A stretch of DNA of 61,587 nucleotides from a virus. Lineage: Duplodnaviria > Caudoviricetes. A program made the position numbers and the translations under genes. The stretch spans positions 1 through 61,587 of IMG/VR virus record IMGVR_UViG_3300024517_000020. One strand, 5' to 3'. Under the pieces are notes generated by a model. That model saw only the letters and a program-made list of their open reading frames with translations, did not search any database and was not told where the DNA came from. The number at the start of each line of letters is the position of its first letter. Position 1 is the stretch's first letter. This document shows positions 1-61,587 of this stretch, piece by piece.

Positions 1-2566
1 AATTAAGTCCAACCCATCCCCCCACACTAAATGGTGCTGTGCCACTTGGTAGGTTTGCATTGGAATATGATAAGTTTGGAGAAGCGATAGCGTTGCCGAT
101 TGTTCCAGTTGTTGATGTTCCAGAAAATGTCACTGGTACAGTATTAGTTGAGGAATCTGTAAGAGTAATAGTATCCCAAGTTGCTGTTGCTGTCATTGTT
201 GTTACACCATTTTTAAATATTAAATCATCAATGGTTAGTGTTTCACCACCACCATTAGGATAATTACTATGTTCATTTCTAAACACTATATGATCCAAAT
301 TAGTTGGTGTTGAGGTCATTGTTATTGTTGATAATGATGAAACCAATGTAGAGTATGAAGCATCAGAATAATGATTTACCTTGTAGGTGGTTGCTGACTC
401 TCTTATGATTTCAATATACATTGTTGTGTTATCACCAATGTTACTTCCAAACTGTGAACCATATCCACCAGTAGGATTCATGTTTAGATGTTGATTATCA
501 GCCCAAGTACCACCCAATGGTCTATCTATGTTATCATGTAGATACTTCATTCCAATGAAATCTTGTGAATCTGCACCCGTTGTTACACTATCTTTATCAG
601 ATAATCCAAAGAATACGCCATGAGCCCAACCTACACCATTATGACTTTGAGTAGGCACATGTATTTTTGCCCTTAACAACCATGTGTCACTTGCTGAACT
701 TCCCAAATCATAAACGATTGAAGTATTTCCACCTGTGGTTTGTGTACTAAATGATAATACTCCAGAAGCAATATTGGCATTTGCACGATTGGCAACCCAT
801 CCACTTGATGTGGTGAAATCCTCATCAGGGTTTGCTGGTGGTACACCAGTTGTAGATGTAGTTACAAGTCCATGCAACAATAATTCATTTGAAGTAAATG
901 TAATCTGTGAATCTGAACCTGAATTGTCAGGCAATTCAGTTAAAGCAAACTCGTTTAGGGTACGGAAAACCTTGTAGCCAGTAATTGGTGAGCCACCATT
1001 TCCACTAGTTGGTACATCAGCCCAATCAAGTTCAATCGGGATTCCAGTTACAGTTGATAGGTTTGTTGGTGCATCAGGTGCTATTGGGATTGAATAAACT
1101 ACATTTAATTTGGTTGTTGTACTGCCAAACCCGATAGTTCTTTCTGTGCCATCTCTTACATGATTATCAAAATACCCAGTGAGTGAATATGTGTTAGAGG
1201 ATAAACCATTACCAATTCCAGTTAAACCATTTGAGTTTAATGCTATTGTTTTTCCAGTTCCAGTTGTTCCGCCACCACTGTCAGATGCAGTTATGACAGT
1301 TCCAGTCAGGGCATCATCAACTGTTGTTTGTCCGTCAGGTGGTGTTGTGGATAACTCTCTCCATGTAATGTTTGGCGGACTGTTGCCTGCATAAACTACA
1401 TCATATTCAAGTTCGGCAGAAGTAATTATGCTTGTATCTGGAATTGAAGTGGTATCAAAAGAATAGTAAACTGATTGACATCCCTGATTAGTTCCAGTGT
1501 TTGTTCTTTGGATGTAAGTGGCAGTGTTTGTTGAACTGAATGTGGTTGAACAAGACGAGCCACTTGATGTAGATGTTGTTACTGCCCTACCATAAGTTCC
1601 AGCAGTTGTTGTAAAGGTTGGGTCAATCTCAAGATAGCCTACAAAGGGAACACCCTCTAATCCGTTTGCGTAATCCAAATTAACTTTGTAATCCCCATCA
1701 AAGATTATATTTACATTTGTTAGACTTTCAATACCTGTATCAAAGTCGTAATTGATTGAATCTGTAAGTTGTAAAATTTCTGCTTGATTATCAACAATGA
1801 AGGAACGGTCAAAGGATTGACCATTGTATTGTGCTATTGGGATTACAGTTTCACCTATCACAATCTCACTACCAACATGAACTGTTTGTGAAATTCCTAG
1901 TTGTTCCGTTCCATCATGTGTCACCTTGAAGGTTTCCTTGAATCCTGAATTAATGTCCAGTCTTAATTCTTGTGTAAATTGTTCCACGACTTGACCAGTT
2001 GTGGTAATTGTTTCACCGTTGAAATAACCTGTACCCCCTGTACTGTTTGTAATTAATGTGAATCCAGAAAAGGTCGAATTACCATAAAATAATTCTGCAC
2101 TTATTGGAATGAAAACATCTTCTGTAATATCTTCTGTAATTGTTTTTGTACTTGTAAGGTACACACCATCTTCATATGGAATAGTTGATACGGTACATGC
2201 CTCATCATTGATAGGAAGGTTTTGCCATTGACCATTGTTAAGATATGTTGCAACTGCTGAAACACTTGGAATGATTTGCTCACCGTCAAAACCGTTTTCA
2301 TAAATGGAGTAAGAACAAGAGTCCTTGTCATAAATTAAAGAACCAACTGCATTACTATGAAACATTACCTTTTGGTCATTAACTGTAAGGACATAGTTCT
2401 GCCATGAACCGTTCATTATCCTTTCAGGGTGGGATTGCCAAGTGGCTTGACCAATAGTGAAATCCTCTATCAAATCATAATTTTGTCCAGTTGTTTCTAT
2501 TTCTGCAAATGCTGCACTAACTGGAATTAATAACAGTACAAAAAGGCCAAGAAGGATTTTCATCAT
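1..2566 (-). CDS. Giant adhesin/receptor-binding protein, copy 1 (N-terminal part, truncated by window edge)
   Basis: Not in the ORF track. Reads MMKILLGLFVLLLIPVSAAFAEIETTGQNYDL... (signal peptide), in frame with ...NANLPSGTAPFSVGGWVGLN at the left edge. Colinear with 23442-29234. Confidence 0.9.
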   Translation of the reverse strand, partial: MMKILLGLFVLLLIPVSAAFAEIETTGQNYDLIEDFTIGQATWQSHPERIMNGSWQNYVLTVNDQKVMFHSNAVGSLIYDKDSCSYSIYENGFDGEQIIPSVSAVATYLNNGQWQNLPINDEACTVSTIPYEDGVYLTSTKTITEDITEDVFIPISAELFYGNSTFSGFTLITNSTGGTGYFNGETITTTGQVVEQFTQELRLDINSGFKETFKVTHDGTEQLGISQTVHVGSEIVIGETVIPIAQYNGQSFDRSFIVDNQAEILQLTDSINYDFDTGIESLTNVNIIFDGDYKVNLDYANGLEGVPFVGYLEIDPTFTTTAGTYGRAVTTSTSSGSSCSTTFSSTNTATYIQRTNTGTNQGCQSVYYSFDTTSIPDTSIITSAELEYDVVYAGNSPPNITWRELSTTPPDGQTTVDDALTGTVITASDSGGGTTGTGKTIALNSNGLTGIGNGLSSNTYSLTGYFDNHVRDGTERTIGFGSTTTKLNVVYSIPIAPDAPTNLSTVTGIPIELDWADVPTSGNGGSPITGYKVFRTLNEFALTELPDNSGSDSQITFTSNELLLHGLVTTSTTGVPPANPDEDFTTSSGWVANRANANIASGVLSFSTQTTGGNTSIVYDLGSSASDTWLLRAKIHVPTQSHNGVGWAHGVFFGLSDKDSVTTGADSQDFIGMKYLHDNIDRPLGGTWADNQHLNMNPTGGYGSQFGSNIGDNTTMYIEIIRESATTYKVNHYSDASYSTLVSSLSTITMTSTPTNLDHIVFRNEHSNYPNGGGETLTIDDLIFKNGVTTMTATATWDTITLTDSSTNTVPVTFSGTSTTGTIGNAIASPNLSYSNANLPSGTAPFSVGGWVGLN

Positions 2567-2811
2567 ACATACGCATCCACATCTTTTCTTGATGCTGCAC
2601 TATACATCCAGAACAATATAATTCCGATCCAAAGGGCGGGTAAGATAATAAACACACCATATAGGTTATCACGAATTACTAATTGCTCAGGGGTTGCACC
2701 TACCCAGAATGTCCATTCAAATGCAATCTCATAAAGCATTGGCATGGAAACAAAGTAAACAATAGTTGAGAAGAACATGGCAAATATTCCACGTAAGATA
2801 ATCTGAATCAA
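2563..2811 (-). CDS. Small two-TM membrane protein (possible minor virion protein)
   Basis: Two hydrophobic helices. Stop overlaps the adhesin start. Positional homolog of 29234-29503 (C-termini SAASRKD / VASARGRD). Confidence 0.8.
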   Translation of the reverse strand: MIQIILRGIFAMFFSTIVYFVSMPMLYEIAFEWTFWVGATPEQLVIRDNLYGVFIILPALWIGIILFWMYSAASRKDVDAYV

Positions 2812-2869
2812 GACTACTAATTAGCATTAGCACTCATATAAAAATAAAAAAGAAATCTTAGTGGTTTGT

Positions 2870-3145
2870 TTATTGTTGACCGCTAAAGATACCTCTAAAG
2901 ACACCCAAGACTTGTAGGATTAATACTACTGGGAAGATTCCCAATACTAACCATCCGTTATCTTTAATGGCGTTACAGGTTGTACTTGCAGGAGTTGCTG
3001 CCCCGCCTGCTACACCTGTTGCTGTAAGTGTATTACAGTCGATAACTGAATCGAATGCTTGTAATACTATCACAGAAATCAGAAGTGCAACAACGAGATA
3101 AATAACTCCCATTATGTTGTCCATACCGAACATGATACTTAGCAA
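2870..3145 (-). CDS. Putative major capsid protein, spindle-virus type (true start probably 3133 or 3124)
   Basis: ~85 aa with two long hydrophobic helices separated by a polar loop holding a Cys pair. Has its own TATA box (~3159-3169). Homolog of 29573-29839. Architecture matches fusellovirus/His1/thaspivirus-type capsid proteins. Confidence 0.65.
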   Translation of the reverse strand: MLSIMFGMDNIMGVIYLVVALLISVIVLQAFDSVIDCNTLTATGVAGGAATPASTTCNAIKDNGWLVLGIFPVVLILQVLGVFRGIFSGQQ

Positions 3146-3172
3146 TCCCTTAGTAGCGTATATAAAAAATTA

Positions 3173-3694
3173 TTAGAATTGCCACTTTATACTCAGGATA
3201 GTCAAGGCCAAATACACCCCCATGATGCTTTGCATTACAGTTACAAATATGTCAGGGATTCCAAATGTTTCAAGTACGCTAAACATAGATCCTGCAGTTA
3301 TTACATTCCAAAAGCCCCATATTGCATCCCAAATCATTAATTCTCCTGCAAGTAGGGCTAGAGGATTACTAACATAAGTTGAATTAGTAGTTGAAGTGAT
3401 AAAATTTCCATTACTTGTCATAATTTGCATAGAGGGTTCATCCACATCAAAATTTAGGGTATGCCAAGTATAGGTAGATACTGCAGTAGTACATTCAATT
3501 TCACTATTATAAGTGCCAAAAAAGCCCGTAGAGTTTGTAATGCCTATAGGTTGATCTAAAACATTATGACAATGCTTTTGAAAATCAAATGGCTTTGCAA
3601 GGCCTGTATCAGTTGATACCTCTACTATCATTACAAACCCATTGACACACATTAGGAAAATGTAGATGCTCAGAAATGTCTTGTACATAGCCAT
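3173..3694 (-). CDS. Membrane protein (virion morphogenesis module)
   Basis: N- and C-terminal TM segments, N-x-S/T sequons. Homolog of 56227-56793 (SNPL...ITAG / DNPL...ITGT). Confidence 0.8.
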   Translation of the reverse strand: MAMYKTFLSIYIFLMCVNGFVMIVEVSTDTGLAKPFDFQKHCHNVLDQPIGITNSTGFFGTYNSEIECTTAVSTYTWHTLNFDVDEPSMQIMTSNGNFITSTTNSTYVSNPLALLAGELMIWDAIWGFWNVITAGSMFSVLETFGIPDIFVTVMQSIMGVYLALTILSIKWQF

Positions 3695-3706
3695 GATTAA
3701 CCACTA

Positions 3707-4045
3707 TTACCCGTACATATCCCGTATAAACAGAATTGCAGTAAACAAGGCTAAACCAAAGAATACCCATCCTAGCCATGATCCATTTGCGGAATTGATA
3801 AACAGTTTTGTTTCCTGTGTTGTTGCATTAGTAATAGTACCATCAGGATGATTTGTTATTTCTACCCTATCAGTTTGCGTTCCTACGTCTTGGCCTGTAG
3901 CTAGGAATATTGCCAAGATCAAGAAAAGTAAAAACGCAAATATTCTAAATATAAAAGAGACAGTACCAAGATTTCTAATTAAAGTAAATACAAGAAATCC
4001 TAAACTCATTGTGAATAGTATGATGAAAAGGCCTAAATCTAACAC
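3707..4045 (-). CDS. Three-TM membrane protein
   Basis: Hydrophobic profile. Similar layout to 55550-55912 (LFINSANGSW / TLINPIW). Confidence 0.75.
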   Translation of the reverse strand: MLDLGLFIILFTMSLGFLVFTLIRNLGTVSFIFRIFAFLLFLILAIFLATGQDVGTQTDRVEITNHPDGTITNATTQETKLFINSANGSWLGWVFFGLALFTAILFIRDMYG

Positions 4046-4067
4046 AATTTACTAATTCTATACTAAG

Positions 4068-5129
4068 TTATGAAGTTTTTTTATTCTCGTCTTTTATCAC
4101 TTTTGCAAGTTCATCCATATCTATACCATGTTCCGATACTTTTTTTCGCACTTGTGTTATTGCAGAAAGTGCAGAGGCAGATAAAGCCTTCTTCTCGGCC
4201 ATTGTAAAGTAAGCCCAATATTTTAAAGCAGTTGCCTTTGATGTGTCAGCTCGCCTTTTACCGTTCTTCATTTTATACACTAGTTCATCATATACGGTTC
4301 GGGCGTTCTTTTTGTCCTTGCGTTGCTCTTTAGGTGATAGACATAGTTGACATTCTTCTTTTGGATAAACCAAACTTCTAACCCCCACACCCGTTGAACA
4401 TAATGCCACTCTCATAGGATCAGAATCCTTGTATCTATAGTTTCTGCCTTCTTCTAATCCATTTACAAAAAAATAACCTTCTTGGGTACTTGTTACATAT
4501 TGTTTTTGAAATCGATAAATTGCTGATCTGTTGGCCATATCCCATCCAAAAGTATTTTTCCAGTTTGCAGCATCCTGATCTGACATGCTAGTTAAGATAC
4601 GAAAATCAGCATCTCTAAGTGCAGGCGGTAATGCCTTTTGATAGTGAATATTGAAAAATGTTATTACTTTTCCCCCCAAAGTGTGCCTGATTGTAGTGAG
4701 TGCGGACACCAATTCTTTTTTTCTCTTGGCATCTTCCATGTCAAGGATATACGAAACATCATCAAAGATCAAAATGTACCTTAACCCCTTTGGCAAATCC
4801 TTTAAGATCTTGTCAAGGTTTCCCAAATCTTTTCCATAAAACCATTTTATGACAAACGGTGAATTAGTCATGCAAGATAATCTATGGCATAACGTTGTTG
4901 TAACCGTACTTTTTCCAGATTCGGATTTCCCAGATAATAAAACAGAAGTGTAAGTTTTATCGCTTCTTTCTGTCTTTCTAATAATTACTGATGCCAGTTT
5001 TGCAATCCATGTTTTTTTAAGAATTGGAATTTTTTCACCTTTGTGCATGTAAAATGTCGTACCCTGAAAACCCGTTGGTTCTTTCAACGATTGCTGCTGA
5101 TCTAACTCAGCTAAGCTAATCCCTGTCAT
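4068..5129 (-). CDS. P-loop ATPase (putative packaging/morphogenesis ATPase)
   Basis: Walker A GKSESGKST and Walker B LIFDD. Homolog of 33500-34573. Start 5129 chosen because it forms an ATGA overlap with the upstream stop. Confidence 0.88.
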   Translation of the reverse strand: MTGISLAELDQQQSLKEPTGFQGTTFYMHKGEKIPILKKTWIAKLASVIIRKTERSDKTYTSVLLSGKSESGKSTVTTTLCHRLSCMTNSPFVIKWFYGKDLGNLDKILKDLPKGLRYILIFDDVSYILDMEDAKRKKELVSALTTIRHTLGGKVITFFNIHYQKALPPALRDADFRILTSMSDQDAANWKNTFGWDMANRSAIYRFQKQYVTSTQEGYFFVNGLEEGRNYRYKDSDPMRVALCSTGVGVRSLVYPKEECQLCLSPKEQRKDKKNARTVYDELVYKMKNGKRRADTSKATALKYWAYFTMAEKKALSASALSAITQVRKKVSEHGIDMDELAKVIKDENKKTS

Positions 5130-5431
5130 TCTGCGTTCTTGTAAGATTGGTACAACTTCAATCTCTCCAATGCGTTGGCCTGTAGGATAAGCGGCATATA
5201 CTTTTCGCAATATTCCATAGCATAGTCCATGTAGTAAGTATCTCCATCTACAGTTGTTGGTACATCAAACTTTGGTAAGTCGTTGATTCTAAAGTTTGGA
5301 GTTAGAGAACTATTCATTAAGTTCATAATATGAATGGCTTTCCGCCATTCGTTAGTTCCGATTGCTTTCATATATCCACCTAATAGGATTCCTGCCACTA
5401 AATCGTAATCAGTTGCCTGCTTGATAGTCAC
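5126..5431 (-). CDS. Conserved protein coupled to the ATPase gene
   Basis: AIGTNEW...MNLMNSSL aligns with AIRTKNW...LNAINSLL of 34573-35166. Same position upstream of the ATPase. Confidence 0.75.
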   Translation of the reverse strand: MTIKQATDYDLVAGILLGGYMKAIGTNEWRKAIHIMNLMNSSLTPNFRINDLPKFDVPTTVDGDTYYMDYAMEYCEKYMPLILQANALERLKLYQSYKNAE

Positions 5432-5660
5432 TTAGTATAGAGATAGTAAATGCGTACATAAGGCTATAGGACACCTTAATTTTTTTATAAAAAAACATAA
5501 TAATAATAAATTATATGTTTATCACTAGAAAAAATTTTGTTTCTTAGTTTCCTACATATTCTTAAAGTTCTAAGGGGTGTCAAAATAGGCACGAATGCAG
5601 GGGGGTAAAAGCGGTAATACTTTAGCTAAAATTAATTTTTTTATTTTTTGGATTTGAAAA

Positions 5661-5701
5661 AATAGGCATACGCCTAAACTAGGCGTGGTATTATGCCTAT
5701 T
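5661..5701. repeat. Nested inverted repeat in AT-rich intergenic region
   Basis: AATAGGCATA...TATGCCTATT encloses CGCCTA-aac-TAGGCG. Confidence 0.8.
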
Positions 5702-5757
5702 GAGGCTAATTAACTGTACTTAATTATACTTTAAATTTTCTAGCCAAAAATGGCGGC

Positions 5758-6555
5758 CTATATAGGAAGGTATGGGCGGGGGTTTAGATCATGTGCTTCC
5801 TTATGACACGTCTTGCATAGCAGCATACCATTAGTAGGAATAAGAGATAACTCAGGGTAGAACCCCTTGAACAGTAAATGATGTGCGTTTAATCCATCTT
5901 TGGAATAACATACCTGACAATACTTTTGTTTGTGAATGAGTTTAGACCAACTCATCAAGGCACATTTGTATGCCTTAACTGAAATTTTGTACTTCATTGC
6001 TAGTTTTTTTAAGTATTTTAAATCACATACAAATTTCTTTTCAGGATTATTTTGATACCATTTCTTACTGTATTCTCTATAATGTTCTTTATTATTTTGA
6101 CGGTATTTCTTATCACGTTCTCTAACCCATTCTTTATTATTTTGATACCATTTCTTACTGTGTTCTCTAACCCATTCTTTATTATTTTGACGCCATTTCT
6201 TACTGTATTCTCTAATACTTTCTTTATTATTTTGATAATGTTTCTTTTTATTCTCTCTAATACTTTCTTTATTATTTTGACGGTATTTCTTATCACGTTC
6301 TCTAACCCATTCTTTATTATTTTGACGGTATTTCTTATCACGTTCTCTAACCCATTCTTTATTATTTTGATACCATTTCTTACTGTGTTCTCTCATCCTT
6401 TCTTTATTATTTTGATACCATTTCTTACTGTGTTCTCTCATCCTTTCTTTATTATTTTGATAGCGTTTCTTACTGTATTCTTTATTATTTTGACGCCATT
6501 TCTTATAATATTCTAATTTTCTATAACGCTTAACGTGTTCGTAAAACAACTGCAT
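5758..6555 (-). CDS. HNH endonuclease with N-terminal 15-aa tandem repeats
   Basis: C-terminal CQVC...LNAHH...NGMLLCKTCHKEAH. About 11 KKxxQNNKE repeats. Confidence 0.88.
   Translation of the reverse strand: MQLFYEHVKRYRKLEYYKKWRQNNKEYSKKRYQNNKERMREHSKKWYQNNKERMREHSKKWYQNNKEWVRERDKKYRQNNKEWVRERDKKYRQNNKESIRENKKKHYQNNKESIREYSKKWRQNNKEWVREHSKKWYQNNKEWVRERDKKYRQNNKEHYREYSKKWYQNNPEKKFVCDLKYLKKLAMKYKISVKAYKCALMSWSKLIHKQKYCQVCYSKDGLNAHHLLFKGFYPELSLIPTNGMLLCKTCHKEAHDLNPRPYLPI
6046..6505. repeat. ~45-bp coding tandem repeat (about 10-11 units)
   Basis: Recurrent TTCTTTATTATTTTGA core at ~45-bp period. Confidence 0.9.
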
Positions 6556-6591
6556 GGATAAACTACTAATTCAATACTAAGTTTATTTGCA

Positions 6592-6759
6592 TTACCAATT
6601 CTTCTCTAAGAAATCTTTCAAGTCCTTAAATGATAATACTACTGGATCTGATTTCTTTTTGTACCTGCCACCAAAGCAATCATTACAGATGCGTTGGCCG
6701 CTTTGAGGATCTACAAAAGTAGGTTTTACTTCCAAACAAAAGTAACAAATCTTATACAT
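6592..6759 (-). CDS. Small Zn-finger protein
   Basis: MYKICYFC...ICNDCF...KDLKDFLEKNW. Clear homolog of 33216-33398. Confidence 0.75.
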   Translation of the reverse strand: MYKICYFCLEVKPTFVDPQSGQRICNDCFGGRYKKKSDPVVLSFKDLKDFLEKNW

Positions 6760-7051
6760 GTCGCCAAGCCTTTTTTTTATTCTTATCCTTGTAAACGATA
6801 ATTGCAGTTCCCTCATACTTGCATGCAGATAACCTTTCACGTTCTGCAGGGGGGACATACCCGTTAGTCTTACATTGAATTAATAGCGTGCCTTGCGGGT
6901 AATCCCTTAATGTATTAATTTGTGGTGGAACTGCGATAACATCAAACACACCCTTAGAGCCATACGATCTAATACAGTAATATCCATGCTTGCGTAAAAA
7001 TGACATAGTGGAATACTCAAAATTTCTTCCGATTATGTAATTTGATGGCAT
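6752..7051 (-). CDS. hjc: Archaeal-type Holliday junction resolvase (Hjc-like PD-(D/E)XK nuclease)
   Basis: GRNFE...LRKHGY...RSYGSKGVFDVIAV...LIQCK motif pattern. Confidence 0.8.
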   Translation of the reverse strand: MPSNYIIGRNFEYSTMSFLRKHGYYCIRSYGSKGVFDVIAVPPQINTLRDYPQGTLLIQCKTNGYVPPAERERLSACKYEGTAIIVYKDKNKKKAWRHV

Positions 7052-7346
7052 GGCTTAACATGGGTGTAACAGTTTTGACAAAGATAGTAACATAATTGAC
7101 TTGCTTTTTTGTTGCAACAAACGCACCTTAATTCCATTTTAGGGATTTCTTGAATGATTCATCATAGAAAGATAAATCGCTATGCTGCTTTAGGTGATCT
7201 GAAATATCATCCAGATGCTTGTTACATCTATCACAGAATCCTGCTTTACCCAATTAGTTCCACCTCAAATTTTTCTTTACAGAGTTTGAATAATAAGAAT
7301 CGCCTAGATTCTCAATGTTGTGATTTTTCTTATTGCATTTATTACA

Positions 7347-7378
7347 CATAACACTTAGCAAACACTTAGCATATTTAA
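7347..7378 (-). promoter_or_regulatory. Duplicated promoter cassette, copy 1
   Basis: Minus strand reads TTAAATATGCTAAGTGTTTGCTAAGTGTTATG: TATA box, 2x TGCTAAGTGTT, then ATG. Identical to 7581-7612. Confidence 0.75.
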
Positions 7379-7382
7379 ATAA

Positions 7383-7583
7383 TTAATCAAAGTTAAATGG
7401 ATCAATCTTTTTAGAATTAGATTTTTTAAAATTTGAAAAGTGTTGTTCCGCATCTTTGATATTTGTAAATCCATCCGATTCTCCAGTTTTAGTCAAGACT
7501 ACAAATTTAGATCTATGTTTTGTAATTACTGGATATACTCCTACTGCATCTGCATCTTTAATACTTGGATATTTCTTTGGCAT
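7383..7583 (-). CDS. Hypothetical protein (MPKKYPSIK...)
   Basis: The ATG is the last codon of the duplicated promoter cassette. Confidence 0.65.
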   Translation of the reverse strand: MPKKYPSIKDADAVGVYPVITKHRSKFVVLTKTGESDGFTNIKDAEQHFSNFKKSNSKKIDPFNFD

Positions 7584-7612
7584 AACACTTAGCAAACACT
7601 TAGCATATTTAA
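7581..7612 (-). promoter_or_regulatory. Duplicated promoter cassette, copy 2
   Basis: 32-bp exact direct repeat of 7347-7378. Confidence 0.75.
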
Positions 7613-7787
7613 GGATAAACACCAATAAGGATTTTAACCAAATATTCCGCACCAAGTATAGCAAAAAAGAATATCGTTGTAAGGCCTGCTAGTCTAAGGA
7701 GTTTGAATCGTAGTTTGTGTTTTTTCTCCTTTTCATCCCATCTATTTGCAAAGCCCACATACTTAGTAAATAATTAGCAGTATAAAA

Positions 7788-7819
7788 AATAGGGGCTGAA
7801 CACAACTAAAGCCCCTATT
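7788..7819 (-). terminator. Stem-loop after the HNH operon (possible terminator)
   Basis: AATAGGGGCT / AGCCCCTATT 10-bp stem, followed by a T-run on the minus strand. Confidence 0.55.
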
Positions 7820-7824
7820 CCTAA

Positions 7825-8040
7825 TCAGTTATGATTAGCGTAATCCTCTATTACATAGAGTTCTTCTAGTATTTTTTCCCTTTGATTTATGAATGATTCC
7901 ACTTCTCGCATCAGGCTAGGTGCATCCCACTTTGCCGCAATAATGTTTTTCATCCTGCTGCAAACATCCGTATCAACATCCCCAAGTTCCAAGAGAAGTG
8001 CTTCCTCTTGGCGTTGTTTCTTTTTTTCTTCGGGTGTCAT
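7825..8040 (-). CDS. Hypothetical protein (MTPEEKKK...)
   Basis: ATGA-coupled to the stop of 8037-8801. Confidence 0.6.
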   Translation of the reverse strand: MTPEEKKKQRQEEALLLELGDVDTDVCSRMKNIIAAKWDAPSLMREVESFINQREKILEELYVIEDYANHN

Positions 8041-8801
8041 GCTATTGCAATCCTCTGTAGTTCGTGTTGGCATTTACCGTTGTTTCCACTTTTTCCTTTT
8101 GAGAAATTACAGTTCATGCAAAGCAGTTGGAATATTGGGGGATAGTTATTTCTAATAGACCAATCAACTAAACTTGTGTTAGTACCCATTTTCTTTCTAT
8201 GCTGACTACCATTGTTGTATATGTGATCAAGGCTTAGAAAATCAATTTCCTTTTCCCCGCAACATGCACATTGAATTATCCCATTTCCGTAATGCAAATA
8301 GGTTTCTTTCTTTCTTTTAACTACCCTTTGTATTATCTTCTCAGGGTTTTTTGCTTTCCATTCTCTAGATTTAAGCACTCTTTTCTCTCTATGTTTTTGA
8401 TAACTTTTTCTATTGATTTCTTTATATTTTTCTTTATTTGCTATGATTCTTGCCTTTTGCAGTCTGTTTATTTCGTCTTTATGTTCTTCATTATACTTTC
8501 TCTTCTGCTCTTTGATTTTCTCTCTATTCTCTTCTCGCCATTTTGCTTGTTGTGCGTTTAGTTTCTCTTTGTTTTTTTTCCTATATTCTTTTGACTTTAA
8601 CGCAATTTTGTCTTTATGTTCTTCACGATACTTTCTCTTTTGTTCTTTGTTTTTCTCTTTATTTGTTTCATTATACTTTCTCTTTTGTTCTTTAATTTTC
8701 TCTTTATTTGTTTCATTATACTTTCTCTTCTGTTCTTTGTTTTTCTCATAGTACTTTCGAGATGCTTCTTTTTTTCTCTCTCGTTTTTCTTCGGGTGTCA
8801 T
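8037..8801 (-). CDS. His-Me finger (HNH/endonuclease VII-like) nuclease with charged N-terminal repeats
   Basis: CACCGE...LSLDHI...LLCMNCN at the C-terminus. KEQKRKY repeats at the N-terminus. Confidence 0.8.
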   Translation of the reverse strand: MTPEEKRERKKEASRKYYEKNKEQKRKYNETNKEKIKEQKRKYNETNKEKNKEQKRKYREEHKDKIALKSKEYRKKNKEKLNAQQAKWREENREKIKEQKRKYNEEHKDEINRLQKARIIANKEKYKEINRKSYQKHREKRVLKSREWKAKNPEKIIQRVVKRKKETYLHYGNGIIQCACCGEKEIDFLSLDHIYNNGSQHRKKMGTNTSLVDWSIRNNYPPIFQLLCMNCNFSKGKSGNNGKCQHELQRIAIA

Positions 8802-9427
8802 TATGCTGCAGCCCTCACTTTATAGATGGGATTCAATCTATGAACTTCTTTATGATGAACCTTGCACAATGGGATGCCATTATTTTCATTCAAAGAAAGT
8901 TCTGGAAAGTATGTTTTGAACAATATATGATGGGTGTTTAATCCGTCATTTGATCCACATATACCACACTTAGCCCCATGTTTTTTCTTTACAGTTTTAC
9001 CCCATGCTAATAACGCCCAAGCATATTCATCCCATTTTAGATTAAAGGGTTTTCCAAACTTTGTAAGGGATTTTTTTGTAGATGCTAATTTTACTTCGGG
9101 GTTTCTTTCATTGTATGCTTTAGCATAAGCCACCCTTTCGACCATGTGAATTTTAGAGTATTCCCTTTTTTGTTTAAGGATTCTTTCTCTATTACTCCAA
9201 TGCCATTCTTTTTTCCCCTGCAATAGTTTATCTCTATTTTTTTCCTTGTACTTTCTTACTTGTTCTTTGTATTTTGTAGTATGTTTTACTTTGTTGTGGT
9301 ATGCTGCTTTTCTTGCTTTTAGTTTCTCTTTGTTCTTTTCCCTGTATTCTTTTTTATTCAAGTATATGGCATGTTTGTTTTTTTCTCTATACTGTTTATG
9401 ATATTCTCTTTTTTGTTCTGGAGTCAA
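8801..9427 (-). CDS. HNH endonuclease with charged helical N-terminus
   Basis: CGICG...LNTHH...FPELSL..NGIPLCKVHH. Paralog of 5758-6555. Confidence 0.85.
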   Translation of the reverse strand: MTPEQKREYHKQYREKNKHAIYLNKKEYREKNKEKLKARKAAYHNKVKHTTKYKEQVRKYKEKNRDKLLQGKKEWHWSNRERILKQKREYSKIHMVERVAYAKAYNERNPEVKLASTKKSLTKFGKPFNLKWDEYAWALLAWGKTVKKKHGAKCGICGSNDGLNTHHILFKTYFPELSLNENNGIPLCKVHHKEVHRLNPIYKVRAAA

Positions 9428-9681
9428 TTCAACAACCTCTCAATTTCTGCAGTTAGGGCTTCTACAATTATGACGTATTGTAGGGCGGTCATTTTAACAC
9501 GCCTTCACAATAAACGCATGTTCCTAGTTCATCAACTAATAAAATTTGTTCAAGTTCTTTATGGCACTTTTCACAAATGAAATTGTATGAAGTCATTTTT
9601 CAACATCCCACTTTGAGCCATGTGAAAAAATGTCCTCGCATGTTTGGCCATTTTTACAAATCGGGCATAGGTCTTTAGTCA

Positions 9682-10125
9682 TTAGTTCATTACCTCATCA
9701 TGGTTTGTAACATCCATGTTATGGCCTTGTGCCTTCAAGTTGGAAGCCCAAGTTTTTGAAAAGGATTTTAGATCTTGTACCCCTCTCTTTTTCAAAAAGA
9801 GTTTTCCATCCTCAATTTTTGAAAATATTTGCTCAATTCCTACATAGTCATTTCTAAAATATACTGGAACTTCTTGGCCGTATGCCAATAAGAAAACCAT
9901 TTCAGGATCTCTCATGGCATCCCCGTTTTGCTCGCCATAGTGGCAAACTGAAACATTAAGGAAATCGCCTTCCATCCAAGTCTCTACAGTTAGTGGCATA
10001 AATCCCTCTGATTTTAGGACATATGCCAAGTGTTCAGTTGCGGTAAAGTCAACGCCTTGCTTTTGTAAAAATGCAAACATTGGGCTTTTTCTTCCGTCAA
10101 ATTTTTCAATTTGTGTTGTGTTCAT
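9682..10125 (-). CDS. DUF6908/DUF1249-like hypothetical protein
   Basis: Motif SVCHYGEQNGDAMRDPEMVF resembles this family (recalled, not searched). Confidence 0.6.
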   Translation of the reverse strand: MNTTQIEKFDGRKSPMFAFLQKQGVDFTATEHLAYVLKSEGFMPLTVETWMEGDFLNVSVCHYGEQNGDAMRDPEMVFLLAYGQEVPVYFRNDYVGIEQIFSKIEDGKLFLKKRGVQDLKSFSKTWASNLKAQGHNMDVTNHDEVMN

Positions 10126-10225
10126 ACTAAGTAATATTAGTACAACTACTTAAGTATAGTGTTCAAGCGTGTTCATACCCATTCAGGCAAACAGTATATA
10201 TACAAACGTGTGCAACTGAATAGTT

Positions 10226-10360
10226 ATGAAATCAAATCAAATAGTTTCAAAAATAGTAAAACAAGCAGAAAGGCGACTTATAGAAATCCCTGCAGATCAG
10301 AAAGCAAATTTTGAAAAACTTGTAGGTAAATCAATCAAGGTTACAATAGAAGAAATTTAA
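10226..10360 (+). CDS. Small AbrB-like (swapped-hairpin) regulator candidate, 44 aa
   Basis: Below the ORF-track cutoff. MKSNQIVSKIVKQAERRLIEIPADQKANFEKLVGKSIKVTIEEI, with a TATA-like box ~25 bp upstream. Confidence 0.55.
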   Translation: MKSNQIVSKIVKQAERRLIEIPADQKANFEKLVGKSIKVTIEEI

Positions 10361-11358
10361 CAAAGGCCTAAACAATTTATTTTAATTTCTTTTAACCATG
10401 ATTCAAATTGATACCATGCTGAATCTGCTCTGTTTAGGGGGGTGTATTGCTGAACAATATATCCAGAGGGTAAAATCTCCGCATCACATCCAGTTTTTGC
10501 AAGTTGTACCGCATAGGCTACGGATTCATAATCAGGTGCAGTAATTATCATGTCGCATGAATCTGAAATTTTAATATTTTTGTAAATTGGAATTGTACCG
10601 TTTACAAATGAATTAACATGTGATCCAAATAATGAATAGGTGATAAACTCATTTGATTGAATTTCAATTATAGTTGAACGCTGCATAAACTCAGCACTTG
10701 GATCAACTGCAATAATTTGTTGGCCTGCCATCATTGAATCATAATATTTCCAATGATCCTTAATTGGGGCTTTCTCTCTTTTCACATCAAAATCAGTTGG
10801 AATGAATCCGCCTGAAATGTTCGGTATTGTATTATCATACACATCTACAACCTGCGAATATGTAGGACAATTACTTGACATATTGGCATTGATTAACTGT
10901 TGGCATGTCTTGGATAGTGTTATGGAAATCCAATTACTAGGGGCTCGAAGTTTTACCTTTTCTAATTTCTCTAAGGATTCCGTTTTGATTTGAAATTCTG
11001 TATTGACATCAGATAGTTTAACGTATAATTCCTTTCTGTCTTTGAGCAGCAAATCAAGTGCATCTATTGAATAATTGTAAACGTTTTTGGATTCATCATA
11101 ATGACTTATCAACGCTTCATAGTGGTTTCCAGTTGTTGGCGTGTCTCGTAACTCCTTTTTTAATTTCTTGTATTCTGTGAATTTCTCAAAAATATCTTGA
11201 TTCTTTTCCTCAATGGTTATATCGATTTCATTGATTTGATCCTCGATTTCAATAATCCTTTTCTCTAACAAAGTTATTTCATCCTCTAGGAAATTCTTAT
11301 CCTCTCTTAATGTGGTTGGAGTTAGTAATAATACAACTAACAGTAATGCAGGGTTCAC
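10357..11358 (-). CDS. Secreted/anchored coiled-coil protein
   Basis: Hydrophobic N-terminus and heptad region. ISITLSKTCQ...NCPTY domain shared with 42435-43442. Confidence 0.85.
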   Translation of the reverse strand: MNPALLLVVLLLTPTTLREDKNFLEDEITLLEKRIIEIEDQINEIDITIEEKNQDIFEKFTEYKKLKKELRDTPTTGNHYEALISHYDESKNVYNYSIDALDLLLKDRKELYVKLSDVNTEFQIKTESLEKLEKVKLRAPSNWISITLSKTCQQLINANMSSNCPTYSQVVDVYDNTIPNISGGFIPTDFDVKREKAPIKDHWKYYDSMMAGQQIIAVDPSAEFMQRSTIIEIQSNEFITYSLFGSHVNSFVNGTIPIYKNIKISDSCDMIITAPDYESVAYAVQLAKTGCDAEILPSGYIVQQYTPLNRADSAWYQFESWLKEIKINCLGLC

Positions 11359-11399
11359 TTAGTAGATAATTAGTATTTCAGTATATAGGGTTTAAGATT

Positions 11400-11636
11400 C
11401 TATTGTTTGCACGTTCTATGATTACCATGAGTTTTACAAAATGAGCCATGACCATGATAACTATGTGATTTTTTAGTATGTGTTTTTTTGCCTTCATGTG
11501 CAATTCTTCTTCTAACTATTTTATGAGGTTTAGTTGATCCGCCTGCCTTTTTCTTTGGTGCTGCTTTTCGTTTAGGTGCTTTTCGTTTAGGTGCTTTTCG
11601 TTTAGGTGCTTTTCGTTTTGCGGCTTTTCGTGGCAT
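11400..11636 (-). CDS. Highly basic histone-H1-like/core DNA-binding protein
   Basis: KRKAP tandem repeats (15-bp DNA repeat) and His-rich tail. Has its own TATA box. Confidence 0.7.
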   Translation of the reverse strand: MPRKAAKRKAPKRKAPKRKAPKRKAAPKKKAGGSTKPHKIVRRRIAHEGKKTHTKKSHSYHGHGSFCKTHGNHRTCKQ

Positions 11637-11671
11637 TATACTAAGTGAATACTATTAGCGTATTTAAAAAA

Positions 11672-12475
11672 TTAAATGAATATTTGTTGTATTGGTGATA
11701 CTGAATAACCGTTTGCTCTATAGCTGCCTGCTGCTATTTCTGCATCCTCTAATTTTTTAATTGGTGGTAATGTTTTGGATTCCCCTTCTTTTGTAACGGT
11801 TAATAAATAAAATGCAGTTCCTTTTTTCTTGATCTTGGCCTTTAGTTTGTCTAGTTTACTGGCTTTATAGACTTTAGATTTTTGATGGCCTGTAGCATCA
11901 TCATATATTTCATTATTTTTGTAATACCTTTCTGCAGCTTGTGTTGTACGGGCTTGGATTTCCGCCTTTTCCTTTTCTGCTGCAATATTTTTCTCAAAGT
12001 CTTTTGGGATTCCCGCCTTTTTTCTTAGGCCTTCTTCATATCGTTTATTTTTAAATGCTGCAATTTTCTCTGAAAGGGTGGGTACTTTTGGTGCAACTGC
12101 TGAACCTTTAGCGGGTTTTATTCCGTATTTTAGTTTTAATTTGTTTTCTGTTGCCTGCTGCTTTAAGTGATCTTCAAACTTTTGTTTATGGGAAATTTTT
12201 CTAGTTGGCATCTTTGGTGCTTTAGGCAATTTCATTTTCTTATTAGTAGATCCGAACATGCCGCCAAGTCCTATCATTCCAAAATCGTTTTTAGTTGAAG
12301 TTACTTGTGGCTCTTTGTTTGTGGTACTGCCAACACCTAAAGGAGTAAACCCGAAATCATTACCTAGAGAAAATTTATTGCCTTGTTTTGCTTTTTCTTT
12401 TTTCTTTTTTTGGGGCTTGTTGAACCCAAAATCAAAGTTGACGTTGCCAATGCCAAAATCATCCCTGTTGCTCAA
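11672..12475 (-). CDS. Lys-rich hypothetical protein
   Basis: 267-aa ORF with repeated (N/D)DFG motifs at the N-terminus. Confidence 0.7.
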   Translation of the reverse strand: MSNRDDFGIGNVNFDFGFNKPQKKKKEKAKQGNKFSLGNDFGFTPLGVGSTTNKEPQVTSTKNDFGMIGLGGMFGSTNKKMKLPKAPKMPTRKISHKQKFEDHLKQQATENKLKLKYGIKPAKGSAVAPKVPTLSEKIAAFKNKRYEEGLRKKAGIPKDFEKNIAAEKEKAEIQARTTQAAERYYKNNEIYDDATGHQKSKVYKASKLDKLKAKIKKKGTAFYLLTVTKEGESKTLPPIKKLEDAEIAAGSYRANGYSVSPIQQIFI

Positions 12476-12635
12476 TCTCTTTTTCCTTCTTCTTTTGTGT
12501 CTTAATCTTGTAAACTACAAATGCAGTTAATACTGCAGCATTAGCTAATAGGCCAATTTGAATAGTGTCAATTAATGCGGATGCTGCACAAACTTCGGCC
12601 ATTATACTAATCTGCTACTAAGCGTATAAAAAGAA

Positions 12636-13007
12636 TTAATTCCAATTCTTTCTTTTCTTTTGGCGTATGTATTGCTCTATAAATAACTCAAAGAAGGTAA
12701 CTGCAAAATATGACATGGCAAGAAAGAAAAATAATATAAGTCCATGTAGCAAGTCCTCTACAGTTAGATCAAGAGGTTTCTCTAGTGTTTCAGGCGGTAA
12801 ATTATAGAAAAAGGAAATAACCCCTACTGTAATTAATGCCATTAATACAATGCCGCAAATGCCAAAAGCCAAAAAGAAATGGCTTTTTTTGTCAGGCTTT
12901 GATTGATTCATGTAGTGAGTGCAGGGGCATTTATCACATGCACCAATATTCCAAAATATGGATTCTTTATGATGAATCTTTTCATGTGCACATTTACAAT
13001 TAGTCAT
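12636..13007 (-). CDS. Two-TM protein with N-terminal Cys/His cluster
   Basis: CKCAH...H...CDKCPC followed by two TM helices. Confidence 0.7.
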   Translation of the reverse strand: MTNCKCAHEKIHHKESIFWNIGACDKCPCTHYMNQSKPDKKSHFFLAFGICGIVLMALITVGVISFFYNLPPETLEKPLDLTVEDLLHGLILFFFLAMSYFAVTFFELFIEQYIRQKKRKNWN

Positions 13008-13203
13008 TTGAATAAAACCCCGAATACTTCAAAGCATTAACTAGTTCTTTTTTGGAATGGCTCTCCAAATGCTCTTTGTGTCTAATTCGTATATCAAATT
13101 CATCCTTACAAATAAGGCATCTAAATTTGAACTTCAAAATCTCCACTCCAATAAGAAAATAGAAATCACAGTAAATAGGCCAACAAGAAAACCAAAGTTC
13201 CAT
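13000..13203 (-). CDS. C2H2 zinc-finger protein (start likely nearer 13140)
   Basis: FRCLICKDEF...HKEHLESH. Confidence 0.6.
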   Translation of the reverse strand: MELWFSCWPIYCDFYFLIGVEILKFKFRCLICKDEFDIRIRHKEHLESHSKKELVNALKYSGFYSND

Positions 13204-13562
13204 TTACTAATTCTTACTTTATTCTTAAACACCAAGCCACCTGTCTTATCCCGTCTTAGAAAAGGAACTTTTTGTTTTGCAGCGATTTTCTTGGCTTCCT
13301 TTCGGGCTTCGTTTTTCTTATGGCTAGTCAATGTTTCTTGTTTCTCCTTGCGGTGCATAGCATTTTTTTACAATCTGAACAATAGATGGGGTGAATAAAA
13401 TCAGGTTCTCGCCAAGTCCATGTTTCACAACGCCTGCAATACTTTGAATTGGAATAGTTTTGAGGATTCAAGACAACACCTCTAATTGTTTTTTGTAATA
13501 TGTGAGTAAGATTTTTCGATCCTTCAAAGAACGCTTTAAAATAATTTCACGAATTTCTTTAT

Positions 13563-13775
13563 CTAACACATTCTCACCTCATACATTTTATGCAATTCTA
13601 AATGCTGCTGCTCTGTTAGAGAATCGTGAGGGGTAACTCCTGCAGATTCTTCACCCATCATGTAATTTTTCAATTCAGTACAAGAGTAAAACACATAGAA
13701 ATCTAATGTGCTATAATATGCAACTCCAACAAGTGATGCACCAAGTACAATAATCATTATTGTTTTTGTTTGCAT
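13563..13775 (-). CDS. Small membrane-anchored protein
   Basis: HDSLTEQQHLELHKMY matches HNDLTPEQHIKLHKLY of 42104-42442. Confidence 0.75.
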   Translation of the reverse strand: MQTKTIMIIVLGASLVGVAYYSTLDFYVFYSCTELKNYMMGEESAGVTPHDSLTEQQHLELHKMYEVRMC

Positions 13776-13969
13776 CAGTATCTAATCCTCTGGATTTTCT
13801 TTCTATAGATTGAATTTTTTGGAACTGTTGAAATTAATCGGTTACACCCCCCACCTTTCAAGGCCACATCTATTCCTTCTACATTTTTACCAATGCAGCG
13901 TTTTTGTGGTTTGTAAAACCATTCCTTGCAAGTTTTACAATAGTTTTGTAAATCGTATTTACCCATCAT
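13775..13969 (-). CDS. Zn-ribbon protein
   Basis: KYDLQNYCKTC matches NYDLYSYCNGC of 43730-44017. Confidence 0.65.
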   Translation of the reverse strand: MMGKYDLQNYCKTCKEWFYKPQKRCIGKNVEGIDVALKGGGCNRLISTVPKNSIYRKKIQRIRY

Positions 13970-14110
13970 TATCTTCTCCTTTCTTTTTCAAGGCCAAATA
14001 GTACAACCTTCTAAGACACAATTTTCAAACTCTCCTTGTAACACTTGTAACACCATTGTTTTTCATCCCATGACTTGCTAGTTGGATGCGGGCAACAATG
14101 CTCACATTTT

Positions 14111-14308
14111 TTACAACGCATGATAAAAATTTCCTTTTATTTTTGGAACAAATGAAAAGGTAGAAACAAATTCTAAATTCTTTTTTAATGCTTCTCTTGC
14201 ATCAAGCCATTTGTCAATGTCTATGGTGCATTTACATTTTACACATTTGAAAATATTGGACTTGTTTCTAGTTTCCAATTTATCATGCTTGCACTTTTTA
14301 CGAATCAA
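14111..14308 (-). CDS. Small Zn-binding hypothetical protein
   Basis: CKH...CVKC. Overlaps neighbours within an operon. Confidence 0.5.
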   Translation of the reverse strand: MIRKKCKHDKLETRNKSNIFKCVKCKCTIDIDKWLDAREALKKNLEFVSTFSFVPKIKGNFYHAL

Positions 14309-14534
14309 GTTTACGGATCTCCTTTAGTGAAAAGTACATCCCTGAATCCAAATATTGGTTTATAATTCCATAGTGAAATGATGCAGTTTGTACTTGGCCT
14401 ATTGGTTTGATATTACTTCGTGCTGTACCCTGATGATAGCACTTGCTACATTCTAAATATTCCCAACATTCACTTGTAGGGTTTGCGGTACTTTTCTTAT
14501 TACATAGTTTACAAAAAAGGTAGGAATTAGACAT
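14298..14534 (-). CDS. Small Zn-binding hypothetical protein
   Basis: CKLC...CSKC. TAATG-coupled to the upstream gene. Confidence 0.55.
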   Translation of the reverse strand: MSNSYLFCKLCNKKSTANPTSECWEYLECSKCYHQGTARSNIKPIGQVQTASFHYGIINQYLDSGMYFSLKEIRKLDS

Positions 14535-15073
14535 TAGTCTAAAGTTCCTTTGGATTTGTGGAGTTGCTCGAATCTTATTCTATCTGGATAAACTGCTGCG
14601 TTCATGCCATCACCCCCGCCTGAAACCGTTATTGGCACTACTTTTCCAAGCCAAGTTTTTTCATCAGTAGTTAGTGTATCAACTACAATGTTTCTACTTG
14701 TTTTGTTCATAGTCCATAATACTTCGGTTTCTGCTTCATCATTGGCTACTACCATGACCTCAACGAGTTTTTTCAGAACTTTTTCTTTGGTCTTGTTATC
14801 TTCGAACTCTTTCTCAACTTCTTCGGCTATGGAATTAATTCTGACTTCTGTAACTTTGTTGGAATTAACAAAGGCTACATTCAGATATTTTCCTGTGCCA
14901 CTTTCTTGTTTTTCAATCATTTTTTTTCTTTCACCCCCTAAGCGTAATTGATCCATAATTTCAGAATCCTTAATGCCCTGCTCACATACCGCACATGTAC
15001 AGTTTGAAAACTGGCAATCGTAATGTTGTTGATCTCTGCAAGCTAGGCAGGAATGGCCTATTTTCGTCATCAT
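14534..15073 (-). CDS. Putative OB-fold/ssDNA-binding-like protein with N-terminal Cys-rich extension (internal start 14920)
   Basis: WTMNKTS...DEKTWLGK motif shared with 50229-50708. GGGGGTGA SD precedes the internal ATG. The SSB function is inference. Confidence 0.6.
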   Translation of the reverse strand: MMTKIGHSCLACRDQQHYDCQFSNCTCAVCEQGIKDSEIMDQLRLGGERKKMIEKQESGTGKYLNVAFVNSNKVTEVRINSIAEEVEKEFEDNKTKEKVLKKLVEVMVVANDEAETEVLWTMNKTSRNIVVDTLTTDEKTWLGKVVPITVSGGGDGMNAAVYPDRIRFEQLHKSKGTLD

Positions 15074-15315
15074 GCCACAACCCCCCAAACTATGGCATAC
15101 CTTCCAGAAGGGTTTTCTTTTTTGTACATTTTTTTTACTTTTCCATTTCTGAAAAGTTTGTTTCTCCTTCCAGTTATTCTATTAATTGTCCATCCTAATC
15201 TATCACATAATTCTAAATCAGTTGCAACACCTTTTTCTAATTCATTGTAAACAATTTGTTCATCAGTAATTCTATCAATGGTGTCATAAGCTGCAGCAGA
15301 AGTTTCTTGAATCAT
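15070..15315 (-). CDS. Winged-helix DNA-binding protein
   Basis: TDLELCDRLGWTINRITGRRNKL...GKV...W pattern. Confidence 0.7.
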   Translation of the reverse strand: MIQETSAAAYDTIDRITDEQIVYNELEKGVATDLELCDRLGWTINRITGRRNKLFRNGKVKKMYKKENPSGRYAIVWGVVA

Positions 15316-15451
15316 AATGGCTCGTACCTCTTGCGAAATATTTCACCGCACTTGATGCACCCTACAAATTCATCAAAAGCATAATGTTTCTTGTTTCCAT
15401 AACTATCATGGTATTGTGAAGAAACTGAAAATACTGCATGATTGCACTCTG

Positions 15452-15649
15452 TCAAATTTCTTCAATCTCCTTTTGGGAATTTTTCCACAAATCTGGATTG
15501 CCTTCTATGCCATTGGTGTAACATGGGTTACACAAATATGCAAATTCTGCACCTTGTATTAATTCAAATTCCTGTGGTACTTCGTATGTAATTTTTACAG
15601 ATTCTTTTTTATCTAAAACTAGAATTTGTTTGCAGGCAGCACAATTCAT
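15452..15649 (-). CDS. Zn-ribbon hypothetical protein
   Basis: CAAC...CNPC. ATGA overlap. Confidence 0.55.
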   Translation of the reverse strand: MNCAACKQILVLDKKESVKITYEVPQEFELIQGAEFAYLCNPCYTNGIEGNPDLWKNSQKEIEEI

Positions 15650-15930
15650 TCTTGAGCCACCTCATCTTCTTCTACGGGTGAATCAGATTCAATTACTTCT
15701 TCATCCTCTACAACTTCTTCTTTTAGATCTGGGCGATAAGTAAATTCATCATTTTCATATTTCATATTGATGCCCATTTTCCACAAATACCATGCCTTGA
15801 AACCCTCAAAGGATCTAGAACTCATGTCCACAAGTTCCATTAATTCAAATTTGTGTGCCTTAAGATCAGGTTTTGTTTTTAAATACTGTGTCCAAATTGA
15901 AGCATTACGCCTATTTTTTACAGTAGTCAT
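15646..15930 (-). CDS. Hypothetical protein with acidic tail
   Basis: Coupled ORF in the operon. Confidence 0.6.
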   Translation of the reverse strand: MTTVKNRRNASIWTQYLKTKPDLKAHKFELMELVDMSSRSFEGFKAWYLWKMGINMKYENDEFTYRPDLKEEVVEDEEVIESDSPVEEDEVAQE

Positions 15931-16067
15931 TTTTCAAGTTCCCTTGTCTTAAGTGCCTGATCAATCATAATTTCAATAGATTTTGTTTTAGATCGTTTAT
16001 CCTGATTTGCTATTAATCCTAATTTTTCTAAATATTCTTGTGTAATGTTTACAGTAGTTATTGTCAT
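15927..16067 (-). CDS. Ribbon-helix-helix regulator, 46 aa
   Basis: Below cutoff. MTITTVNITQEYLEKLGLIANQDKRSKTKSIEIMIDQAL. First gene of the leftward operon. Confidence 0.7.
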   Translation of the reverse strand: MTITTVNITQEYLEKLGLIANQDKRSKTKSIEIMIDQALKTRELEK

Positions 16068-16150
16068 GTAATTACATGTTATTCCCATGTTAATAGTGTT
16101 TACACGTTAAAACATGTGGTCAACGGGTTAATAATACTTAATACATGTAT
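16068..16150. promoter_or_regulatory. Divergent promoter/operator region (putative genetic switch)
   Basis: Lies between two divergent RHH-type genes. Several ACATGT/CATGTT/CACGTT palindromic boxes. Confidence 0.55.
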
Positions 16151-16492
16151 TATACATTATATTATATGACAAGAAGTCCAACAATAGAGATCCAACAAGA
16201 AACCTATGATCGACTAAATGAAAAAGCACAAGAAAAACAAACAACTTTGAAGGGATTTGTTAATGAATTATTATTATTGAATTTAGAAAAAGATGAATTT
16301 TTAAGTAAATATGCACCAATGATTCAATATATTGGAATTACAGATAATAAAATAACATTAAGGGATTCAAAGAAAAATCAATTAACAGATGTTTTTAAGA
16401 AAAATAATTCATTATACTGCACATTAGATGATTCAACTGATTGTATTCATATTCATTATGTTCTAGCCCTTCCCGAACTAGGAAAAATATAA
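16145..16492 (+). CDS. RHH-type regulator with C-terminal Cys/His (SWIM-like) motif
   Basis: TIEIQQETYDRL...TLKGFVNELL N-terminus, plus CTLD...DCIH. Confidence 0.7.
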   Translation: MYYTLYYMTRSPTIEIQQETYDRLNEKAQEKQTTLKGFVNELLLLNLEKDEFLSKYAPMIQYIGITDNKITLRDSKKNQLTDVFKKNNSLYCTLDDSTDCIHIHYVLALPELGKI

Positions 16493-16515
16493 TTTACATA
16501 TACTATTCATTATGT

Positions 16516-16640
16516 ACACACCACACCACACATCCACAACACCACACATGACAAACATTTTTGAAATATAATAATAATTTTTTGAAAAAAATTTTTTTTA
16601 TTGATACCCTGTGGTGGTGTGTGGTGGTGTAGTGTGTGTG
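16516..16640. repeat. Imperfect CAC/GTG-rich inverted repeat between convergent genes
   Basis: CACACCACACCACAC...CACCACAC faces GTGGTGGTGTGTGGTGGTGTAGTGTGTGTG across an AT-rich spacer. Confidence 0.7.
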
Positions 16641-17711
16641 TTAAACTAACCCTTGTTTCTTTAATCGTTCCATAACATTTCTATATTTTTTCATTTCTCT
16701 TTGAATATCCTCAATTTTCTTGTTTTCAATTTCTAATTTCTTGACTTTTTGAATATTTTTGGGATTCTCAAAGATGGTTAATCGTGGCTCTAACTTTAGA
16801 TATTTCTCTATTCTAACTGCTTTTTCAAGTCTAAAGTATTGACCTAGATATGCGGTGTGCCCCGTCATGGCATGGGCATACCCATCTCCGTTTTCAAGTG
16901 AAGCCCATGTAAAGAAAAAGGATCTAAAATTATGAATCGTTTTAGTATTTCGGCCTGTAAGGTATTTTTTATTAAACCCTATTCTTTTTCTAAGATTTCC
17001 AAAATATTTCATCTCAGCAACCCCCCAACAGTATTGCTGTATCTTTTCTTTTACATTATATGGTAGAGTACGATTATGGAAAACAAAATCTTCATCCTTT
17101 TTGTCTTTGGTAATTTTTTTAATTGCTGCAAGTGCTTCTGATGAAAAATAACCCTCATGTTCTTGGCCTGCTTTTGTGTTTCCTGCACGAATCTTAAAAC
17201 TAACTGGACTTGAATCCCAATCAACATCCATCATTCTAAGGTATAGTAGTTCTGAAATTCTTTTTCCAGATGATGCCAATGTTAAGTATAGAGCCTTTCT
17301 TTTTTGATCAGCGTTGGAAATTATTTCTTGAATTTCTGAGAGTGCCAAAGGTTCTAAGTTTTCTTTTAATTTTTTTGGAAAAGAAACTTCTGATTTCAAT
17401 CTCTTTTCTTCCAAGTAAACGCCTTGTGAACGCCACCAATCTTTAATCCAATTAAAATAATTTTTTGCAGTTGCAGGATCTAAGGTTTGGCACATGTGAT
17501 TAACTAATCTGTTTGCGAACGTGTAGTTTTTAGCACCCCTGAATGGATCTTCTTTTCGCATTTCATCTAAAAGTAATTCTTCATTTTCATTTTTAATAAA
17601 TTTGTAATATGATTTTAGTGCAGATTTTGCTAAATTTCCAGTATTCAAATTATTGGCATATTTTCTTTTCAACCATTCTTCAAATGTAACATAATTGTCT
17701 AGCATTGTCAT
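16641..17711 (-). CDS. int: Tyrosine recombinase/integrase
   Basis: Catalytic R (SSGKRISE), K (TKAG), HxxR (HNFR), H (MTGH), Y (GQY). N-terminal core-binding domain and C-terminal coil. Confidence 0.92.
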   Translation of the reverse strand: MTMLDNYVTFEEWLKRKYANNLNTGNLAKSALKSYYKFIKNENEELLLDEMRKEDPFRGAKNYTFANRLVNHMCQTLDPATAKNYFNWIKDWWRSQGVYLEEKRLKSEVSFPKKLKENLEPLALSEIQEIISNADQKRKALYLTLASSGKRISELLYLRMMDVDWDSSPVSFKIRAGNTKAGQEHEGYFSSEALAAIKKITKDKKDEDFVFHNRTLPYNVKEKIQQYCWGVAEMKYFGNLRKRIGFNKKYLTGRNTKTIHNFRSFFFTWASLENGDGYAHAMTGHTAYLGQYFRLEKAVRIEKYLKLEPRLTIFENPKNIQKVKKLEIENKKIEDIQREMKKYRNVMERLKKQGLV

Positions 17712-17834
17712 GCTTATCTATACTTAGCAGTTGCTTATTAATTATACTAAACAAGGTAAGTAATCCTTGAAAACTAGCCCCTAGAGGCTAATTAATTATA
17801 ATACCTATAATAGACACTATATTATATAATATTC

Positions 17835-18176
17835 ATGCCTGAAAACGCTTTTACAAATCTTTCAATCGCATGGGATGTTTCAGATCAGTTAAAACGAGAA
17901 TACAAAAAGGCAGCACCTAAAGACACTACCTTCACTAGATGGGTATCAAATACGCTAAGTCTAGCCATTGAGAAGCATAAATTTATTTCAACTCTATACC
18001 CTCATTTTGAAATTATTGGCAGATTGCAAGAAATTGTAATGATTAAAAACACAAAAAATAATGAAAACATTACTCTAAAGTTTGGCAAAAAACCAAACTG
18101 CAGCAAACATGGTGATAATATTACCTGTGAATGTATGGCATTTGCCTTTTTCTCAGGATTTAAAAATCAAAATTAA
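17835..18176 (+). CDS. RHH-like regulator with C-terminal Cys motif (distant paralog of 16145-16492)
   Basis: NLSIAWDVSDQL...FTRWVSNTL, plus CSKH...CEC. Divergent from the integrase. Confidence 0.6.
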   Translation: MPENAFTNLSIAWDVSDQLKREYKKAAPKDTTFTRWVSNTLSLAIEKHKFISTLYPHFEIIGRLQEIVMIKNTKNNENITLKFGKKPNCSKHGDNITCECMAFAFFSGFKNQN

Positions 18177-21039
18177 ATTCAAAAACATCATCAAATGCTT
18201 TGCGTTTAGTTACTTTTCTTTTTGATTTTGCAACTTTGTCAATATTATCAAGTTCTGTAAATACACCGCCATAACTATCTGACTTTCTACCAAATCCATA
18301 AAACCCGATCTTATCAGTTCGTACATCCCATGCGGTGAACTTGCGTTTGCTTTGTGGTTTTCCTTTATACCCTATACCACCGCCCCCACTTCGGCCGCTA
18401 AAGTTTGGCCATCCAAAAGGTAATACAAATCCTCTTACACCTTTTGGCGGTTTTCCCATTATTAGATCAGGGGTTTTCTTTATTGGTAAATTATCTGCAA
18501 ATCGTATAGGAAGGCCATCAGGTGTTTTCACCTTCTTTATTGGAAGTGTACTTTTTGGTTTTACTGGCAAATTCTTTGTTCTTATGATAGGTAAATCATC
18601 CACAATTTTTGCAATATTCTTAAAGACAGTTGGCACTTTTGTGCTTGGTACATTTTTTAATTTTGTATTGATAACATCATCATACAGTTTTAATTCAGAA
18701 GGTGTAGGATCTTTTGGTAATTTCTTGGCTTCTGGACTTTTTAATATCTTTAACAATTCAGTTTGTTTTGCCTGTGAAGGGTTTGTAATTCCTTGTTGTT
18801 TTAAATTCCATTGTTTTTTTGCTGCTGCAATTTCTGATGCTGTAAACTTTGGTGCAGTTGGTGTTTGTACTGCAGATTTTACAGTATTTTTTCCAAATAT
18901 GTTTACAAGTTTTGTAATTCCTTTTTGTGCAAGACGTGCCCCGCCTGCTATTGGGTACATAGCCCCTTCAAATACTGTAGTTAATCCCGCTTCCTGCCAG
19001 TTACGTTCAAAGTTTTTGTCTATCTGTTTTTTCTCAGTTTCATAAGATTGACCTGCAGCACCTTCGGTGTTAGAGCCAAATCCATTCCAATATCCTGCAC
19101 CTTGTTGTGCAGTTCCAATAGCCGCACCAAATCCAAAGGATTCTGCATTAGTTACGGGAGTGGAATAATAATCCACATACTTTTCATTGGCATATTTTTC
19201 AGGCTCTAGAGTTTTTGATGCAAATACTCCTAAATTATTAATTGATGCAATAACATTCCATCCAGTTTTTACCAATGCCCCCGTTACGGGATCATTAACA
19301 TTCCCAAATTCATCTCTTGGCATGTCTTTTGGCCTAATATCATTTTGTACATATCCAAGCCATCCTTCACTATCTTTCATGTACCCGCCCCATTCCTCAA
19401 AGTCTTTTTGATTGTCTTGGTACTGTTCATTTAGTGGAGTGTATAGAGATTCTAATGCCTCACCTTGTGCAGTAATTTCAGCATGCTCTTTTTCATAATA
19501 TGTCCATTCTGCATCAGTTGTAGGTTGTGGAAGTAAATTAAACGCATCTAGTCTTGTTGTGTATGCAGTATGTTTTTCATCATATTGTGAAGATAATATT
19601 TCATAACTTACAGGTTCTTCCTTTGAAGAAGTCTTAGGGGATTGAGTGAATAAACTCAAACCCCCTAAGAATCCTGCAGCATATGGCGGAACGGGTATGG
19701 CTTTGGCGGTTTTCTGTGCAGTTGGTACGGAACTGAAATTCCATTCAGATCCAGAGCTCGATTTTAAATTACTGGCTATAATATTACCTTGTGAATTTAC
19801 TATATTTCCCAATTTTGAATTTTCTGGAAATTTTCCCGTTTCTCTATTTAGTTTGTTATAATTCAAATCCTTTACAGTTCCATCACCTATTCCAAATACT
19901 CCAGATGATTCTTTCATTTTTCCAGTTCTGTTATCAAAAATAGCATTGTAAGTTCCAACGTTTGGGTTTTGAGAAAGAGCTGCACTTCTTATCTTCATAG
20001 CTTGTGAGGCATTTGGTGCGGATCTAATAGCGTTAAATAATTCTCGTTGTTGTGCATTAATTTCTCTTTGAGCCCTTTGTCTATCAATAATGTTTTCAAT
20101 TTGGGTTTTCTCTTTTGCACTAACTGGCTTATCATCCCTTGAAAATTGCATTATGTTTCCTGCAGGGGGTGTATATCCTTCCTTAACTACAGGTGCTAAT
20201 GTTATGTCAGTTTTTGTAGATCCCGTTAATTTATTCTGATAAGTTGCGGGGTTACTTGTTACGTTGCCCCAATGCTCTCTATCTTCTTGTAGATAACCTG
20301 CAACTTGTGCCCTTGCTTGTGCGGATCTTTGTTGACTTTGTTTTAATTCTTCTTTTTTATATGCAGCATCAGCTATCCCTACTCTTTTATGATATTCTCC
20401 TTTTGAAATTTTACCATATAACAAATCATTTCGTGCAAACACTTTTTGGACTTGTCTTGCAGAATTATGATCGAGACTTCTATACCCCCTGCCAAATCCT
20501 TGTGCCTCATCTTTCAATGCCTGATGAGCAGGATATGATAAAACACCAATATTAGCAAACTCAAATCCATCTGCAGTTAGATGGGCATATCTAATGTTTT
20601 TTTCAGCTTCGGCTTTTACAGTTTCCGCTTTTTTATTGTGATTATTGTATAGGGAATTATCAAACCCATGTCCTGCGTATGATTGTTTATACTTGTGAGG
20701 ATTTTCATTAACTGATTTATCATATTGTGTTTGAATTACGTTAAACTCTGCAGCACGTTTTGCTGCTTGTGTTTCTGTTGCTTGTTTTGATTGTAATGCA
20801 GCATTAGCAGCAGCGGCTTGTGATGCTTTGGCGGCATTTTCTGCAGCACTCTTTTGCGACCATTTCAAGTTGTACCCTGCATTAGCTACAGTTGCAGCAG
20901 TTTGTGCAGCAGTTGCAGCAGCAGTAGATGCTGCAGTATTTGCCGCAGTTGATTCTGCTTGTTCTTTAGGTAATTGTGTATTTAATTTTGATAAATTCTC
21001 TTGTGCTTCTTGTACTATCTTAGCCCAATTACGCTGCAT
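18160..21039 (-). CDS. Large low-complexity protein (Ala-rich coil, Gly-rich hydrophobic core, Lys/Pro-rich tail); putative virion/DNA-delivery protein
   Basis: 959-aa ORF. Architecture and C-terminal motif (DVRTDKIGFY / NVRLDNVVGMY) resemble 50888-55501. Confidence 0.8.
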   Translation of the reverse strand: MQRNWAKIVQEAQENLSKLNTQLPKEQAESTAANTAASTAAATAAQTAATVANAGYNLKWSQKSAAENAAKASQAAAANAALQSKQATETQAAKRAAEFNVIQTQYDKSVNENPHKYKQSYAGHGFDNSLYNNHNKKAETVKAEAEKNIRYAHLTADGFEFANIGVLSYPAHQALKDEAQGFGRGYRSLDHNSARQVQKVFARNDLLYGKISKGEYHKRVGIADAAYKKEELKQSQQRSAQARAQVAGYLQEDREHWGNVTSNPATYQNKLTGSTKTDITLAPVVKEGYTPPAGNIMQFSRDDKPVSAKEKTQIENIIDRQRAQREINAQQRELFNAIRSAPNASQAMKIRSAALSQNPNVGTYNAIFDNRTGKMKESSGVFGIGDGTVKDLNYNKLNRETGKFPENSKLGNIVNSQGNIIASNLKSSSGSEWNFSSVPTAQKTAKAIPVPPYAAGFLGGLSLFTQSPKTSSKEEPVSYEILSSQYDEKHTAYTTRLDAFNLLPQPTTDAEWTYYEKEHAEITAQGEALESLYTPLNEQYQDNQKDFEEWGGYMKDSEGWLGYVQNDIRPKDMPRDEFGNVNDPVTGALVKTGWNVIASINNLGVFASKTLEPEKYANEKYVDYYSTPVTNAESFGFGAAIGTAQQGAGYWNGFGSNTEGAAGQSYETEKKQIDKNFERNWQEAGLTTVFEGAMYPIAGGARLAQKGITKLVNIFGKNTVKSAVQTPTAPKFTASEIAAAKKQWNLKQQGITNPSQAKQTELLKILKSPEAKKLPKDPTPSELKLYDDVINTKLKNVPSTKVPTVFKNIAKIVDDLPIIRTKNLPVKPKSTLPIKKVKTPDGLPIRFADNLPIKKTPDLIMGKPPKGVRGFVLPFGWPNFSGRSGGGGIGYKGKPQSKRKFTAWDVRTDKIGFYGFGRKSDSYGGVFTELDNIDKVAKSKRKVTKRKAFDDVFEFNFDF

Positions 21040-21128
21040 TATAAACTCCTATGAGCTATACCTCGAATATTCCCCATGCGAAATAGACGAGATATAACCA
21101 TGACTACTAATTACGTTTAGCATATTTA

Positions 21129-21548
21129 TTAAATTACTGAAATACCAATTAGAACAGATTCTTTTTGTACTATCTCAATAAACTCTTTGTACTTGTTTCC
21201 ATCACTTTCTAAATGAGTTAGTTCGGCATATTCTGCAACATGTTTGATGTTTACTGCAAATACCTTATGCCCCATCTTGATGGGGAAAAATGGCCTGCAT
21301 GAAGTATCGTTTGGAAACTCATTCCATAGATTAATGATTTCCTCAAATTCACAATAGATCTTTTCAAACTTTTTTAAATCAGATTCGTGATCTTGTTTCT
21401 TTGTAATCTTCTTTAAGCAGCATTGACATATTTTATTTTCAACGTATGTAATATGACCGCAAGGATAACAAAAGAGAGTTTTCTTTGTGGTATTTTTGAT
21501 ATTACCTAACTGATGGCGGCAATCGCCTTTGTGATACTGTAAGGTCAA
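21129..21548 (-). CDS. Cys-rich hypothetical protein
   Basis: CYPC...CQCC. Confidence 0.65.
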   Translation of the reverse strand: MTLQYHKGDCRHQLGNIKNTTKKTLFCYPCGHITYVENKICQCCLKKITKKQDHESDLKKFEKIYCEFEEIINLWNEFPNDTSCRPFFPIKMGHKVFAVNIKHVAEYAELTHLESDGNKYKEFIEIVQKESVLIGISVI

Positions 21549-21892
21549 CCGTCTTTATTTAACATGGACATTAAACCCCTATCAGGTTTGCCCTTGTTCT
21601 CCATACGATATTCTGCCTTTGAAGTTGTTGTGGTTAGTTTATCTAACATCTTTCCGTTTAGACTTGGGAACGCTGCTAGAGAATAATCAAATGCCAATCC
21701 CTTTGAGGATAATCTTTTTCTTAATCGTCTATCAATGTGTCTTGCTCTATGGTGGTATTGTTCCACATCTCTAACCAATAAAATAGCACCCACATCAGGA
21801 AAAATACTTGTCTTATACCCTAACATTCTAGGATCAATATTGCCTTCTGAATCCCCAGCTCCACGCTTTACAATATCTTCTAATGACGACAT
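21545..21892 (-). CDS. Conserved hypothetical protein
   Basis: C-terminus (LDKL...Y...RGLMSMLNKD) matches 32338-32811. Confidence 0.7.
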   Translation of the reverse strand: MSSLEDIVKRGAGDSEGNIDPRMLGYKTSIFPDVGAILLVRDVEQYHHRARHIDRRLRKRLSSKGLAFDYSLAAFPSLNGKMLDKLTTTTSKAEYRMENKGKPDRGLMSMLNKDG

Positions 21893-21937
21893 GGTTAAAC
21901 CTACTAATTAGATTTAGTATATAGATTTAGTGTAATA

Positions 21938-22342
21938 TCATTGTGGATAGTGAATCCTTTGCTGAATTAATTGGAAAAGCATTATTCCCATAGCAATAGC
22001 TGCCAACATTAATCCTATTCTGTATGCTTCTGGACTCAATCCAGTTATTGCCCCTGCTGCAACAAGGCCAACAATTCCAACAAGTGCGGTGTTTTGTACT
22101 CTAATCCATAGAACGGAAATCAAGATACCCCATAATATTGCAATAGTCAGATCTCCAAAGATAGGATCATAGGCCTTGAGCATAGCACCAAATGGATCAT
22201 CTAACATTCCACAAAGCGGATCAACCCCGTCAGTTTTTTCAAAACAATAGTCGCCTGCAGCAAAAGCAGTTGGAACGGATATACATAACATGACAATAAC
22301 GCCTAATGCTGCAAGTAACATTACTAAGTATCTACTAAGCAC
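21938..22342 (-). CDS. Multi-TM membrane protein with Cys pair
   Basis: Homolog of 30558-30977 (CF...CG...aL.pfd.i.G). Confidence 0.78.
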   Translation of the reverse strand: MLSRYLVMLLAALGVIVMLCISVPTAFAAGDYCFEKTDGVDPLCGMLDDPFGAMLKAYDPIFGDLTIAILWGILISVLWIRVQNTALVGIVGLVAAGAITGLSPEAYRIGLMLAAIAMGIMLFQLIQQRIHYPQ

Positions 22343-22356
22343 CCGTAATTAAAGAA

Positions 22357-23406
22357 TTAATCTGCTTTAACCCATAATTGAGGAACTTTTGAAGTGGAAT
22401 TATCAATTTGCTTCACTACTACAGTTTCTTCAATAGATTCAATGGGTTCAGGTTGTAATGTTCCAACTATCTCTGTGGCTTCTTCTACTACTGTATCAAC
22501 TACAGTTGGTGTTGTTACAACATCAGCAACAACAGGTGCAGCAGCTACAGGTGCATCTTTGGCCAAGAAGGGCAGGAACGTTCCCAAATCACTTCCTGCC
22601 AATATCATAACTGCTATTGCACCGCCAATTAGAACTGCAAAGATAACTGCAGCACTTGCGAAATTCTTAACTTCTGGACTACCCATTTTACGAATCTTAT
22701 CGGCATACCTTTCTGCTGCATCTAATAGAGTGTCAACATCAGCAGGGTTGTAAGTGTGGTAATCTTCTAAGAATCTTTGTGCATCCATTGATATGGCTTC
22801 TTGGATTTCTATTTTTTCCAAGTTTCTTAACTTTTCAACTAATTCAACAAAAGAAACATCCCCTGATTCAATTTGATCAGAGAGTAAATCGGCATCTGAT
22901 TTCTCTATCAGGTTTGCCCTAACTAAAGATTCAACTAAGACCAATCCTTGTTCTTCATCAGGTAGCTGTACCTCGTCTAGTTGTTTTGAAACATCATCAA
23001 TTTTTGTATTGATCTTTTCTTGTTTGCGAACAAAAATATCCTTTAATCTTTCAATGGCTTCTTTTGGCTCATATCTGCCAATTAGTTTTCTTAACTCAGA
23101 GCCATGTCTAACATCTTTTCTTTTAATCTTAACTAACTTGTTTTTGTAAGCAAAATCATCTAGTGCTTTCATTACTCTAGGATCTACAGGTTTTGCGGAA
23201 CGTGTGTCATAAAAGTAAACTACGGTTTTACCATATCTAATTCCCTTTTGAGGATCAACCTCAAAGACACCTTGATTTTTAATTAAAAAGAATTTGGTGT
23301 GAACTATCTTTACATAATGAATTTGTAAACCTACAGGGGTAAACATCATAACTACCGCCTTTCGTGAATTACCCATTTGCCTACTAGGAAAATGAAATGC
23401 TAACAT
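22357..23406 (-). CDS. Membrane-anchored protein with helical cytoplasmic domain
   Basis: Single C-proximal TM and acidic tail. Same architecture as 31002-32036. Confidence 0.8.
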   Translation of the reverse strand: MLAFHFPSRQMGNSRKAVVMMFTPVGLQIHYVKIVHTKFFLIKNQGVFEVDPQKGIRYGKTVVYFYDTRSAKPVDPRVMKALDDFAYKNKLVKIKRKDVRHGSELRKLIGRYEPKEAIERLKDIFVRKQEKINTKIDDVSKQLDEVQLPDEEQGLVLVESLVRANLIEKSDADLLSDQIESGDVSFVELVEKLRNLEKIEIQEAISMDAQRFLEDYHTYNPADVDTLLDAAERYADKIRKMGSPEVKNFASAAVIFAVLIGGAIAVMILAGSDLGTFLPFLAKDAPVAAAPVVADVVTTPTVVDTVVEEATEIVGTLQPEPIESIEETVVVKQIDNSTSKVPQLWVKAD

Positions 23407-23441
23407 GGTTAGTATTTACTTAGTAGGTTAGTATATAGAGT

Positions 23442-26400
23442 TTACAGGAATTTCTTTCCTATCATTACACCCAATGCACCCATGATTAACATAAGTCCAA
23501 AGATGCCTTCATCAATAATGAAGAATCCTAATCCCATGAGTATTCCAACTGCTGCCAATAATATTATGATAAACGTTGGTGCGGTTCTTCCAGTTGCTTG
23601 GCCTGCAATTAACAACACAAAGATTACAATCATTGGTGCACCCAAGATAGAATAGGAAGTTTCTGCACCCGTAACTGGATCAACTGTAGTTGTACCAAGT
23701 GCTGCATCAAGTCCTGATAATCCAGATAACAAGGCGTTACTTCCTAGTGCTTCTGATTGTGCTGCAAACTGCAAATCATTATCACTCCAACAATAAACAT
23801 AGATGTTATTTCCTTTTGCAACATTTACAGTAGCATCATAAATATTTACATTATTTTGAGTTGTGTATGCTAAACCACTTGGTAAATTATTTAGATCTCT
23901 TATTTGGCCTGCGGTGCTTGGTGTCATAAAGGTACAAGAGCCATTAAATGGGAATGTATCTTTAGCCCACTTTAATTCAATTTCATCAGCAGCAGAATCA
24001 GTTGGGTGTGGGGTTCTTGCAATAGTATAAGCAATAGTTCCGCCCCCTTCTGCAGCACCCACCCTGCTAACTGTAGCACCTGTAACTAGTAGAGAATTGG
24101 AATTATACGTTGTAGTATCTCCATTACTTGCAGTAGCTGCAATTAACAAGCCATGTTGAATTGCATCAGGTAGTGTAATGGCATAAGTTCCTGTAAGGCT
24201 TGGATTGTTAATCGTACTAACTATAGCCCCATCCAAAACAAATTCTATCTTATCAAGTGTAGGAGTTGGATTTCCTGCAACTGTAATTGTATTATCTATA
24301 ATCACAACATCACCCCATGAGTTGTTTAGTGTAATTGTATTTGTTCCAGTTGGCGGGGTGTTTGTAGTTACTGTTATAACATTACTCCAAACAGAAGCAC
24401 CCACATTGTTAATTGCTCTAACCTTAATGTCATAAGCAGTATTTCCAGTTAATCCAGTTTGTGAATCTGCATTAACTAAACCCACATTAGTTGTTACTCC
24501 ATCAACTGAAATTTCATAAGATATTAGATTAGAATTATTATCATTTGGAATAGTCCATGTAGAATCTATCTGTGAGGAATTAACTGCACCGCTTGTTAGT
24601 ACAGGTGCATCAGGTACATTAGGTGTTGTAATGGTAGAATAACTGCTTTGTAATCCCTCGCCAACATTATTCAAACTGGAAACTTTGTAATAATATTGGC
24701 CTGCAGCACTTACAGTATCAACATAACTGAAAACTGAATTTCCCAATGTAGTTAGTAAAGTGTAAGTTACATCATCAGAACTTTTGTAGATATTATATCC
24801 AGTAATGGCAGAACCTTGATCATCAGGACTTGCAGTAAATCCTATTGCAATATCTAACGGATTACTGTTTGGATTAGAAATTGTAGTAGATATGGTTGCA
24901 GGTGCATCAGGTACATTAGGTGTTGTAATGTTTGCAGTATTACTATTCCCACTAGTTCCATGTGTTGAAATTGCTTTTACATAATGAGTGTGAGATCCTA
25001 TTGAAACTGTATCGGTGTAAGAATTAACTAAACCAACTGTATCAATTAATGTGTTATCTCTGTATATTTCAAATCCAGTTAAAGTTCCCGAACCTACATT
25101 TGTAGGGCTAGAGTATTGTAAGAAAACATCTAAAGGAGAATTATTTGTATCTTGAATGGTACTAGTTAATCCCGTTGGTGGATTAGGTGGCGTTCCTGCA
25201 AGTCCAGATACGAAAGGAGTAAGGAAAGCACTATCACCAATGGCATTGGTACTTTTTACAGAATAATAGTAGACATTTCCACCCACAACCGTTCCATCAT
25301 CATGTTCTGAAAGGGTAGGTGATGCGATTAGACTTGGTGCGACACCCCTCTCATAGATGGTATCAATTTCTGTGCCAGTGAGGGCATTAGAGTTGATGAA
25401 ATATTCGTCAAGTGTTCCGTCTAGGGTTGTGGTGTAATCCACTGGAACAATCTCGTTCAAGTCAGAAGTTATAACAGGTTGATAACCGTTTGCAGGAGCT
25501 GAAACAGTATGTAAGTAATATTCTGTATTGGTATTACTTGTAGTGAATGTATGTCTTAATACGTTGTTTTGATAAACTTCAATATTTCCTGAACTATTAA
25601 CTGTCATTTTCCAGTTATCAGAATTACTGTAACCACCACTGTAAAGATAATCAACTGAACCACCTATCATCATATATGCACCGTTATTAGCACTGTTGAA
25701 GTATATTCCAAAACCAATATCATTTTGAGCACCCGAACCGTATGAAGAACCTACTGCACTTAATCCAGTCTTTGCAGAATCATCTAATGATTGTGTAAAT
25801 ATTACTGAATCCCCTGTACCAACTGTTCCCATAGAACGACATTCAGATGGACTTGAAGAAGTACCAGTATGTGTTGCAGATGAACCACTTATAGTACAAA
25901 GTGTATTACTTGAAGATTCCCAATATACAGTTTCACTACTACTACCCAAACTTGTAGCATCAGTTGCAGTTGTTTTTGAAATTCCATTCTGATAGATAGT
26001 CCAAAGGTTTGATGAATCTCTAGTGAATGAATAGTGCTGTGGGGTTACGGTGTTGTCAGTTAATCCAGTTGCAGAAACCATTACACCCCCTGTTTGATAA
26101 TCATTTGTAATATCCCCAAATCTATAATTTGTTGCAACAAAATAATATGAACCACTTGCAGTATTAGTTGATGTGTACAATGATACACCATTTTTCATAT
26201 AATTGACTACGCCACTTGATGATACATCAATACTAAATGTATCTGTAATACTCCAACTACCATGTGTCGCCCAATTATTTACACCTGCTCCCCCCTCAAC
26301 AATTATAATCCCTGAACCATCAGTATACATTGCAAAGTCCATTCCAGAATGGGATGCACCACTTGGAATTGATGTTGCTTTATCAATACCCACCATTTGA

Positions 26401-29234
26401 TTGGTGTTAGGTGATGATGTGCCACCCAAACTATATGGAAAGGAAATACCATTTGAAATTGAAAAAGAATCAATTGTTCTAATCCAGTTATTCCATCCTA
26501 TTGTGGTATGTGTTGGCGTTACAGTTGCACCGTTAATTGTAAATCCGACTGCACTTGCTGAATCCCATGCTGGTGATACAATGTTGTCAACACTTGCACT
26601 GGTCGTTCCGACTGTAAAGGTTACGTCATTGATGTTGAGGAGTTTGGTGTCAGTTGGAGAACCGTTAAGTCCAACCCATCCCCCCACACTAAATGGTGCT
26701 GTGCCACTTGGTAGGTTTGCATTGGAATAACTCAAGTTTGGAGAAGCGATAGCGTTGCCGATTGTTCCAGTTGTTGAGGTTGCAGGGGTTGTTTGGGTTA
26801 CACTCACACCGTTGGTCGAGGAATCTGGGATTATTGTTACAGTTCCAGTTGTAGAACTGACACCGTTGTAGAAATTCCAGTCGTCTATTGTAAGTTCTGT
26901 ATCACCAGCAGATGCAGTTGTATCCCAGTCAACATTGGCTATCTTGAAATATCTCAAATCACCTGTTGCAGTAATTGTTGATGAAGCAGTACCCTCTAAG
27001 GTTGAATAAGTATAGTCAGAATAAACGTTAAGTGTTGCAGTTGAACCATCACGAATTAACTCATACCAATAATCAGTTCCAGTTGTAGGGTAAAATGAGT
27101 TAGATACAACATCAACACCACCATAAAATGCACTGTTATCTGCCTTTAACTTTATTCCATTAGTACCTTGTTGAGTTACTTGAAATGATATATGATTTTC
27201 AGATGTATTTGATGCAGTTGTTTCATCATTAGTGCCAAATCCAATACCAAACAATGTCGATACACCAGCAGTTGATATATTCATCTTCCATTGTGTTATC
27301 CATTTGTTTGAATCGACAAAGTTTGCACCCATATCTCTAGCCACATAGGCGTGAACCCCAGTAGAGTATGGCTGGTCAACATGAAGTACGTCATTTGTAG
27401 TGTCCACATAGGTGTAAGCAGTATTCTCACTTGACCATACTGCATTACCAGCAGTTACATCTGCATAACCTGAGAAATCGTCAGTGGTTGGCGTTACAAC
27501 AACACCACTAAACCCATGCAACAACAATTCATTATCAGTAAATGTAATCTGTGAATCTGAACCTGAATTATCAGGCAATTCAGTTAAAGCAAACTCGTTT
27601 AGGGTACGGAAAACCTTGTAGTTAAGAATTGGTGAGCCACCATTTCCACTTGTTGGTACATCATCCCAATCAAGTTCAATCGGGATTCCAGTTACAGTTG
27701 ATAGATTGGTTGGTGCATCAGGTGCTATTGGGATTGTGTATTCAATTTGTAATTCTATATTTGTAAATCTCAAATGTGAAATATTTGCAGTATTTAGATA
27801 ATTAATAAATGAAAATCCTAATCCAAACTCATCATCACCAGCTACCGTTGATGCAATATCTGCATCAGCACTTGTACCTAAATCCTGAACTGTATTGGTT
27901 TGAGTACCATTACATTCTGAAAATGATGAAACATAACTTGTACCATCTTCGGGATCTGTGTATGCTTCGGTATTAGTATAACCTGAAATTGGGGATTCTT
28001 CTATGGAATAAATTTGACAGTTTCGTGGGGTTGTTGATGTTGTAACATCATATTCAATAAATGAATCTGTGACAGTAATAGAATCAGGTAAACTTGATAG
28101 ATCCCAATATTCGGTAAATCTCGAACATTCCCCACCGTTATTTGTAAGTGCGGGAACATAGATAGTTCGTGCAGTTGGTGAACCTTTTGTGTTTGCACCA
28201 CCCGCACAAGTATTATCACTTCCGTTCCATGAGGTATTTAATTTTGAACCTGAAATTGTTGAACCTGTGGTTAATGCGAAAGTAGGATCAATTTCCAGAT
28301 AGCCTACAAACGGTTCACCGTCTAATCCGTTTGCGTAATCAAGATTAACTTTGTAATCCCCATCAAATATTATGTTGACATTTTCTAATGATTTAATTCC
28401 AGTTGAAAACTCGTATGATACACTATCAGTAAGTTGTAAAATCTCTGCTTCATTGTCTATGATAAATTGCCTGTCAAAACTTTGTCCGTTTAGTTCTGCT
28501 ATGTTAATTGTTTGGTCGCCTATGGTTATTGATTCACCTGTATGAACCGTTTGTGAAATCCCTAATTGTTCCGTTCCATCATGTGTCACCTTGAAGGTTT
28601 CCTTGAATCCTGAATTAATGTCCAGTCTTAATTCTTGTGTAAATTGTTCCACGACCTGACCAGTTGTGGTAATTGTTTCACCGTTGAAATAACCTGTACC
28701 CCCTGTACTGTTTGTAATTAATGTGAATCCAGAAAAGGTCGAGTTACCATAAAATAATTCTGCACTTATTGGAATAAAAACATCTTCTGTAATATCCTCA
28801 GTAATTACTTTGGTACTTGTAAGGTACACCCCATCTTCATATGGAACAGTTGATACGGTACATGCCTCATCATTGATAGGAAGGTTTTGCCATTGACCAT
28901 TGTTAAGATACGTTGCAACTGCTGAAACACTTGGAATGATTTGCTCACCGTCAAAACCGTTTTCATAAATGGAGTAAGAACAAGAGTCCTTGTCATAAAT
29001 TAAAGAACCAACTGCATTACTATGAAACATTACCTTTTGGTCATTAACTGTAAGGACATAGTTCTGCCATGAACCATCCATTATCCTTTCAGGATGGGAT
29101 TGCCATTCTGCAACACCTATTGTAAAGTCCTCTGTTAAGTCATAATTTTGTCCTACTGTTGTTTCTATTTCTGCAAATGCAGATGGTATAGCGATAACTA
29201 ACAGCAGTGATAGAACTGGTATAACCTTGTACAT
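23442..29234 (-). CDS. Giant adhesin/receptor-binding glycoprotein, copy 2 (complete, 1930 aa; FN3 repeats, LamG/lectin-like domains, C-terminal TM anchor)
   Basis: Signal peptide, PDAP...W...Y...Y.V.A.N..G FN3 signatures, LamG motifs (FSVGGWV...HYSFTRD...IYQNG...LDEY), hydrophobic C-terminus. Confidence 0.92.
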   Translation of the reverse strand: MYKVIPVLSLLLVIAIPSAFAEIETTVGQNYDLTEDFTIGVAEWQSHPERIMDGSWQNYVLTVNDQKVMFHSNAVGSLIYDKDSCSYSIYENGFDGEQIIPSVSAVATYLNNGQWQNLPINDEACTVSTVPYEDGVYLTSTKVITEDITEDVFIPISAELFYGNSTFSGFTLITNSTGGTGYFNGETITTTGQVVEQFTQELRLDINSGFKETFKVTHDGTEQLGISQTVHTGESITIGDQTINIAELNGQSFDRQFIIDNEAEILQLTDSVSYEFSTGIKSLENVNIIFDGDYKVNLDYANGLDGEPFVGYLEIDPTFALTTGSTISGSKLNTSWNGSDNTCAGGANTKGSPTARTIYVPALTNNGGECSRFTEYWDLSSLPDSITVTDSFIEYDVTTSTTPRNCQIYSIEESPISGYTNTEAYTDPEDGTSYVSSFSECNGTQTNTVQDLGTSADADIASTVAGDDEFGLGFSFINYLNTANISHLRFTNIELQIEYTIPIAPDAPTNLSTVTGIPIELDWDDVPTSGNGGSPILNYKVFRTLNEFALTELPDNSGSDSQITFTDNELLLHGFSGVVVTPTTDDFSGYADVTAGNAVWSSENTAYTYVDTTNDVLHVDQPYSTGVHAYVARDMGANFVDSNKWITQWKMNISTAGVSTLFGIGFGTNDETTASNTSENHISFQVTQQGTNGIKLKADNSAFYGGVDVVSNSFYPTTGTDYWYELIRDGSTATLNVYSDYTYSTLEGTASSTITATGDLRYFKIANVDWDTTASAGDTELTIDDWNFYNGVSSTTGTVTIIPDSSTNGVSVTQTTPATSTTGTIGNAIASPNLSYSNANLPSGTAPFSVGGWVGLNGSPTDTKLLNINDVTFTVGTTSASVDNIVSPAWDSASAVGFTINGATVTPTHTTIGWNNWIRTIDSFSISNGISFPYSLGGTSSPNTNQMVGIDKATSIPSGASHSGMDFAMYTDGSGIIIVEGGAGVNNWATHGSWSITDTFSIDVSSSGVVNYMKNGVSLYTSTNTASGSYYFVATNYRFGDITNDYQTGGVMVSATGLTDNTVTPQHYSFTRDSSNLWTIYQNGISKTTATDATSLGSSSETVYWESSSNTLCTISGSSATHTGTSSSPSECRSMGTVGTGDSVIFTQSLDDSAKTGLSAVGSSYGSGAQNDIGFGIYFNSANNGAYMMIGGSVDYLYSGGYSNSDNWKMTVNSSGNIEVYQNNVLRHTFTTSNTNTEYYLHTVSAPANGYQPVITSDLNEIVPVDYTTTLDGTLDEYFINSNALTGTEIDTIYERGVAPSLIASPTLSEHDDGTVVGGNVYYYSVKSTNAIGDSAFLTPFVSGLAGTPPNPPTGLTSTIQDTNNSPLDVFLQYSSPTNVGSGTLTGFEIYRDNTLIDTVGLVNSYTDTVSIGSHTHYVKAISTHGTSGNSNTANITTPNVPDAPATISTTISNPNSNPLDIAIGFTASPDDQGSAITGYNIYKSSDDVTYTLLTTLGNSVFSYVDTVSAAGQYYYKVSSLNNVGEGLQSSYSTITTPNVPDAPVLTSGAVNSSQIDSTWTIPNDNNSNLISYEISVDGVTTNVGLVNADSQTGLTGNTAYDIKVRAINNVGASVWSNVITVTTNTPPTGTNTITLNNSWGDVVIIDNTITVAGNPTPTLDKIEFVLDGAIVSTINNPSLTGTYAITLPDAIQHGLLIAATASNGDTTTYNSNSLLVTGATVSRVGAAEGGGTIAYTIARTPHPTDSAADEIELKWAKDTFPFNGSCTFMTPSTAGQIRDLNNLPSGLAYTTQNNVNIYDATVNVAKGNNIYVYCWSDNDLQFAAQSEALGSNALLSGLSGLDAALGTTTVDPVTGAETSYSILGAPMIVIFVLLIAGQATGRTAPTFIIILLAAVGILMGLGFFIIDEGIFGLMLIMGALGVMIGKKFL
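25357..27630. repeat. 2,274-bp direct repeat, copy 1
   Basis: Appears identical to 59314-61587. ORF-track entries recur at offset 33,957. Confidence 0.95.
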
Positions 29235-29503
29235 CAGTCTCGCCCTCTAGCACTTGCTACCATTAATACCTTGATAACTAGAATGAATATTCCTATACTT
29301 GGAATGAGTGGAATCAAATACTGTGTTGTTTCTTTGGTCTGATTGTACATGTCAATCCATTCCTGTGTCATTGAACCATTAGTCAGGTTGCCTTCCATAA
29401 CTGTGAACACCGAACCAAGTATCATTGGTGCGATGGTAAACATGACACCGTAAGAAATAATGAATAGTATAACAGAAAATCCTAGAAAGATTAGACTACT
29501 CAT
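29234..29503 (-). CDS. Small two-TM membrane protein (possible minor virion protein)
   Basis: Coupled to the adhesin start. Homolog of 2563-2811. Confidence 0.8.
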   Translation of the reverse strand: MSSLIFLGFSVILFIISYGVMFTIAPMILGSVFTVMEGNLTNGSMTQEWIDMYNQTKETTQYLIPLIPSIGIFILVIKVLMVASARGRD

Positions 29504-29572
29504 GCTATCTAAAAATGCGGCACGTTGTTATTAAAGTTATTTAAAAAAGTAAAGAGTATAAATTTTTTAGAT

Positions 29573-29839
29573 TTATAACATCTTGACTACTGTCAAAATT
29601 ACAACTGCTGCAATCACAATTAATACGATGATTAATAGTGCATAAGCATTTTGTGTTTGCTCATTGTTTGCTTCACATTGGGCTGCCCAACCTGTTTGGA
29701 CTGCATTTGCGGTTGTGTCGTAATCTGATAGATTAGTACAATCTTGGACAGAGTTGCCTAAGATTTGTGTACCGATTCCGAGTAAAATGGCGATGCCTAT
29801 AAATGCACCAACTAAAGCCATTATGTTATTTTCGACCAT
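29573..29839 (-). CDS. Putative major capsid protein, spindle-virus type
   Basis: 88 aa, two hydrophobic helices (ALVGAFIGIAILLGIG...; LLIIVLIVIAAVVILTVV) and a Cys pair in the loop. Confidence 0.7.
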   Translation of the reverse strand: MVENNIMALVGAFIGIAILLGIGTQILGNSVQDCTNLSDYDTTANAVQTGWAAQCEANNEQTQNAYALLIIVLIVIAAVVILTVVKML

Positions 29840-29885
29840 ATTGAAATCTTTTCAATGGTTATACTATATAACAATACAGTAAACT

Positions 29886-30527
29886 CTAGTCGTAAACTTT
29901 CTTTAACAACTGTGTTATCCAGTTATGACATTTCTTACATAGGGTTACACCGTTGTCAGGTGCGAGTGCGAGTTCAGGGAATTGTGCTCTAGGTAATATG
30001 TGATGGGCTTCAAGTTGTTTGGTTATACCACAGTTGATACATCTTGGAAAAAGATACTTGATAAAGTCACCCCATGATTTTAACTGTATTTTATTATAGA
30101 ACTTTGAATGTTTTTTATCATATCTTTGTTCAATTCTTAAACGCTTTATTGGATTTGCTTTAGCCCATTCAGAACGATATGTTGGGTTATCTAAATGCCA
30201 TTGTTTAGAATAAACATTACGGGTATCTTTATTTTTATTATGATAGTTACTATATTCACCGTTGACAGCTCTTTGTTTACCACGAAGTCTTTCTGATTCT
30301 ATTTGTTCAGGTGTGAGGTTTTGATACCTTTCTCTCATTTTTATCAACAAAGTATCTCTATTTTTTTTATGGTATTTTAAATTATAATTATTTTTTCGTG
30401 TTTTATTTTTAGGTCTTTGATTTATTTTATTCCTTTTCACCTTTGCTTCATCAGTATTCTCATAATGATTTTTACATAACCCTTTGGCATAATGTTTTTT
30501 ATCACATTTAGTACAACTACGCCCCAT
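29886..30527 (-). CDS. HNH endonuclease with N-terminal Zn finger
   Basis: CTKC...KGLCKNHY and CINCG...LEAHH...FPELAL..NGVTLCKKCH. Inserted within the structural cluster. Confidence 0.88.
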   Translation of the reverse strand: MGRSCTKCDKKHYAKGLCKNHYENTDEAKVKRNKINQRPKNKTRKNNYNLKYHKKNRDTLLIKMRERYQNLTPEQIESERLRGKQRAVNGEYSNYHNKNKDTRNVYSKQWHLDNPTYRSEWAKANPIKRLRIEQRYDKKHSKFYNKIQLKSWGDFIKYLFPRCINCGITKQLEAHHILPRAQFPELALAPDNGVTLCKKCHNWITQLLKKVYD

Positions 30528-30557
30528 GTGTTTTATTGGTGCATACTATTATTTAAA

Positions 30558-30977
30558 TCAGTTTCTTGTACGCCAAATAACCATAGTTGCAATCAGTCCA
30601 GTAAATGCTACGGCAACCAATGTAACTGCATACACCAAGAAAGTATCTGGGAAGAAAGTATAACTTATTGGAAGGAATAACAACCCAATGAGAATTGGAT
30701 ATAATACATTATGATATTTGATATAAGACATGATGATAAATATTGTAACAAGTATCATTGAGAAATAACCACCAGTGATATATTCAAAAGGCATTAAAGC
30801 AAAGTCTAGATAATCTTCATTCGCACCACAGTTATCCCACATCTGTGCACCAGCCGTCATGTTCATAAAGCATGGTTCTAGACTTTCATCACCAATAATT
30901 GTTACAGTGTTTTGTGCGTATGCTTCATTAGATACAAAAGATACTGCAAGAACTGCTAGGATGATATACCAATACAC
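30558..30977 (-). CDS. Multi-TM membrane protein
   Basis: Homolog of 21938-22342. Confidence 0.78.
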   Translation of the reverse strand: MYWYIILAVLAVSFVSNEAYAQNTVTIIGDESLEPCFMNMTAGAQMWDNCGANEDYLDFALMPFEYITGGYFSMILVTIFIIMSYIKYHNVLYPILIGLLFLPISYTFFPDTFLVYAVTLVAVAFTGLIATMVIWRTRN

Positions 30978-31001
30978 AATGTTTCAACCAACATTCTAGT
31001 A

Positions 31002-32036
31002 TTAAGGTGATTCGATTAACACTGGTTCAACCTCTATGATTACTGGCTCTATTATTTCTTCAGGTTGTACGGGTACTTCAGGTTCTTCAATCACCACTGG
31101 TGGTTCAGCATCAGGCATTATAATTACAGGGTGTGCCTCACGGTGTTCATCAACAACTCCCTGTGCGACTGAGGATAATTTGGTATAATCCACTTCACCT
31201 GAATCCACTGCTATTCTAAGACTTTCGCCATCAGGGTACTGTTTCATTATAACATCATCACTAATCTGACCCAGTGATGGCATTGACATGCCACCCATCA
31301 TAGAGTCCAAGTGACCGCCATCATAAATAACAAATCCAATCACACCAACCAGTCCAATTCCCATGAAGATAGCCAAGAACTTAATCCAAGCCTGTTTGGT
31401 TTGAAGTGGGGTGTTTGTAACCTTCTTGTGTTCCATGTCGGTTCGTTGATAACTTGCAACAACCGTACCCATAAATTTCGGGTCTGTTGCTATCAAGTCC
31501 TCTTGTATAAACTCAGAAACCTTTCTTAACGGTGTGACAATTTCCTTAACGTCCAAATGGTCTAGATAGTTAATCATGTTTAGTGCCTCTTTTGAGTATC
31601 TTGCACTCAATTCATTTTGTGCTTCAACCTTCTCGTACCCCTGTATCTTGTCAATGAGTTCAACCAGCTTGTGTGAAACAAAATCATCACGTTCCTTTGA
31701 ACCAAGTATCTTGATTATGTTTGCCAGCATGCCATCGACCTTTGGCAGTTTGTTTAGTTCCAGTATAATTTCAAGTTCTTTAGTTTCTGGACTTAATGGA
31801 AGATGATGTGATATGTCATATTGTAAAACCCTAAAGGTCTTTACCATTCCTTCTCTGTATTGTAAGATTCTTCTACCGTCAATCTTGAACGCATATACAT
31901 CACCATCAATATCGGTAATAAAATAATCCCCAATCGTGTGCTTGATAGGAATGAAGTGAACCCTATGAGAAGCATCAGATATAATCGCTGTAATCCATTT
32001 CGAAGAAAGTAAGTCCCTACCATGTAATACGCCCAT
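31002..32036 (-). CDS. Membrane-anchored protein with Pro/Glu-rich tail
   Basis: Architectural homolog of 22357-23406. Confidence 0.8.
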   Translation of the reverse strand: MGVLHGRDLLSSKWITAIISDASHRVHFIPIKHTIGDYFITDIDGDVYAFKIDGRRILQYREGMVKTFRVLQYDISHHLPLSPETKELEIILELNKLPKVDGMLANIIKILGSKERDDFVSHKLVELIDKIQGYEKVEAQNELSARYSKEALNMINYLDHLDVKEIVTPLRKVSEFIQEDLIATDPKFMGTVVASYQRTDMEHKKVTNTPLQTKQAWIKFLAIFMGIGLVGVIGFVIYDGGHLDSMMGGMSMPSLGQISDDVIMKQYPDGESLRIAVDSGEVDYTKLSSVAQGVVDEHREAHPVIIMPDAEPPVVIEEPEVPVQPEEIIEPVIIEVEPVLIESP

Positions 32037-32337
32037 TTGATAATCATATTATAGTTATCTATTTAATATTATCGCCCTATCCCGTAAAGGATAGGGGGAA
32101 CAGTGAGGGCGACACCATTCATACTCTGATTAAATTAAAGACTTTTTATTCTTTTTCTCTGCCTTTCTAAACGCTGAAAAACTTCCTGTTACACCAAGCT
32201 GTCTGTATTTTTTAGATATTTCTTTGTCGGCTTCTCTATATTTTTTGGAGTATTCCCTGTGATATTTCTTTGATTTTCCCACACATAATTGAAAAGCATT
32301 ATGTTTTTAAGGTTATAGTAATTGTACATAATAGGGC

Positions 32338-32811
32338 ATGATACCACAAAGCGAACCTGAACATAAAGACCTAGTTGATGTACTGGTTCAATCCGTTCAA
32401 AGAATAGAACAAGTTCCTCAAGAGGATGGAACCTTTGAAAAGTCATTGGTCATTGACCCAAAGTCATTATACTACAAGACGTTAATTGTAGCCTCACCAA
32501 ACCTCGCAAGGTTTGTTCTGGAACTGGAAAACTTTCAGAATCTTTCAACCCAATGTTTCAACTTTATGGCATACAATAAAGCTGCCGCACTATCACAACA
32601 AATCAAAGAATTAGTTATTGCTTATCAATATTCAATCGATTCCAAATCATCTGAATCAATCAGAGAGAATGGAAGTGCACAAAGCACATTGATAGATAAG
32701 ATAGCTAGAAATAAGATTGAACGTTCCTACCAAGTCAAGGGGGAAAAGCGTAGGTCATTCCTTGATGCCATGATGGGTAAGGACAAAGAAGATGATATGG
32801 ATTCTGACTAA
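32338..32811 (+). CDS. Conserved hypothetical protein
   Basis: Homolog of 21545-21892, in inverted orientation. Confidence 0.75.
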   Translation: MIPQSEPEHKDLVDVLVQSVQRIEQVPQEDGTFEKSLVIDPKSLYYKTLIVASPNLARFVLELENFQNLSTQCFNFMAYNKAAALSQQIKELVIAYQYSIDSKSSESIRENGSAQSTLIDKIARNKIERSYQVKGEKRRSFLDAMMGKDKEDDMDSD

Positions 32812-32898
32812 TGAATTATAATAAACAGTCCGAAGGTAATTGGTGCAAGGTATGCAAAGAAGCAACACACGACTTGGCTGAACACATGGAAAAACATT

Positions 32899-33036
32899 AT
32901 GAAACACCTTAAGGACACAAACATGAGTTATCCTCAGCATTTTAAACGAGCCATGTCAATGTCATTAGCATTGTTTGTACATGCGTTTTATCCTAACGCT
33001 TTTCCGACATACGCCTCTGACAAGATGCGTGAATGA
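32899..33036 (+). CDS. Small DUF6356-like protein, 45 aa
   Basis: MKHLKDTNMSYPQHFKRAM...LFVHAFYPNAFPTYAS. Motif recalled, not searched. Confidence 0.55.
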   Translation: MKHLKDTNMSYPQHFKRAMSMSLALFVHAFYPNAFPTYASDKMRE

Positions 33037-33215
33037 CCACTTGTTTCTGTGTAGGCTTTAATGCTTTACCACAACAAGAACAGTATGAATGAAATGATAT
33101 GATGGGTGGTTTGGTAAACTTCAATCCATTTCGCCTCTATGTACAATTAGAACATGTTCCAACACTATACCCTCATTGGTATTACTAAAATCACATTTAA
33201 TACAATGATACCGAC

Positions 33216-33398
33216 TCAATCCCAGTCCTTTTCAAAATGTCGTTTTAAATCTTTAATGTTGGGCTTTTTGTCGTAATAATGTGGCATCCTCTTTCGGTAG
33301 TACCTTCTATGGAAACATGACTGACACACCTGTGTGCCTTTGTCGTCCACCAAGTATCTTGCAACTTCCATACAATCATAACATATCTTGTGATTCAT
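33216..33398 (-). CDS. Small Zn-finger protein
   Basis: Homolog of 6592-6759. Confidence 0.75.
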   Translation of the reverse strand: MNHKICYDCMEVARYLVDDKGTQVCQSCFHRRYYRKRMPHYYDKKPNIKDLKRHFEKDWD

Positions 33399-33499
33399 GT
33401 CAGTGGTTCCCCATTAAATGACACCAGCAGATACAATCATCTTTTGAACAAAATGAGTGTAACACACTTTTACATCGAGTTGATATGAACCCGTCTATG

Positions 33500-34573
33500 T
33501 TACTCATCGCCAACAACCCCTGACAGTTTCTTTCTCAAACGTGTAATCTTTGGAACCAAGTCGTAATGTGCAGCTATTGATTCCAGTGTAATCAGTTTCT
33601 TTTCCCTGCACTTGTTGAGATATTTCAAACATGTTATGACATTAGGATTATACACCGTCATGCCCTCAACATACATGTTAAGTTTGACAGCAGCTAACCA
33701 TGTTCCCTTACCAAACTTTTCCTCAGTTTCCTGACAAAATTTGTCAATGGGTACGTCTGACTCCAGTTCACCTGAAGTCGTGGCTTCAGAGCATTTTGAA
33801 CAAATAGGGTCTTGCCAGTGTCGAGTGGGCGACACAATGAAACGTAACGAGTTTTCGTTCCAAAACATCACTGGAATGAATGGTTTTCTGTAATCATACT
33901 TGAACGGTTTACCGTCCTTTGAAATCTTCATTAGCCAATATTTCTTGGTGATAGCCATGTGCCTATACTTTTTAAAATCCAGAATCTTTTGCTGGTATTT
34001 CTTACCAAACATGTTAATCAAATTCTCATTCTCTGATGAATCGACTGTCGTGATGTACTTAAAGTCAGCCGACCTAAGATATTTATCCAGACCCATCGAA
34101 TAATGGTAATTCATCATTACAATAATTTTAACGTCCCGTCCTTCGTCCAAGTGTCTAATTGTGGTAACTGCTGATTTTACCATCTCTATTTGTTTCTTGT
34201 TTGCATTAGCACCCATGAAAGACACATCATCAAAAATCATAATATAATTTACTGGTTCTAATCCAAGCAAAGTATTCTCAAAATCCAATAAATCTTCTTT
34301 GTACAAAACTTTAATCTTATATTCCAAATCTGCGTGTTTATGTATGGCATGTGCTATGCTTTGACTCAACGTACTTTTACCTGAGTGCATAGAACCAATT
34401 AACCCAATTCTACATACATCAATCTCTGCTGAAAAATTAATGATTTCTCTTATGGTTGCAAGAAATGAATGATTTCTAACCAGTGGAATACCCTTCCATT
34501 TTGTAGTTAGTGGTATGGTTTCTCGTCCAGTACCTTTAATCACTAATTTTTTTGTGGTGGTGGTTATTGGCAT
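33500..34573 (-). CDS. P-loop ATPase (putative packaging/morphogenesis ATPase)
   Basis: GSMHSGKST and MIFDDVS. TTIRH and LRxADF shared with 4068-5129. Confidence 0.88.
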   Translation of the reverse strand: MPITTTTKKLVIKGTGRETIPLTTKWKGIPLVRNHSFLATIREIINFSAEIDVCRIGLIGSMHSGKSTLSQSIAHAIHKHADLEYKIKVLYKEDLLDFENTLLGLEPVNYIMIFDDVSFMGANANKKQIEMVKSAVTTIRHLDEGRDVKIIVMMNYHYSMGLDKYLRSADFKYITTVDSSENENLINMFGKKYQQKILDFKKYRHMAITKKYWLMKISKDGKPFKYDYRKPFIPVMFWNENSLRFIVSPTRHWQDPICSKCSEATTSGELESDVPIDKFCQETEEKFGKGTWLAAVKLNMYVEGMTVYNPNVITCLKYLNKCREKKLITLESIAAHYDLVPKITRLRKKLSGVVGDE

Positions 34574-35166
34574 TATTTATCCCCCTCTTTATCATCAAGT
34601 GATGTGTCAATGTCACCCATTTCCTCATCACCCTTGTTCCAGTTATCATCTCTATACTTTGCCATCTTAAATTCCAACTCATTTAGACAAAGCCATCCCC
34701 ATCTTTCTATCTCAATGTTAAATTTCATTCTGTCCATAAGCCCGTTGGTTCGCTGTGGTGGGTCTGGAACAATGCCCAAGAATGTCGGGTTTTGTAATAC
34801 TGTTTGTGATATGGCTGTGCTGTTTAGCATGTTTGTACTATGACATTTTATACAATTCCACACCTTATTAAACATCTTACCATGTATCAAAGTCTCAATA
34901 CTGTTTGGCATTAGTTCAAATACATGTACGTCTGATTTATCTATACCCTCTTTACATTTGCCACAAGTATAAGTTATTTCGGTTTTGGCTAGTTGGTCAT
35001 AATCATTACTGGAAATCACAACCTGATAATCAATGGGTAATAATGAATTAATGGCGTTTAATGCACCGTGCATCATAGTCCAGTTCTTAGTTCGTATGGC
35101 ATTGATTGCTTCACTCCTATATCTAATGAAGGCTGTATTGATATCTGGAAGTCTACTCTGTGGCAC
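34573..35166 (-). CDS. ATPase-coupled protein with Zn-ribbon insert
   Basis: CGKC...CIKC. N-terminus homologous to 5126-5431. Confidence 0.78.
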   Translation of the reverse strand: MPQSRLPDINTAFIRYRSEAINAIRTKNWTMMHGALNAINSLLPIDYQVVISSNDYDQLAKTEITYTCGKCKEGIDKSDVHVFELMPNSIETLIHGKMFNKVWNCIKCHSTNMLNSTAISQTVLQNPTFLGIVPDPPQRTNGLMDRMKFNIEIERWGWLCLNELEFKMAKYRDDNWNKGDEEMGDIDTSLDDKEGDK

Positions 35167-35684
35167 AACATATCACCCTAAGACTTGTTCATTCATGGCA
35201 CGATATAAGATTATGTACAAAATAATCCGTTGCAAGATAAAGACCCGATAAGAAACGGTGAGTCCAAAATGGCTCAGGCGTTATATAACCCCCTATATCA
35301 GTAGGATTTCACAATGGGTTAAATAAAGTTGACAATGACATCAAAAGTGAAATAAAGTTGATAATTTTTTTTTGGTTTTCGAATAATATCTAATCTATAC
35401 CTAATCTGAAAAAACCACTACATACACACAACACACACACGCAAACTTCGCGTACATATACAGAACGATTTTTCTTGTTACTAGATAGGTTGAAAATAAT
35501 ATATTGAGATATTTTTTGATTCATGACTAAAATCTAATCTAAGAATGGTTCTACTCTAAACATAATCTTGACATATCGAATTGATTAAGATGCTTGTTTA
35601 ATGTAGGACTTTAAGAAAAATAACATGGTAAATTGATTAAATCATTACGATGTTTTTAGAAAAATAGGCATAATTTTTTCATTG

Positions 35685-35704
35685 TTCTAAATTCGAATTT
35701 AGAA
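35685..35704. repeat. Perfect 20-bp palindrome TTCTAAATTCGAATTTAGAA
   Basis: Read directly. Flanked by inverted TAGGCA motifs. Confidence 0.9.
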
Positions 35705-35929
35705 ACATTTTATTTTTTCGTGCCTAGAAAATTAGTAAATGATATTAAGTATAGGTTTCTATACTAAGCATGAAAACACAACAAACACAAATGTTTCAAG
35801 ACACCGAAACATTAACACGATTAGCTGATAAGGCTAGAATATCTATTGTTACAGGCGACTTTTTCACTGCCTCAAAAATAGCAAAAGAAATAGAAAGAAT
35901 TAGCACCAATTTTGTGAGGGGTTTCTAAA

Positions 35930-36127
35930 TTGAGTCCTGAACAAAAATTTGATAAAATCAGCTTCATAGTTGATACAGAGTCAAGCATACACGATTTAGC
36001 CAAACAGCTACACCTTAACAGGGGTTTAGAATTTGGTGATTATTGCCAAAAAGCAGAATTGATTAAACGTGGAATTGATTTAGTCATTGAAGCAAAACAA
36101 GAATTAAGAGAGGCTGATTTAAATTGA
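35930..36127 (+). CDS. Small hypothetical protein (plus-strand array)
   Basis: SD-like motif upstream; coupled to the next gene. Confidence 0.6.
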   Translation: MSPEQKFDKISFIVDTESSIHDLAKQLHLNRGLEFGDYCQKAELIKRGIDLVIEAKQELREADLN

Positions 36128-36462
36128 ATTTCCAAGAAGCCCAAAACTGCATTCTAGCAGTAAAACCAACAATGAAAGCACCATACAAACCACAGCTTTT
36201 AAAATTGGTTTTAGAATCTGAAAATTTACAAGATTCTAAAGTCAACCTTCAGAAAAAAATGGCAAGTTTGAACCCACAAAATAAAAATTATTCGTGGGCT
36301 TCATGTCCTGTATGGAAAGCTATCCAAACCCAAAAATGCCCAACGGGTGAAAATTTGGTTATCTTTGATAAAACCACGAAAATTTTTAAAATGAACGTGG
36401 ACACTTTAACAAGTGAGCAAAAAAGAAAATTGATTTCTTTAGTGGGGGACTTGTTAAAATGA
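36124..36462 (+). CDS. Hypothetical protein
   Basis: Coupled ORF with junction motif. Confidence 0.65.
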   Translation: MNFQEAQNCILAVKPTMKAPYKPQLLKLVLESENLQDSKVNLQKKMASLNPQNKNYSWASCPVWKAIQTQKCPTGENLVIFDKTTKIFKMNVDTLTSEQKRKLISLVGDLLK

Positions 36463-36601
36463 CAAAAGAAACAAGAATCCAATATCATAATAGAATGATA
36501 AAGGAAGCTTCAGAAATACAGGCAGTTTGTAACCATGATTTTACTTTTGAAATCATGGGTGATAAAGTCTGTAAATGTGGATTGATTGAGGGCGATTTAA
36601 A

Positions 36602-36907
36602 TTGACTTTAATCGAAACCATACAAAACCAACAAAGTCATAACATCAAAGACATTAAGACAGTAAAAAAAGCAGTTGTCACAATGTCAGGAAACATGATT
36701 TATTGTAGGCATTATGATACTATCATATTTGCTTATGATATAGAATCAAAACTTTGTGAAATTGTTAAAGACTGTTCGACAACTTCAAACAGACAAATCA
36801 AATATTTGATTGAAGCATTGAACATTGATGAAAGTCAAGTTACAGACTTGGACAAAAACCATCAAAAATTCTCAAAGTGGGAATTTTCAGGGGAATTTAC
36901 ACAATGA
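36602..36907 (+). CDS. Hypothetical protein
   Basis: HYDTII...STTSNRQI. Junction motif upstream. Confidence 0.65.
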   Translation: MTLIETIQNQQSHNIKDIKTVKKAVVTMSGNMIYCRHYDTIIFAYDIESKLCEIVKDCSTTSNRQIKYLIEALNIDESQVTDLDKNHQKFSKWEFSGEFTQ

Positions 36908-37320
36908 CTGGTCTAGACCAAGTTGCAAAAGAAATTTTGCACAAAAAAACCACGTTTAAAGCCTTTATCGAATCGGGTAATTACCTGATTAGCATAGTAG
37001 AAAAAAGAAATACCGACACAGGGCATTATTTTTTCAATGCTGAAAATATGCGTGGCTTTAGTTGTCGAGTTTTGGAACTGGCATGGCGTAAGGACTGTTT
37101 AATATCAGAAATACCCGTACATGATGAAATTTATTTCATCACTTCGGAAGCTGATAGGGACAGTTTCACCTATCATAAAGGGTGCATTAGGGCTTATACT
37201 GTCAGAAAATTAAGAATTGACGGAAGTATAGAAACTATCGGTGACTTTCAAGAACACGCCACAAAAAGAGAAGCACAAAAAGCGATTTATGAAATCGTAA
37301 GTGAGGGCTTGAAGATATGA
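36904..37320 (+). CDS. Hypothetical protein
   Basis: ATGA-coupled start. GHYFF...YFITSE...RAYTVR. Confidence 0.65.
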   Translation: MTGLDQVAKEILHKKTTFKAFIESGNYLISIVEKRNTDTGHYFFNAENMRGFSCRVLELAWRKDCLISEIPVHDEIYFITSEADRDSFTYHKGCIRAYTVRKLRIDGSIETIGDFQEHATKREAQKAIYEIVSEGLKI

Positions 37321-37459
37321 ATTATATCGAATTACAAAAATATAATTCGTTAATGTCCACATTAGCACAACATGAAAAAATAATAATTTTCATGTATGCC
37401 AAAGATGAACCAAAAAAGAGTATTCTAAAAATTATTAGAGAATACATAAAGGAACATGA

Positions 37460-37777
37460 ATGGCAAAACGAGGACTTGACATAATGTCCTTAATCGTTCA
37501 CCTACTGAACCAAATCAGCCAGTATGAAGTAGGAAATATTGACAAACTACCAACTGTAAAAGAGTATAAAAAACTCTTTAACAGTTTGGACTTTGATGAA
37601 ATCGACAACTTTTTGAGAGGTTGCGAAAGTCATATTTCTTCAGTTCAGAAAACTGAACACTTGGTAGAATCACAGAAAAAAGATATCTGTCATAATGTTT
37701 TAGTTTTGTACAAAATGGCAAAGCCTATTGCAACAAAAAAGATGAAGTCTAGGTTAATGGGGGACTTGAAACAATGA
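37460..37777 (+). CDS. Hypothetical protein
   Basis: ORF in the array; ends in the junction motif. Confidence 0.55.
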   Translation: MAKRGLDIMSLIVHLLNQISQYEVGNIDKLPTVKEYKKLFNSLDFDEIDNFLRGCESHISSVQKTEHLVESQKKDICHNVLVLYKMAKPIATKKMKSRLMGDLKQ

Positions 37778-38025
37778 CTAAAGAAGCTAAAGAAGCCATA
37801 TTATGGTATAAAGATGAAATAAAAATCGCAAGATTACAAAACAACAAAAAAGGTGTTAAAGAACTAAAAAAAGAGTTAAAAGCAGAACAAAAACACTGTA
37901 AAAAATTGAGGGCTTGAACTAATGCCCTTAATCATTCATCTGTTAAATCAGATACTATACAAAAAATATCCAAAACTTAGAGTCATTGAGCATAATTCTC
38001 ATTATAATGAGAGGGTGGTTGAAAA

Positions 38026-38223
38026 ATGAACGATAAAGACTTGGAAAAATTGTACAAATTAAACCTTGACTTGTTTGATTCATGGTCTGAACTGTACGAT
38101 ATAGAAACAGACCCCGAAGCTAAAGAAGCCATGAAAACCCATCTTGATTCAATGGACTTGATTTTAGGGTGGCTGGAAAAGACTTTGCAATACAAGGACG
38201 AAACTGTGAGGACTTTAAGATGA
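38026..38223 (+). CDS. Hypothetical protein
   Basis: GAGGGTGG SD-like motif upstream. Confidence 0.6.
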   Translation: MNDKDLEKLYKLNLDLFDSWSELYDIETDPEAKEAMKTHLDSMDLILGWLEKTLQYKDETVRTLR

Positions 38224-38447
38224 ATCGTAATATATTATTAGAGTTTCAACGCAAAGACAAAAGGTTTAATGAAGTTGAATTAATGCTAGATTTCTTTAGA
38301 CACATAGACAATAATTGGTATAGGTTATGTGACTATGATAAAAAAGAAAACAAAGTAAGAATTTATTCAACTTACAGCGATATTAAAAACGTTGTACTTG
38401 ATTTCAAAAATTACAAGGCAGTAGGGTTTAAGAGAGTTGAAACATGA
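38220..38447 (+). CDS. Hypothetical protein
   Basis: ATGA-coupled. Confidence 0.55.
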   Translation: MNRNILLEFQRKDKRFNEVELMLDFFRHIDNNWYRLCDYDKKENKVRIYSTYSDIKNVVLDFKNYKAVGFKRVET

Positions 38448-38752
38448 GATACATTAAACAATACACGCAAGACGAATGGAATCGGTTTGATATTGACATA
38501 CAGGAAATGTTATGCACAAAATATAATATCAGGTTGATTGACTTTCAAACAAAAGAAGAAATAAAAAACCAGCTTGAAAAACAATTTATTCCCTTAGTGG
38601 GTGAGGCTAAACGAAAGTCTAAAGAAAGAAAGATTCAAATCACTAAACAGGTATTTCATACAATGGGCGAGATAGGTAAGGGCACGTTGCAACTAATTGA
38701 TGCGTTCAGCACAAAGCCAGCACCAAAGAAAAGAAGGAAGCGTAAAAGATGA
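38444..38752 (+). CDS. Hypothetical protein with basic tail
   Basis: ATGA-coupled. Confidence 0.6.
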   Translation: MRYIKQYTQDEWNRFDIDIQEMLCTKYNIRLIDFQTKEEIKNQLEKQFIPLVGEAKRKSKERKIQITKQVFHTMGEIGKGTLQLIDAFSTKPAPKKRRKRKR

Positions 38753-38958
38753 CAATTCAATGCAAGAACGTGTGTCTTAATCCAGAGTATGCACATAAAA
38801 AAACCGTAAGAAACTTGACAGAAACGCCTTACAAAAAATGTTCTAGGTGTTGTTTGTTCATAAAATATGAGGGTGTATTTTGTCCGTGTTGTGGTGTCAA
38901 GCTGTCCAACAGGGCAAAGAATAACAGTTCTAGGAAAAGACGACTAGATGCGTTGTAA
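38749..38958 (+). CDS. Cys-rich Zn-binding protein
   Basis: CSRCC...CPCCG. Confidence 0.65.
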   Translation: MTIQCKNVCLNPEYAHKKTVRNLTETPYKKCSRCCLFIKYEGVFCPCCGVKLSNRAKNNSSRKRRLDAL

Positions 38959-39237
38959 GACTTGTAAAAAAGTCGTAAAGGCTGGGACGGCAAACAAAAA
39001 ACATTGTTGGATATCAAATCAAAGATGTGGTGAGTGTCATTACATTGGCGGTTCAAAATTCATTCACAAGCGTGGGTGGGCTAAAGTTATAAGCCAAAAA
39101 GTGGTCTAGACATTATGACAAAACGCTATCATGTTTGTACAAAATGTAAGCCAAAAGAGCCAAATCAACCCTAAACTATTTATGCTATTTCCCATAGAAA
39201 ACTATACACTTAATACCTACTACAATAATTACTAATC

Positions 39238-39432
39238 ATGGAAAACAAAAACCAAAATCAACTCGTTCAATCTGATGAAAGTAACGAGGCAAAAATGTCA
39301 GAACAATATGGACTAGGCTATTCATGTTGCTATTGCAAAGAGCCTATCAAAGACAAAGACATACCAAGAGAAGTATTGGAAAAAATTTCAATGCAGTTGG
39401 TTTGGCACATGAACTGTGAGGTTGAACAATGA
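39238..39432 (+). CDS. Small Zn-binding protein
   Basis: CCYC...HMNC. TATA-like box upstream. Confidence 0.6.
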   Translation: MENKNQNQLVQSDESNEAKMSEQYGLGYSCCYCKEPIKDKDIPREVLEKISMQLVWHMNCEVEQ

Positions 39433-39635
39433 CCTATGATGAAATCATGGAAAAAGGGGACAAAATAATGTCCAAAAGAAAGATAGATGAAAGACAGGCT
39501 AGAGGTGAATCAGTTTCACTTGATGAAATATTCAATGAAGCTGATGAAATCGGTAAAATGTTAGAAGAAAGTATGGGGTCTGAAAGATTCAATACTGCAA
39601 TAAAGGCAGTAAAAGATGAGGGCTTGAAACAATGA
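39429..39635 (+). CDS. Hypothetical protein
   Basis: ATGA-coupled. Confidence 0.6.
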   Translation: MTYDEIMEKGDKIMSKRKIDERQARGESVSLDEIFNEADEIGKMLEESMGSERFNTAIKAVKDEGLKQ

Positions 39636-39946
39636 CTGTCAAAAAAGGCAGATATTGTGTAGGGGAAATAGGAGTAGATGCTGGACTGGTCTGGGTGGGT
39701 GACCCTTGTTTTATCAAGCATCACCCCGAACTGTATGACGAGTCAAAGTGGGGGGACTTTTGTGCAAACATTGAGGACTTACCAAGTGAGAAATGTGATG
39801 GTGTTGCAACGTTCACCAACTGGGGTGACGGTTCATACCCCGTCTATGTCAGCTTTGACAAAGAAGGACGTCCTACAAAACTCGAAGTGATATTCACTCG
39901 AATGTATTCAGACAAAGACGAAGCAAAAGGAATTGAATACCAATGA
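39632..39946 (+). CDS. DUF4241-like protein
   Basis: IGVDAG...GDP...WGDGSYPVY motif. Confidence 0.65.
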   Translation: MTVKKGRYCVGEIGVDAGLVWVGDPCFIKHHPELYDESKWGDFCANIEDLPSEKCDGVATFTNWGDGSYPVYVSFDKEGRPTKLEVIFTRMYSDKDEAKGIEYQ

Positions 39947-40128
39947 CTAAGAGAAAAACCAAAGTCGAAGAAAATGAACCTGAATCTCTTTGTTGGTGTG
40001 CATGGTGTGGTGAGTATGGTACAGATGAATATATGTACAAAAACAGGGGTGACTGGTATCATGCAAACTGTGTAATTGGTTCTTCAGAATCAGATAAAGA
40101 GTTTCTCTTTGGGGAAATAAAACAATGA
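39943..40128 (+). CDS. Small Zn-binding protein
   Basis: CAWC...HANC. Confidence 0.6.
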   Translation: MTKRKTKVEENEPESLCWCAWCGEYGTDEYMYKNRGDWYHANCVIGSSESDKEFLFGEIKQ

Positions 40129-40337
40129 ATAAAAGAACCCATACTCATTTGTTTGTACAGGATTCAAAAACCGAATCTATTGATTTACAAATCAATATGT
40201 ATGGTTATGAGAATAGTTGTAAGCCAATTCATACGTCAATGGTAATAAATCAAGAAACTACCACATACGCAAATACAAAACTTACTGTATTGGTAATTTT
40301 TGAAGCCATAAAAAGAACAGGGGACGGGTTTGATTGA
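40125..40337 (+). CDS. Hypothetical protein
   Basis: ATGA-coupled. Confidence 0.5.
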   Translation: MNKRTHTHLFVQDSKTESIDLQINMYGYENSCKPIHTSMVINQETTTYANTKLTVLVIFEAIKRTGDGFD

Positions 40338-40638
40338 AATCCGTAAGGCTTCCGAGTCTGAAGCAAAGACAATAATCAATACAATACTTGGTGAGTTGCA
40401 AGACCCTAAAACATGTAACCATAGAATGGTAAGTTTCCATTCAAAAAGTAATACTTCAGGATTTGACGGGGGTTATGGAAATCTAGTAGGCAAGTGTCTG
40501 GACTGTGGTTCTATAATTCTGACACATTACGAAATGACAGGTGACGAAATCCTGACTGACAAGGAATGGCTTGAAAGTTTGTACGAAAAACGTGACGGAT
40601 TTAGGGGGTATGGATATTATGAAAAAGATATTTCTTGA
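40330..40638 (+). CDS. Zn-ribbon hypothetical protein
   Basis: CNH...CLDCG. Confidence 0.55.
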   Translation: MIEIRKASESEAKTIINTILGELQDPKTCNHRMVSFHSKSNTSGFDGGYGNLVGKCLDCGSIILTHYEMTGDEILTDKEWLESLYEKRDGFRGYGYYEKDIS

Positions 40639-40903
40639 TGAGAACATCAGGAATGTAAAGCTTGTACGGAAGCTGCAAAAGTTGGGCTACAAGATATTAT
40701 TCAAGCCAAAGGGAATGTCAGATTATGACTTGGAAGATTGGATTGTAACCCGTGACGATGTAATCATGGTCACTAGGGACATAGAGTTTGACTTGAAGTT
40801 TGTAGAAAACAAGTCGTTTCTAATTGACACCAGCGAACCCGTAGACGGTTGTGTGATATTGATTGATGCCTTTATGAGTCAGTTTAAGGAAGAAATACTA
40901 TGA
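40619..40903 (+). CDS. PIN-like (DUF5615/Mut7-C type) nuclease domain protein
   Basis: IFLDENI...L..LGY...SD...IMVTRD.EF signature. Confidence 0.7.
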   Translation: MKKIFLDENIRNVKLVRKLQKLGYKILFKPKGMSDYDLEDWIVTRDDVIMVTRDIEFDLKFVENKSFLIDTSEPVDGCVILIDAFMSQFKEEIL

Positions 40904-41234
40904 TAAAATCAAATTACATCCCTGATAAAGATACAGTGTGTCCATGTGGTAGTTCTAAACTGTTTAAAGTATATCCAAATTCAGACATACTATTTTGTGA
41001 AAATTGTAGTAATTGGTTTGATGAAGAATAACTATTTCTTTTTACTTTTCTTTTTTTTGTAAGTCTTTGGAATACTTCGATTATATTTTGTTCTGCAAGA
41101 ACCTTTTACACCTGTCATTTCTTTTTTGGTTTTGCTTTAAAATGTGACCCAACTTTAACATGTCCCTTGTTGTGTGGTCTATTTCCTTTTTTAAACGGCA
41201 TTAATTATGTACAAAAACAAATGATATTTAAAGA

Positions 41235-41813
41235 CTACCATGCCTCTTTGACTGACTCAAGACTGGCTTTTAGATAGTGGTCAACAGTCATTGACGGCTT
41301 TGCATGTCTGAGGTGTTTGGATATTACGGGAATTGATGCCGCCTTTTCACCATATGTTCCACTTAACATCTCTTTGCCAATACTTTTTCTGAACAAATGT
41401 GTCACAACTTTTTCACCCACTTCAGTTTCAAGACTTTGCCATGCGGCAATATCCAAATCTAACCCGATTCTTTTACACCATACATACAATCGGGGGTATG
41501 TCAAACCGTCAAATAGCCTACCTTTTTCCTTGAAGATTAACCATGTCTTTAATTCTTGTACAAAAATATGAGGAATGTGTGCCGTGTCTTGTTTCTTTGT
41601 CTTGGTTTTACCTAGATAAATTTCCCTATCTTCCAAGTTAAAACTTTCTTTCTTTAAATGAATTGCCTCATTGGCTCGTAGGGCACAATAATACATGGTC
41701 TTGTATAACATCTTGATGTCCTCGTCTTTCCATTTACGAATACTCAGCATCGGAATGTACTCAACAATCCTATCAAAAGTCTCTGGGGAAATATAATTTA
41801 CCTTGTCTTGCAT
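41235..41813 (-). CDS. Tyrosine recombinase, catalytic domain only (192 aa)
   Basis: LRANE, KTK, HLFR, LRH, DHY. Confidence 0.88.
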   Translation of the reverse strand: MQDKVNYISPETFDRIVEYIPMLSIRKWKDEDIKMLYKTMYYCALRANEAIHLKKESFNLEDREIYLGKTKTKKQDTAHIPHIFVQELKTWLIFKEKGRLFDGLTYPRLYVWCKRIGLDLDIAAWQSLETEVGEKVVTHLFRKSIGKEMLSGTYGEKAASIPVISKHLRHAKPSMTVDHYLKASLESVKEAW

Positions 41814-42103
41814 TAGAAAACTCTAGGTTTTTTACCCTTACCATGTTTACATTTTGTTTTGCCGCAGGCTGGACATCGTTTACCATCTTTTACTTTGTAA
41901 TTGGTTACTCCATAACCATATCCATCAAGAGGCATTAGCAAACAGTTCCCGAAAAGTATAACCCAAATGCCACACCTGTACATGCACCCATGATGCCATA
42001 TAACACTAATAATTTTTTAAGTTTAGTTCGTTTAATATTAACTAAATCCTGTGCTGGTTTAATGTCCCAATCTCGCATACCCAACAAAACCTCTCTTAGT
42101 ATT

Positions 42104-42442
42104 TTAAGGTTCTGTGAAACCGTGATTCATTTCTAAAGTGTCAGGCGGTGTAAATTTATCTACACCACAATCATTAGCGTATAACTTGTGTAGTTTGATG
42201 TGTTGTTCAGGAGTCAAGTCATTGTGGTCTGGATAACCATAATTTTCAACGGACATCATGTAGTACAAAATCTTCTCACAATTCCATGAGTGAAAAAATT
42301 CTAATTCAGAATCATAAATAGTCCAGCCAACTAACACTATTGTTAGTACAGTGCCCATGACTATGAATCCTGTATTTTTATGTAAAAATCTTTTGAATGG
42401 TGGAAGTTTGTCATACCTTCCGTTATATTTTCTGTCAGTCAA
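42104..42442 (-). CDS. Membrane-anchored protein
   Basis: Homolog of 13563-13775. Confidence 0.75.
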   Translation of the reverse strand: MTDRKYNGRYDKLPPFKRFLHKNTGFIVMGTVLTIVLVGWTIYDSELEFFHSWNCEKILYYMMSVENYGYPDHNDLTPEQHIKLHKLYANDCGVDKFTPPDTLEMNHGFTEP

Positions 42443-43442
42443 GTCCTATCCTCAATTCCTTATTGTTTTGCATGGCGTTCTTCAACCAGTTTTGATAAAC
42501 CAATGCTGGTGAACTTTCCCAATCTGACATTCTATTAAAGTCGGTCTGTTTGACTGGTGTTACTATTGTTGGTATGTCAAGCTCACCATTACATGCGTTC
42601 TTTGCGTACTCCACTGCTTGTTCAATCAGGTTCATACTAGGTGCAACCATAATTTGTTTACAGTCTGCACTTGTTTTAAAATTTTTCCAAACGGTATATG
42701 CGTTATCTTGGAATCCCCTTTGATTATCACTACCATGTAATGCCATAGTCTTAAAATCAGTTACCTGAATTTCTATGTTGACTGACTTACGTTGAAAATC
42801 AGCATCAGGGTCAACCATAATTAGATTAAATTCATTGGTGTCATAAAATTTCCAATGTTTTTTCATAATGTCAACTCTCACAACATCGTTCTCACCCTCA
42901 ATCATTACACCTGAAACCAGTGGGTCAGTTGTATCAAAGGCATCAAAGAGCTCACGATATGTAGGGCAATTAGTGTGCAAGTCATACTGAATAAGAGTTT
43001 GACAGTTCTTGCTTAGTGTAATTGATATGTTATTGTAACGTTCAGGATTAGAATTAACCTTTAACAGTCGTTCCATTTTTTTATCCTCAAGTTCAAGTAA
43101 TGTTTTTTTCAAGTCAAGTGCTTCACCAACTTCATCTTGTAGTTTTACCATGTCCTTCAAATCATTATAGCTTACACGCCATTCACTTTTCAACTCAAGA
43201 GTTCGGTGTTGAATCGCTTGCTTCATGGCTAACGAGTTGTCGTAATCTTCCTCTTGTTCGTTCTGTTTAAAGGCTCGGTATAATTCGTTAAGTTTAATTT
43301 CCAAAGCAACCCTATCAACCATTATTCCATCATACTTTGTTTGTAATTCCTCAACCTCAAGTGTCAGGATGTCCAATTCCAGTTGCATGTCAACAAGTGC
43401 TTCTGAGTTACCAAGTATGAGCAACATTACCATCTCAATCAT
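42435..43442 (-). CDS. Coiled-coil protein
   Basis: Homolog of 10357-11358 (ISITLSKNCQ...NCPTY...HWKFYD...VDPDADF). Confidence 0.85.
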   Translation of the reverse strand: MIEMVMLLILGNSEALVDMQLELDILTLEVEELQTKYDGIMVDRVALEIKLNELYRAFKQNEQEEDYDNSLAMKQAIQHRTLELKSEWRVSYNDLKDMVKLQDEVGEALDLKKTLLELEDKKMERLLKVNSNPERYNNISITLSKNCQTLIQYDLHTNCPTYRELFDAFDTTDPLVSGVMIEGENDVVRVDIMKKHWKFYDTNEFNLIMVDPDADFQRKSVNIEIQVTDFKTMALHGSDNQRGFQDNAYTVWKNFKTSADCKQIMVAPSMNLIEQAVEYAKNACNGELDIPTIVTPVKQTDFNRMSDWESSPALVYQNWLKNAMQNNKELRIGLD

Positions 43443-43729
43443 TCTTCAAATCCCAATAACAAAAGTTCCATAGATGAAGGTATAACTTTTCTGGAGTAAA
43501 TTCTTTGCCACATAACAAACACTTCAATATCTCTTATGTTCCCTTCTATTTCTAGCAGTTTTACTTCTTGATTGAAAACGTAAGTGAGAATTATAACAAT
43601 TTGGATTTGGACACATTGTTAATTTTAATTCCTTTAAAAAAATTTGATTACATTCCAAACAAACTGAATGTTTTGAATAATCTGTATATGGTCTAGACAT
43701 GCCCTAACTATAACAAACTATACCCATAT

Positions 43730-44017
43730 TTAAATACGAGCATGGTTCATTTGTTCAGTCCTTTTAGCTGAAGGTGATTTAGGTTTATGTCTAAGTTTTT
43801 GATTACAATCTGGACACCTCAACATATCTTTAGGGAATTTTTTCATCTTTCGTTCTGAACACCCGTTACAATATGAGTATAAATCATAATTTCTACCACT
43901 CATAATTTTGTACTTCCCATATAATGACATGAACCACATTGTTGTGCCGCAATCCAACAATGATACTTGTTTGTAACTTTGACAACCCTGCCACATGTCT
44001 TGCATCTCATGTTTCAT
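43730..44017 (-). CDS. Zn-ribbon protein (true start probably ~43903)
   Basis: CNGC...CPDC. Homolog of 13775-13969. Confidence 0.6.
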   Translation of the reverse strand: MKHEMQDMWQGCQSYKQVSLLDCGTTMWFMSLYGKYKIMSGRNYDLYSYCNGCSERKMKKFPKDMLRCPDCNQKLRHKPKSPSAKRTEQMNHARI

Positions 44018-45668
44018 CAGTTCCCTCTAGTGTTGTTTGTTGTGGTTCTCTGAACTCAATGTTAAGCCAAATTCTTTCGTGGTCTGACTTTGAATCTTCA
44101 TAATATTCTGAAAATGCCTTACTAAATTTACCCATGCCCATAGGGACTTCACCTTTATCAAACATAATTTTTTTGTAAAATTGATAGGTGTCACGTTTTG
44201 ACCTTGAACTTATCGAATCTGAAATATGATTCTCGACAAACCAATTCAAAGGGTCAGAATTTTCATTCCATAATTTTTGAACTGTTTTCCAGTCTTTAGG
44301 ATTTGTGAATCTGTTTGAATCGTATAGCCCTTTTGCAACATGAACCAAACATGAAAATACCAAATCCATTTCTTCCGTTTTTTCCAGCAGTTCCTTTTTC
44401 AAATTATCATTTCTGTCAACATCTTTTTCAAAATTTCTTAGCCACTTGACTAAAATCCAACGTCTGAAGAATCCCTGACTTTGGTCAAAGACTCTGGGAA
44501 ACTTGTTACATGAAAATACCAGTGATGCGAAAGGGTACAAGTCAAATCCATTCTTGTTTTTTTGTTGTGCATGTACTGGTTCACCTGAAGATAAATCCTT
44601 GATGATACCTGTATGGTACAACTCATTTCTTTCCAAGTCAGAAAATATGTTTGCGTGTTTTCCGTCCAGCCTTGCTGAAGCAAATTTATCTTCAGCTAAA
44701 ACCTGTAATGGAATGTGTGACACATTATCCCTACCAAGTATTGAAGAAAGATAATCAAGACACACTGATTTTCCATTAGCACCATTACCCAACATGATGA
44801 AACTTCTTTCATCAATCTGTTTTCTAATAATTGTTGAAGCCATCATTTCTAAAACAGATAACATCGACTCATCATCAATGACATCATTGATTGTAAATGA
44901 TGATTCTAAAAATTGCCAAAATAAAGTATGCTGTAAGTTGTTTGCCAATCCAATAAAAATATCGGTTCCAATTTCAAATTCAGGTTCAACATAATTCAAA
45001 GGCAATAAAACTTTTGCCAAATTAAGGGGGGTATGTGGACTCAATTTCATCGTCTGTAAATCAAGCATACCATTTTGTACGACTAACATATCAATGTCGT
45101 TGTCAAAATGGTCAAGACTCTCATAGGTTCTTGATTTTATCTTATCAATGACCTCTGACTTGTCAGACTTGGTACACTCTACAATTTGTGCTTCAGTTTC
45201 TTGTTTAACTACTGACTCACAATTTTTGGCATCATAAATTTTACCATTAAAATAATAGATAGTGTCCGTTTCTCTAGCAGTTTTAAAATTATATTTATCA
45301 ATCAATCTTGTTGCAATAATATCAATTCTGTCTTTGTGTTCATGTTTTACAGTTTCTAAAGTGGTTGCATCAAATCTTATCTTATCATTAAAAGAAATTG
45401 GTTCCATAGATGTTGTTGCATTTCTACCATGTGAAACATTGGTACATTGACAAAATGTTTTCATTCCATTGTTGATGTAATTCTTTTCACATTCCTCATG
45501 GGCTTTCCAGTCCCCCCCGTTTCTACAATAATCACATAAAGTAAGTCTTGATAATTGAATTTTATCATGGTACTCTGGACATAGACCCTCTTTGGAACAA
45601 TTCTCGTAATCACCTTTAAGGCAAAAATCACAGTTGGTAATAGTTTTATCATCTGGGATTAAAGTCAT
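44007..45668 (-). CDS. Superfamily 3 (D5/P4-type) replicative helicase with N-terminal Cys/His clusters
   Basis: Walker A GNGANGKS, motif C LVFSCN, FFRRW, and a D5_N-like region (QNGMLDL...PHTP). No obvious primase domain. Confidence 0.88.
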   Translation of the reverse strand: MTLIPDDKTITNCDFCLKGDYENCSKEGLCPEYHDKIQLSRLTLCDYCRNGGDWKAHEECEKNYINNGMKTFCQCTNVSHGRNATTSMEPISFNDKIRFDATTLETVKHEHKDRIDIIATRLIDKYNFKTARETDTIYYFNGKIYDAKNCESVVKQETEAQIVECTKSDKSEVIDKIKSRTYESLDHFDNDIDMLVVQNGMLDLQTMKLSPHTPLNLAKVLLPLNYVEPEFEIGTDIFIGLANNLQHTLFWQFLESSFTINDVIDDESMLSVLEMMASTIIRKQIDERSFIMLGNGANGKSVCLDYLSSILGRDNVSHIPLQVLAEDKFASARLDGKHANIFSDLERNELYHTGIIKDLSSGEPVHAQQKNKNGFDLYPFASLVFSCNKFPRVFDQSQGFFRRWILVKWLRNFEKDVDRNDNLKKELLEKTEEMDLVFSCLVHVAKGLYDSNRFTNPKDWKTVQKLWNENSDPLNWFVENHISDSISSRSKRDTYQFYKKIMFDKGEVPMGMGKFSKAFSEYYEDSKSDHERIWLNIEFREPQQTTLEGTDET

Positions 45669-45853
45669 AGTATCGATTCCTTTTCTGTGATAAGACTGGA
45701 CTCGCCACTAGGGGATTCGTCACCCCTAGTGTATTCAACCAAAAATTTTATCATAAGTGCCTCAATTAACCTAGACCTTGTTTGGTCGTCAACTTCTTCA
45801 TCAAATGCCTTTACCACTTCAACATTTAATGAATAATTCTTGACTACTTTCAA
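45665..45853 (-). CDS. Ribbon-helix-helix regulator
   Basis: KNYSLNVEVVKAFDE...RSRLIEALM. Coupled to the helicase gene. Confidence 0.7.
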   Translation of the reverse strand: MKVVKNYSLNVEVVKAFDEEVDDQTRSRLIEALMIKFLVEYTRGDESPSGESSLITEKESIL

Positions 45854-45880
45854 TATTTATCTATATTTTGGTGAATTAAT

Positions 45881-46078
45881 AAACTTACCTAAGTAAGTTG
45901 GTGTTTTATATAAAGGATAGTGAGTTTACGGGACACAATTTCATCATTAACTTTGCTAGAAATAAATTTGCAACAAAGTCAATGATAGAAAAGTGTCCCG
46001 TAAAATATCGTGACTAGGGGGGTTATACTTATTCTCAGTTCTGAGAATGAGAAATCATGGGACACCTAAGTAAGTTTG
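45881..46078. promoter_or_regulatory. Candidate replication origin/operator cluster
   Basis: IR TTTACGGGACAC...GTGTCCCGTAAA (45925-46004), palindrome ATTCTCAG-tt-CTGAGAAT, and direct repeat ACCTAAGTAAGTT. Immediately upstream of the RHH-helicase operon. Confidence 0.6.
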
Positions 46079-46436
46079 ACAAAAGTTAATATATTTCATC
46101 ATTTTATGAAATAATTATGGATTTAATCAAGACATACCTAGATGTATGTGATGCAACATATCAGAATTGGAAAGATGTTGTTACCTCTGTATCAACACAG
46201 ACCCAGACATACTGGCAAACAACCCTACAAAAGTAGGTTATTTTTTACTATAATCTTAAATAGAGTTTTCTAGATTTTATATCAAGTTCGTTGATTAGAT
46301 TAAATTCGTCACGAACCAAACCCTTCAAGGTAAAAGAATGTTGATACATCATTACCTTTAAATAATTATAAAATAATATAGAATTGAATATTGAGATTGC
46401 GTTGATATTCCATTTACACCGATAGAATGAAGCCCT

Positions 46437-47069
46437 CTATCGGGTCATTTTTGGTTTTTTTTGGTTACAGGTCTTGCATAGTATTTGTAAAACAGCATTT
46501 TTTTCATGAAATTTTTTCCATTTTGTTTCAAATTCATAATCAATCGGCAAAAATTTATCTGAAAATCTTGAAAAATTATTAGTTTTTTGAAAAGAAGTTG
46601 GTATAACTTTTTGTGTTTTTAAAAATGAATTATATAACTCAGTGAATTGTGGGGTATCATGGTCAACTTCTAGATTATTTTTGTTTCCACATTGTTGACA
46701 TATTTGGGGTGAATTATCTTTGAAATATATTATTTGACTGTGTATGGATTCCCTCATAGATATTTGTAACTTGTTTTTTGGTCTTTTGGTAACACATCTA
46801 TTAAGAACTGATACACTTTCATTAACCCCATTTTTAATAATAAATACTTCTAAACATTTGAATCGTTTCCCTATTGTTATATCACTCATATTAACAAATT
46901 TTTGAGGGTATTCAGGGTGTCTTTTAAACAAAGTTATAAAAAAATCATATTCTGATTTGTTATATTTTTTTAAAGAATTACATATACCTATTTTATTTAT
47001 TTTCTCACGAATTAATTCTTTCAATTCTTTTTGAGTTAGGTTATCGAATATCATAATTACATTCAACAC
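46437..47069 (-). CDS. HNH-like nuclease with DUF3223/DCL-like N-terminal domain
   Basis: LFKRHPEYPQK and CQQCG...LEVDH...LCKTCN. Confidence 0.6.
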   Translation of the reverse strand: MLNVIMIFDNLTQKELKELIREKINKIGICNSLKKYNKSEYDFFITLFKRHPEYPQKFVNMSDITIGKRFKCLEVFIIKNGVNESVSVLNRCVTKRPKNKLQISMRESIHSQIIYFKDNSPQICQQCGNKNNLEVDHDTPQFTELYNSFLKTQKVIPTSFQKTNNFSRFSDKFLPIDYEFETKWKKFHEKNAVLQILCKTCNQKKPKMTR

Positions 47070-47128
47070 ATGGATAGTTCATTATTCTTTGCTTACATCT
47101 TTTACAGGTCTTGGCGTTTACAGACAGG

Positions 47129-47347
47129 TTAAACCAACTCATAGTAATTAAAACACCCCGAACATCTTAATTTATTTTTAAATTTATCAGGTCTGATATT
47201 TTTGGTTTTGAATCTATTAGGATAATAATCAGGGGGATATACTAATGTAATATATCTACATATCATACATTTTCTTAATGGTTTATCACAATAACAATAA
47301 AAACATGGGTATTCTTCTATTATTTTTTTACAACCAACACATTTCAT
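47129..47347 (-). CDS. Cys-rich small protein
   Basis: Four CxxC pairs. Confidence 0.55.
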   Translation of the reverse strand: MKCVGCKKIIEEYPCFYCYCDKPLRKCMICRYITLVYPPDYYPNRFKTKNIRPDKFKNKLRCSGCFNYYELV

Positions 47348-47428
47348 TTCTCATGTGCCTCATGGGTACAGTTGCAACGATAGGTACATTGTCTGTCTTG
47401 GTGTGTACCGTTTTGGCAGGGTAGGCAG

Positions 47429-48544
47429 TTACACTTCATATTCTTTTACCAATTCCTTTATTCTTTCTTGTTGATTTGTTGTAAGTGTATCAAATTCATC
47501 TTTTGTCATGTATGTTTTTAATACTTTGATAGACTCTTTTAATCTGTCAGGGTTTTCTGTACCGTCTGCTATTGTTTGTTTTAATATCTTAAAATTCTGT
47601 TTAAGCATACCGAACCCTTCGTTTGTTGGGTCTTTTGCCAATCTAATTTCCCAGTATTTATGGGCTGGACAACTTGCACAACCCATTCGTTCCATATCAT
47701 GTGCCTTGTATGCTGGGTTTTTTGGTATGTTATATCGTTTGTAATATTCCTGTGTATCTTCCATAGTCCAAAATGACAACGGTGTTACAGCTCTCATTGG
47801 ATAGTTTACAAATGTCTTTAGTATTGAGGTTCTACATTTTTGTAATACTGCCAATGCCCTCATGTGTGATTCTTCTGCCCTAGTTCCTATGAATTGTAGG
47901 TCATATCTTTCTTCTTTTGGCAGGGATTTTAGATAACTTTTCATGGTGGCTTTCTTTAGAATATTACAACATTCAGGCGTAGCACCCCTACTTCCTTGTT
48001 TGTCTTCTTTCTTTCCACCCCCACTTCTAAAACTAGGCAAGTGTCCAACTTTCTTTGCAATAGACCATACTGTAAACATATTGCCTTTTTCATCAGTTGG
48101 GGGTTTCAATATTTTCACCTTATCTGATATACCCCATAACTTAATCATGTCAGCCCAGTATTGTTTTTCTTCCTTGAATGTGTTTAACGTGTCATTAAGA
48201 AACATATCAGGATATTCCACACCCATATTTTTACAAGCCCTCATAACTAAGTGCATTAACACCATGCTGTCAGAACCAAAACTTGTTGCTATGTATGGCT
48301 TCTTGTATATTTTCAAATGATTTTCTATTAATTCTAATGAGTCTTGTTCTTTTTCCTCAAATGTTTTGGCTTGATTATAATACAATTCAAATGGATATAA
48401 AATGAATGTTTTTGCTGAAAGAGATTTTTCCTTTTTTTCCATTGACTGTGCATGGAATTTTTCTCTTGCTTCTTTATCGAATTTTTTTAACGGGTCATTC
48501 TCGTCACCCCTTAGATGAGCATATTTGTAAACCATACAATACAA
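47429..48544 (-). CDS. PAPS reductase-family (adenine nucleotide alpha hydrolase, Fe-S) protein
   Basis: PP-loop SFGSDS, DT motif, ECCNILKK, GTRAEES..R and RMGCASCP. Confidence 0.88.
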   Translation of the reverse strand: MYCMVYKYAHLRGDENDPLKKFDKEAREKFHAQSMEKKEKSLSAKTFILYPFELYYNQAKTFEEKEQDSLELIENHLKIYKKPYIATSFGSDSMVLMHLVMRACKNMGVEYPDMFLNDTLNTFKEEKQYWADMIKLWGISDKVKILKPPTDEKGNMFTVWSIAKKVGHLPSFRSGGGKKEDKQGSRGATPECCNILKKATMKSYLKSLPKEERYDLQFIGTRAEESHMRALAVLQKCRTSILKTFVNYPMRAVTPLSFWTMEDTQEYYKRYNIPKNPAYKAHDMERMGCASCPAHKYWEIRLAKDPTNEGFGMLKQNFKILKQTIADGTENPDRLKESIKVLKTYMTKDEFDTLTTNQQERIKELVKEYEV

Positions 48545-48568
48545 TATAATTTTCTATACTTAAATGTT

Positions 48569-48692
48569 GCGAGGTATCAATGAGGTCAAAGGGGATTAAG
48601 ACGGGTATAATCCCAAAAACCTTGCCGTACTTTTAGACTGAGGGGTAAAGACCCGACTGAGTGTCCCTTATGGTACGGTTCTAGCCTCTAGG
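48569..48692 (-). ncRNA. Candidate structured non-coding RNA
   Basis: GC-enriched intergenic island with several nested stems and a TATA-like box upstream at ~48703-48722. Confidence 0.4.
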
Positions 48693-48722
48693 ATTATACT
48701 AGGTATATAGAAATATATATAT

Positions 48723-49064
48723 TTATCTTTTCTTGAGTGTCATTTTTCTTTCCTTTGCAAGAGCATTGAACTTTTTGTCACCAAATCGTAAGAATCTTTC
48801 CAGTGTTTGATGGCATGTGTTGCACAGGTATCTGAACCGCTTGGAATTTGCCCTGATAAGGGGGGTTAATTGAGTGTAATATTGTATGCTTCCTTTCAAC
48901 CCTTTTGGAAACTGGTCATACGTCACATCATTTTTGATGTACCATATATGATGAACCGTCATTCCCTTGCGTGACCATTGAGTGCCACACAAATAACATT
49001 TACCGCCAAAATATTTTTCACCAATCTTCTTTTTTAAAAATTTTATCTCATCTTTTTGATTCAC
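48723..49064 (-). CDS. HNH-like protein
   Basis: CYLCG...TVHH...LCNTCH. Confidence 0.65.
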   Translation of the reverse strand: MNQKDEIKFLKKKIGEKYFGGKCYLCGTQWSRKGMTVHHIWYIKNDVTYDQFPKGLKGSIQYYTQLTPLIRANSKRFRYLCNTCHQTLERFLRFGDKKFNALAKERKMTLKKR

Positions 49065-49548
49065 AGGTTAAACATTCCCACATTCCGTTGTCATTAAGTG
49101 TTCCCTCAATATTGCTTGAGAAACAGTTTCCACAAAGCCCTTTCATAGTAGGGGATAATTCCCCTACCTAATTAACTAAGCGGTAGCCAACCACCTTGTC
49201 CAGCAAATAAACCGACAAGTATTAACACACACAATTTGCATAGTTGCTTCCACAGATGCCGCACTTGATGTGGGCGTGTTTGTAATGTTCTGGGTAATGT
49301 TCTTCACAAAGAACCTTTTTACTTTCCCAAAAAGTGTTACAGTCCTTTCTTAAAGTCCCAGTCTTTCCGCACTTATGCAACTCTTTTCCGTATTCACCTT
49401 TTAATTTGTGTTCACAAGTGGTGTCCCTTTGAAATGGTTGACACTGGCATGGCGGTGAACCACATTCACAATTAGTCAATAGAAATCCTGTCCACATGCT
49501 TTACATTTAATATTACCAAAATGATTGTCTGCTTCACAGCACATACAT

Positions 49549-49830
49549 TTAATTCTCTTTGTCATTCTCGCACCTTATATTATGTTCCTTAGACCACTTG
49601 ACTAAAAAGTATATCTTTATCGAAAACCCAACTATTGAAATTGACAGAAACAAAAAGTTCTGATACAAAAGCATTGAGGGAAATGCAAACAAGGGAACCA
49701 CCGTAAGTCCAAGTGCCAAGTTCAAAAGGAATCCAGACCGTAGTTTGCCTATTCTGTACCATGCGTAGTACCCTGCAACTGGTATGAAGAATAATAATAA
49801 TTGGGTGCTAAGTTTAACTGGTTTCATCAT
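49549..49830 (-). CDS. Small membrane protein
   Basis: Three hydrophobic segments. Confidence 0.65.
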   Translation of the reverse strand: MMKPVKLSTQLLLFFIPVAGYYAWYRIGKLRSGFLLNLALGLTVVPLFAFPSMLLYQNFLFLSISIVGFSIKIYFLVKWSKEHNIRCENDKEN

Positions 49831-50195
49831 GGCTTATATTTTCCCAAACGGTATCGCTTCAATATACTTTCATCAACACCCTTGTTCTTGTAAACCTCGT
49901 TTAAAAAATCCAGCAACATTTGACCGCCTCTGTATCTTGGGGGTGGGTAAATTCTATCCTCGTTTTCACACAATGCCTGAACAATTTCAGCAACTTCAAT
50001 GAATGTAACCTGAACACCGTTCCAGATTATTTTTTTATCACCCTCACCTTTTACACCGTCCTTGTATTGTATCTTTGATTCTTCAGCTTGACGAGCTTTG
50101 ATTTCTGCGATTGCTTTGTATTTCCACAAGTCACCCATCTTCTTCGTCCTCGTCTTGCTGGTCTGATTTTTTAGAAAAAAAGATAGAAGTGTCAC
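49827..50195 (-). CDS. Hypothetical protein (start likely ~50138)
   Basis: ORF coupled to the downstream gene. Confidence 0.6.
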   Translation of the reverse strand: MTLLSFFLKNQTSKTRTKKMGDLWKYKAIAEIKARQAEESKIQYKDGVKGEGDKKIIWNGVQVTFIEVAEIVQALCENEDRIYPPPRYRGGQMLLDFLNEVYKNKGVDESILKRYRLGKYKP

Positions 50196-50228
50196 TCATT
50201 TGTGACATTCTAAATGGGGTGTAACACA

Positions 50229-50708
50229 TTATGCTTTAACCCTGATTGCATTATTTCCCTTGATGTTTTCAACGAATACACCAACGGATTTTCCAATCCA
50301 AGTATTAGATTCGTCACCGAAACTATCAATTAAGAAATTGATGTTTTGTAGATTGAGAGTCCATGTATGCTCTGATGCTACACCGTTTTTCAATACTTTA
50401 ACGGTACATCTTGGCTTCATACCAAAGTTAGTAGATTGTTCTTTTACTTCCGTAATGATTTCAAATCTAACACCTTCAATACCAGCCAAGTCGTTTCCGC
50501 TTATGTATTCAGATTCTTGTTTTTCAAATTTTGCCATTTTTTCTATTTCACCTTCCTGTGAGTTTGTTGTAACCTCACTTTTATTGTTGTCCACTAATTC
50601 TTTAATGGTCGAATCATTAGGAAATAACTGACTGAGGCTTTCTTTGACTCTGGGGTCAGAGTTCACTAAATTTCCCAGATAGTTTTCCAAGACTCGTTTC
50701 AAGGTCAT
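50229..50708 (-). CDS. Putative OB-fold/ssDNA-binding-like protein (internal start 50537)
   Basis: WTLNLQN...GDESNTWIGK. Homolog of 14534-14920. GGAAGGTGA SD precedes the internal ATG. Confidence 0.6.
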   Translation of the reverse strand: MTLKRVLENYLGNLVNSDPRVKESLSQLFPNDSTIKELVDNNKSEVTTNSQEGEIEKMAKFEKQESEYISGNDLAGIEGVRFEIITEVKEQSTNFGMKPRCTVKVLKNGVASEHTWTLNLQNINFLIDSFGDESNTWIGKSVGVFVENIKGNNAIRVKA

Positions 50709-50854
50709 TATATCCTACCCTTCAGATATTCTCTCAAAGCTATATTGACTATCGCCTTGACCTTGAGGTCGTCACGCTTACATAGTGTGTGAATATCTGC
50801 GAGTACCTCGTTGCTCACTGCGACAGTTGAGCCATTGTTATTTTCTGACAACAT
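50708..50854 (-). CDS. Ribbon-helix-helix regulator, 48 aa
   Basis: Below cutoff. STVAVSNEVLADIHTLCKRDDLKVKAIVNIALREYL. TAATG-coupled to the next gene. Confidence 0.65.
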   Translation of the reverse strand: MLSENNNGSTVAVSNEVLADIHTLCKRDDLKVKAIVNIALREYLKGRI

Positions 50855-50887
50855 GTAGTATAGAATACTTTGGATTAATATATCTTT

Positions 50888-53800
50888 CTACATCAATTTA
50901 ATTTTTGTAGATTTGGATTTTTTACGCTTGGTTGTTTTCTTTTTAGACTTGGATTCAAATCCAGCAAATTCGTCCTTTGATTTTTTACCAAACATACTTT
51001 TCTTTTTCTTCTTGGTCTTTAGCAAACCTGAAGACGGAAGTGCAATTCTGTTTTTAGTTCCAGCCGTCAATCTCATGTCCTGTCTTTCTAACTTTGTAAC
51101 TTTCTTTTGACCGTATGTAATTTCTTTTCTCTTATACATACCTACAACGTTGTCAAGTCTGACATTACCAATGAACCCAGCCTTCTTTCCACGCTTTCTT
51201 TTTCTTTTTTCTATTTGTGGGTTTGGTGTGTCATAAAATAATGTACCAGCACCTTTTCTCTTTGTAGTTTTTTGTATTGTTGGCAACTTCATTTGTGCAA
51301 CTGCCTGAACTTGTGCTGTCTTTGCAACTACGGCTGTTATAGCAGACTGACTTTGAACTGCTCTAAGTCTTTGTGCTTGTTTAATCTTAGGTTGTTGTTT
51401 GGTTTTTTGTTTTGTCAACTGTGCAGTTTCTTGTACCAAACCAGTTCCAGTTTTCTGACTTACAGTAGGTGTGATAATTTGTTTTATCTTTGGTGAAACC
51501 TTTGGTGGTTTAACACTAGCCTTAACTTTTGGCACTTGTATCTGTGCTGGTTTTGCTACTGCACTTTGACCCAGTTTGATTTTGGTTTCTTGGAATGTAT
51601 CAAGTTTTGTTCTTTGAACAGTTGACCCCTCTTTACTGTCAACTATCTTATCACCTTTTTGTATTTTAGGTTCTTCAAACTTTTTTACGTTTATTCTATT
51701 GGTTGTAACACCAACAACATCAGGTTTGCTAGACATTCCTTTAACATCTTTTATGTTAGAGATACCACCACCTTTACCCAAATCAACATTTGTTTTGGTG
51801 AAACTACTGCCGACACCCGTTGTACCAATGCCTGAACCCAGTTCAACCCTAGTTCCCTGAAAAGTCTTACCAGTTGACTTTGACTCACCAATAAATGCAT
51901 GATACTTTTCTTTTGGTGGTTCGTCAACACCTTTTGGTACGGTAGGTTTTTTGTTTAATGGTGCTTTGTCTGCCATTTCTCTAAGAAGGTTTGACTCTTT
52001 CATGGTCTGTGCGAAAGCCTTTTTGTCAACTGGAATCTTTCCCTTGCTTACACCGTAAAGTATTGTTTCATCTTTTGGTTTTATCTTTCCACTTTGGGCT
52101 TCATACGTTGTAGGGTTTCTGCTTTCCAATGACTGTTTTAACTGACCAGCCTTCTTGCCACCCCCGAAATAATCAGTCCCCTTCATTACAGTCTTCTTTC
52201 CAACTTCTTCAATCTGTTCTTCTTCTACCATATCATCAATTAGTTTCAAGTTCTTTTTGCCAGTAAGTTTTGCACCAGTGACTATTGTGTCAACTTGTCT
52301 TACTGGACTTCCCTTGAACTTTATCTTGCCACCAGCCACCTCAGAATATTTTAACTGACCTTTGATTGTTGATTCACTTGTTGAAGTCTTGTAATCTTGA
52401 AGTCTTGTTCTTGTTCCAGTTATCTCAGGCTTTTCAAATCCCCTGTAATTGACACCCTCGCCTTGCAATTCGGCTTTGGGTCTTTTGACACCCTTGACCA
52501 AATCACCAGTAGTATCTGAATAAAATGTAACCTCGTCAATGTTTGTCTTGTATTGTTTTGTACTGACTTTTGTTTTGTACAACGTGGTTGATTTAATTCT
52601 GTCAAGAACTGTCGGTGTCTGAAGTTTTGGAATACTTCTTTTGCCAATATCTTCAACCTTGACCAAATCATCAGGAAATGGTTTTCCACTTGTAGTTGCC
52701 TTACTGTCATATAATTCAGGGAATGGTTTTTTCTCTTTTGGCTGATTCTTCAAAACCAATTCTGTTTTTTTGGTAGGTTCAAACACATCAGATTTGAACG
52801 GGGTTTCTTTTGGCATATCATATTGTGTTGTTTTCATTTTGCCTCTTGTTGCAAACCCTACAACATTTTCATTTTCAAACATGGCAACTTGTTTGTTAAG
52901 GAACTGTGGCTTTGCACCTATCTCACCAGCAATATCAGTTGACTGTCTTACAAACATTCTGCCTGAAGGTGTCATAATGAAATTAGCCTTAGCACCAAAT
53001 CCGACACGACTTCCCTGAAACATTGTCGCAGTATCGTATGGCTTTACAATTCCCTGACGTACTACCTGTTGTGGTATTGTAAATGACGGCATACCATATT
53101 TTGTTCCTGTGGGAATCGTACCGTAAGCATAAACGGAACTTCCAATTCTGCTTGGAATTGCTGACACCTTTGCACCAGTTCGTTGAATTGCTTGACCAGT
53201 GCCCATCATAGCCATAGTTGGAACCTTGACTATTGTTGGTGCATTACCTTGAATTATTTTGTTGCCAAGTTTTGCAGTTGTACTTACACCATAACTGACA
53301 CCTTTTACACCATAAGTTATTGCCTTACCACCCATGAAACCTGTGACAACTGCACTTGGTATTTCAGCCACAGCCCTGAATGGATTTTCTACAACATAGT
53401 CAGCAAATCCAGTTACCCCTGTACCTTTTAATGGTGTACCTGACATAACATCAGTGATGGTACCACCGATTAACTTGTCTTCGGCAGTTGCCAACATTGG
53501 AACTTGTTTGTCTTCAGGCTGTGTCAGGTTGTAAACAGTTTTAAGAATATTGTAAGACGGTGTGATAACATATCCAGCACCAAGTCTTATATCATCAGAC
53601 CATGTTTCAGTTTTACTTGGGTGTATAACTTCGCCTGAGTCAACTGCTGGTGCATAATTATATTTATTCCACAAGTCATTATCAGTTCCAGAGAATACTT
53701 TCTCTTGACTTTTCTTAAACAAAACTGCTTCTTCCCTAGTCTTAAAGTCAGAGGTGTACTCAACACCTTTTTTCTGTACCGTCACAGTCCAAGTTGTACC

Positions 53801-55501
53801 CATGTCTTTGTTGACCTGATTTGCGATAGGGTCAAATCCCCAAACATCAGTTTCTTTCTTTGTCAACAATTCATTCTTTGTTAATGTAACAGTTCCCACT
53901 GAAGGAACGTATGACGAATCTTTTGCAAAAAAAGAGTCGATAGGCTTTGGGTCAAATGCAGCTACACGTTGTTGTGCCAGTTTCCTTTGGTTTATTTCAT
54001 TAGAGTCAGCCCTACTCATTTGATAAGGCTGGTTTGTTTTTCCAATGAATCCTTTGTCTGCCAATCTCAAATCGCCCATGTCACCTGAAGTTTTTGCCTG
54101 TGCCCTAGCCTTTTCAAGCTTCTCAGAATAGTCGGGCTTGAACATGGAGTCGGGTGCGGTCTTTGCAGTAAGACCACGTTCCTTTAGGAAGGTTCCAAGA
54201 TTGACAGTTGAAGTGCCCTTGTAACTTTGAGTAGTCTGAGGATTTGTCAGTGCGGTTGCAATACCAATATTACCAGCACGAAGTTCCTTGACATATTCTT
54301 GTTGTCGTCTATTTGATAATTCAATCTCTCTTTGTTTAATAATAATTGGCATGACCTGTGCAGTAACATCAGTGCCGTCTTTTTCATAGACTTTCATTGT
54401 ATCACCTTTAGAAACTTTATACGACTTGGTTCCAAGCAAACCACCAGTCATATCTGACAGTGCTGTAAGTTGGTCTGCTTTTTTAATTTCAGGTGATGTG
54501 GCATAAGTTGAAGCCATAGCGGAACTGGATAATTTTTCTTTTGCCGACATTGAACCGTAGGCACTTGCGACATTCTTCTTTGCCTGAGCTCTTGAGGCTT
54601 GGTAATCCGCTTCTAATCCACCAGTTTTGTCTAAGATACCACGAAAAACTTGGTCACGGGCTTTTCCTGATTGTGAAACCATACCAGCTCTTGAAATAGT
54701 TTTAACATCTGCTAGTGTCATGTGTGTGTACATACCACCCCTTGATTGATAACTTGCTAATGCTCTTTTATAATAACTTTCGTGAAAACTGACACCTAAA
54801 CCAGCCCTTGATGAGCTTATTATAATATCCCCCTTTCCCAATGCCACACCTACTGAACCATAATGAATTGATTTACCAACATATTTATTTTTACCACTTC
54901 CAGCACCCTTCATCTCTAGTTGATACGCATCCTCTCTAACCTGTGCTTCTGCATCAAGTCTAGCCTTTTCATCAGCCACCCTTTTTGCTTCTGCTTTTTG
55001 CTCTGTAACTATCGCAGTTTGAAATCCAGTGATTAATTCTTCTTGTTTTTTTGTTTCTGCAACTTTAGCCTTTTCTGCCTTTGTTTCAACTGCTTCTGAC
55101 TCGGCAACTGCACTGGCGTATAACTGTGGCATTTGTTTGTCTAAAACCTGTATAGTTTCCTTTGCCTTTTGCTGTTTCTTTATTTCGGCAGTATAACTGT
55201 CAACGTGTTTATGTTCTTCACTATGTTCAGGACTTGATATGTTTGCTTTGATATATTGTGCTTCAAGTAATCTTTCCTTGTAGTATGGGTCAGTAGGAAT
55301 TTCTTCAGGAAGTTTACTTCTCGCAGTTCCCCTTTTTGATTTGGCTTCTTGGTAAGCACTTTTGGCTTCATAAGTTTGACCTTCATAAACTTCAATCTGT
55401 GCTTGGGCTATTTCACCAGCCTGTTTTGCTTTGGCTTCGGCATATTGTTTTTCTAAGTTTTTTTCCTTAGCGGTTTTAGCCATCTGTTTTACAATACACA
55501 C
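50888..55501 (-). CDS. Very large basic low-complexity protein (putative virion/DNA-delivery protein; start likely 55483)
   Basis: 1537-aa ORF. Same architecture as 18160-21039. Confidence 0.82.
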   Translation of the reverse strand: MCIVKQMAKTAKEKNLEKQYAEAKAKQAGEIAQAQIEVYEGQTYEAKSAYQEAKSKRGTARSKLPEEIPTDPYYKERLLEAQYIKANISSPEHSEEHKHVDSYTAEIKKQQKAKETIQVLDKQMPQLYASAVAESEAVETKAEKAKVAETKKQEELITGFQTAIVTEQKAEAKRVADEKARLDAEAQVREDAYQLEMKGAGSGKNKYVGKSIHYGSVGVALGKGDIIISSSRAGLGVSFHESYYKRALASYQSRGGMYTHMTLADVKTISRAGMVSQSGKARDQVFRGILDKTGGLEADYQASRAQAKKNVASAYGSMSAKEKLSSSAMASTYATSPEIKKADQLTALSDMTGGLLGTKSYKVSKGDTMKVYEKDGTDVTAQVMPIIIKQREIELSNRRQQEYVKELRAGNIGIATALTNPQTTQSYKGTSTVNLGTFLKERGLTAKTAPDSMFKPDYSEKLEKARAQAKTSGDMGDLRLADKGFIGKTNQPYQMSRADSNEINQRKLAQQRVAAFDPKPIDSFFAKDSSYVPSVGTVTLTKNELLTKKETDVWGFDPIANQVNKDMGTTWTVTVQKKGVEYTSDFKTREEAVLFKKSQEKVFSGTDNDLWNKYNYAPAVDSGEVIHPSKTETWSDDIRLGAGYVITPSYNILKTVYNLTQPEDKQVPMLATAEDKLIGGTITDVMSGTPLKGTGVTGFADYVVENPFRAVAEIPSAVVTGFMGGKAITYGVKGVSYGVSTTAKLGNKIIQGNAPTIVKVPTMAMMGTGQAIQRTGAKVSAIPSRIGSSVYAYGTIPTGTKYGMPSFTIPQQVVRQGIVKPYDTATMFQGSRVGFGAKANFIMTPSGRMFVRQSTDIAGEIGAKPQFLNKQVAMFENENVVGFATRGKMKTTQYDMPKETPFKSDVFEPTKKTELVLKNQPKEKKPFPELYDSKATTSGKPFPDDLVKVEDIGKRSIPKLQTPTVLDRIKSTTLYKTKVSTKQYKTNIDEVTFYSDTTGDLVKGVKRPKAELQGEGVNYRGFEKPEITGTRTRLQDYKTSTSESTIKGQLKYSEVAGGKIKFKGSPVRQVDTIVTGAKLTGKKNLKLIDDMVEEEQIEEVGKKTVMKGTDYFGGGKKAGQLKQSLESRNPTTYEAQSGKIKPKDETILYGVSKGKIPVDKKAFAQTMKESNLLREMADKAPLNKKPTVPKGVDEPPKEKYHAFIGESKSTGKTFQGTRVELGSGIGTTGVGSSFTKTNVDLGKGGGISNIKDVKGMSSKPDVVGVTTNRINVKKFEEPKIQKGDKIVDSKEGSTVQRTKLDTFQETKIKLGQSAVAKPAQIQVPKVKASVKPPKVSPKIKQIITPTVSQKTGTGLVQETAQLTKQKTKQQPKIKQAQRLRAVQSQSAITAVVAKTAQVQAVAQMKLPTIQKTTKRKGAGTLFYDTPNPQIEKRKRKRGKKAGFIGNVRLDNVVGMYKRKEITYGQKKVTKLERQDMRLTAGTKNRIALPSSGLLKTKKKKKSMFGKKSKDEFAGFESKSKKKTTKRKKSKSTKIKLM

Positions 55502-55549
55502 TAAGTTAATTAATGTTATTTATATAGCAGAAAGACATTCAAAATTTGA

Positions 55550-55912
55550 ATGGCTGACATTAGTATAATCGAGTTTGCAGTTTACGCCTTTATTGCTTAT
55601 ACTGGTATGTTGATGTTGATAATTTCAACCATTCGTGAAGCACCACAAACCAAATCACAATCATTTACCCGTGCCATGTATCTTATACCATCAATAGTTT
55701 GTGCCTTCTTACTGGCTGGTATGGGGGAAACTGTTGGGTTATACGATGTAACCACCACAGGAATTGAACAAGGTGGCAACACACAGATGAATGAAAGTTA
55801 TTTTGTAACATTGATTAATCCAATTTGGATAACTGTCAACTTTATGTTTGGTATTCTAATGACGTTCCACTTTATCATGCAGACTTTACAGTTGTTATTG
55901 TTTAGAGAATAG
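55550..55912 (+). CDS. Three-TM membrane protein
   Basis: Hydrophobic; counterpart of 3707-4045. Confidence 0.75.
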   Translation: MADISIIEFAVYAFIAYTGMLMLIISTIREAPQTKSQSFTRAMYLIPSIVCAFLLAGMGETVGLYDVTTTGIEQGGNTQMNESYFVTLINPIWITVNFMFGILMTFHFIMQTLQLLLFRE

Positions 55913-55951
55913 TTTAGTCCTCAGTAAGCCAAGCCCATTCAGGTCTTTCTT
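55913..55951. repeat. 39-bp direct repeat, copy 1
   Basis: TTTAGTCCTCAGTAAGCCAAGCCCATTCAGGTCTTTCTT, repeated at 56171-56209. Confidence 0.92.
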
Positions 55952-55983
55952 GGTGTGCCTGTTAGTTTCATAATGGAGTTCCA

Positions 55984-56169
55984 TCATTCTAATTGTTTTA
56001 TTCTTGCTCGTAGTTGTATAATTTCATCTTGCATACCTAAGATATAATCTGCTATATCCCTACTCCTTTCTTTTGGGTTTATACTTATGGTTAATTCATC
56101 ATCTAATAGAATGTCATAATCCTCATCTATATCTTCCCAGTTGGTGAATCTATCCTTAGTTAGTTTCAT
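55984..56169 (-). CDS. Small acidic hypothetical protein between direct repeats
   Basis: GAGGA SD-like motif within the upstream repeat. Confidence 0.55.
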   Translation of the reverse strand: MKLTKDRFTNWEDIDEDYDILLDDELTISINPKERSRDIADYILGMQDEIIQLRARIKQLE

Positions 56170-56170
56170 T

Positions 56171-56209
56171 TTTAGTCCTCAGTAAGCCAAGCCCATTCAG
56201 GTCTTTCTT
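56171..56209. repeat. 39-bp direct repeat, copy 2
   Basis: Identical to 55913-55951. Confidence 0.92.
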
Positions 56210-56226
56210 CGTATTCTCTGTCCATT

Positions 56227-56793
56227 CTAATCACTTGATTTTCTTTGTAATGTATCAATAACCCAAAGTGATATTAACACGATGTATATCATTGAAATTC
56301 CAGCCACAAATATTGGTGGAATACTTAAATGTAAAAGTAAGTTAAACGCATAAGTTCCAGTAATGATTTGGAAGAATTGATAAATCATAGTAGCTGCACT
56401 TGTAAGTGGGTTGTCTGTAATTGAAATTTCATTAGCCATTGTTAATTGCATTTCTGAAGTTTGGAATGACAGTTGTGAAAATGTTGAATTAGTACCTTGA
56501 ATCCATTGGGTCGGTTGATAATTTGATGGTGCATAAAAACACTCTGTCGCATCTGTGTAAGTCTGATTAGAATAACCCCCAATTAAATTACCAGTAGAAT
56601 CATAGCACCCTGCAAAGGTATCACTTATTGATTGAATTGCTTCCCTCATTGAACCACCGTCCATTTTTCCAGTATCAGGATTATATCGTTGCATATCTAC
56701 ACCAATAGGGTCGCCAAGTATAGCCTGTGCACCTAAAATAGAAAATGAAGCAATATAGGCAATTAAAATTACAGCGATAGGTTGAGATACCAT
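56227..56793 (-). CDS. Membrane protein (morphogenesis module)
   Basis: Homolog of 3173-3694. Coupled to the adhesin stop. Confidence 0.8.
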   Translation of the reverse strand: MVSQPIAVILIAYIASFSILGAQAILGDPIGVDMQRYNPDTGKMDGGSMREAIQSISDTFAGCYDSTGNLIGGYSNQTYTDATECFYAPSNYQPTQWIQGTNSTFSQLSFQTSEMQLTMANEISITDNPLTSAATMIYQFFQIITGTYAFNLLLHLSIPPIFVAGISMIYIVLISLWVIDTLQRKSSD

Positions 56794-59700
56794 TATCTAT
56801 TCCTTGTAATTCCCCATGCTAAGAATATTACTAATCCTATTACACCTATTATCACAGTTGGAATTGCTATTAATCCGAAGAATGACAGTGCAAATATCAA
56901 ACTTGCAGATATTAGTACACCCACTATTGGTGACACTCTGTTAAAGCCGACCATTGAAACAAGTATGACAAACAGTCCGACAATATCTATTGCACCAAAG
57001 TCACCGTCAGTTCCGTATTCACCTGAAGTAAAGTTTGTCACCTGTGTTACTAGAGGAATGTTAGGAAGTCCAGTTACTAAGTTATTTTGTGTCATAACAT
57101 ATTTTGCTGACACGCCATCATCTTGTTGACTTTGTTGAGGTGCACATTCTACTTCAATTACTTCGTTGTCAATATCCTGAAATGCAAATCCTATAACCTG
57201 TTGGTTTGCATCAGCAGAATTAATTTGTGAAGTCATGTCAGTTCCCTCAACATACTGTTCTGTCTTTTGTGCGAACTTGTAATCCACATCACAAGTCATA
57301 TCATCCCACCATGAAGGGTATGCGACTTGTAATGTGTCAGTTGCAGTTCCGTTAATGGTTTGGGTTTCTCTTTGAAATTCTATAACATTTACTGTTTGGT
57401 CATTTACTGAATCAATATCAAACCATGCCATACCACCAGTAGTAGGGTCAAATGCCACGATACTTCCATCAACACTTGTTGTGACAGTGACATAGTTGCT
57501 GAATCCAGAATTGCCTAATGGCGAAATAATCTTTACACCAAAGATGTATGTAGTATCATAATCTAATGTTGGTGCAAAGTTGGAATATGTATTGGTTGTA
57601 GTACCAGCGAGTGTTGTTGGTGTGGACACACTTGCAGTTATCTCAGAGTAGTACACATTGTAAGAAGTAATTTGACCTTGATAATATGCTGGTTCATTCC
57701 AATCAATTACTGCACCAGTTCCAGTTATACCCTGTGCAATCATTCCAGTGATTTCAGTTTCAGGTGCACTGATTATTGTGTTTGACAGCACACTGCTTCC
57801 CAATGATGAGACTGCTTTAACATCATAGGCATAGCTTTGACCAAAGTTGATTGTTGTAAAGTCGGTGTGACTTGTTGTGGTTACAGTTGTTAAGAGTACA
57901 GTGTCACGATAAATCTCATATCCAGTTATGGTTGCATCAGAACTTGGAACAGTCCAAGAGAATGAAGTTGTTCCCACAGTGCCAGCAGTTACCACTGGTG
58001 CATCAGGTACGTCACCAGTTGTGATTGTTGTGGTTGTGAATAATGTACTTTCACCCACATTGTTTATTGCGTGAATCTTGTAGGTAAATGCTTGGTTCAA
58101 TACAGTTGGTACTTGGTCTACTGTTGCTAATGCAGTTGTTGTATCAACTAATGTAAAAGCACCAGTGCCAGTTTGTCGGTAAACATTATATCCAGTTAGT
58201 GCCGAGCCACCTGAACTGCTTGGCAATCCCCAAGAGACAGTAACATCAAATGGTGCGTTGTCAACGTCTGCTATGTTACTGGTTGCACTTGTTGGTGATG
58301 TTGGAACACTTGGTGTTGTTATACTGTATGATGAAGAACGTACTGATGTTCCAGCGTTATTCACAGCTTCGGCTTGGAAGTAATGAGTGCCAGCAGAACT
58401 TACAGTGTACGGACTTGTTACACTACCATAAGTGATATCATCTGTTGAATGGAATAAATTATACCCAGTGATTGTTGAACCACCGTTGTTACTTGGTGCT
58501 GTAATTCCAGCAGTAATTGTTAATGGACTAGGGTTTGGGTTTACGATGCTTAGTGTTATACTTGGTGCATCAGGTGCAGTTGGTGTGGTTATGCTTGATG
58601 AACCACTGAACCCACTGGTTCCGTGTGTGCTCACACTTTTAATTTCATAGGTATAACTTCCTGAAACTGGAACGGTATTATCAACTGCACTGGTTAATCC
58701 AGTTGTAGTTATTAGGGAACCGTCACGGTAAACAGCATATCCAGTTAGGGTTCCAGTTCCAGTGTACTGAGGTGCATCCCAATCAAGTGAAATGGTTAGT
58801 GGACTAGGATTAGGATTGTTAATCACACTGGTCAAGTTAGTTGGTGCATCTGGGGGAACCCCTGCGACAATGGTGGCTGGAGTTGAGTATGCACCGATAC
58901 CAGCTTCATTGATACTTGCAACTTGATAATCATAAGATACTCCAACACTTGCAGTTGTGTCAGTGTATGGTGGTGCTGTATTACTGGTAGTTGCTATGGT
59001 ATTCCATGTTGCACCTGAGTCAGTAGAACGTTGAACCTGTATGGATAATAAAGTACCACCACCCAAATCAGTGCTTGGTGTCCAAGTCATTACTGGCTGT
59101 GCCAAACTATTTGGTGAGCCATTCAAACTCGTTGGTGCGTTGGCTGGTGAGGTTGAATCCCCAGCAACCATTGGTGTGATTAATGGTGAAGCACCTATTG
59201 CGTTAACTGCCGATACGGTGTAATAGTATGTATTGCCACCTGTAACCGTTCCATCATCATGTTCTGAAAGGGTAGGTGATGATAGTAATGTTGGTGCAAT
59301 TCCCCTTTCGTAAATGGTATCAATTTCTGTGCCAGTGAGGGCATTAGAGTTGATGAAATATTCGTCAAGTGTTCCGTCTAGGGTTGTGGTGTAATCCACT
59401 GGAACAATCTCGTTCAAGTCAGAAGTTATAACAGGTTGATAACCGTTTGCAGGAGCTGAAACAGTATGTAAGTAATATTCTGTATTGGTATTACTTGTAG
59501 TGAATGTATGTCTTAATACGTTGTTTTGATAAACTTCAATATTTCCTGAACTATTAACTGTCATTTTCCAGTTATCAGAATTACTGTAACCACCACTGTA
59601 AAGATAATCAACTGAACCACCTATCATCATATATGCACCGTTATTAGCACTGTTGAAGTATATTCCAAAACCAATATCATTTTGAGCACCCGAACCGTAT

Positions 59701-61587
59701 GAAGAACCTACTGCACTTAATCCAGTCTTTGCAGAATCATCTAATGATTGTGTAAATATTACTGAATCCCCTGTACCAACTGTTCCCATAGAACGACATT
59801 CAGATGGACTTGAAGAAGTACCAGTATGTGTTGCAGATGAACCACTTATAGTACAAAGTGTATTACTTGAAGATTCCCAATATACAGTTTCACTACTACT
59901 ACCCAAACTTGTAGCATCAGTTGCAGTTGTTTTTGAAATTCCATTCTGATAGATAGTCCAAAGGTTTGATGAATCTCTAGTGAATGAATAGTGCTGTGGG
60001 GTTACGGTGTTGTCAGTTAATCCAGTTGCAGAAACCATTACACCCCCTGTTTGATAATCATTTGTAATATCCCCAAATCTATAATTTGTTGCAACAAAAT
60101 AATATGAACCACTTGCAGTATTAGTTGATGTGTACAATGATACACCATTTTTCATATAATTGACTACGCCACTTGATGATACATCAATACTAAATGTATC
60201 TGTAATACTCCAACTACCATGTGTCGCCCAATTATTTACACCTGCTCCCCCCTCAACAATTATAATCCCTGAACCATCAGTATACATTGCAAAGTCCATT
60301 CCAGAATGGGATGCACCACTTGGAATTGATGTTGCTTTATCAATACCCACCATTTGATTGGTGTTAGGTGATGATGTGCCACCCAAACTATATGGAAAGG
60401 AAATACCATTTGAAATTGAAAAAGAATCAATTGTTCTAATCCAGTTATTCCATCCTATTGTGGTATGTGTTGGCGTTACAGTTGCACCGTTAATTGTAAA
60501 TCCGACTGCACTTGCTGAATCCCATGCTGGTGATACAATGTTGTCAACACTTGCACTGGTCGTTCCGACTGTAAAGGTTACGTCATTGATGTTGAGGAGT
60601 TTGGTGTCAGTTGGAGAACCGTTAAGTCCAACCCATCCCCCCACACTAAATGGTGCTGTGCCACTTGGTAGGTTTGCATTGGAATAACTCAAGTTTGGAG
60701 AAGCGATAGCGTTGCCGATTGTTCCAGTTGTTGAGGTTGCAGGGGTTGTTTGGGTTACACTCACACCGTTGGTCGAGGAATCTGGGATTATTGTTACAGT
60801 TCCAGTTGTAGAACTGACACCGTTGTAGAAATTCCAGTCGTCTATTGTAAGTTCTGTATCACCAGCAGATGCAGTTGTATCCCAGTCAACATTGGCTATC
60901 TTGAAATATCTCAAATCACCTGTTGCAGTAATTGTTGATGAAGCAGTACCCTCTAAGGTTGAATAAGTATAGTCAGAATAAACGTTAAGTGTTGCAGTTG
61001 AACCATCACGAATTAACTCATACCAATAATCAGTTCCAGTTGTAGGGTAAAATGAGTTAGATACAACATCAACACCACCATAAAATGCACTGTTATCTGC
61101 CTTTAACTTTATTCCATTAGTACCTTGTTGAGTTACTTGAAATGATATATGATTTTCAGATGTATTTGATGCAGTTGTTTCATCATTAGTGCCAAATCCA
61201 ATACCAAACAATGTCGATACACCAGCAGTTGATATATTCATCTTCCATTGTGTTATCCATTTGTTTGAATCGACAAAGTTTGCACCCATATCTCTAGCCA
61301 CATAGGCGTGAACCCCAGTAGAGTATGGCTGGTCAACATGAAGTACGTCATTTGTAGTGTCCACATAGGTGTAAGCAGTATTCTCACTTGACCATACTGC
61401 ATTACCAGCAGTTACATCTGCATAACCTGAGAAATCGTCAGTGGTTGGCGTTACAACAACACCACTAAACCCATGCAACAACAATTCATTATCAGTAAAT
61501 GTAATCTGTGAATCTGAACCTGAATTATCAGGCAATTCAGTTAAAGCAAACTCGTTTAGGGTACGGAAAACCTTGTAGTTAAGAATT
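56793..61587 (-). CDS. Giant adhesin, copy 3 (5'-truncated by window edge; different FN3 stalk and anchor)
   Basis: Frame stays open to the edge. First ~758 codons match copy 2, then a longer, divergent FN3 array and TM anchor follow. Confidence 0.92.
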   Translation of the reverse strand, partial: ILNYKVFRTLNEFALTELPDNSGSDSQITFTDNELLLHGFSGVVVTPTTDDFSGYADVTAGNAVWSSENTAYTYVDTTNDVLHVDQPYSTGVHAYVARDMGANFVDSNKWITQWKMNISTAGVSTLFGIGFGTNDETTASNTSENHISFQVTQQGTNGIKLKADNSAFYGGVDVVSNSFYPTTGTDYWYELIRDGSTATLNVYSDYTYSTLEGTASSTITATGDLRYFKIANVDWDTTASAGDTELTIDDWNFYNGVSSTTGTVTIIPDSSTNGVSVTQTTPATSTTGTIGNAIASPNLSYSNANLPSGTAPFSVGGWVGLNGSPTDTKLLNINDVTFTVGTTSASVDNIVSPAWDSASAVGFTINGATVTPTHTTIGWNNWIRTIDSFSISNGISFPYSLGGTSSPNTNQMVGIDKATSIPSGASHSGMDFAMYTDGSGIIIVEGGAGVNNWATHGSWSITDTFSIDVSSSGVVNYMKNGVSLYTSTNTASGSYYFVATNYRFGDITNDYQTGGVMVSATGLTDNTVTPQHYSFTRDSSNLWTIYQNGISKTTATDATSLGSSSETVYWESSSNTLCTISGSSATHTGTSSSPSECRSMGTVGTGDSVIFTQSLDDSAKTGLSAVGSSYGSGAQNDIGFGIYFNSANNGAYMMIGGSVDYLYSGGYSNSDNWKMTVNSSGNIEVYQNNVLRHTFTTSNTNTEYYLHTVSAPANGYQPVITSDLNEIVPVDYTTTLDGTLDEYFINSNALTGTEIDTIYERGIAPTLLSSPTLSEHDDGTVTGGNTYYYTVSAVNAIGASPLITPMVAGDSTSPANAPTSLNGSPNSLAQPVMTWTPSTDLGGGTLLSIQVQRSTDSGATWNTIATTSNTAPPYTDTTASVGVSYDYQVASINEAGIGAYSTPATIVAGVPPDAPTNLTSVINNPNPSPLTISLDWDAPQYTGTGTLTGYAVYRDGSLITTTGLTSAVDNTVPVSGSYTYEIKSVSTHGTSGFSGSSSITTPTAPDAPSITLSIVNPNPSPLTITAGITAPSNNGGSTITGYNLFHSTDDITYGSVTSPYTVSSAGTHYFQAEAVNNAGTSVRSSSYSITTPSVPTSPTSATSNIADVDNAPFDVTVSWGLPSSSGGSALTGYNVYRQTGTGAFTLVDTTTALATVDQVPTVLNQAFTYKIHAINNVGESTLFTTTTITTGDVPDAPVVTAGTVGTTSFSWTVPSSDATITGYEIYRDTVLLTTVTTTSHTDFTTINFGQSYAYDVKAVSSLGSSVLSNTIISAPETEITGMIAQGITGTGAVIDWNEPAYYQGQITSYNVYYSEITASVSTPTTLAGTTTNTYSNFAPTLDYDTTYIFGVKIISPLGNSGFSNYVTVTTSVDGSIVAFDPTTGGMAWFDIDSVNDQTVNVIEFQRETQTINGTATDTLQVAYPSWWDDMTCDVDYKFAQKTEQYVEGTDMTSQINSADANQQVIGFAFQDIDNEVIEVECAPQQSQQDDGVSAKYVMTQNNLVTGLPNIPLVTQVTNFTSGEYGTDGDFGAIDIVGLFVILVSMVGFNRVSPIVGVLISASLIFALSFFGLIAIPTVIIGVIGLVIFLAWGITRNR
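59314..61587. repeat. 2,274-bp direct repeat, copy 2
   Basis: Appears identical to 25357-27630. Confidence 0.95.

Follow-up and report, generated by a model that had tools for sequence, protein, structure and literature searches.

Two viral genomes probably joined by assembly within homologous mosaic adhesin genes in one 61.6-kb contig

The 61.6-kb contig analyzed here over its whole length (hereafter the window) consists of two viral genomes, A (~26.7 kb) and B (~34.0 kb), which are fused within their adhesin genes. We put at roughly 75% the probability of the joint reading, namely that two viral genomes were joined in homologous adhesin genes and that adhesin cassettes are exchanged by recombination in A and B as well as in their relatives. 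The adhesin is the largest gene and the most variable locus of each unit, occupying about a fifth of it. Its layout starts with a conserved N-terminal domain, continues with variable lectin-like or β-sandwich cassettes, and finishes with an FN3 stalk. Each adhesin is predicted to be a giant secreted protein with a C-terminal membrane anchor, and its location on the virion is assumed.

Composition of the contig

The assembly record consists of this single contig, in which three adhesin regions lie on the minus strand. Copy 1 (2..2566; ORF list and alignment) is the 5′ part of an adhesin gene (aa 1-855) beside the A backbone. It is truncated by the contig start and encodes a signal peptide, the N domain, the V1(A) cassette, the FN3-like hinge H, the V2(A) cassette, and the start of a LamG-like scaffold. 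Copy 2 (23442..29234; ORF list, Pfam, and alignment) is a complete adhesin of 1,930 aa with a signal peptide, the N domain, V1(B), H, V2(B), the LamG-like scaffold with two inserted cassettes, the FN3 stalk, and the C-terminal membrane anchor. Copy 3 (56793..61586) is the 3′ part of a B-type adhesin (1,597 aa) with a B-type stalk and anchor, truncated by the contig end. The first-pass annotation treated these regions as three copies; they are parts of two single-copy genes in two separate genomes, strung together by assembly, and not paralogs. A single gene formed by copies 1 and 3 over a circular junction was tried and rejected, with 2 bases left between the frames and a 968-nt overlap that carries different V2 alleles.

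Copies 2 and 3 are identical over 2,274 bp without a single mismatch (25357..27630 and 59314..61587). Within the repeat lie V2(B) and, from the scaffold, its start and both cassettes; the second repeat copy finishes at the last contig base. It had been missed earlier, when only a short block shared by the two copies was recorded. Repeat offsets yield the unit lengths, 33,957 bp for B and ~26,662 bp for A. The contig start lies 2 nt ahead of 65 nt that match exactly what comes after the shared stretch. A and B were joined within their adhesin genes because both genes have long identical or near-identical stretches in common. Copy 2 is a hybrid: its 5′ flank is B backbone, matched by B-type relatives from 32810 to 28770, whereas A-type sequence makes up the 3′ end (from about 24929 downward) and the 3′ flank, which the A-type relative L013 matches from 24929 to 20824 at 79.6%. 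Copy 3 is matched from 58337 to 56172 at 75-80% by the B-type relatives L001, L016, and L026, the matches running on into B genes. Relatives of either type are found by themselves, on contigs of 27-36 kb that each carry one adhesin. In L013 (27,871 bp), A backbone lies on either side of the adhesin and is contiguous with a copy-1-type N terminus, and in L001 (27.3 kb), L016 (35.7 kb), and L026 (29.1 kb) B backbone lies on both sides.

Depths were taken from Logan contigs of four runs (X1, X5, X6, and X10) over window positions 17000-33000; such contigs carry a single depth value each and lack read pairs. The A and B backbones were unequally covered in all four runs, with A vs B depths of 13.9-19.5 vs 9.1 in X1, 16.4-18.7 vs 1-4 in X5, about 300-390 vs 7-69 in X6, and 5-8 vs 0-3.5 in X10. 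Over the repeat (25358-26616), the X1 depth of 27.7 is near that of A (19.5) plus B (9.09). The practical warning is that such shared stretches lead assemblers to fuse distinct viral genomes into over-long contigs.

The unit A backbone (2567..23441; ~26.66 kb counting the adhesin), whose relative is L013, encodes an ATPase (4068-5210), an HNH protein (5758-6555), an integrase (16641-17711), and a 959-aa ORF (18160-21039). The unit B backbone (29235..56792; 33,957 bp counting the adhesin) encodes an HNH protein (29886-30527), an ATPase (33500-34573), an integrase (41235-41813), a D5-like primase-helicase (44007-45668), a PAPS-reductase-like gene (47429-48544), and a 1,537-aa ORF (50888-55501). 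The two integrases, one per unit, are tyrosine integrases located 6-12 kb off the adhesin genes. Homologous backbone proteins of A and B share 29.5-41% identity over five pairs, in agreement with the weak similarity noted before. The 25 ORFs scanned, among them all 17 of at least 250 aa, matched no polymerase family. PHROGs assigned no family to 10 backbone and giant proteins, and megablast of window 1-25000 against GenBank phages returned no match. We propose that both units are small viruses of marine ammonia-oxidizing archaea. As a lead to the host, a scan of genome contigs with the N domain gave one weak match (35%), located in a 'Methanobacteriota archaeon' MAG on a contig of 2.7 kb, which was too little to be used.

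Conserved blocks, variable domains, and the scaffold

Self-blastn and a windowed comparison bore out the alternation of near-identical DNA blocks with divergent domains that the first-pass annotation had described between copies 1 and 2. Copy-2 coordinates are given first and all features are on the minus strand. Hinge h (26665..26785; partner 3-123), with which the split LamG-like scaffold begins (piece LGa), is 95.0% identical over 121 nt (E 4e-49). Hinge H, an FN3-like scaffold unit (27514..27736; partner 870-1092), is 94.2% identical over 223 nt (E 1e-94), and exact runs within the hinges reach 24-65 nt. The conserved N-terminal domain (28279..29180; partner 1614-2512) is 87.7% identical over 908 columns, with a core at 1901-2410 that is 98% identical. 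The domains between these blocks are divergent: V1 (allele B, 27737..28278; allele A, 1093-1613) shows 36-50% nucleotide and 17-33% amino acid identity, and V2 (allele B, 26786..27513; allele A, 124-869) shows 33-58% and 13-57%, both with a silent-site divergence (pS) of 0.41-0.93 in 30-codon windows. The identity of the blocks extends to silent sites, as had been reported. When scored at codons with identical residues only, silent differences amount to 20/261 in the N core, H, and h vs 60/109 in V1 and V2 (Fisher p = 3e-22). The mosaic is also present within the N-terminal domain, where silent differences are 8/148 in the core vs 31/87 in the 3′ third (p = 5e-9). The conclusion that the A/B mosaic requires recombination between two viruses with barely related backbones is supported.

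Based on the alignment, the scaffold is composed of an FN3-like unit and a LamG-like unit, the latter split in four conserved pieces around three variable insertion sites. Cassettes are placed either between such units or within their loops. The insertion-site-2 cassette of copy 2 (approximately 26091..26582, about aa 885-1048; alignment and motif positions) lies between LGb and LGc, and the insertion-site-3 cassette (approximately 25434..25919, about aa 1106-1267; alignment) lies between LGc and LGd. At LGd, the last scaffold piece (25287..25439), copies 2 and 3 turn from identical to divergent; the short block previously noticed there is exact over 38 nt (25287-25324 = 59244-59281). Scaffold pieces are present in 32/40 proteins, 10 of which were used to build the model, and the relative P0007 carries the scaffold without inserts. 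Comparison of the scaffold-only profile with Laminin_G_3 modules by hhalign gave a probability of 96.2% (E 2.3e-9) over its C-terminal half (columns 84-153 of 162). Furthermore, 23 of the 30 matches in an Atlas feature search were Laminin_G_3 (PF13385) clusters (score 0.94), sharing 129-152 features, which is below the 170 typical of true members. Pfam returned nothing at E ≤ 1 for the insert-free P0007 scaffold, the copy-2 scaffold region, V1A, V1B, V2A, V2B, or hinge H, and the scaffold profile had 0 matches at E ≤ 10 among PDB sequences. Since hinge H alone has no Pfam match, its FN3-like label rests on recognized motifs. These motifs are kept in relatives, some of which have an additional domain inserted inside H.

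AlphaFold2 models of copy-2 residues 816-1300 (9 rows; pLDDT 45.1) and of the insert-free scaffold (10 rows; pLDDT 40.2) were unusable, and the site-2 cassette alone reached 55-85. The FN3 stalk matches PF00041 in copy 2 (residues 1550-1622, 37.8 bits) and in copy 3 (64.2 bits over two stretches). Inserted cassettes of relatives match PF13385 (residues 818-980 of L013, 66.8 bits), and the cassettes vary in length and fold family, with Laminin_G_3, Gly_rich_2, and others represented. For the N-terminal domain, no family was found and the Atlas search gave no usable match.

Cassette exchange and the role of the hinges

Recombinational exchange of cassettes and larger tracts between A and B, and among many relatives, is well supported. 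L012 and L013 have an unalignable middle of 1.5 kb vs 2.0 kb, flanked by sequence of 99.6% identity on one side and 99.99% on the other, and the LGd junction is a breakpoint in this pair as well as in L006/L019. V1 is the sole difference between L001 and P0017. V1(B) shares 93% of its amino acids with V1 of the divergent relative L015, with nucleotide identity climbing from 84 to 100% along the cassette; pS is 0-0.18 over the cassette and about 0.6 in the L015 N domain. Four V1 alleles are 23-31% identical in amino acids, and the adjoining N domains and hinges are 88-96% identical in nucleotides. S2 and S3 alleles are common to different C-terminal types, and P0001 carries a site-3 module at ≥70% identity inside an otherwise different protein. 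The B-type relative BK067790 has its whole N-terminal 1,470 aa replaced, identity ending at the gene start and returning in the stalk. Several haplotypes coexist on one backbone in single samples. In X6 and X10, contigs match both V2 flanks (26785 and 27510) around a different middle, and a form without the site-3 cassette skips 25444-25939. The relatives are all metagenome assemblies, and short-read assemblers cannot phase shared stretches of 0.5-2 kb, so some cassette-backbone links, including those of the window, may be wrong.

The proposal of the first-pass annotation that the hinges are platforms for homologous recombination between distant viruses stands in part. Domain exchange between distant viruses is upheld. 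Silent-site saturation, the observation that had been named as counting against the proposal, is absent from the hinges of this A/B pair, where silent divergence is low, and present across the family. The family-wide hinge pS has a median of 0.50-0.72 vs 0.61 for the N domain, with at most three pairs per piece below 0.2; therefore, the DNA identity of the hinges is pair-specific and does not make a general platform. The hinges represent portions of conserved scaffold domains and no special DNA, and a search of viral contigs with an exact 65-nt hinge pattern gave 0 matches. Exchange is not confined to the hinges: breakpoints are also located in the N domain and V1, and one relative swapped its N-terminal 1,470 aa. 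In an approximate hand tally, 12/16 in-gene breakpoints fall in scaffold pieces, which make up ~15% of the gene, and 4/16 fall elsewhere. We infer that homologous recombination is guided by the hinges. Upon co-infection of one host, crossovers would take place in conserved scaffold-coding stretches, and their outcome could be a change in the host surface structure bound by the virus. Cassette exchange may play a role in host range.

A wider picture, which we hold only tentatively, is that virus families of marine ammonia-oxidizing archaea draw on a common pool of lectin-like modules plugged into fixed FN3/LamG loops. The modules would turn over fast, with coexisting combinations on one 99%-identical backbone per water sample and with scaffold-coding stretches as the crossover sites. 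If true, the outcome would be a combinatorial receptor repertoire at the population level, generated by nested domain insertion without a dedicated enzyme.

Four other explanations were weighed against the joint reading. It is unlikely that the contig is a real molecule of 60-62 kb, that is, an A/B cointegrate or tandem with hybrid adhesin genes produced by an adhesin crossover. One crossover between circles sharing 25357-26662 would be expected to yield the exact order observed, copy 2 is a B-5′/A-3′ hybrid, and the B depth in X1 (9.1) is lower than that of A, so that cointegrates could in principle hold all B. However, the in-register overlap of 968 nt between the contig ends holds different V2 alleles, and therefore no circle is closed; the depth in X5 is about 14 from the A-type 3′ end of copy 2 through V1(B), vs 1-4 for the B backbone; and the 27-36-kb relatives are all single units. 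An assembly origin of the mosaic itself, through chimeric paths over k-mers common to strains, appears more unlikely still. The window is a concatenation, Logan contigs break with many loose ends at 26587-26785 and 27510-27716, and L019 combines a B-like N domain (94.7% to L010) with a third-type 3′ half (97% to L006). But identical combinations are found in separate assemblies (L001/L008/BK067784, L006/L007, and L011/L013), and the X5 depth is coherent at 14.2-14.5 from the A-type 3′ end over both cassettes to V1(B). The hinges of copies 1 and 2 differ by 5-6%, so they represent separate paths and no collapsed node, and near-identical hinges on otherwise unrelated backbones are the signal itself, whatever the phasing of the cassettes.

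Divergence of the variable domains in place, by targeted hypermutation of the diversity-generating retroelement type or by extreme positive selection, is highly improbable. The V1 alleles do have a common family motif and are thus homologous, but silent sites are saturated in the V domains, against a pS of 0-0.2 in the flanks, and the cassettes differ in length and fold family. As the first-pass annotation had stated for reverse transcriptase and invertase, Pfam scans of all 17 ORFs of ≥250 aa revealed no reverse transcriptase, and self-blastn of the window gave no opposite-strand match (inverted repeat) at E < 1e-5 as an invertase-type signature. The window self-comparison contains no template/variable repeat pair either. 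A contender that deserves more weight, although we doubt it, is that breakpoints at hinge borders reflect selection for foldable chimeras, the exchange being illegitimate or microhomology-mediated, or involving longer tracts that were later eroded. The family-wide saturation of hinge pS, the breakpoints within the N domain and V1, and the swap of the entire N-terminal 1,470 aa in BK067790 all fit this explanation. On the other hand, the A/B hinges share 94-95% identity and contain exact runs of 24-65 nt, which is sufficient for homologous exchange, and 12/16 breakpoints (hand tally) lie in pieces that represent roughly 15% of the gene.

Comparison with known systems

Unit B belongs to the published 'Nitrosopumilaceae spindle-shaped virus' group (BK067782-BK067792; Ni et al. 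2024, PMC10866085). Its ATPase is 86-91% identical to those of four marine members (BK067784.1, 91.3%; BK067782, 88.2%; BK067789, 85.7%; BK067790, 89.9%). Three records contain the adhesin N domain at 71%, 63%, and 54% identity, and four contain the B-type C terminus at 69-83%. With 33,957 bp, unit B is within the 27-38-kb range of the group, and unit A (~26,662 bp) is just under it. In contrast, the unit A ATPase is only 28-32% identical to any member, over 52-65% of the query, and unit A is therefore a distant relative at best. The giant gene is labeled merely 'ORF12', 'ORF7', or 'ORF10' in the records, and the words adhesin, receptor, fibronectin, integrase, and recombination do not occur in the main text of Ni et al. 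(PMC10866085), which reports that a family-B polymerase is absent from their group. A literature search of limited coverage found no account of the mosaicism of this adhesin.

Ammonia-oxidizing archaea belong to the most abundant cells of the ocean, and to our knowledge hardly anything has been learned of the way in which their viruses recognize them. Within single samples, adhesin cassettes are present, absent, or replaced in genomes that are otherwise 99% identical. This variability marks the adhesin as a likely attachment protein, and its cassettes offer a concrete target for binding studies.

Thaspiviridae comprise the Nitrosopumilus spindle-shaped viruses NSV1-3 with genomes of 27-29 kb, according to the accessible part of the ICTV profile (PMC8491892). 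Their hosts, like those proposed here, are marine ammonia-oxidizing archaea, and the genome sizes are similar. NSV genomes are linear and encode a protein-primed family-B polymerase, whereas no polymerase family was found in the ORFs scanned here and both units carry tyrosine integrases. Phage receptor-binding proteins are mosaics of protein fragments, and ongoing shuffling diversifies such host-interacting proteins (Smug et al. 2023, PMC10684548). The adhesin described here shares this general principle, as far as it is set out in the accessible part of that study, which deals with bacterial viruses and is silent there on archaeal spindle-shaped viruses and on insertion sites in a split scaffold.

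The T-even phages provide another comparison. The specificity of their gp37/gp38 tail-fiber adhesins is reportedly swapped by recombination between conserved motifs, as described by Tétart et al. in 1998. In both systems, hypervariable binding segments lie between short conserved motifs, and exchange between viruses produces mosaics without a dedicated enzyme. Between copies 1 and 2, the hinge DNA is similar enough to support homologous exchange (94-95%, longest exact runs 24-65 nt); family-wide, with a median hinge pS of 0.50-0.72, it is not. Unlike the T-even phages, the viruses here are archaeal and non-tailed. They exchange entire domains, 150-450 aa long and belonging to several fold families, and many of these cassettes are nested in loops of scaffold domains; an effect on host range is presumed. 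Collectively, the adhesin genes of A, B, and their relatives show that the mosaic adhesin principle already known from phages extends to non-tailed archaeal viruses, with an unusual architecture of nested insertions.

Two viral genomes within one contig

The assembly consists of one contig of 61,587 bp, equal to the window, with a G+C content of ~36%; no tRNA genes were found in the window. The minus strand encodes almost all long ORFs, three of them giant. We infer an adhesin function for these three, named copies 1 to 3: copy 1 (2-2566, minus strand, 855 aa) is truncated at its 3′ end by the contig start, copy 2 (23442-29234, minus strand, 1,930 aa) is complete, and copy 3 (56793-61586, minus strand, 1,597 aa) is truncated at its 5′ end by the contig end. 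Copy 2 has a signal-peptide-like start and hydrophobic helices at the C-terminal end, and FN3, in its distal half, is the sole Pfam match. Two gene sets (named units A and B) lie between the copies, each with a tyrosine integrase, a P-loop ATPase, and an HNH protein; five pairs of homologous proteins share 29.5-41% identity between A and B.

A D5-like primase-helicase (DUF5906 + D5_N, 44007-45668) and a PAPS-reductase-like protein (47429-48544) are present in unit B and absent among the scanned unit A ORFs. The ORFs at 5758-6555 (the HNH protein), 8037-8801, and 8801-9427 are paralogues with 29-40% amino acid identity, and the first two contain tandem-like internal repeats (6046-6514 and 8347-8747, 75-82% identity). 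Short direct repeats occur at 55913-55954/56171-56212 (42 nt, 97.6%), intergenic and immediately downstream of copy 3, and at 7347-7378/7581-7612 (32 nt, exact).

The three adhesin copies reported by the first-pass annotation are probably a product of assembly, as judged from single-adhesin relatives of both units, an exact terminal repeat, and differing depths. One relative was found by a protein-guided scan of IMG/VR, and 42 of 234 candidate stretches were relatives in the metagenome collection. The B-type relatives L001 (27.3-kb contig), L016 (35.7 kb), and L026 (29.1 kb) all run from B backbone through a single adhesin to B backbone, and this adhesin matches copy 2 at its 5′ end and copy 3 at its 3′ end. 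In the A-type relative L013 (27,871-bp contig), the A backbone reaches the 5′ end of copy 1 and the single adhesin has a 3′ end matching window positions 24929 to 23442, beyond which the A backbone continues to 20824 at 79.6% identity and then, less well conserved, as far as 19283. This gene order gives unit B a length of 33,957 bp, from one copy of the repeat to the next, and unit A a length of ~26,662 bp, and the matches indicate that copy 2 joins a B-type 5′ flank to an A-type 3′ end.

Copies 2 and 3 share 2,274 bp with 0 mismatches (25357-27630 and 59314-61587), and the repeat and the contig end on the same base. Just past it lies the short block that the first pass had noticed in these copies (25287-25324, 38 nt), within a zone of ~80% identity. 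The contig starts 2 nt ahead of a 65-nt exact match to 26665-26729, a sequence reached after 1.3 kb of the repeat. The assembler would have passed from A into the stretch common to A and B, completed one round of B, and halted on re-entering the repeat. A real A+B cointegrate is improbable: the contig ends overlap by 968 nt in register, yet they differ in the allele of V2, one of the two variable domains (V1 and V2) of the adhesin.

Depths were taken from Logan contigs of four seawater runs. The A and B backbones had depths of 13.9-19.5 and 9.1 in run X1, 16.4-18.7 and 1-4 in X5, about 300-390 and 7-69 in X6, and 5-8 and 0-3.5 in X10; the A:B proportion is not fixed across the four runs. In X1, 25358-26616 had a depth of 27.7, approximately A and B summed. 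In X5, depth was even (14.2-14.5) from the A-type 3′ end (24604-24928) to V1(B), the copy 2 allele (27663-28479), a stretch that takes in the scaffold cassettes and V2(B). Since B is nearly absent in X5, this haplotype sits on the A backbone.

Scaffold and variable domains of the adhesin

The first-pass annotation described near-identical blocks alternating with divergent domains in copies 1 and 2, and the alternation is real. Self-comparison recovered its three block pairs in place, at 95.0%, 94.2%, and 87.7% identity. In sliding 30-codon windows, nucleotide identity and the proportion of differing synonymous sites (pS) were 92-100% and 0-0.20 in the core of the conserved N-terminal (N) domain, 36-50% and 0.53-0.66 in V1, 82-93% and 0.05-0.32 in the conserved stretch or hinge H, 33-58% and 0.41-0.93 in V2, and 88% and 0.17 in hinge h. 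Block identity extends to most synonymous sites, as had been claimed: among codons for the same residue in both copies, silent differences number 20/261 in the blocks versus 60/109 in V1 and V2 (Fisher p = 3e-22). Within the N domain, they number 8/148 in the core and 31/87 in the 3′ third (p = 5e-9). The mosaic is finer-grained than hinges versus domains.

The further proposal that the hinges are conserved DNA did not hold as a general rule. Family-wide, their synonymous sites (median pS 0.50-0.72 across 35-54 pairs of relatives) are as diverged as those of the N domain (0.61) and of the stalk, the FN3 part near the C-terminus (0.59). Low hinge pS is confined to the A/B pair of the window and a few other pairs, which argues that the hinges are conserved as protein and points to a protein scaffold, not conserved DNA. 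The hinge DNA identity of A and B reflects recent exchange between two co-occurring viruses.

We read 16 homologues and aligned nine scaffold regions. Short conserved stretches are common to all, and the segments between them vary greatly in length and sequence. Hinge H is predicted to be an FN3-like unit; in P0001, P0006, and P0018, reading of the sequences and motif positions placed an extra domain within it. Hinge h would open a ~160-aa unit that is split into four pieces (LGa-LGd, hinge h being LGa) and has three insertion sites. Site 1 is empty and sites 2 and 3 are filled in copy 2, Laminin_G_3 modules fill site 1 in L013 and the related L012, and all three sites are empty in the homologue P0007 (residues 753-909). 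A scaffold-column model matched the pieces in 32/40 proteins, with ten of the 32 having built the model and three being duplicates. A scaffold-only profile matched the alignment of inserted Laminin_G_3 modules (probability 96.2%, E 2.3e-9) over the C-terminal 70 columns only. In an Atlas feature search with the insert-free scaffold, 23/30 matches were Laminin_G_3 clusters (score 0.94), with shared-feature counts lower than is usual for true members. Searches of Pfam and of PDB sequences and two AlphaFold runs yielded no usable evidence on the fold, and the scaffold is called LamG-like, with moderate confidence, because of the profile and Atlas matches.

Exchange of cassettes among relatives

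The core inference of module exchange by recombination between distantly related viruses stands. L012 and L013, from a single time series, have flanks of 4.0 and 6.5 kb that are 99.6% and 99.99% identical around an unalignable middle (1.5 vs 2.0 kb), and the swap extends from just past LGa to just ahead of LGd. V1(B) of copy 2 and V1 of the relative L015 share 93% amino acid identity (pS 0-0.18), with nucleotide identity climbing from 84 to 100%; outside V1, N domain pS is ~0.6 and the hinge after V1 drops to 52-78% nucleotide identity. Copy 1, copy 2, L002, and L003 share 88-96% DNA identity in N domains and hinges, and their V1 are four alleles with 23-31% protein identity. In a table of 37 proteins with modules grouped site by site at a 70% identity cutoff, the majority of modules are unique, V1 is the sole difference between L001 and P0017, one site-2 allele is paired with two different C-terminal types, and P0001 has the same site-3 allele as copies 2 and 3. 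Furthermore, X6 and X10 yielded contigs matching the window at both 26785 and 27510 but differing in between, and a form without the site-3 cassette (25444-25939); these alternative forms have depths of 113-121, and the A backbone ~330. In the close B-type relative BK067790 (L046), the B backbone on both sides is 84-89% identical to the window. DNA identity ends exactly at the adhesin gene start (29236) and returns in the stalk (58325); the first ~1,470 aa of this adhesin (BK067790.1, 2286-9191) are 23-25% identical to the window N domain, without the FN3/LamG scaffold.

Each unit has a second giant ORF (B, 50888-55501, 1,537 aa; A, 18160-21039, 959 aa), for which no family was found in Pfam or PHROG. 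That of B is kept at 88.7% nucleotide identity in BK067790 although the N-terminal half of the adhesin is replaced there; thus, the neighbouring giant gene is conserved and the adhesin is not. A Gly_rich_2 module lies ahead of the FN3-like hinge in L017 (residues 388-611), at the V2 position in P0001 (751-1007), and at scaffold site 2 in L006 (885-1151), so cassette families are not bound to one site. L019 (Ga0233412_10001171) has an N domain with 94.7% DNA identity to the B-type L010, but its 3′ half, together with the genes downstream, has 97% identity to L006, which represents a third type of backbone; L019 arose either by natural recombination or, once more, by chimeric assembly. In X6 and X10, the 3′ part of the A-type adhesin is 99% identical apart from a 68-nt stretch at 24429-24498, which keeps its length but has diverged in sequence and marks a small tract of replacement within the stalk.

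By an approximate hand tally, 12/16 in-gene breakpoints fall within scaffold pieces, which make up ~15% of the gene. This pattern may reflect crossover in the conserved stretches, or it may arise because only chimeras joined at domain borders survive, which also fits the 12/16. Diversification by a retroelement or by an invertase was rejected. The cassettes vary in length and belong to different fold families, among them Laminin_G_3, Gly_rich_2, and several without a name. Reverse transcriptase is absent among all 17 ORFs that reach 250 aa, in line with the exchange without RT first proposed, and no inverted repeats were found in the window at E<1e-5.

Identity of the viruses and known systems

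The unit B ATPase is 91% identical to that of BK067784.1 and 86-90% to those of three other marine "Nitrosopumilaceae spindle-shaped virus" records. According to Ni et al. 2024 (PMC10866085), on which the host assignment rests, these records are its genomes (11 complete, 27-38 kb), the ATPase is a core gene, and a family-B polymerase was not found. The main text of that paper makes no mention of adhesin, receptor, or recombination, and the giant adhesin gene is annotated merely as "ORF12" or "ORF10" in the GenBank records. The unit A ATPase shares only 28-32% identity with any of these records, which makes A a distant lineage with the same adhesin family. Cellular genomes gave a single, weak match, from which no host was assigned.

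Phage tail fibres are a familiar case of adhesin module exchange, as in T-even gp37/gp38. General mosaicism of phage proteins is described in PMC10684548. The novelty lies in the virus group, in the scale, and in the nesting of inserted modules within a split scaffold.
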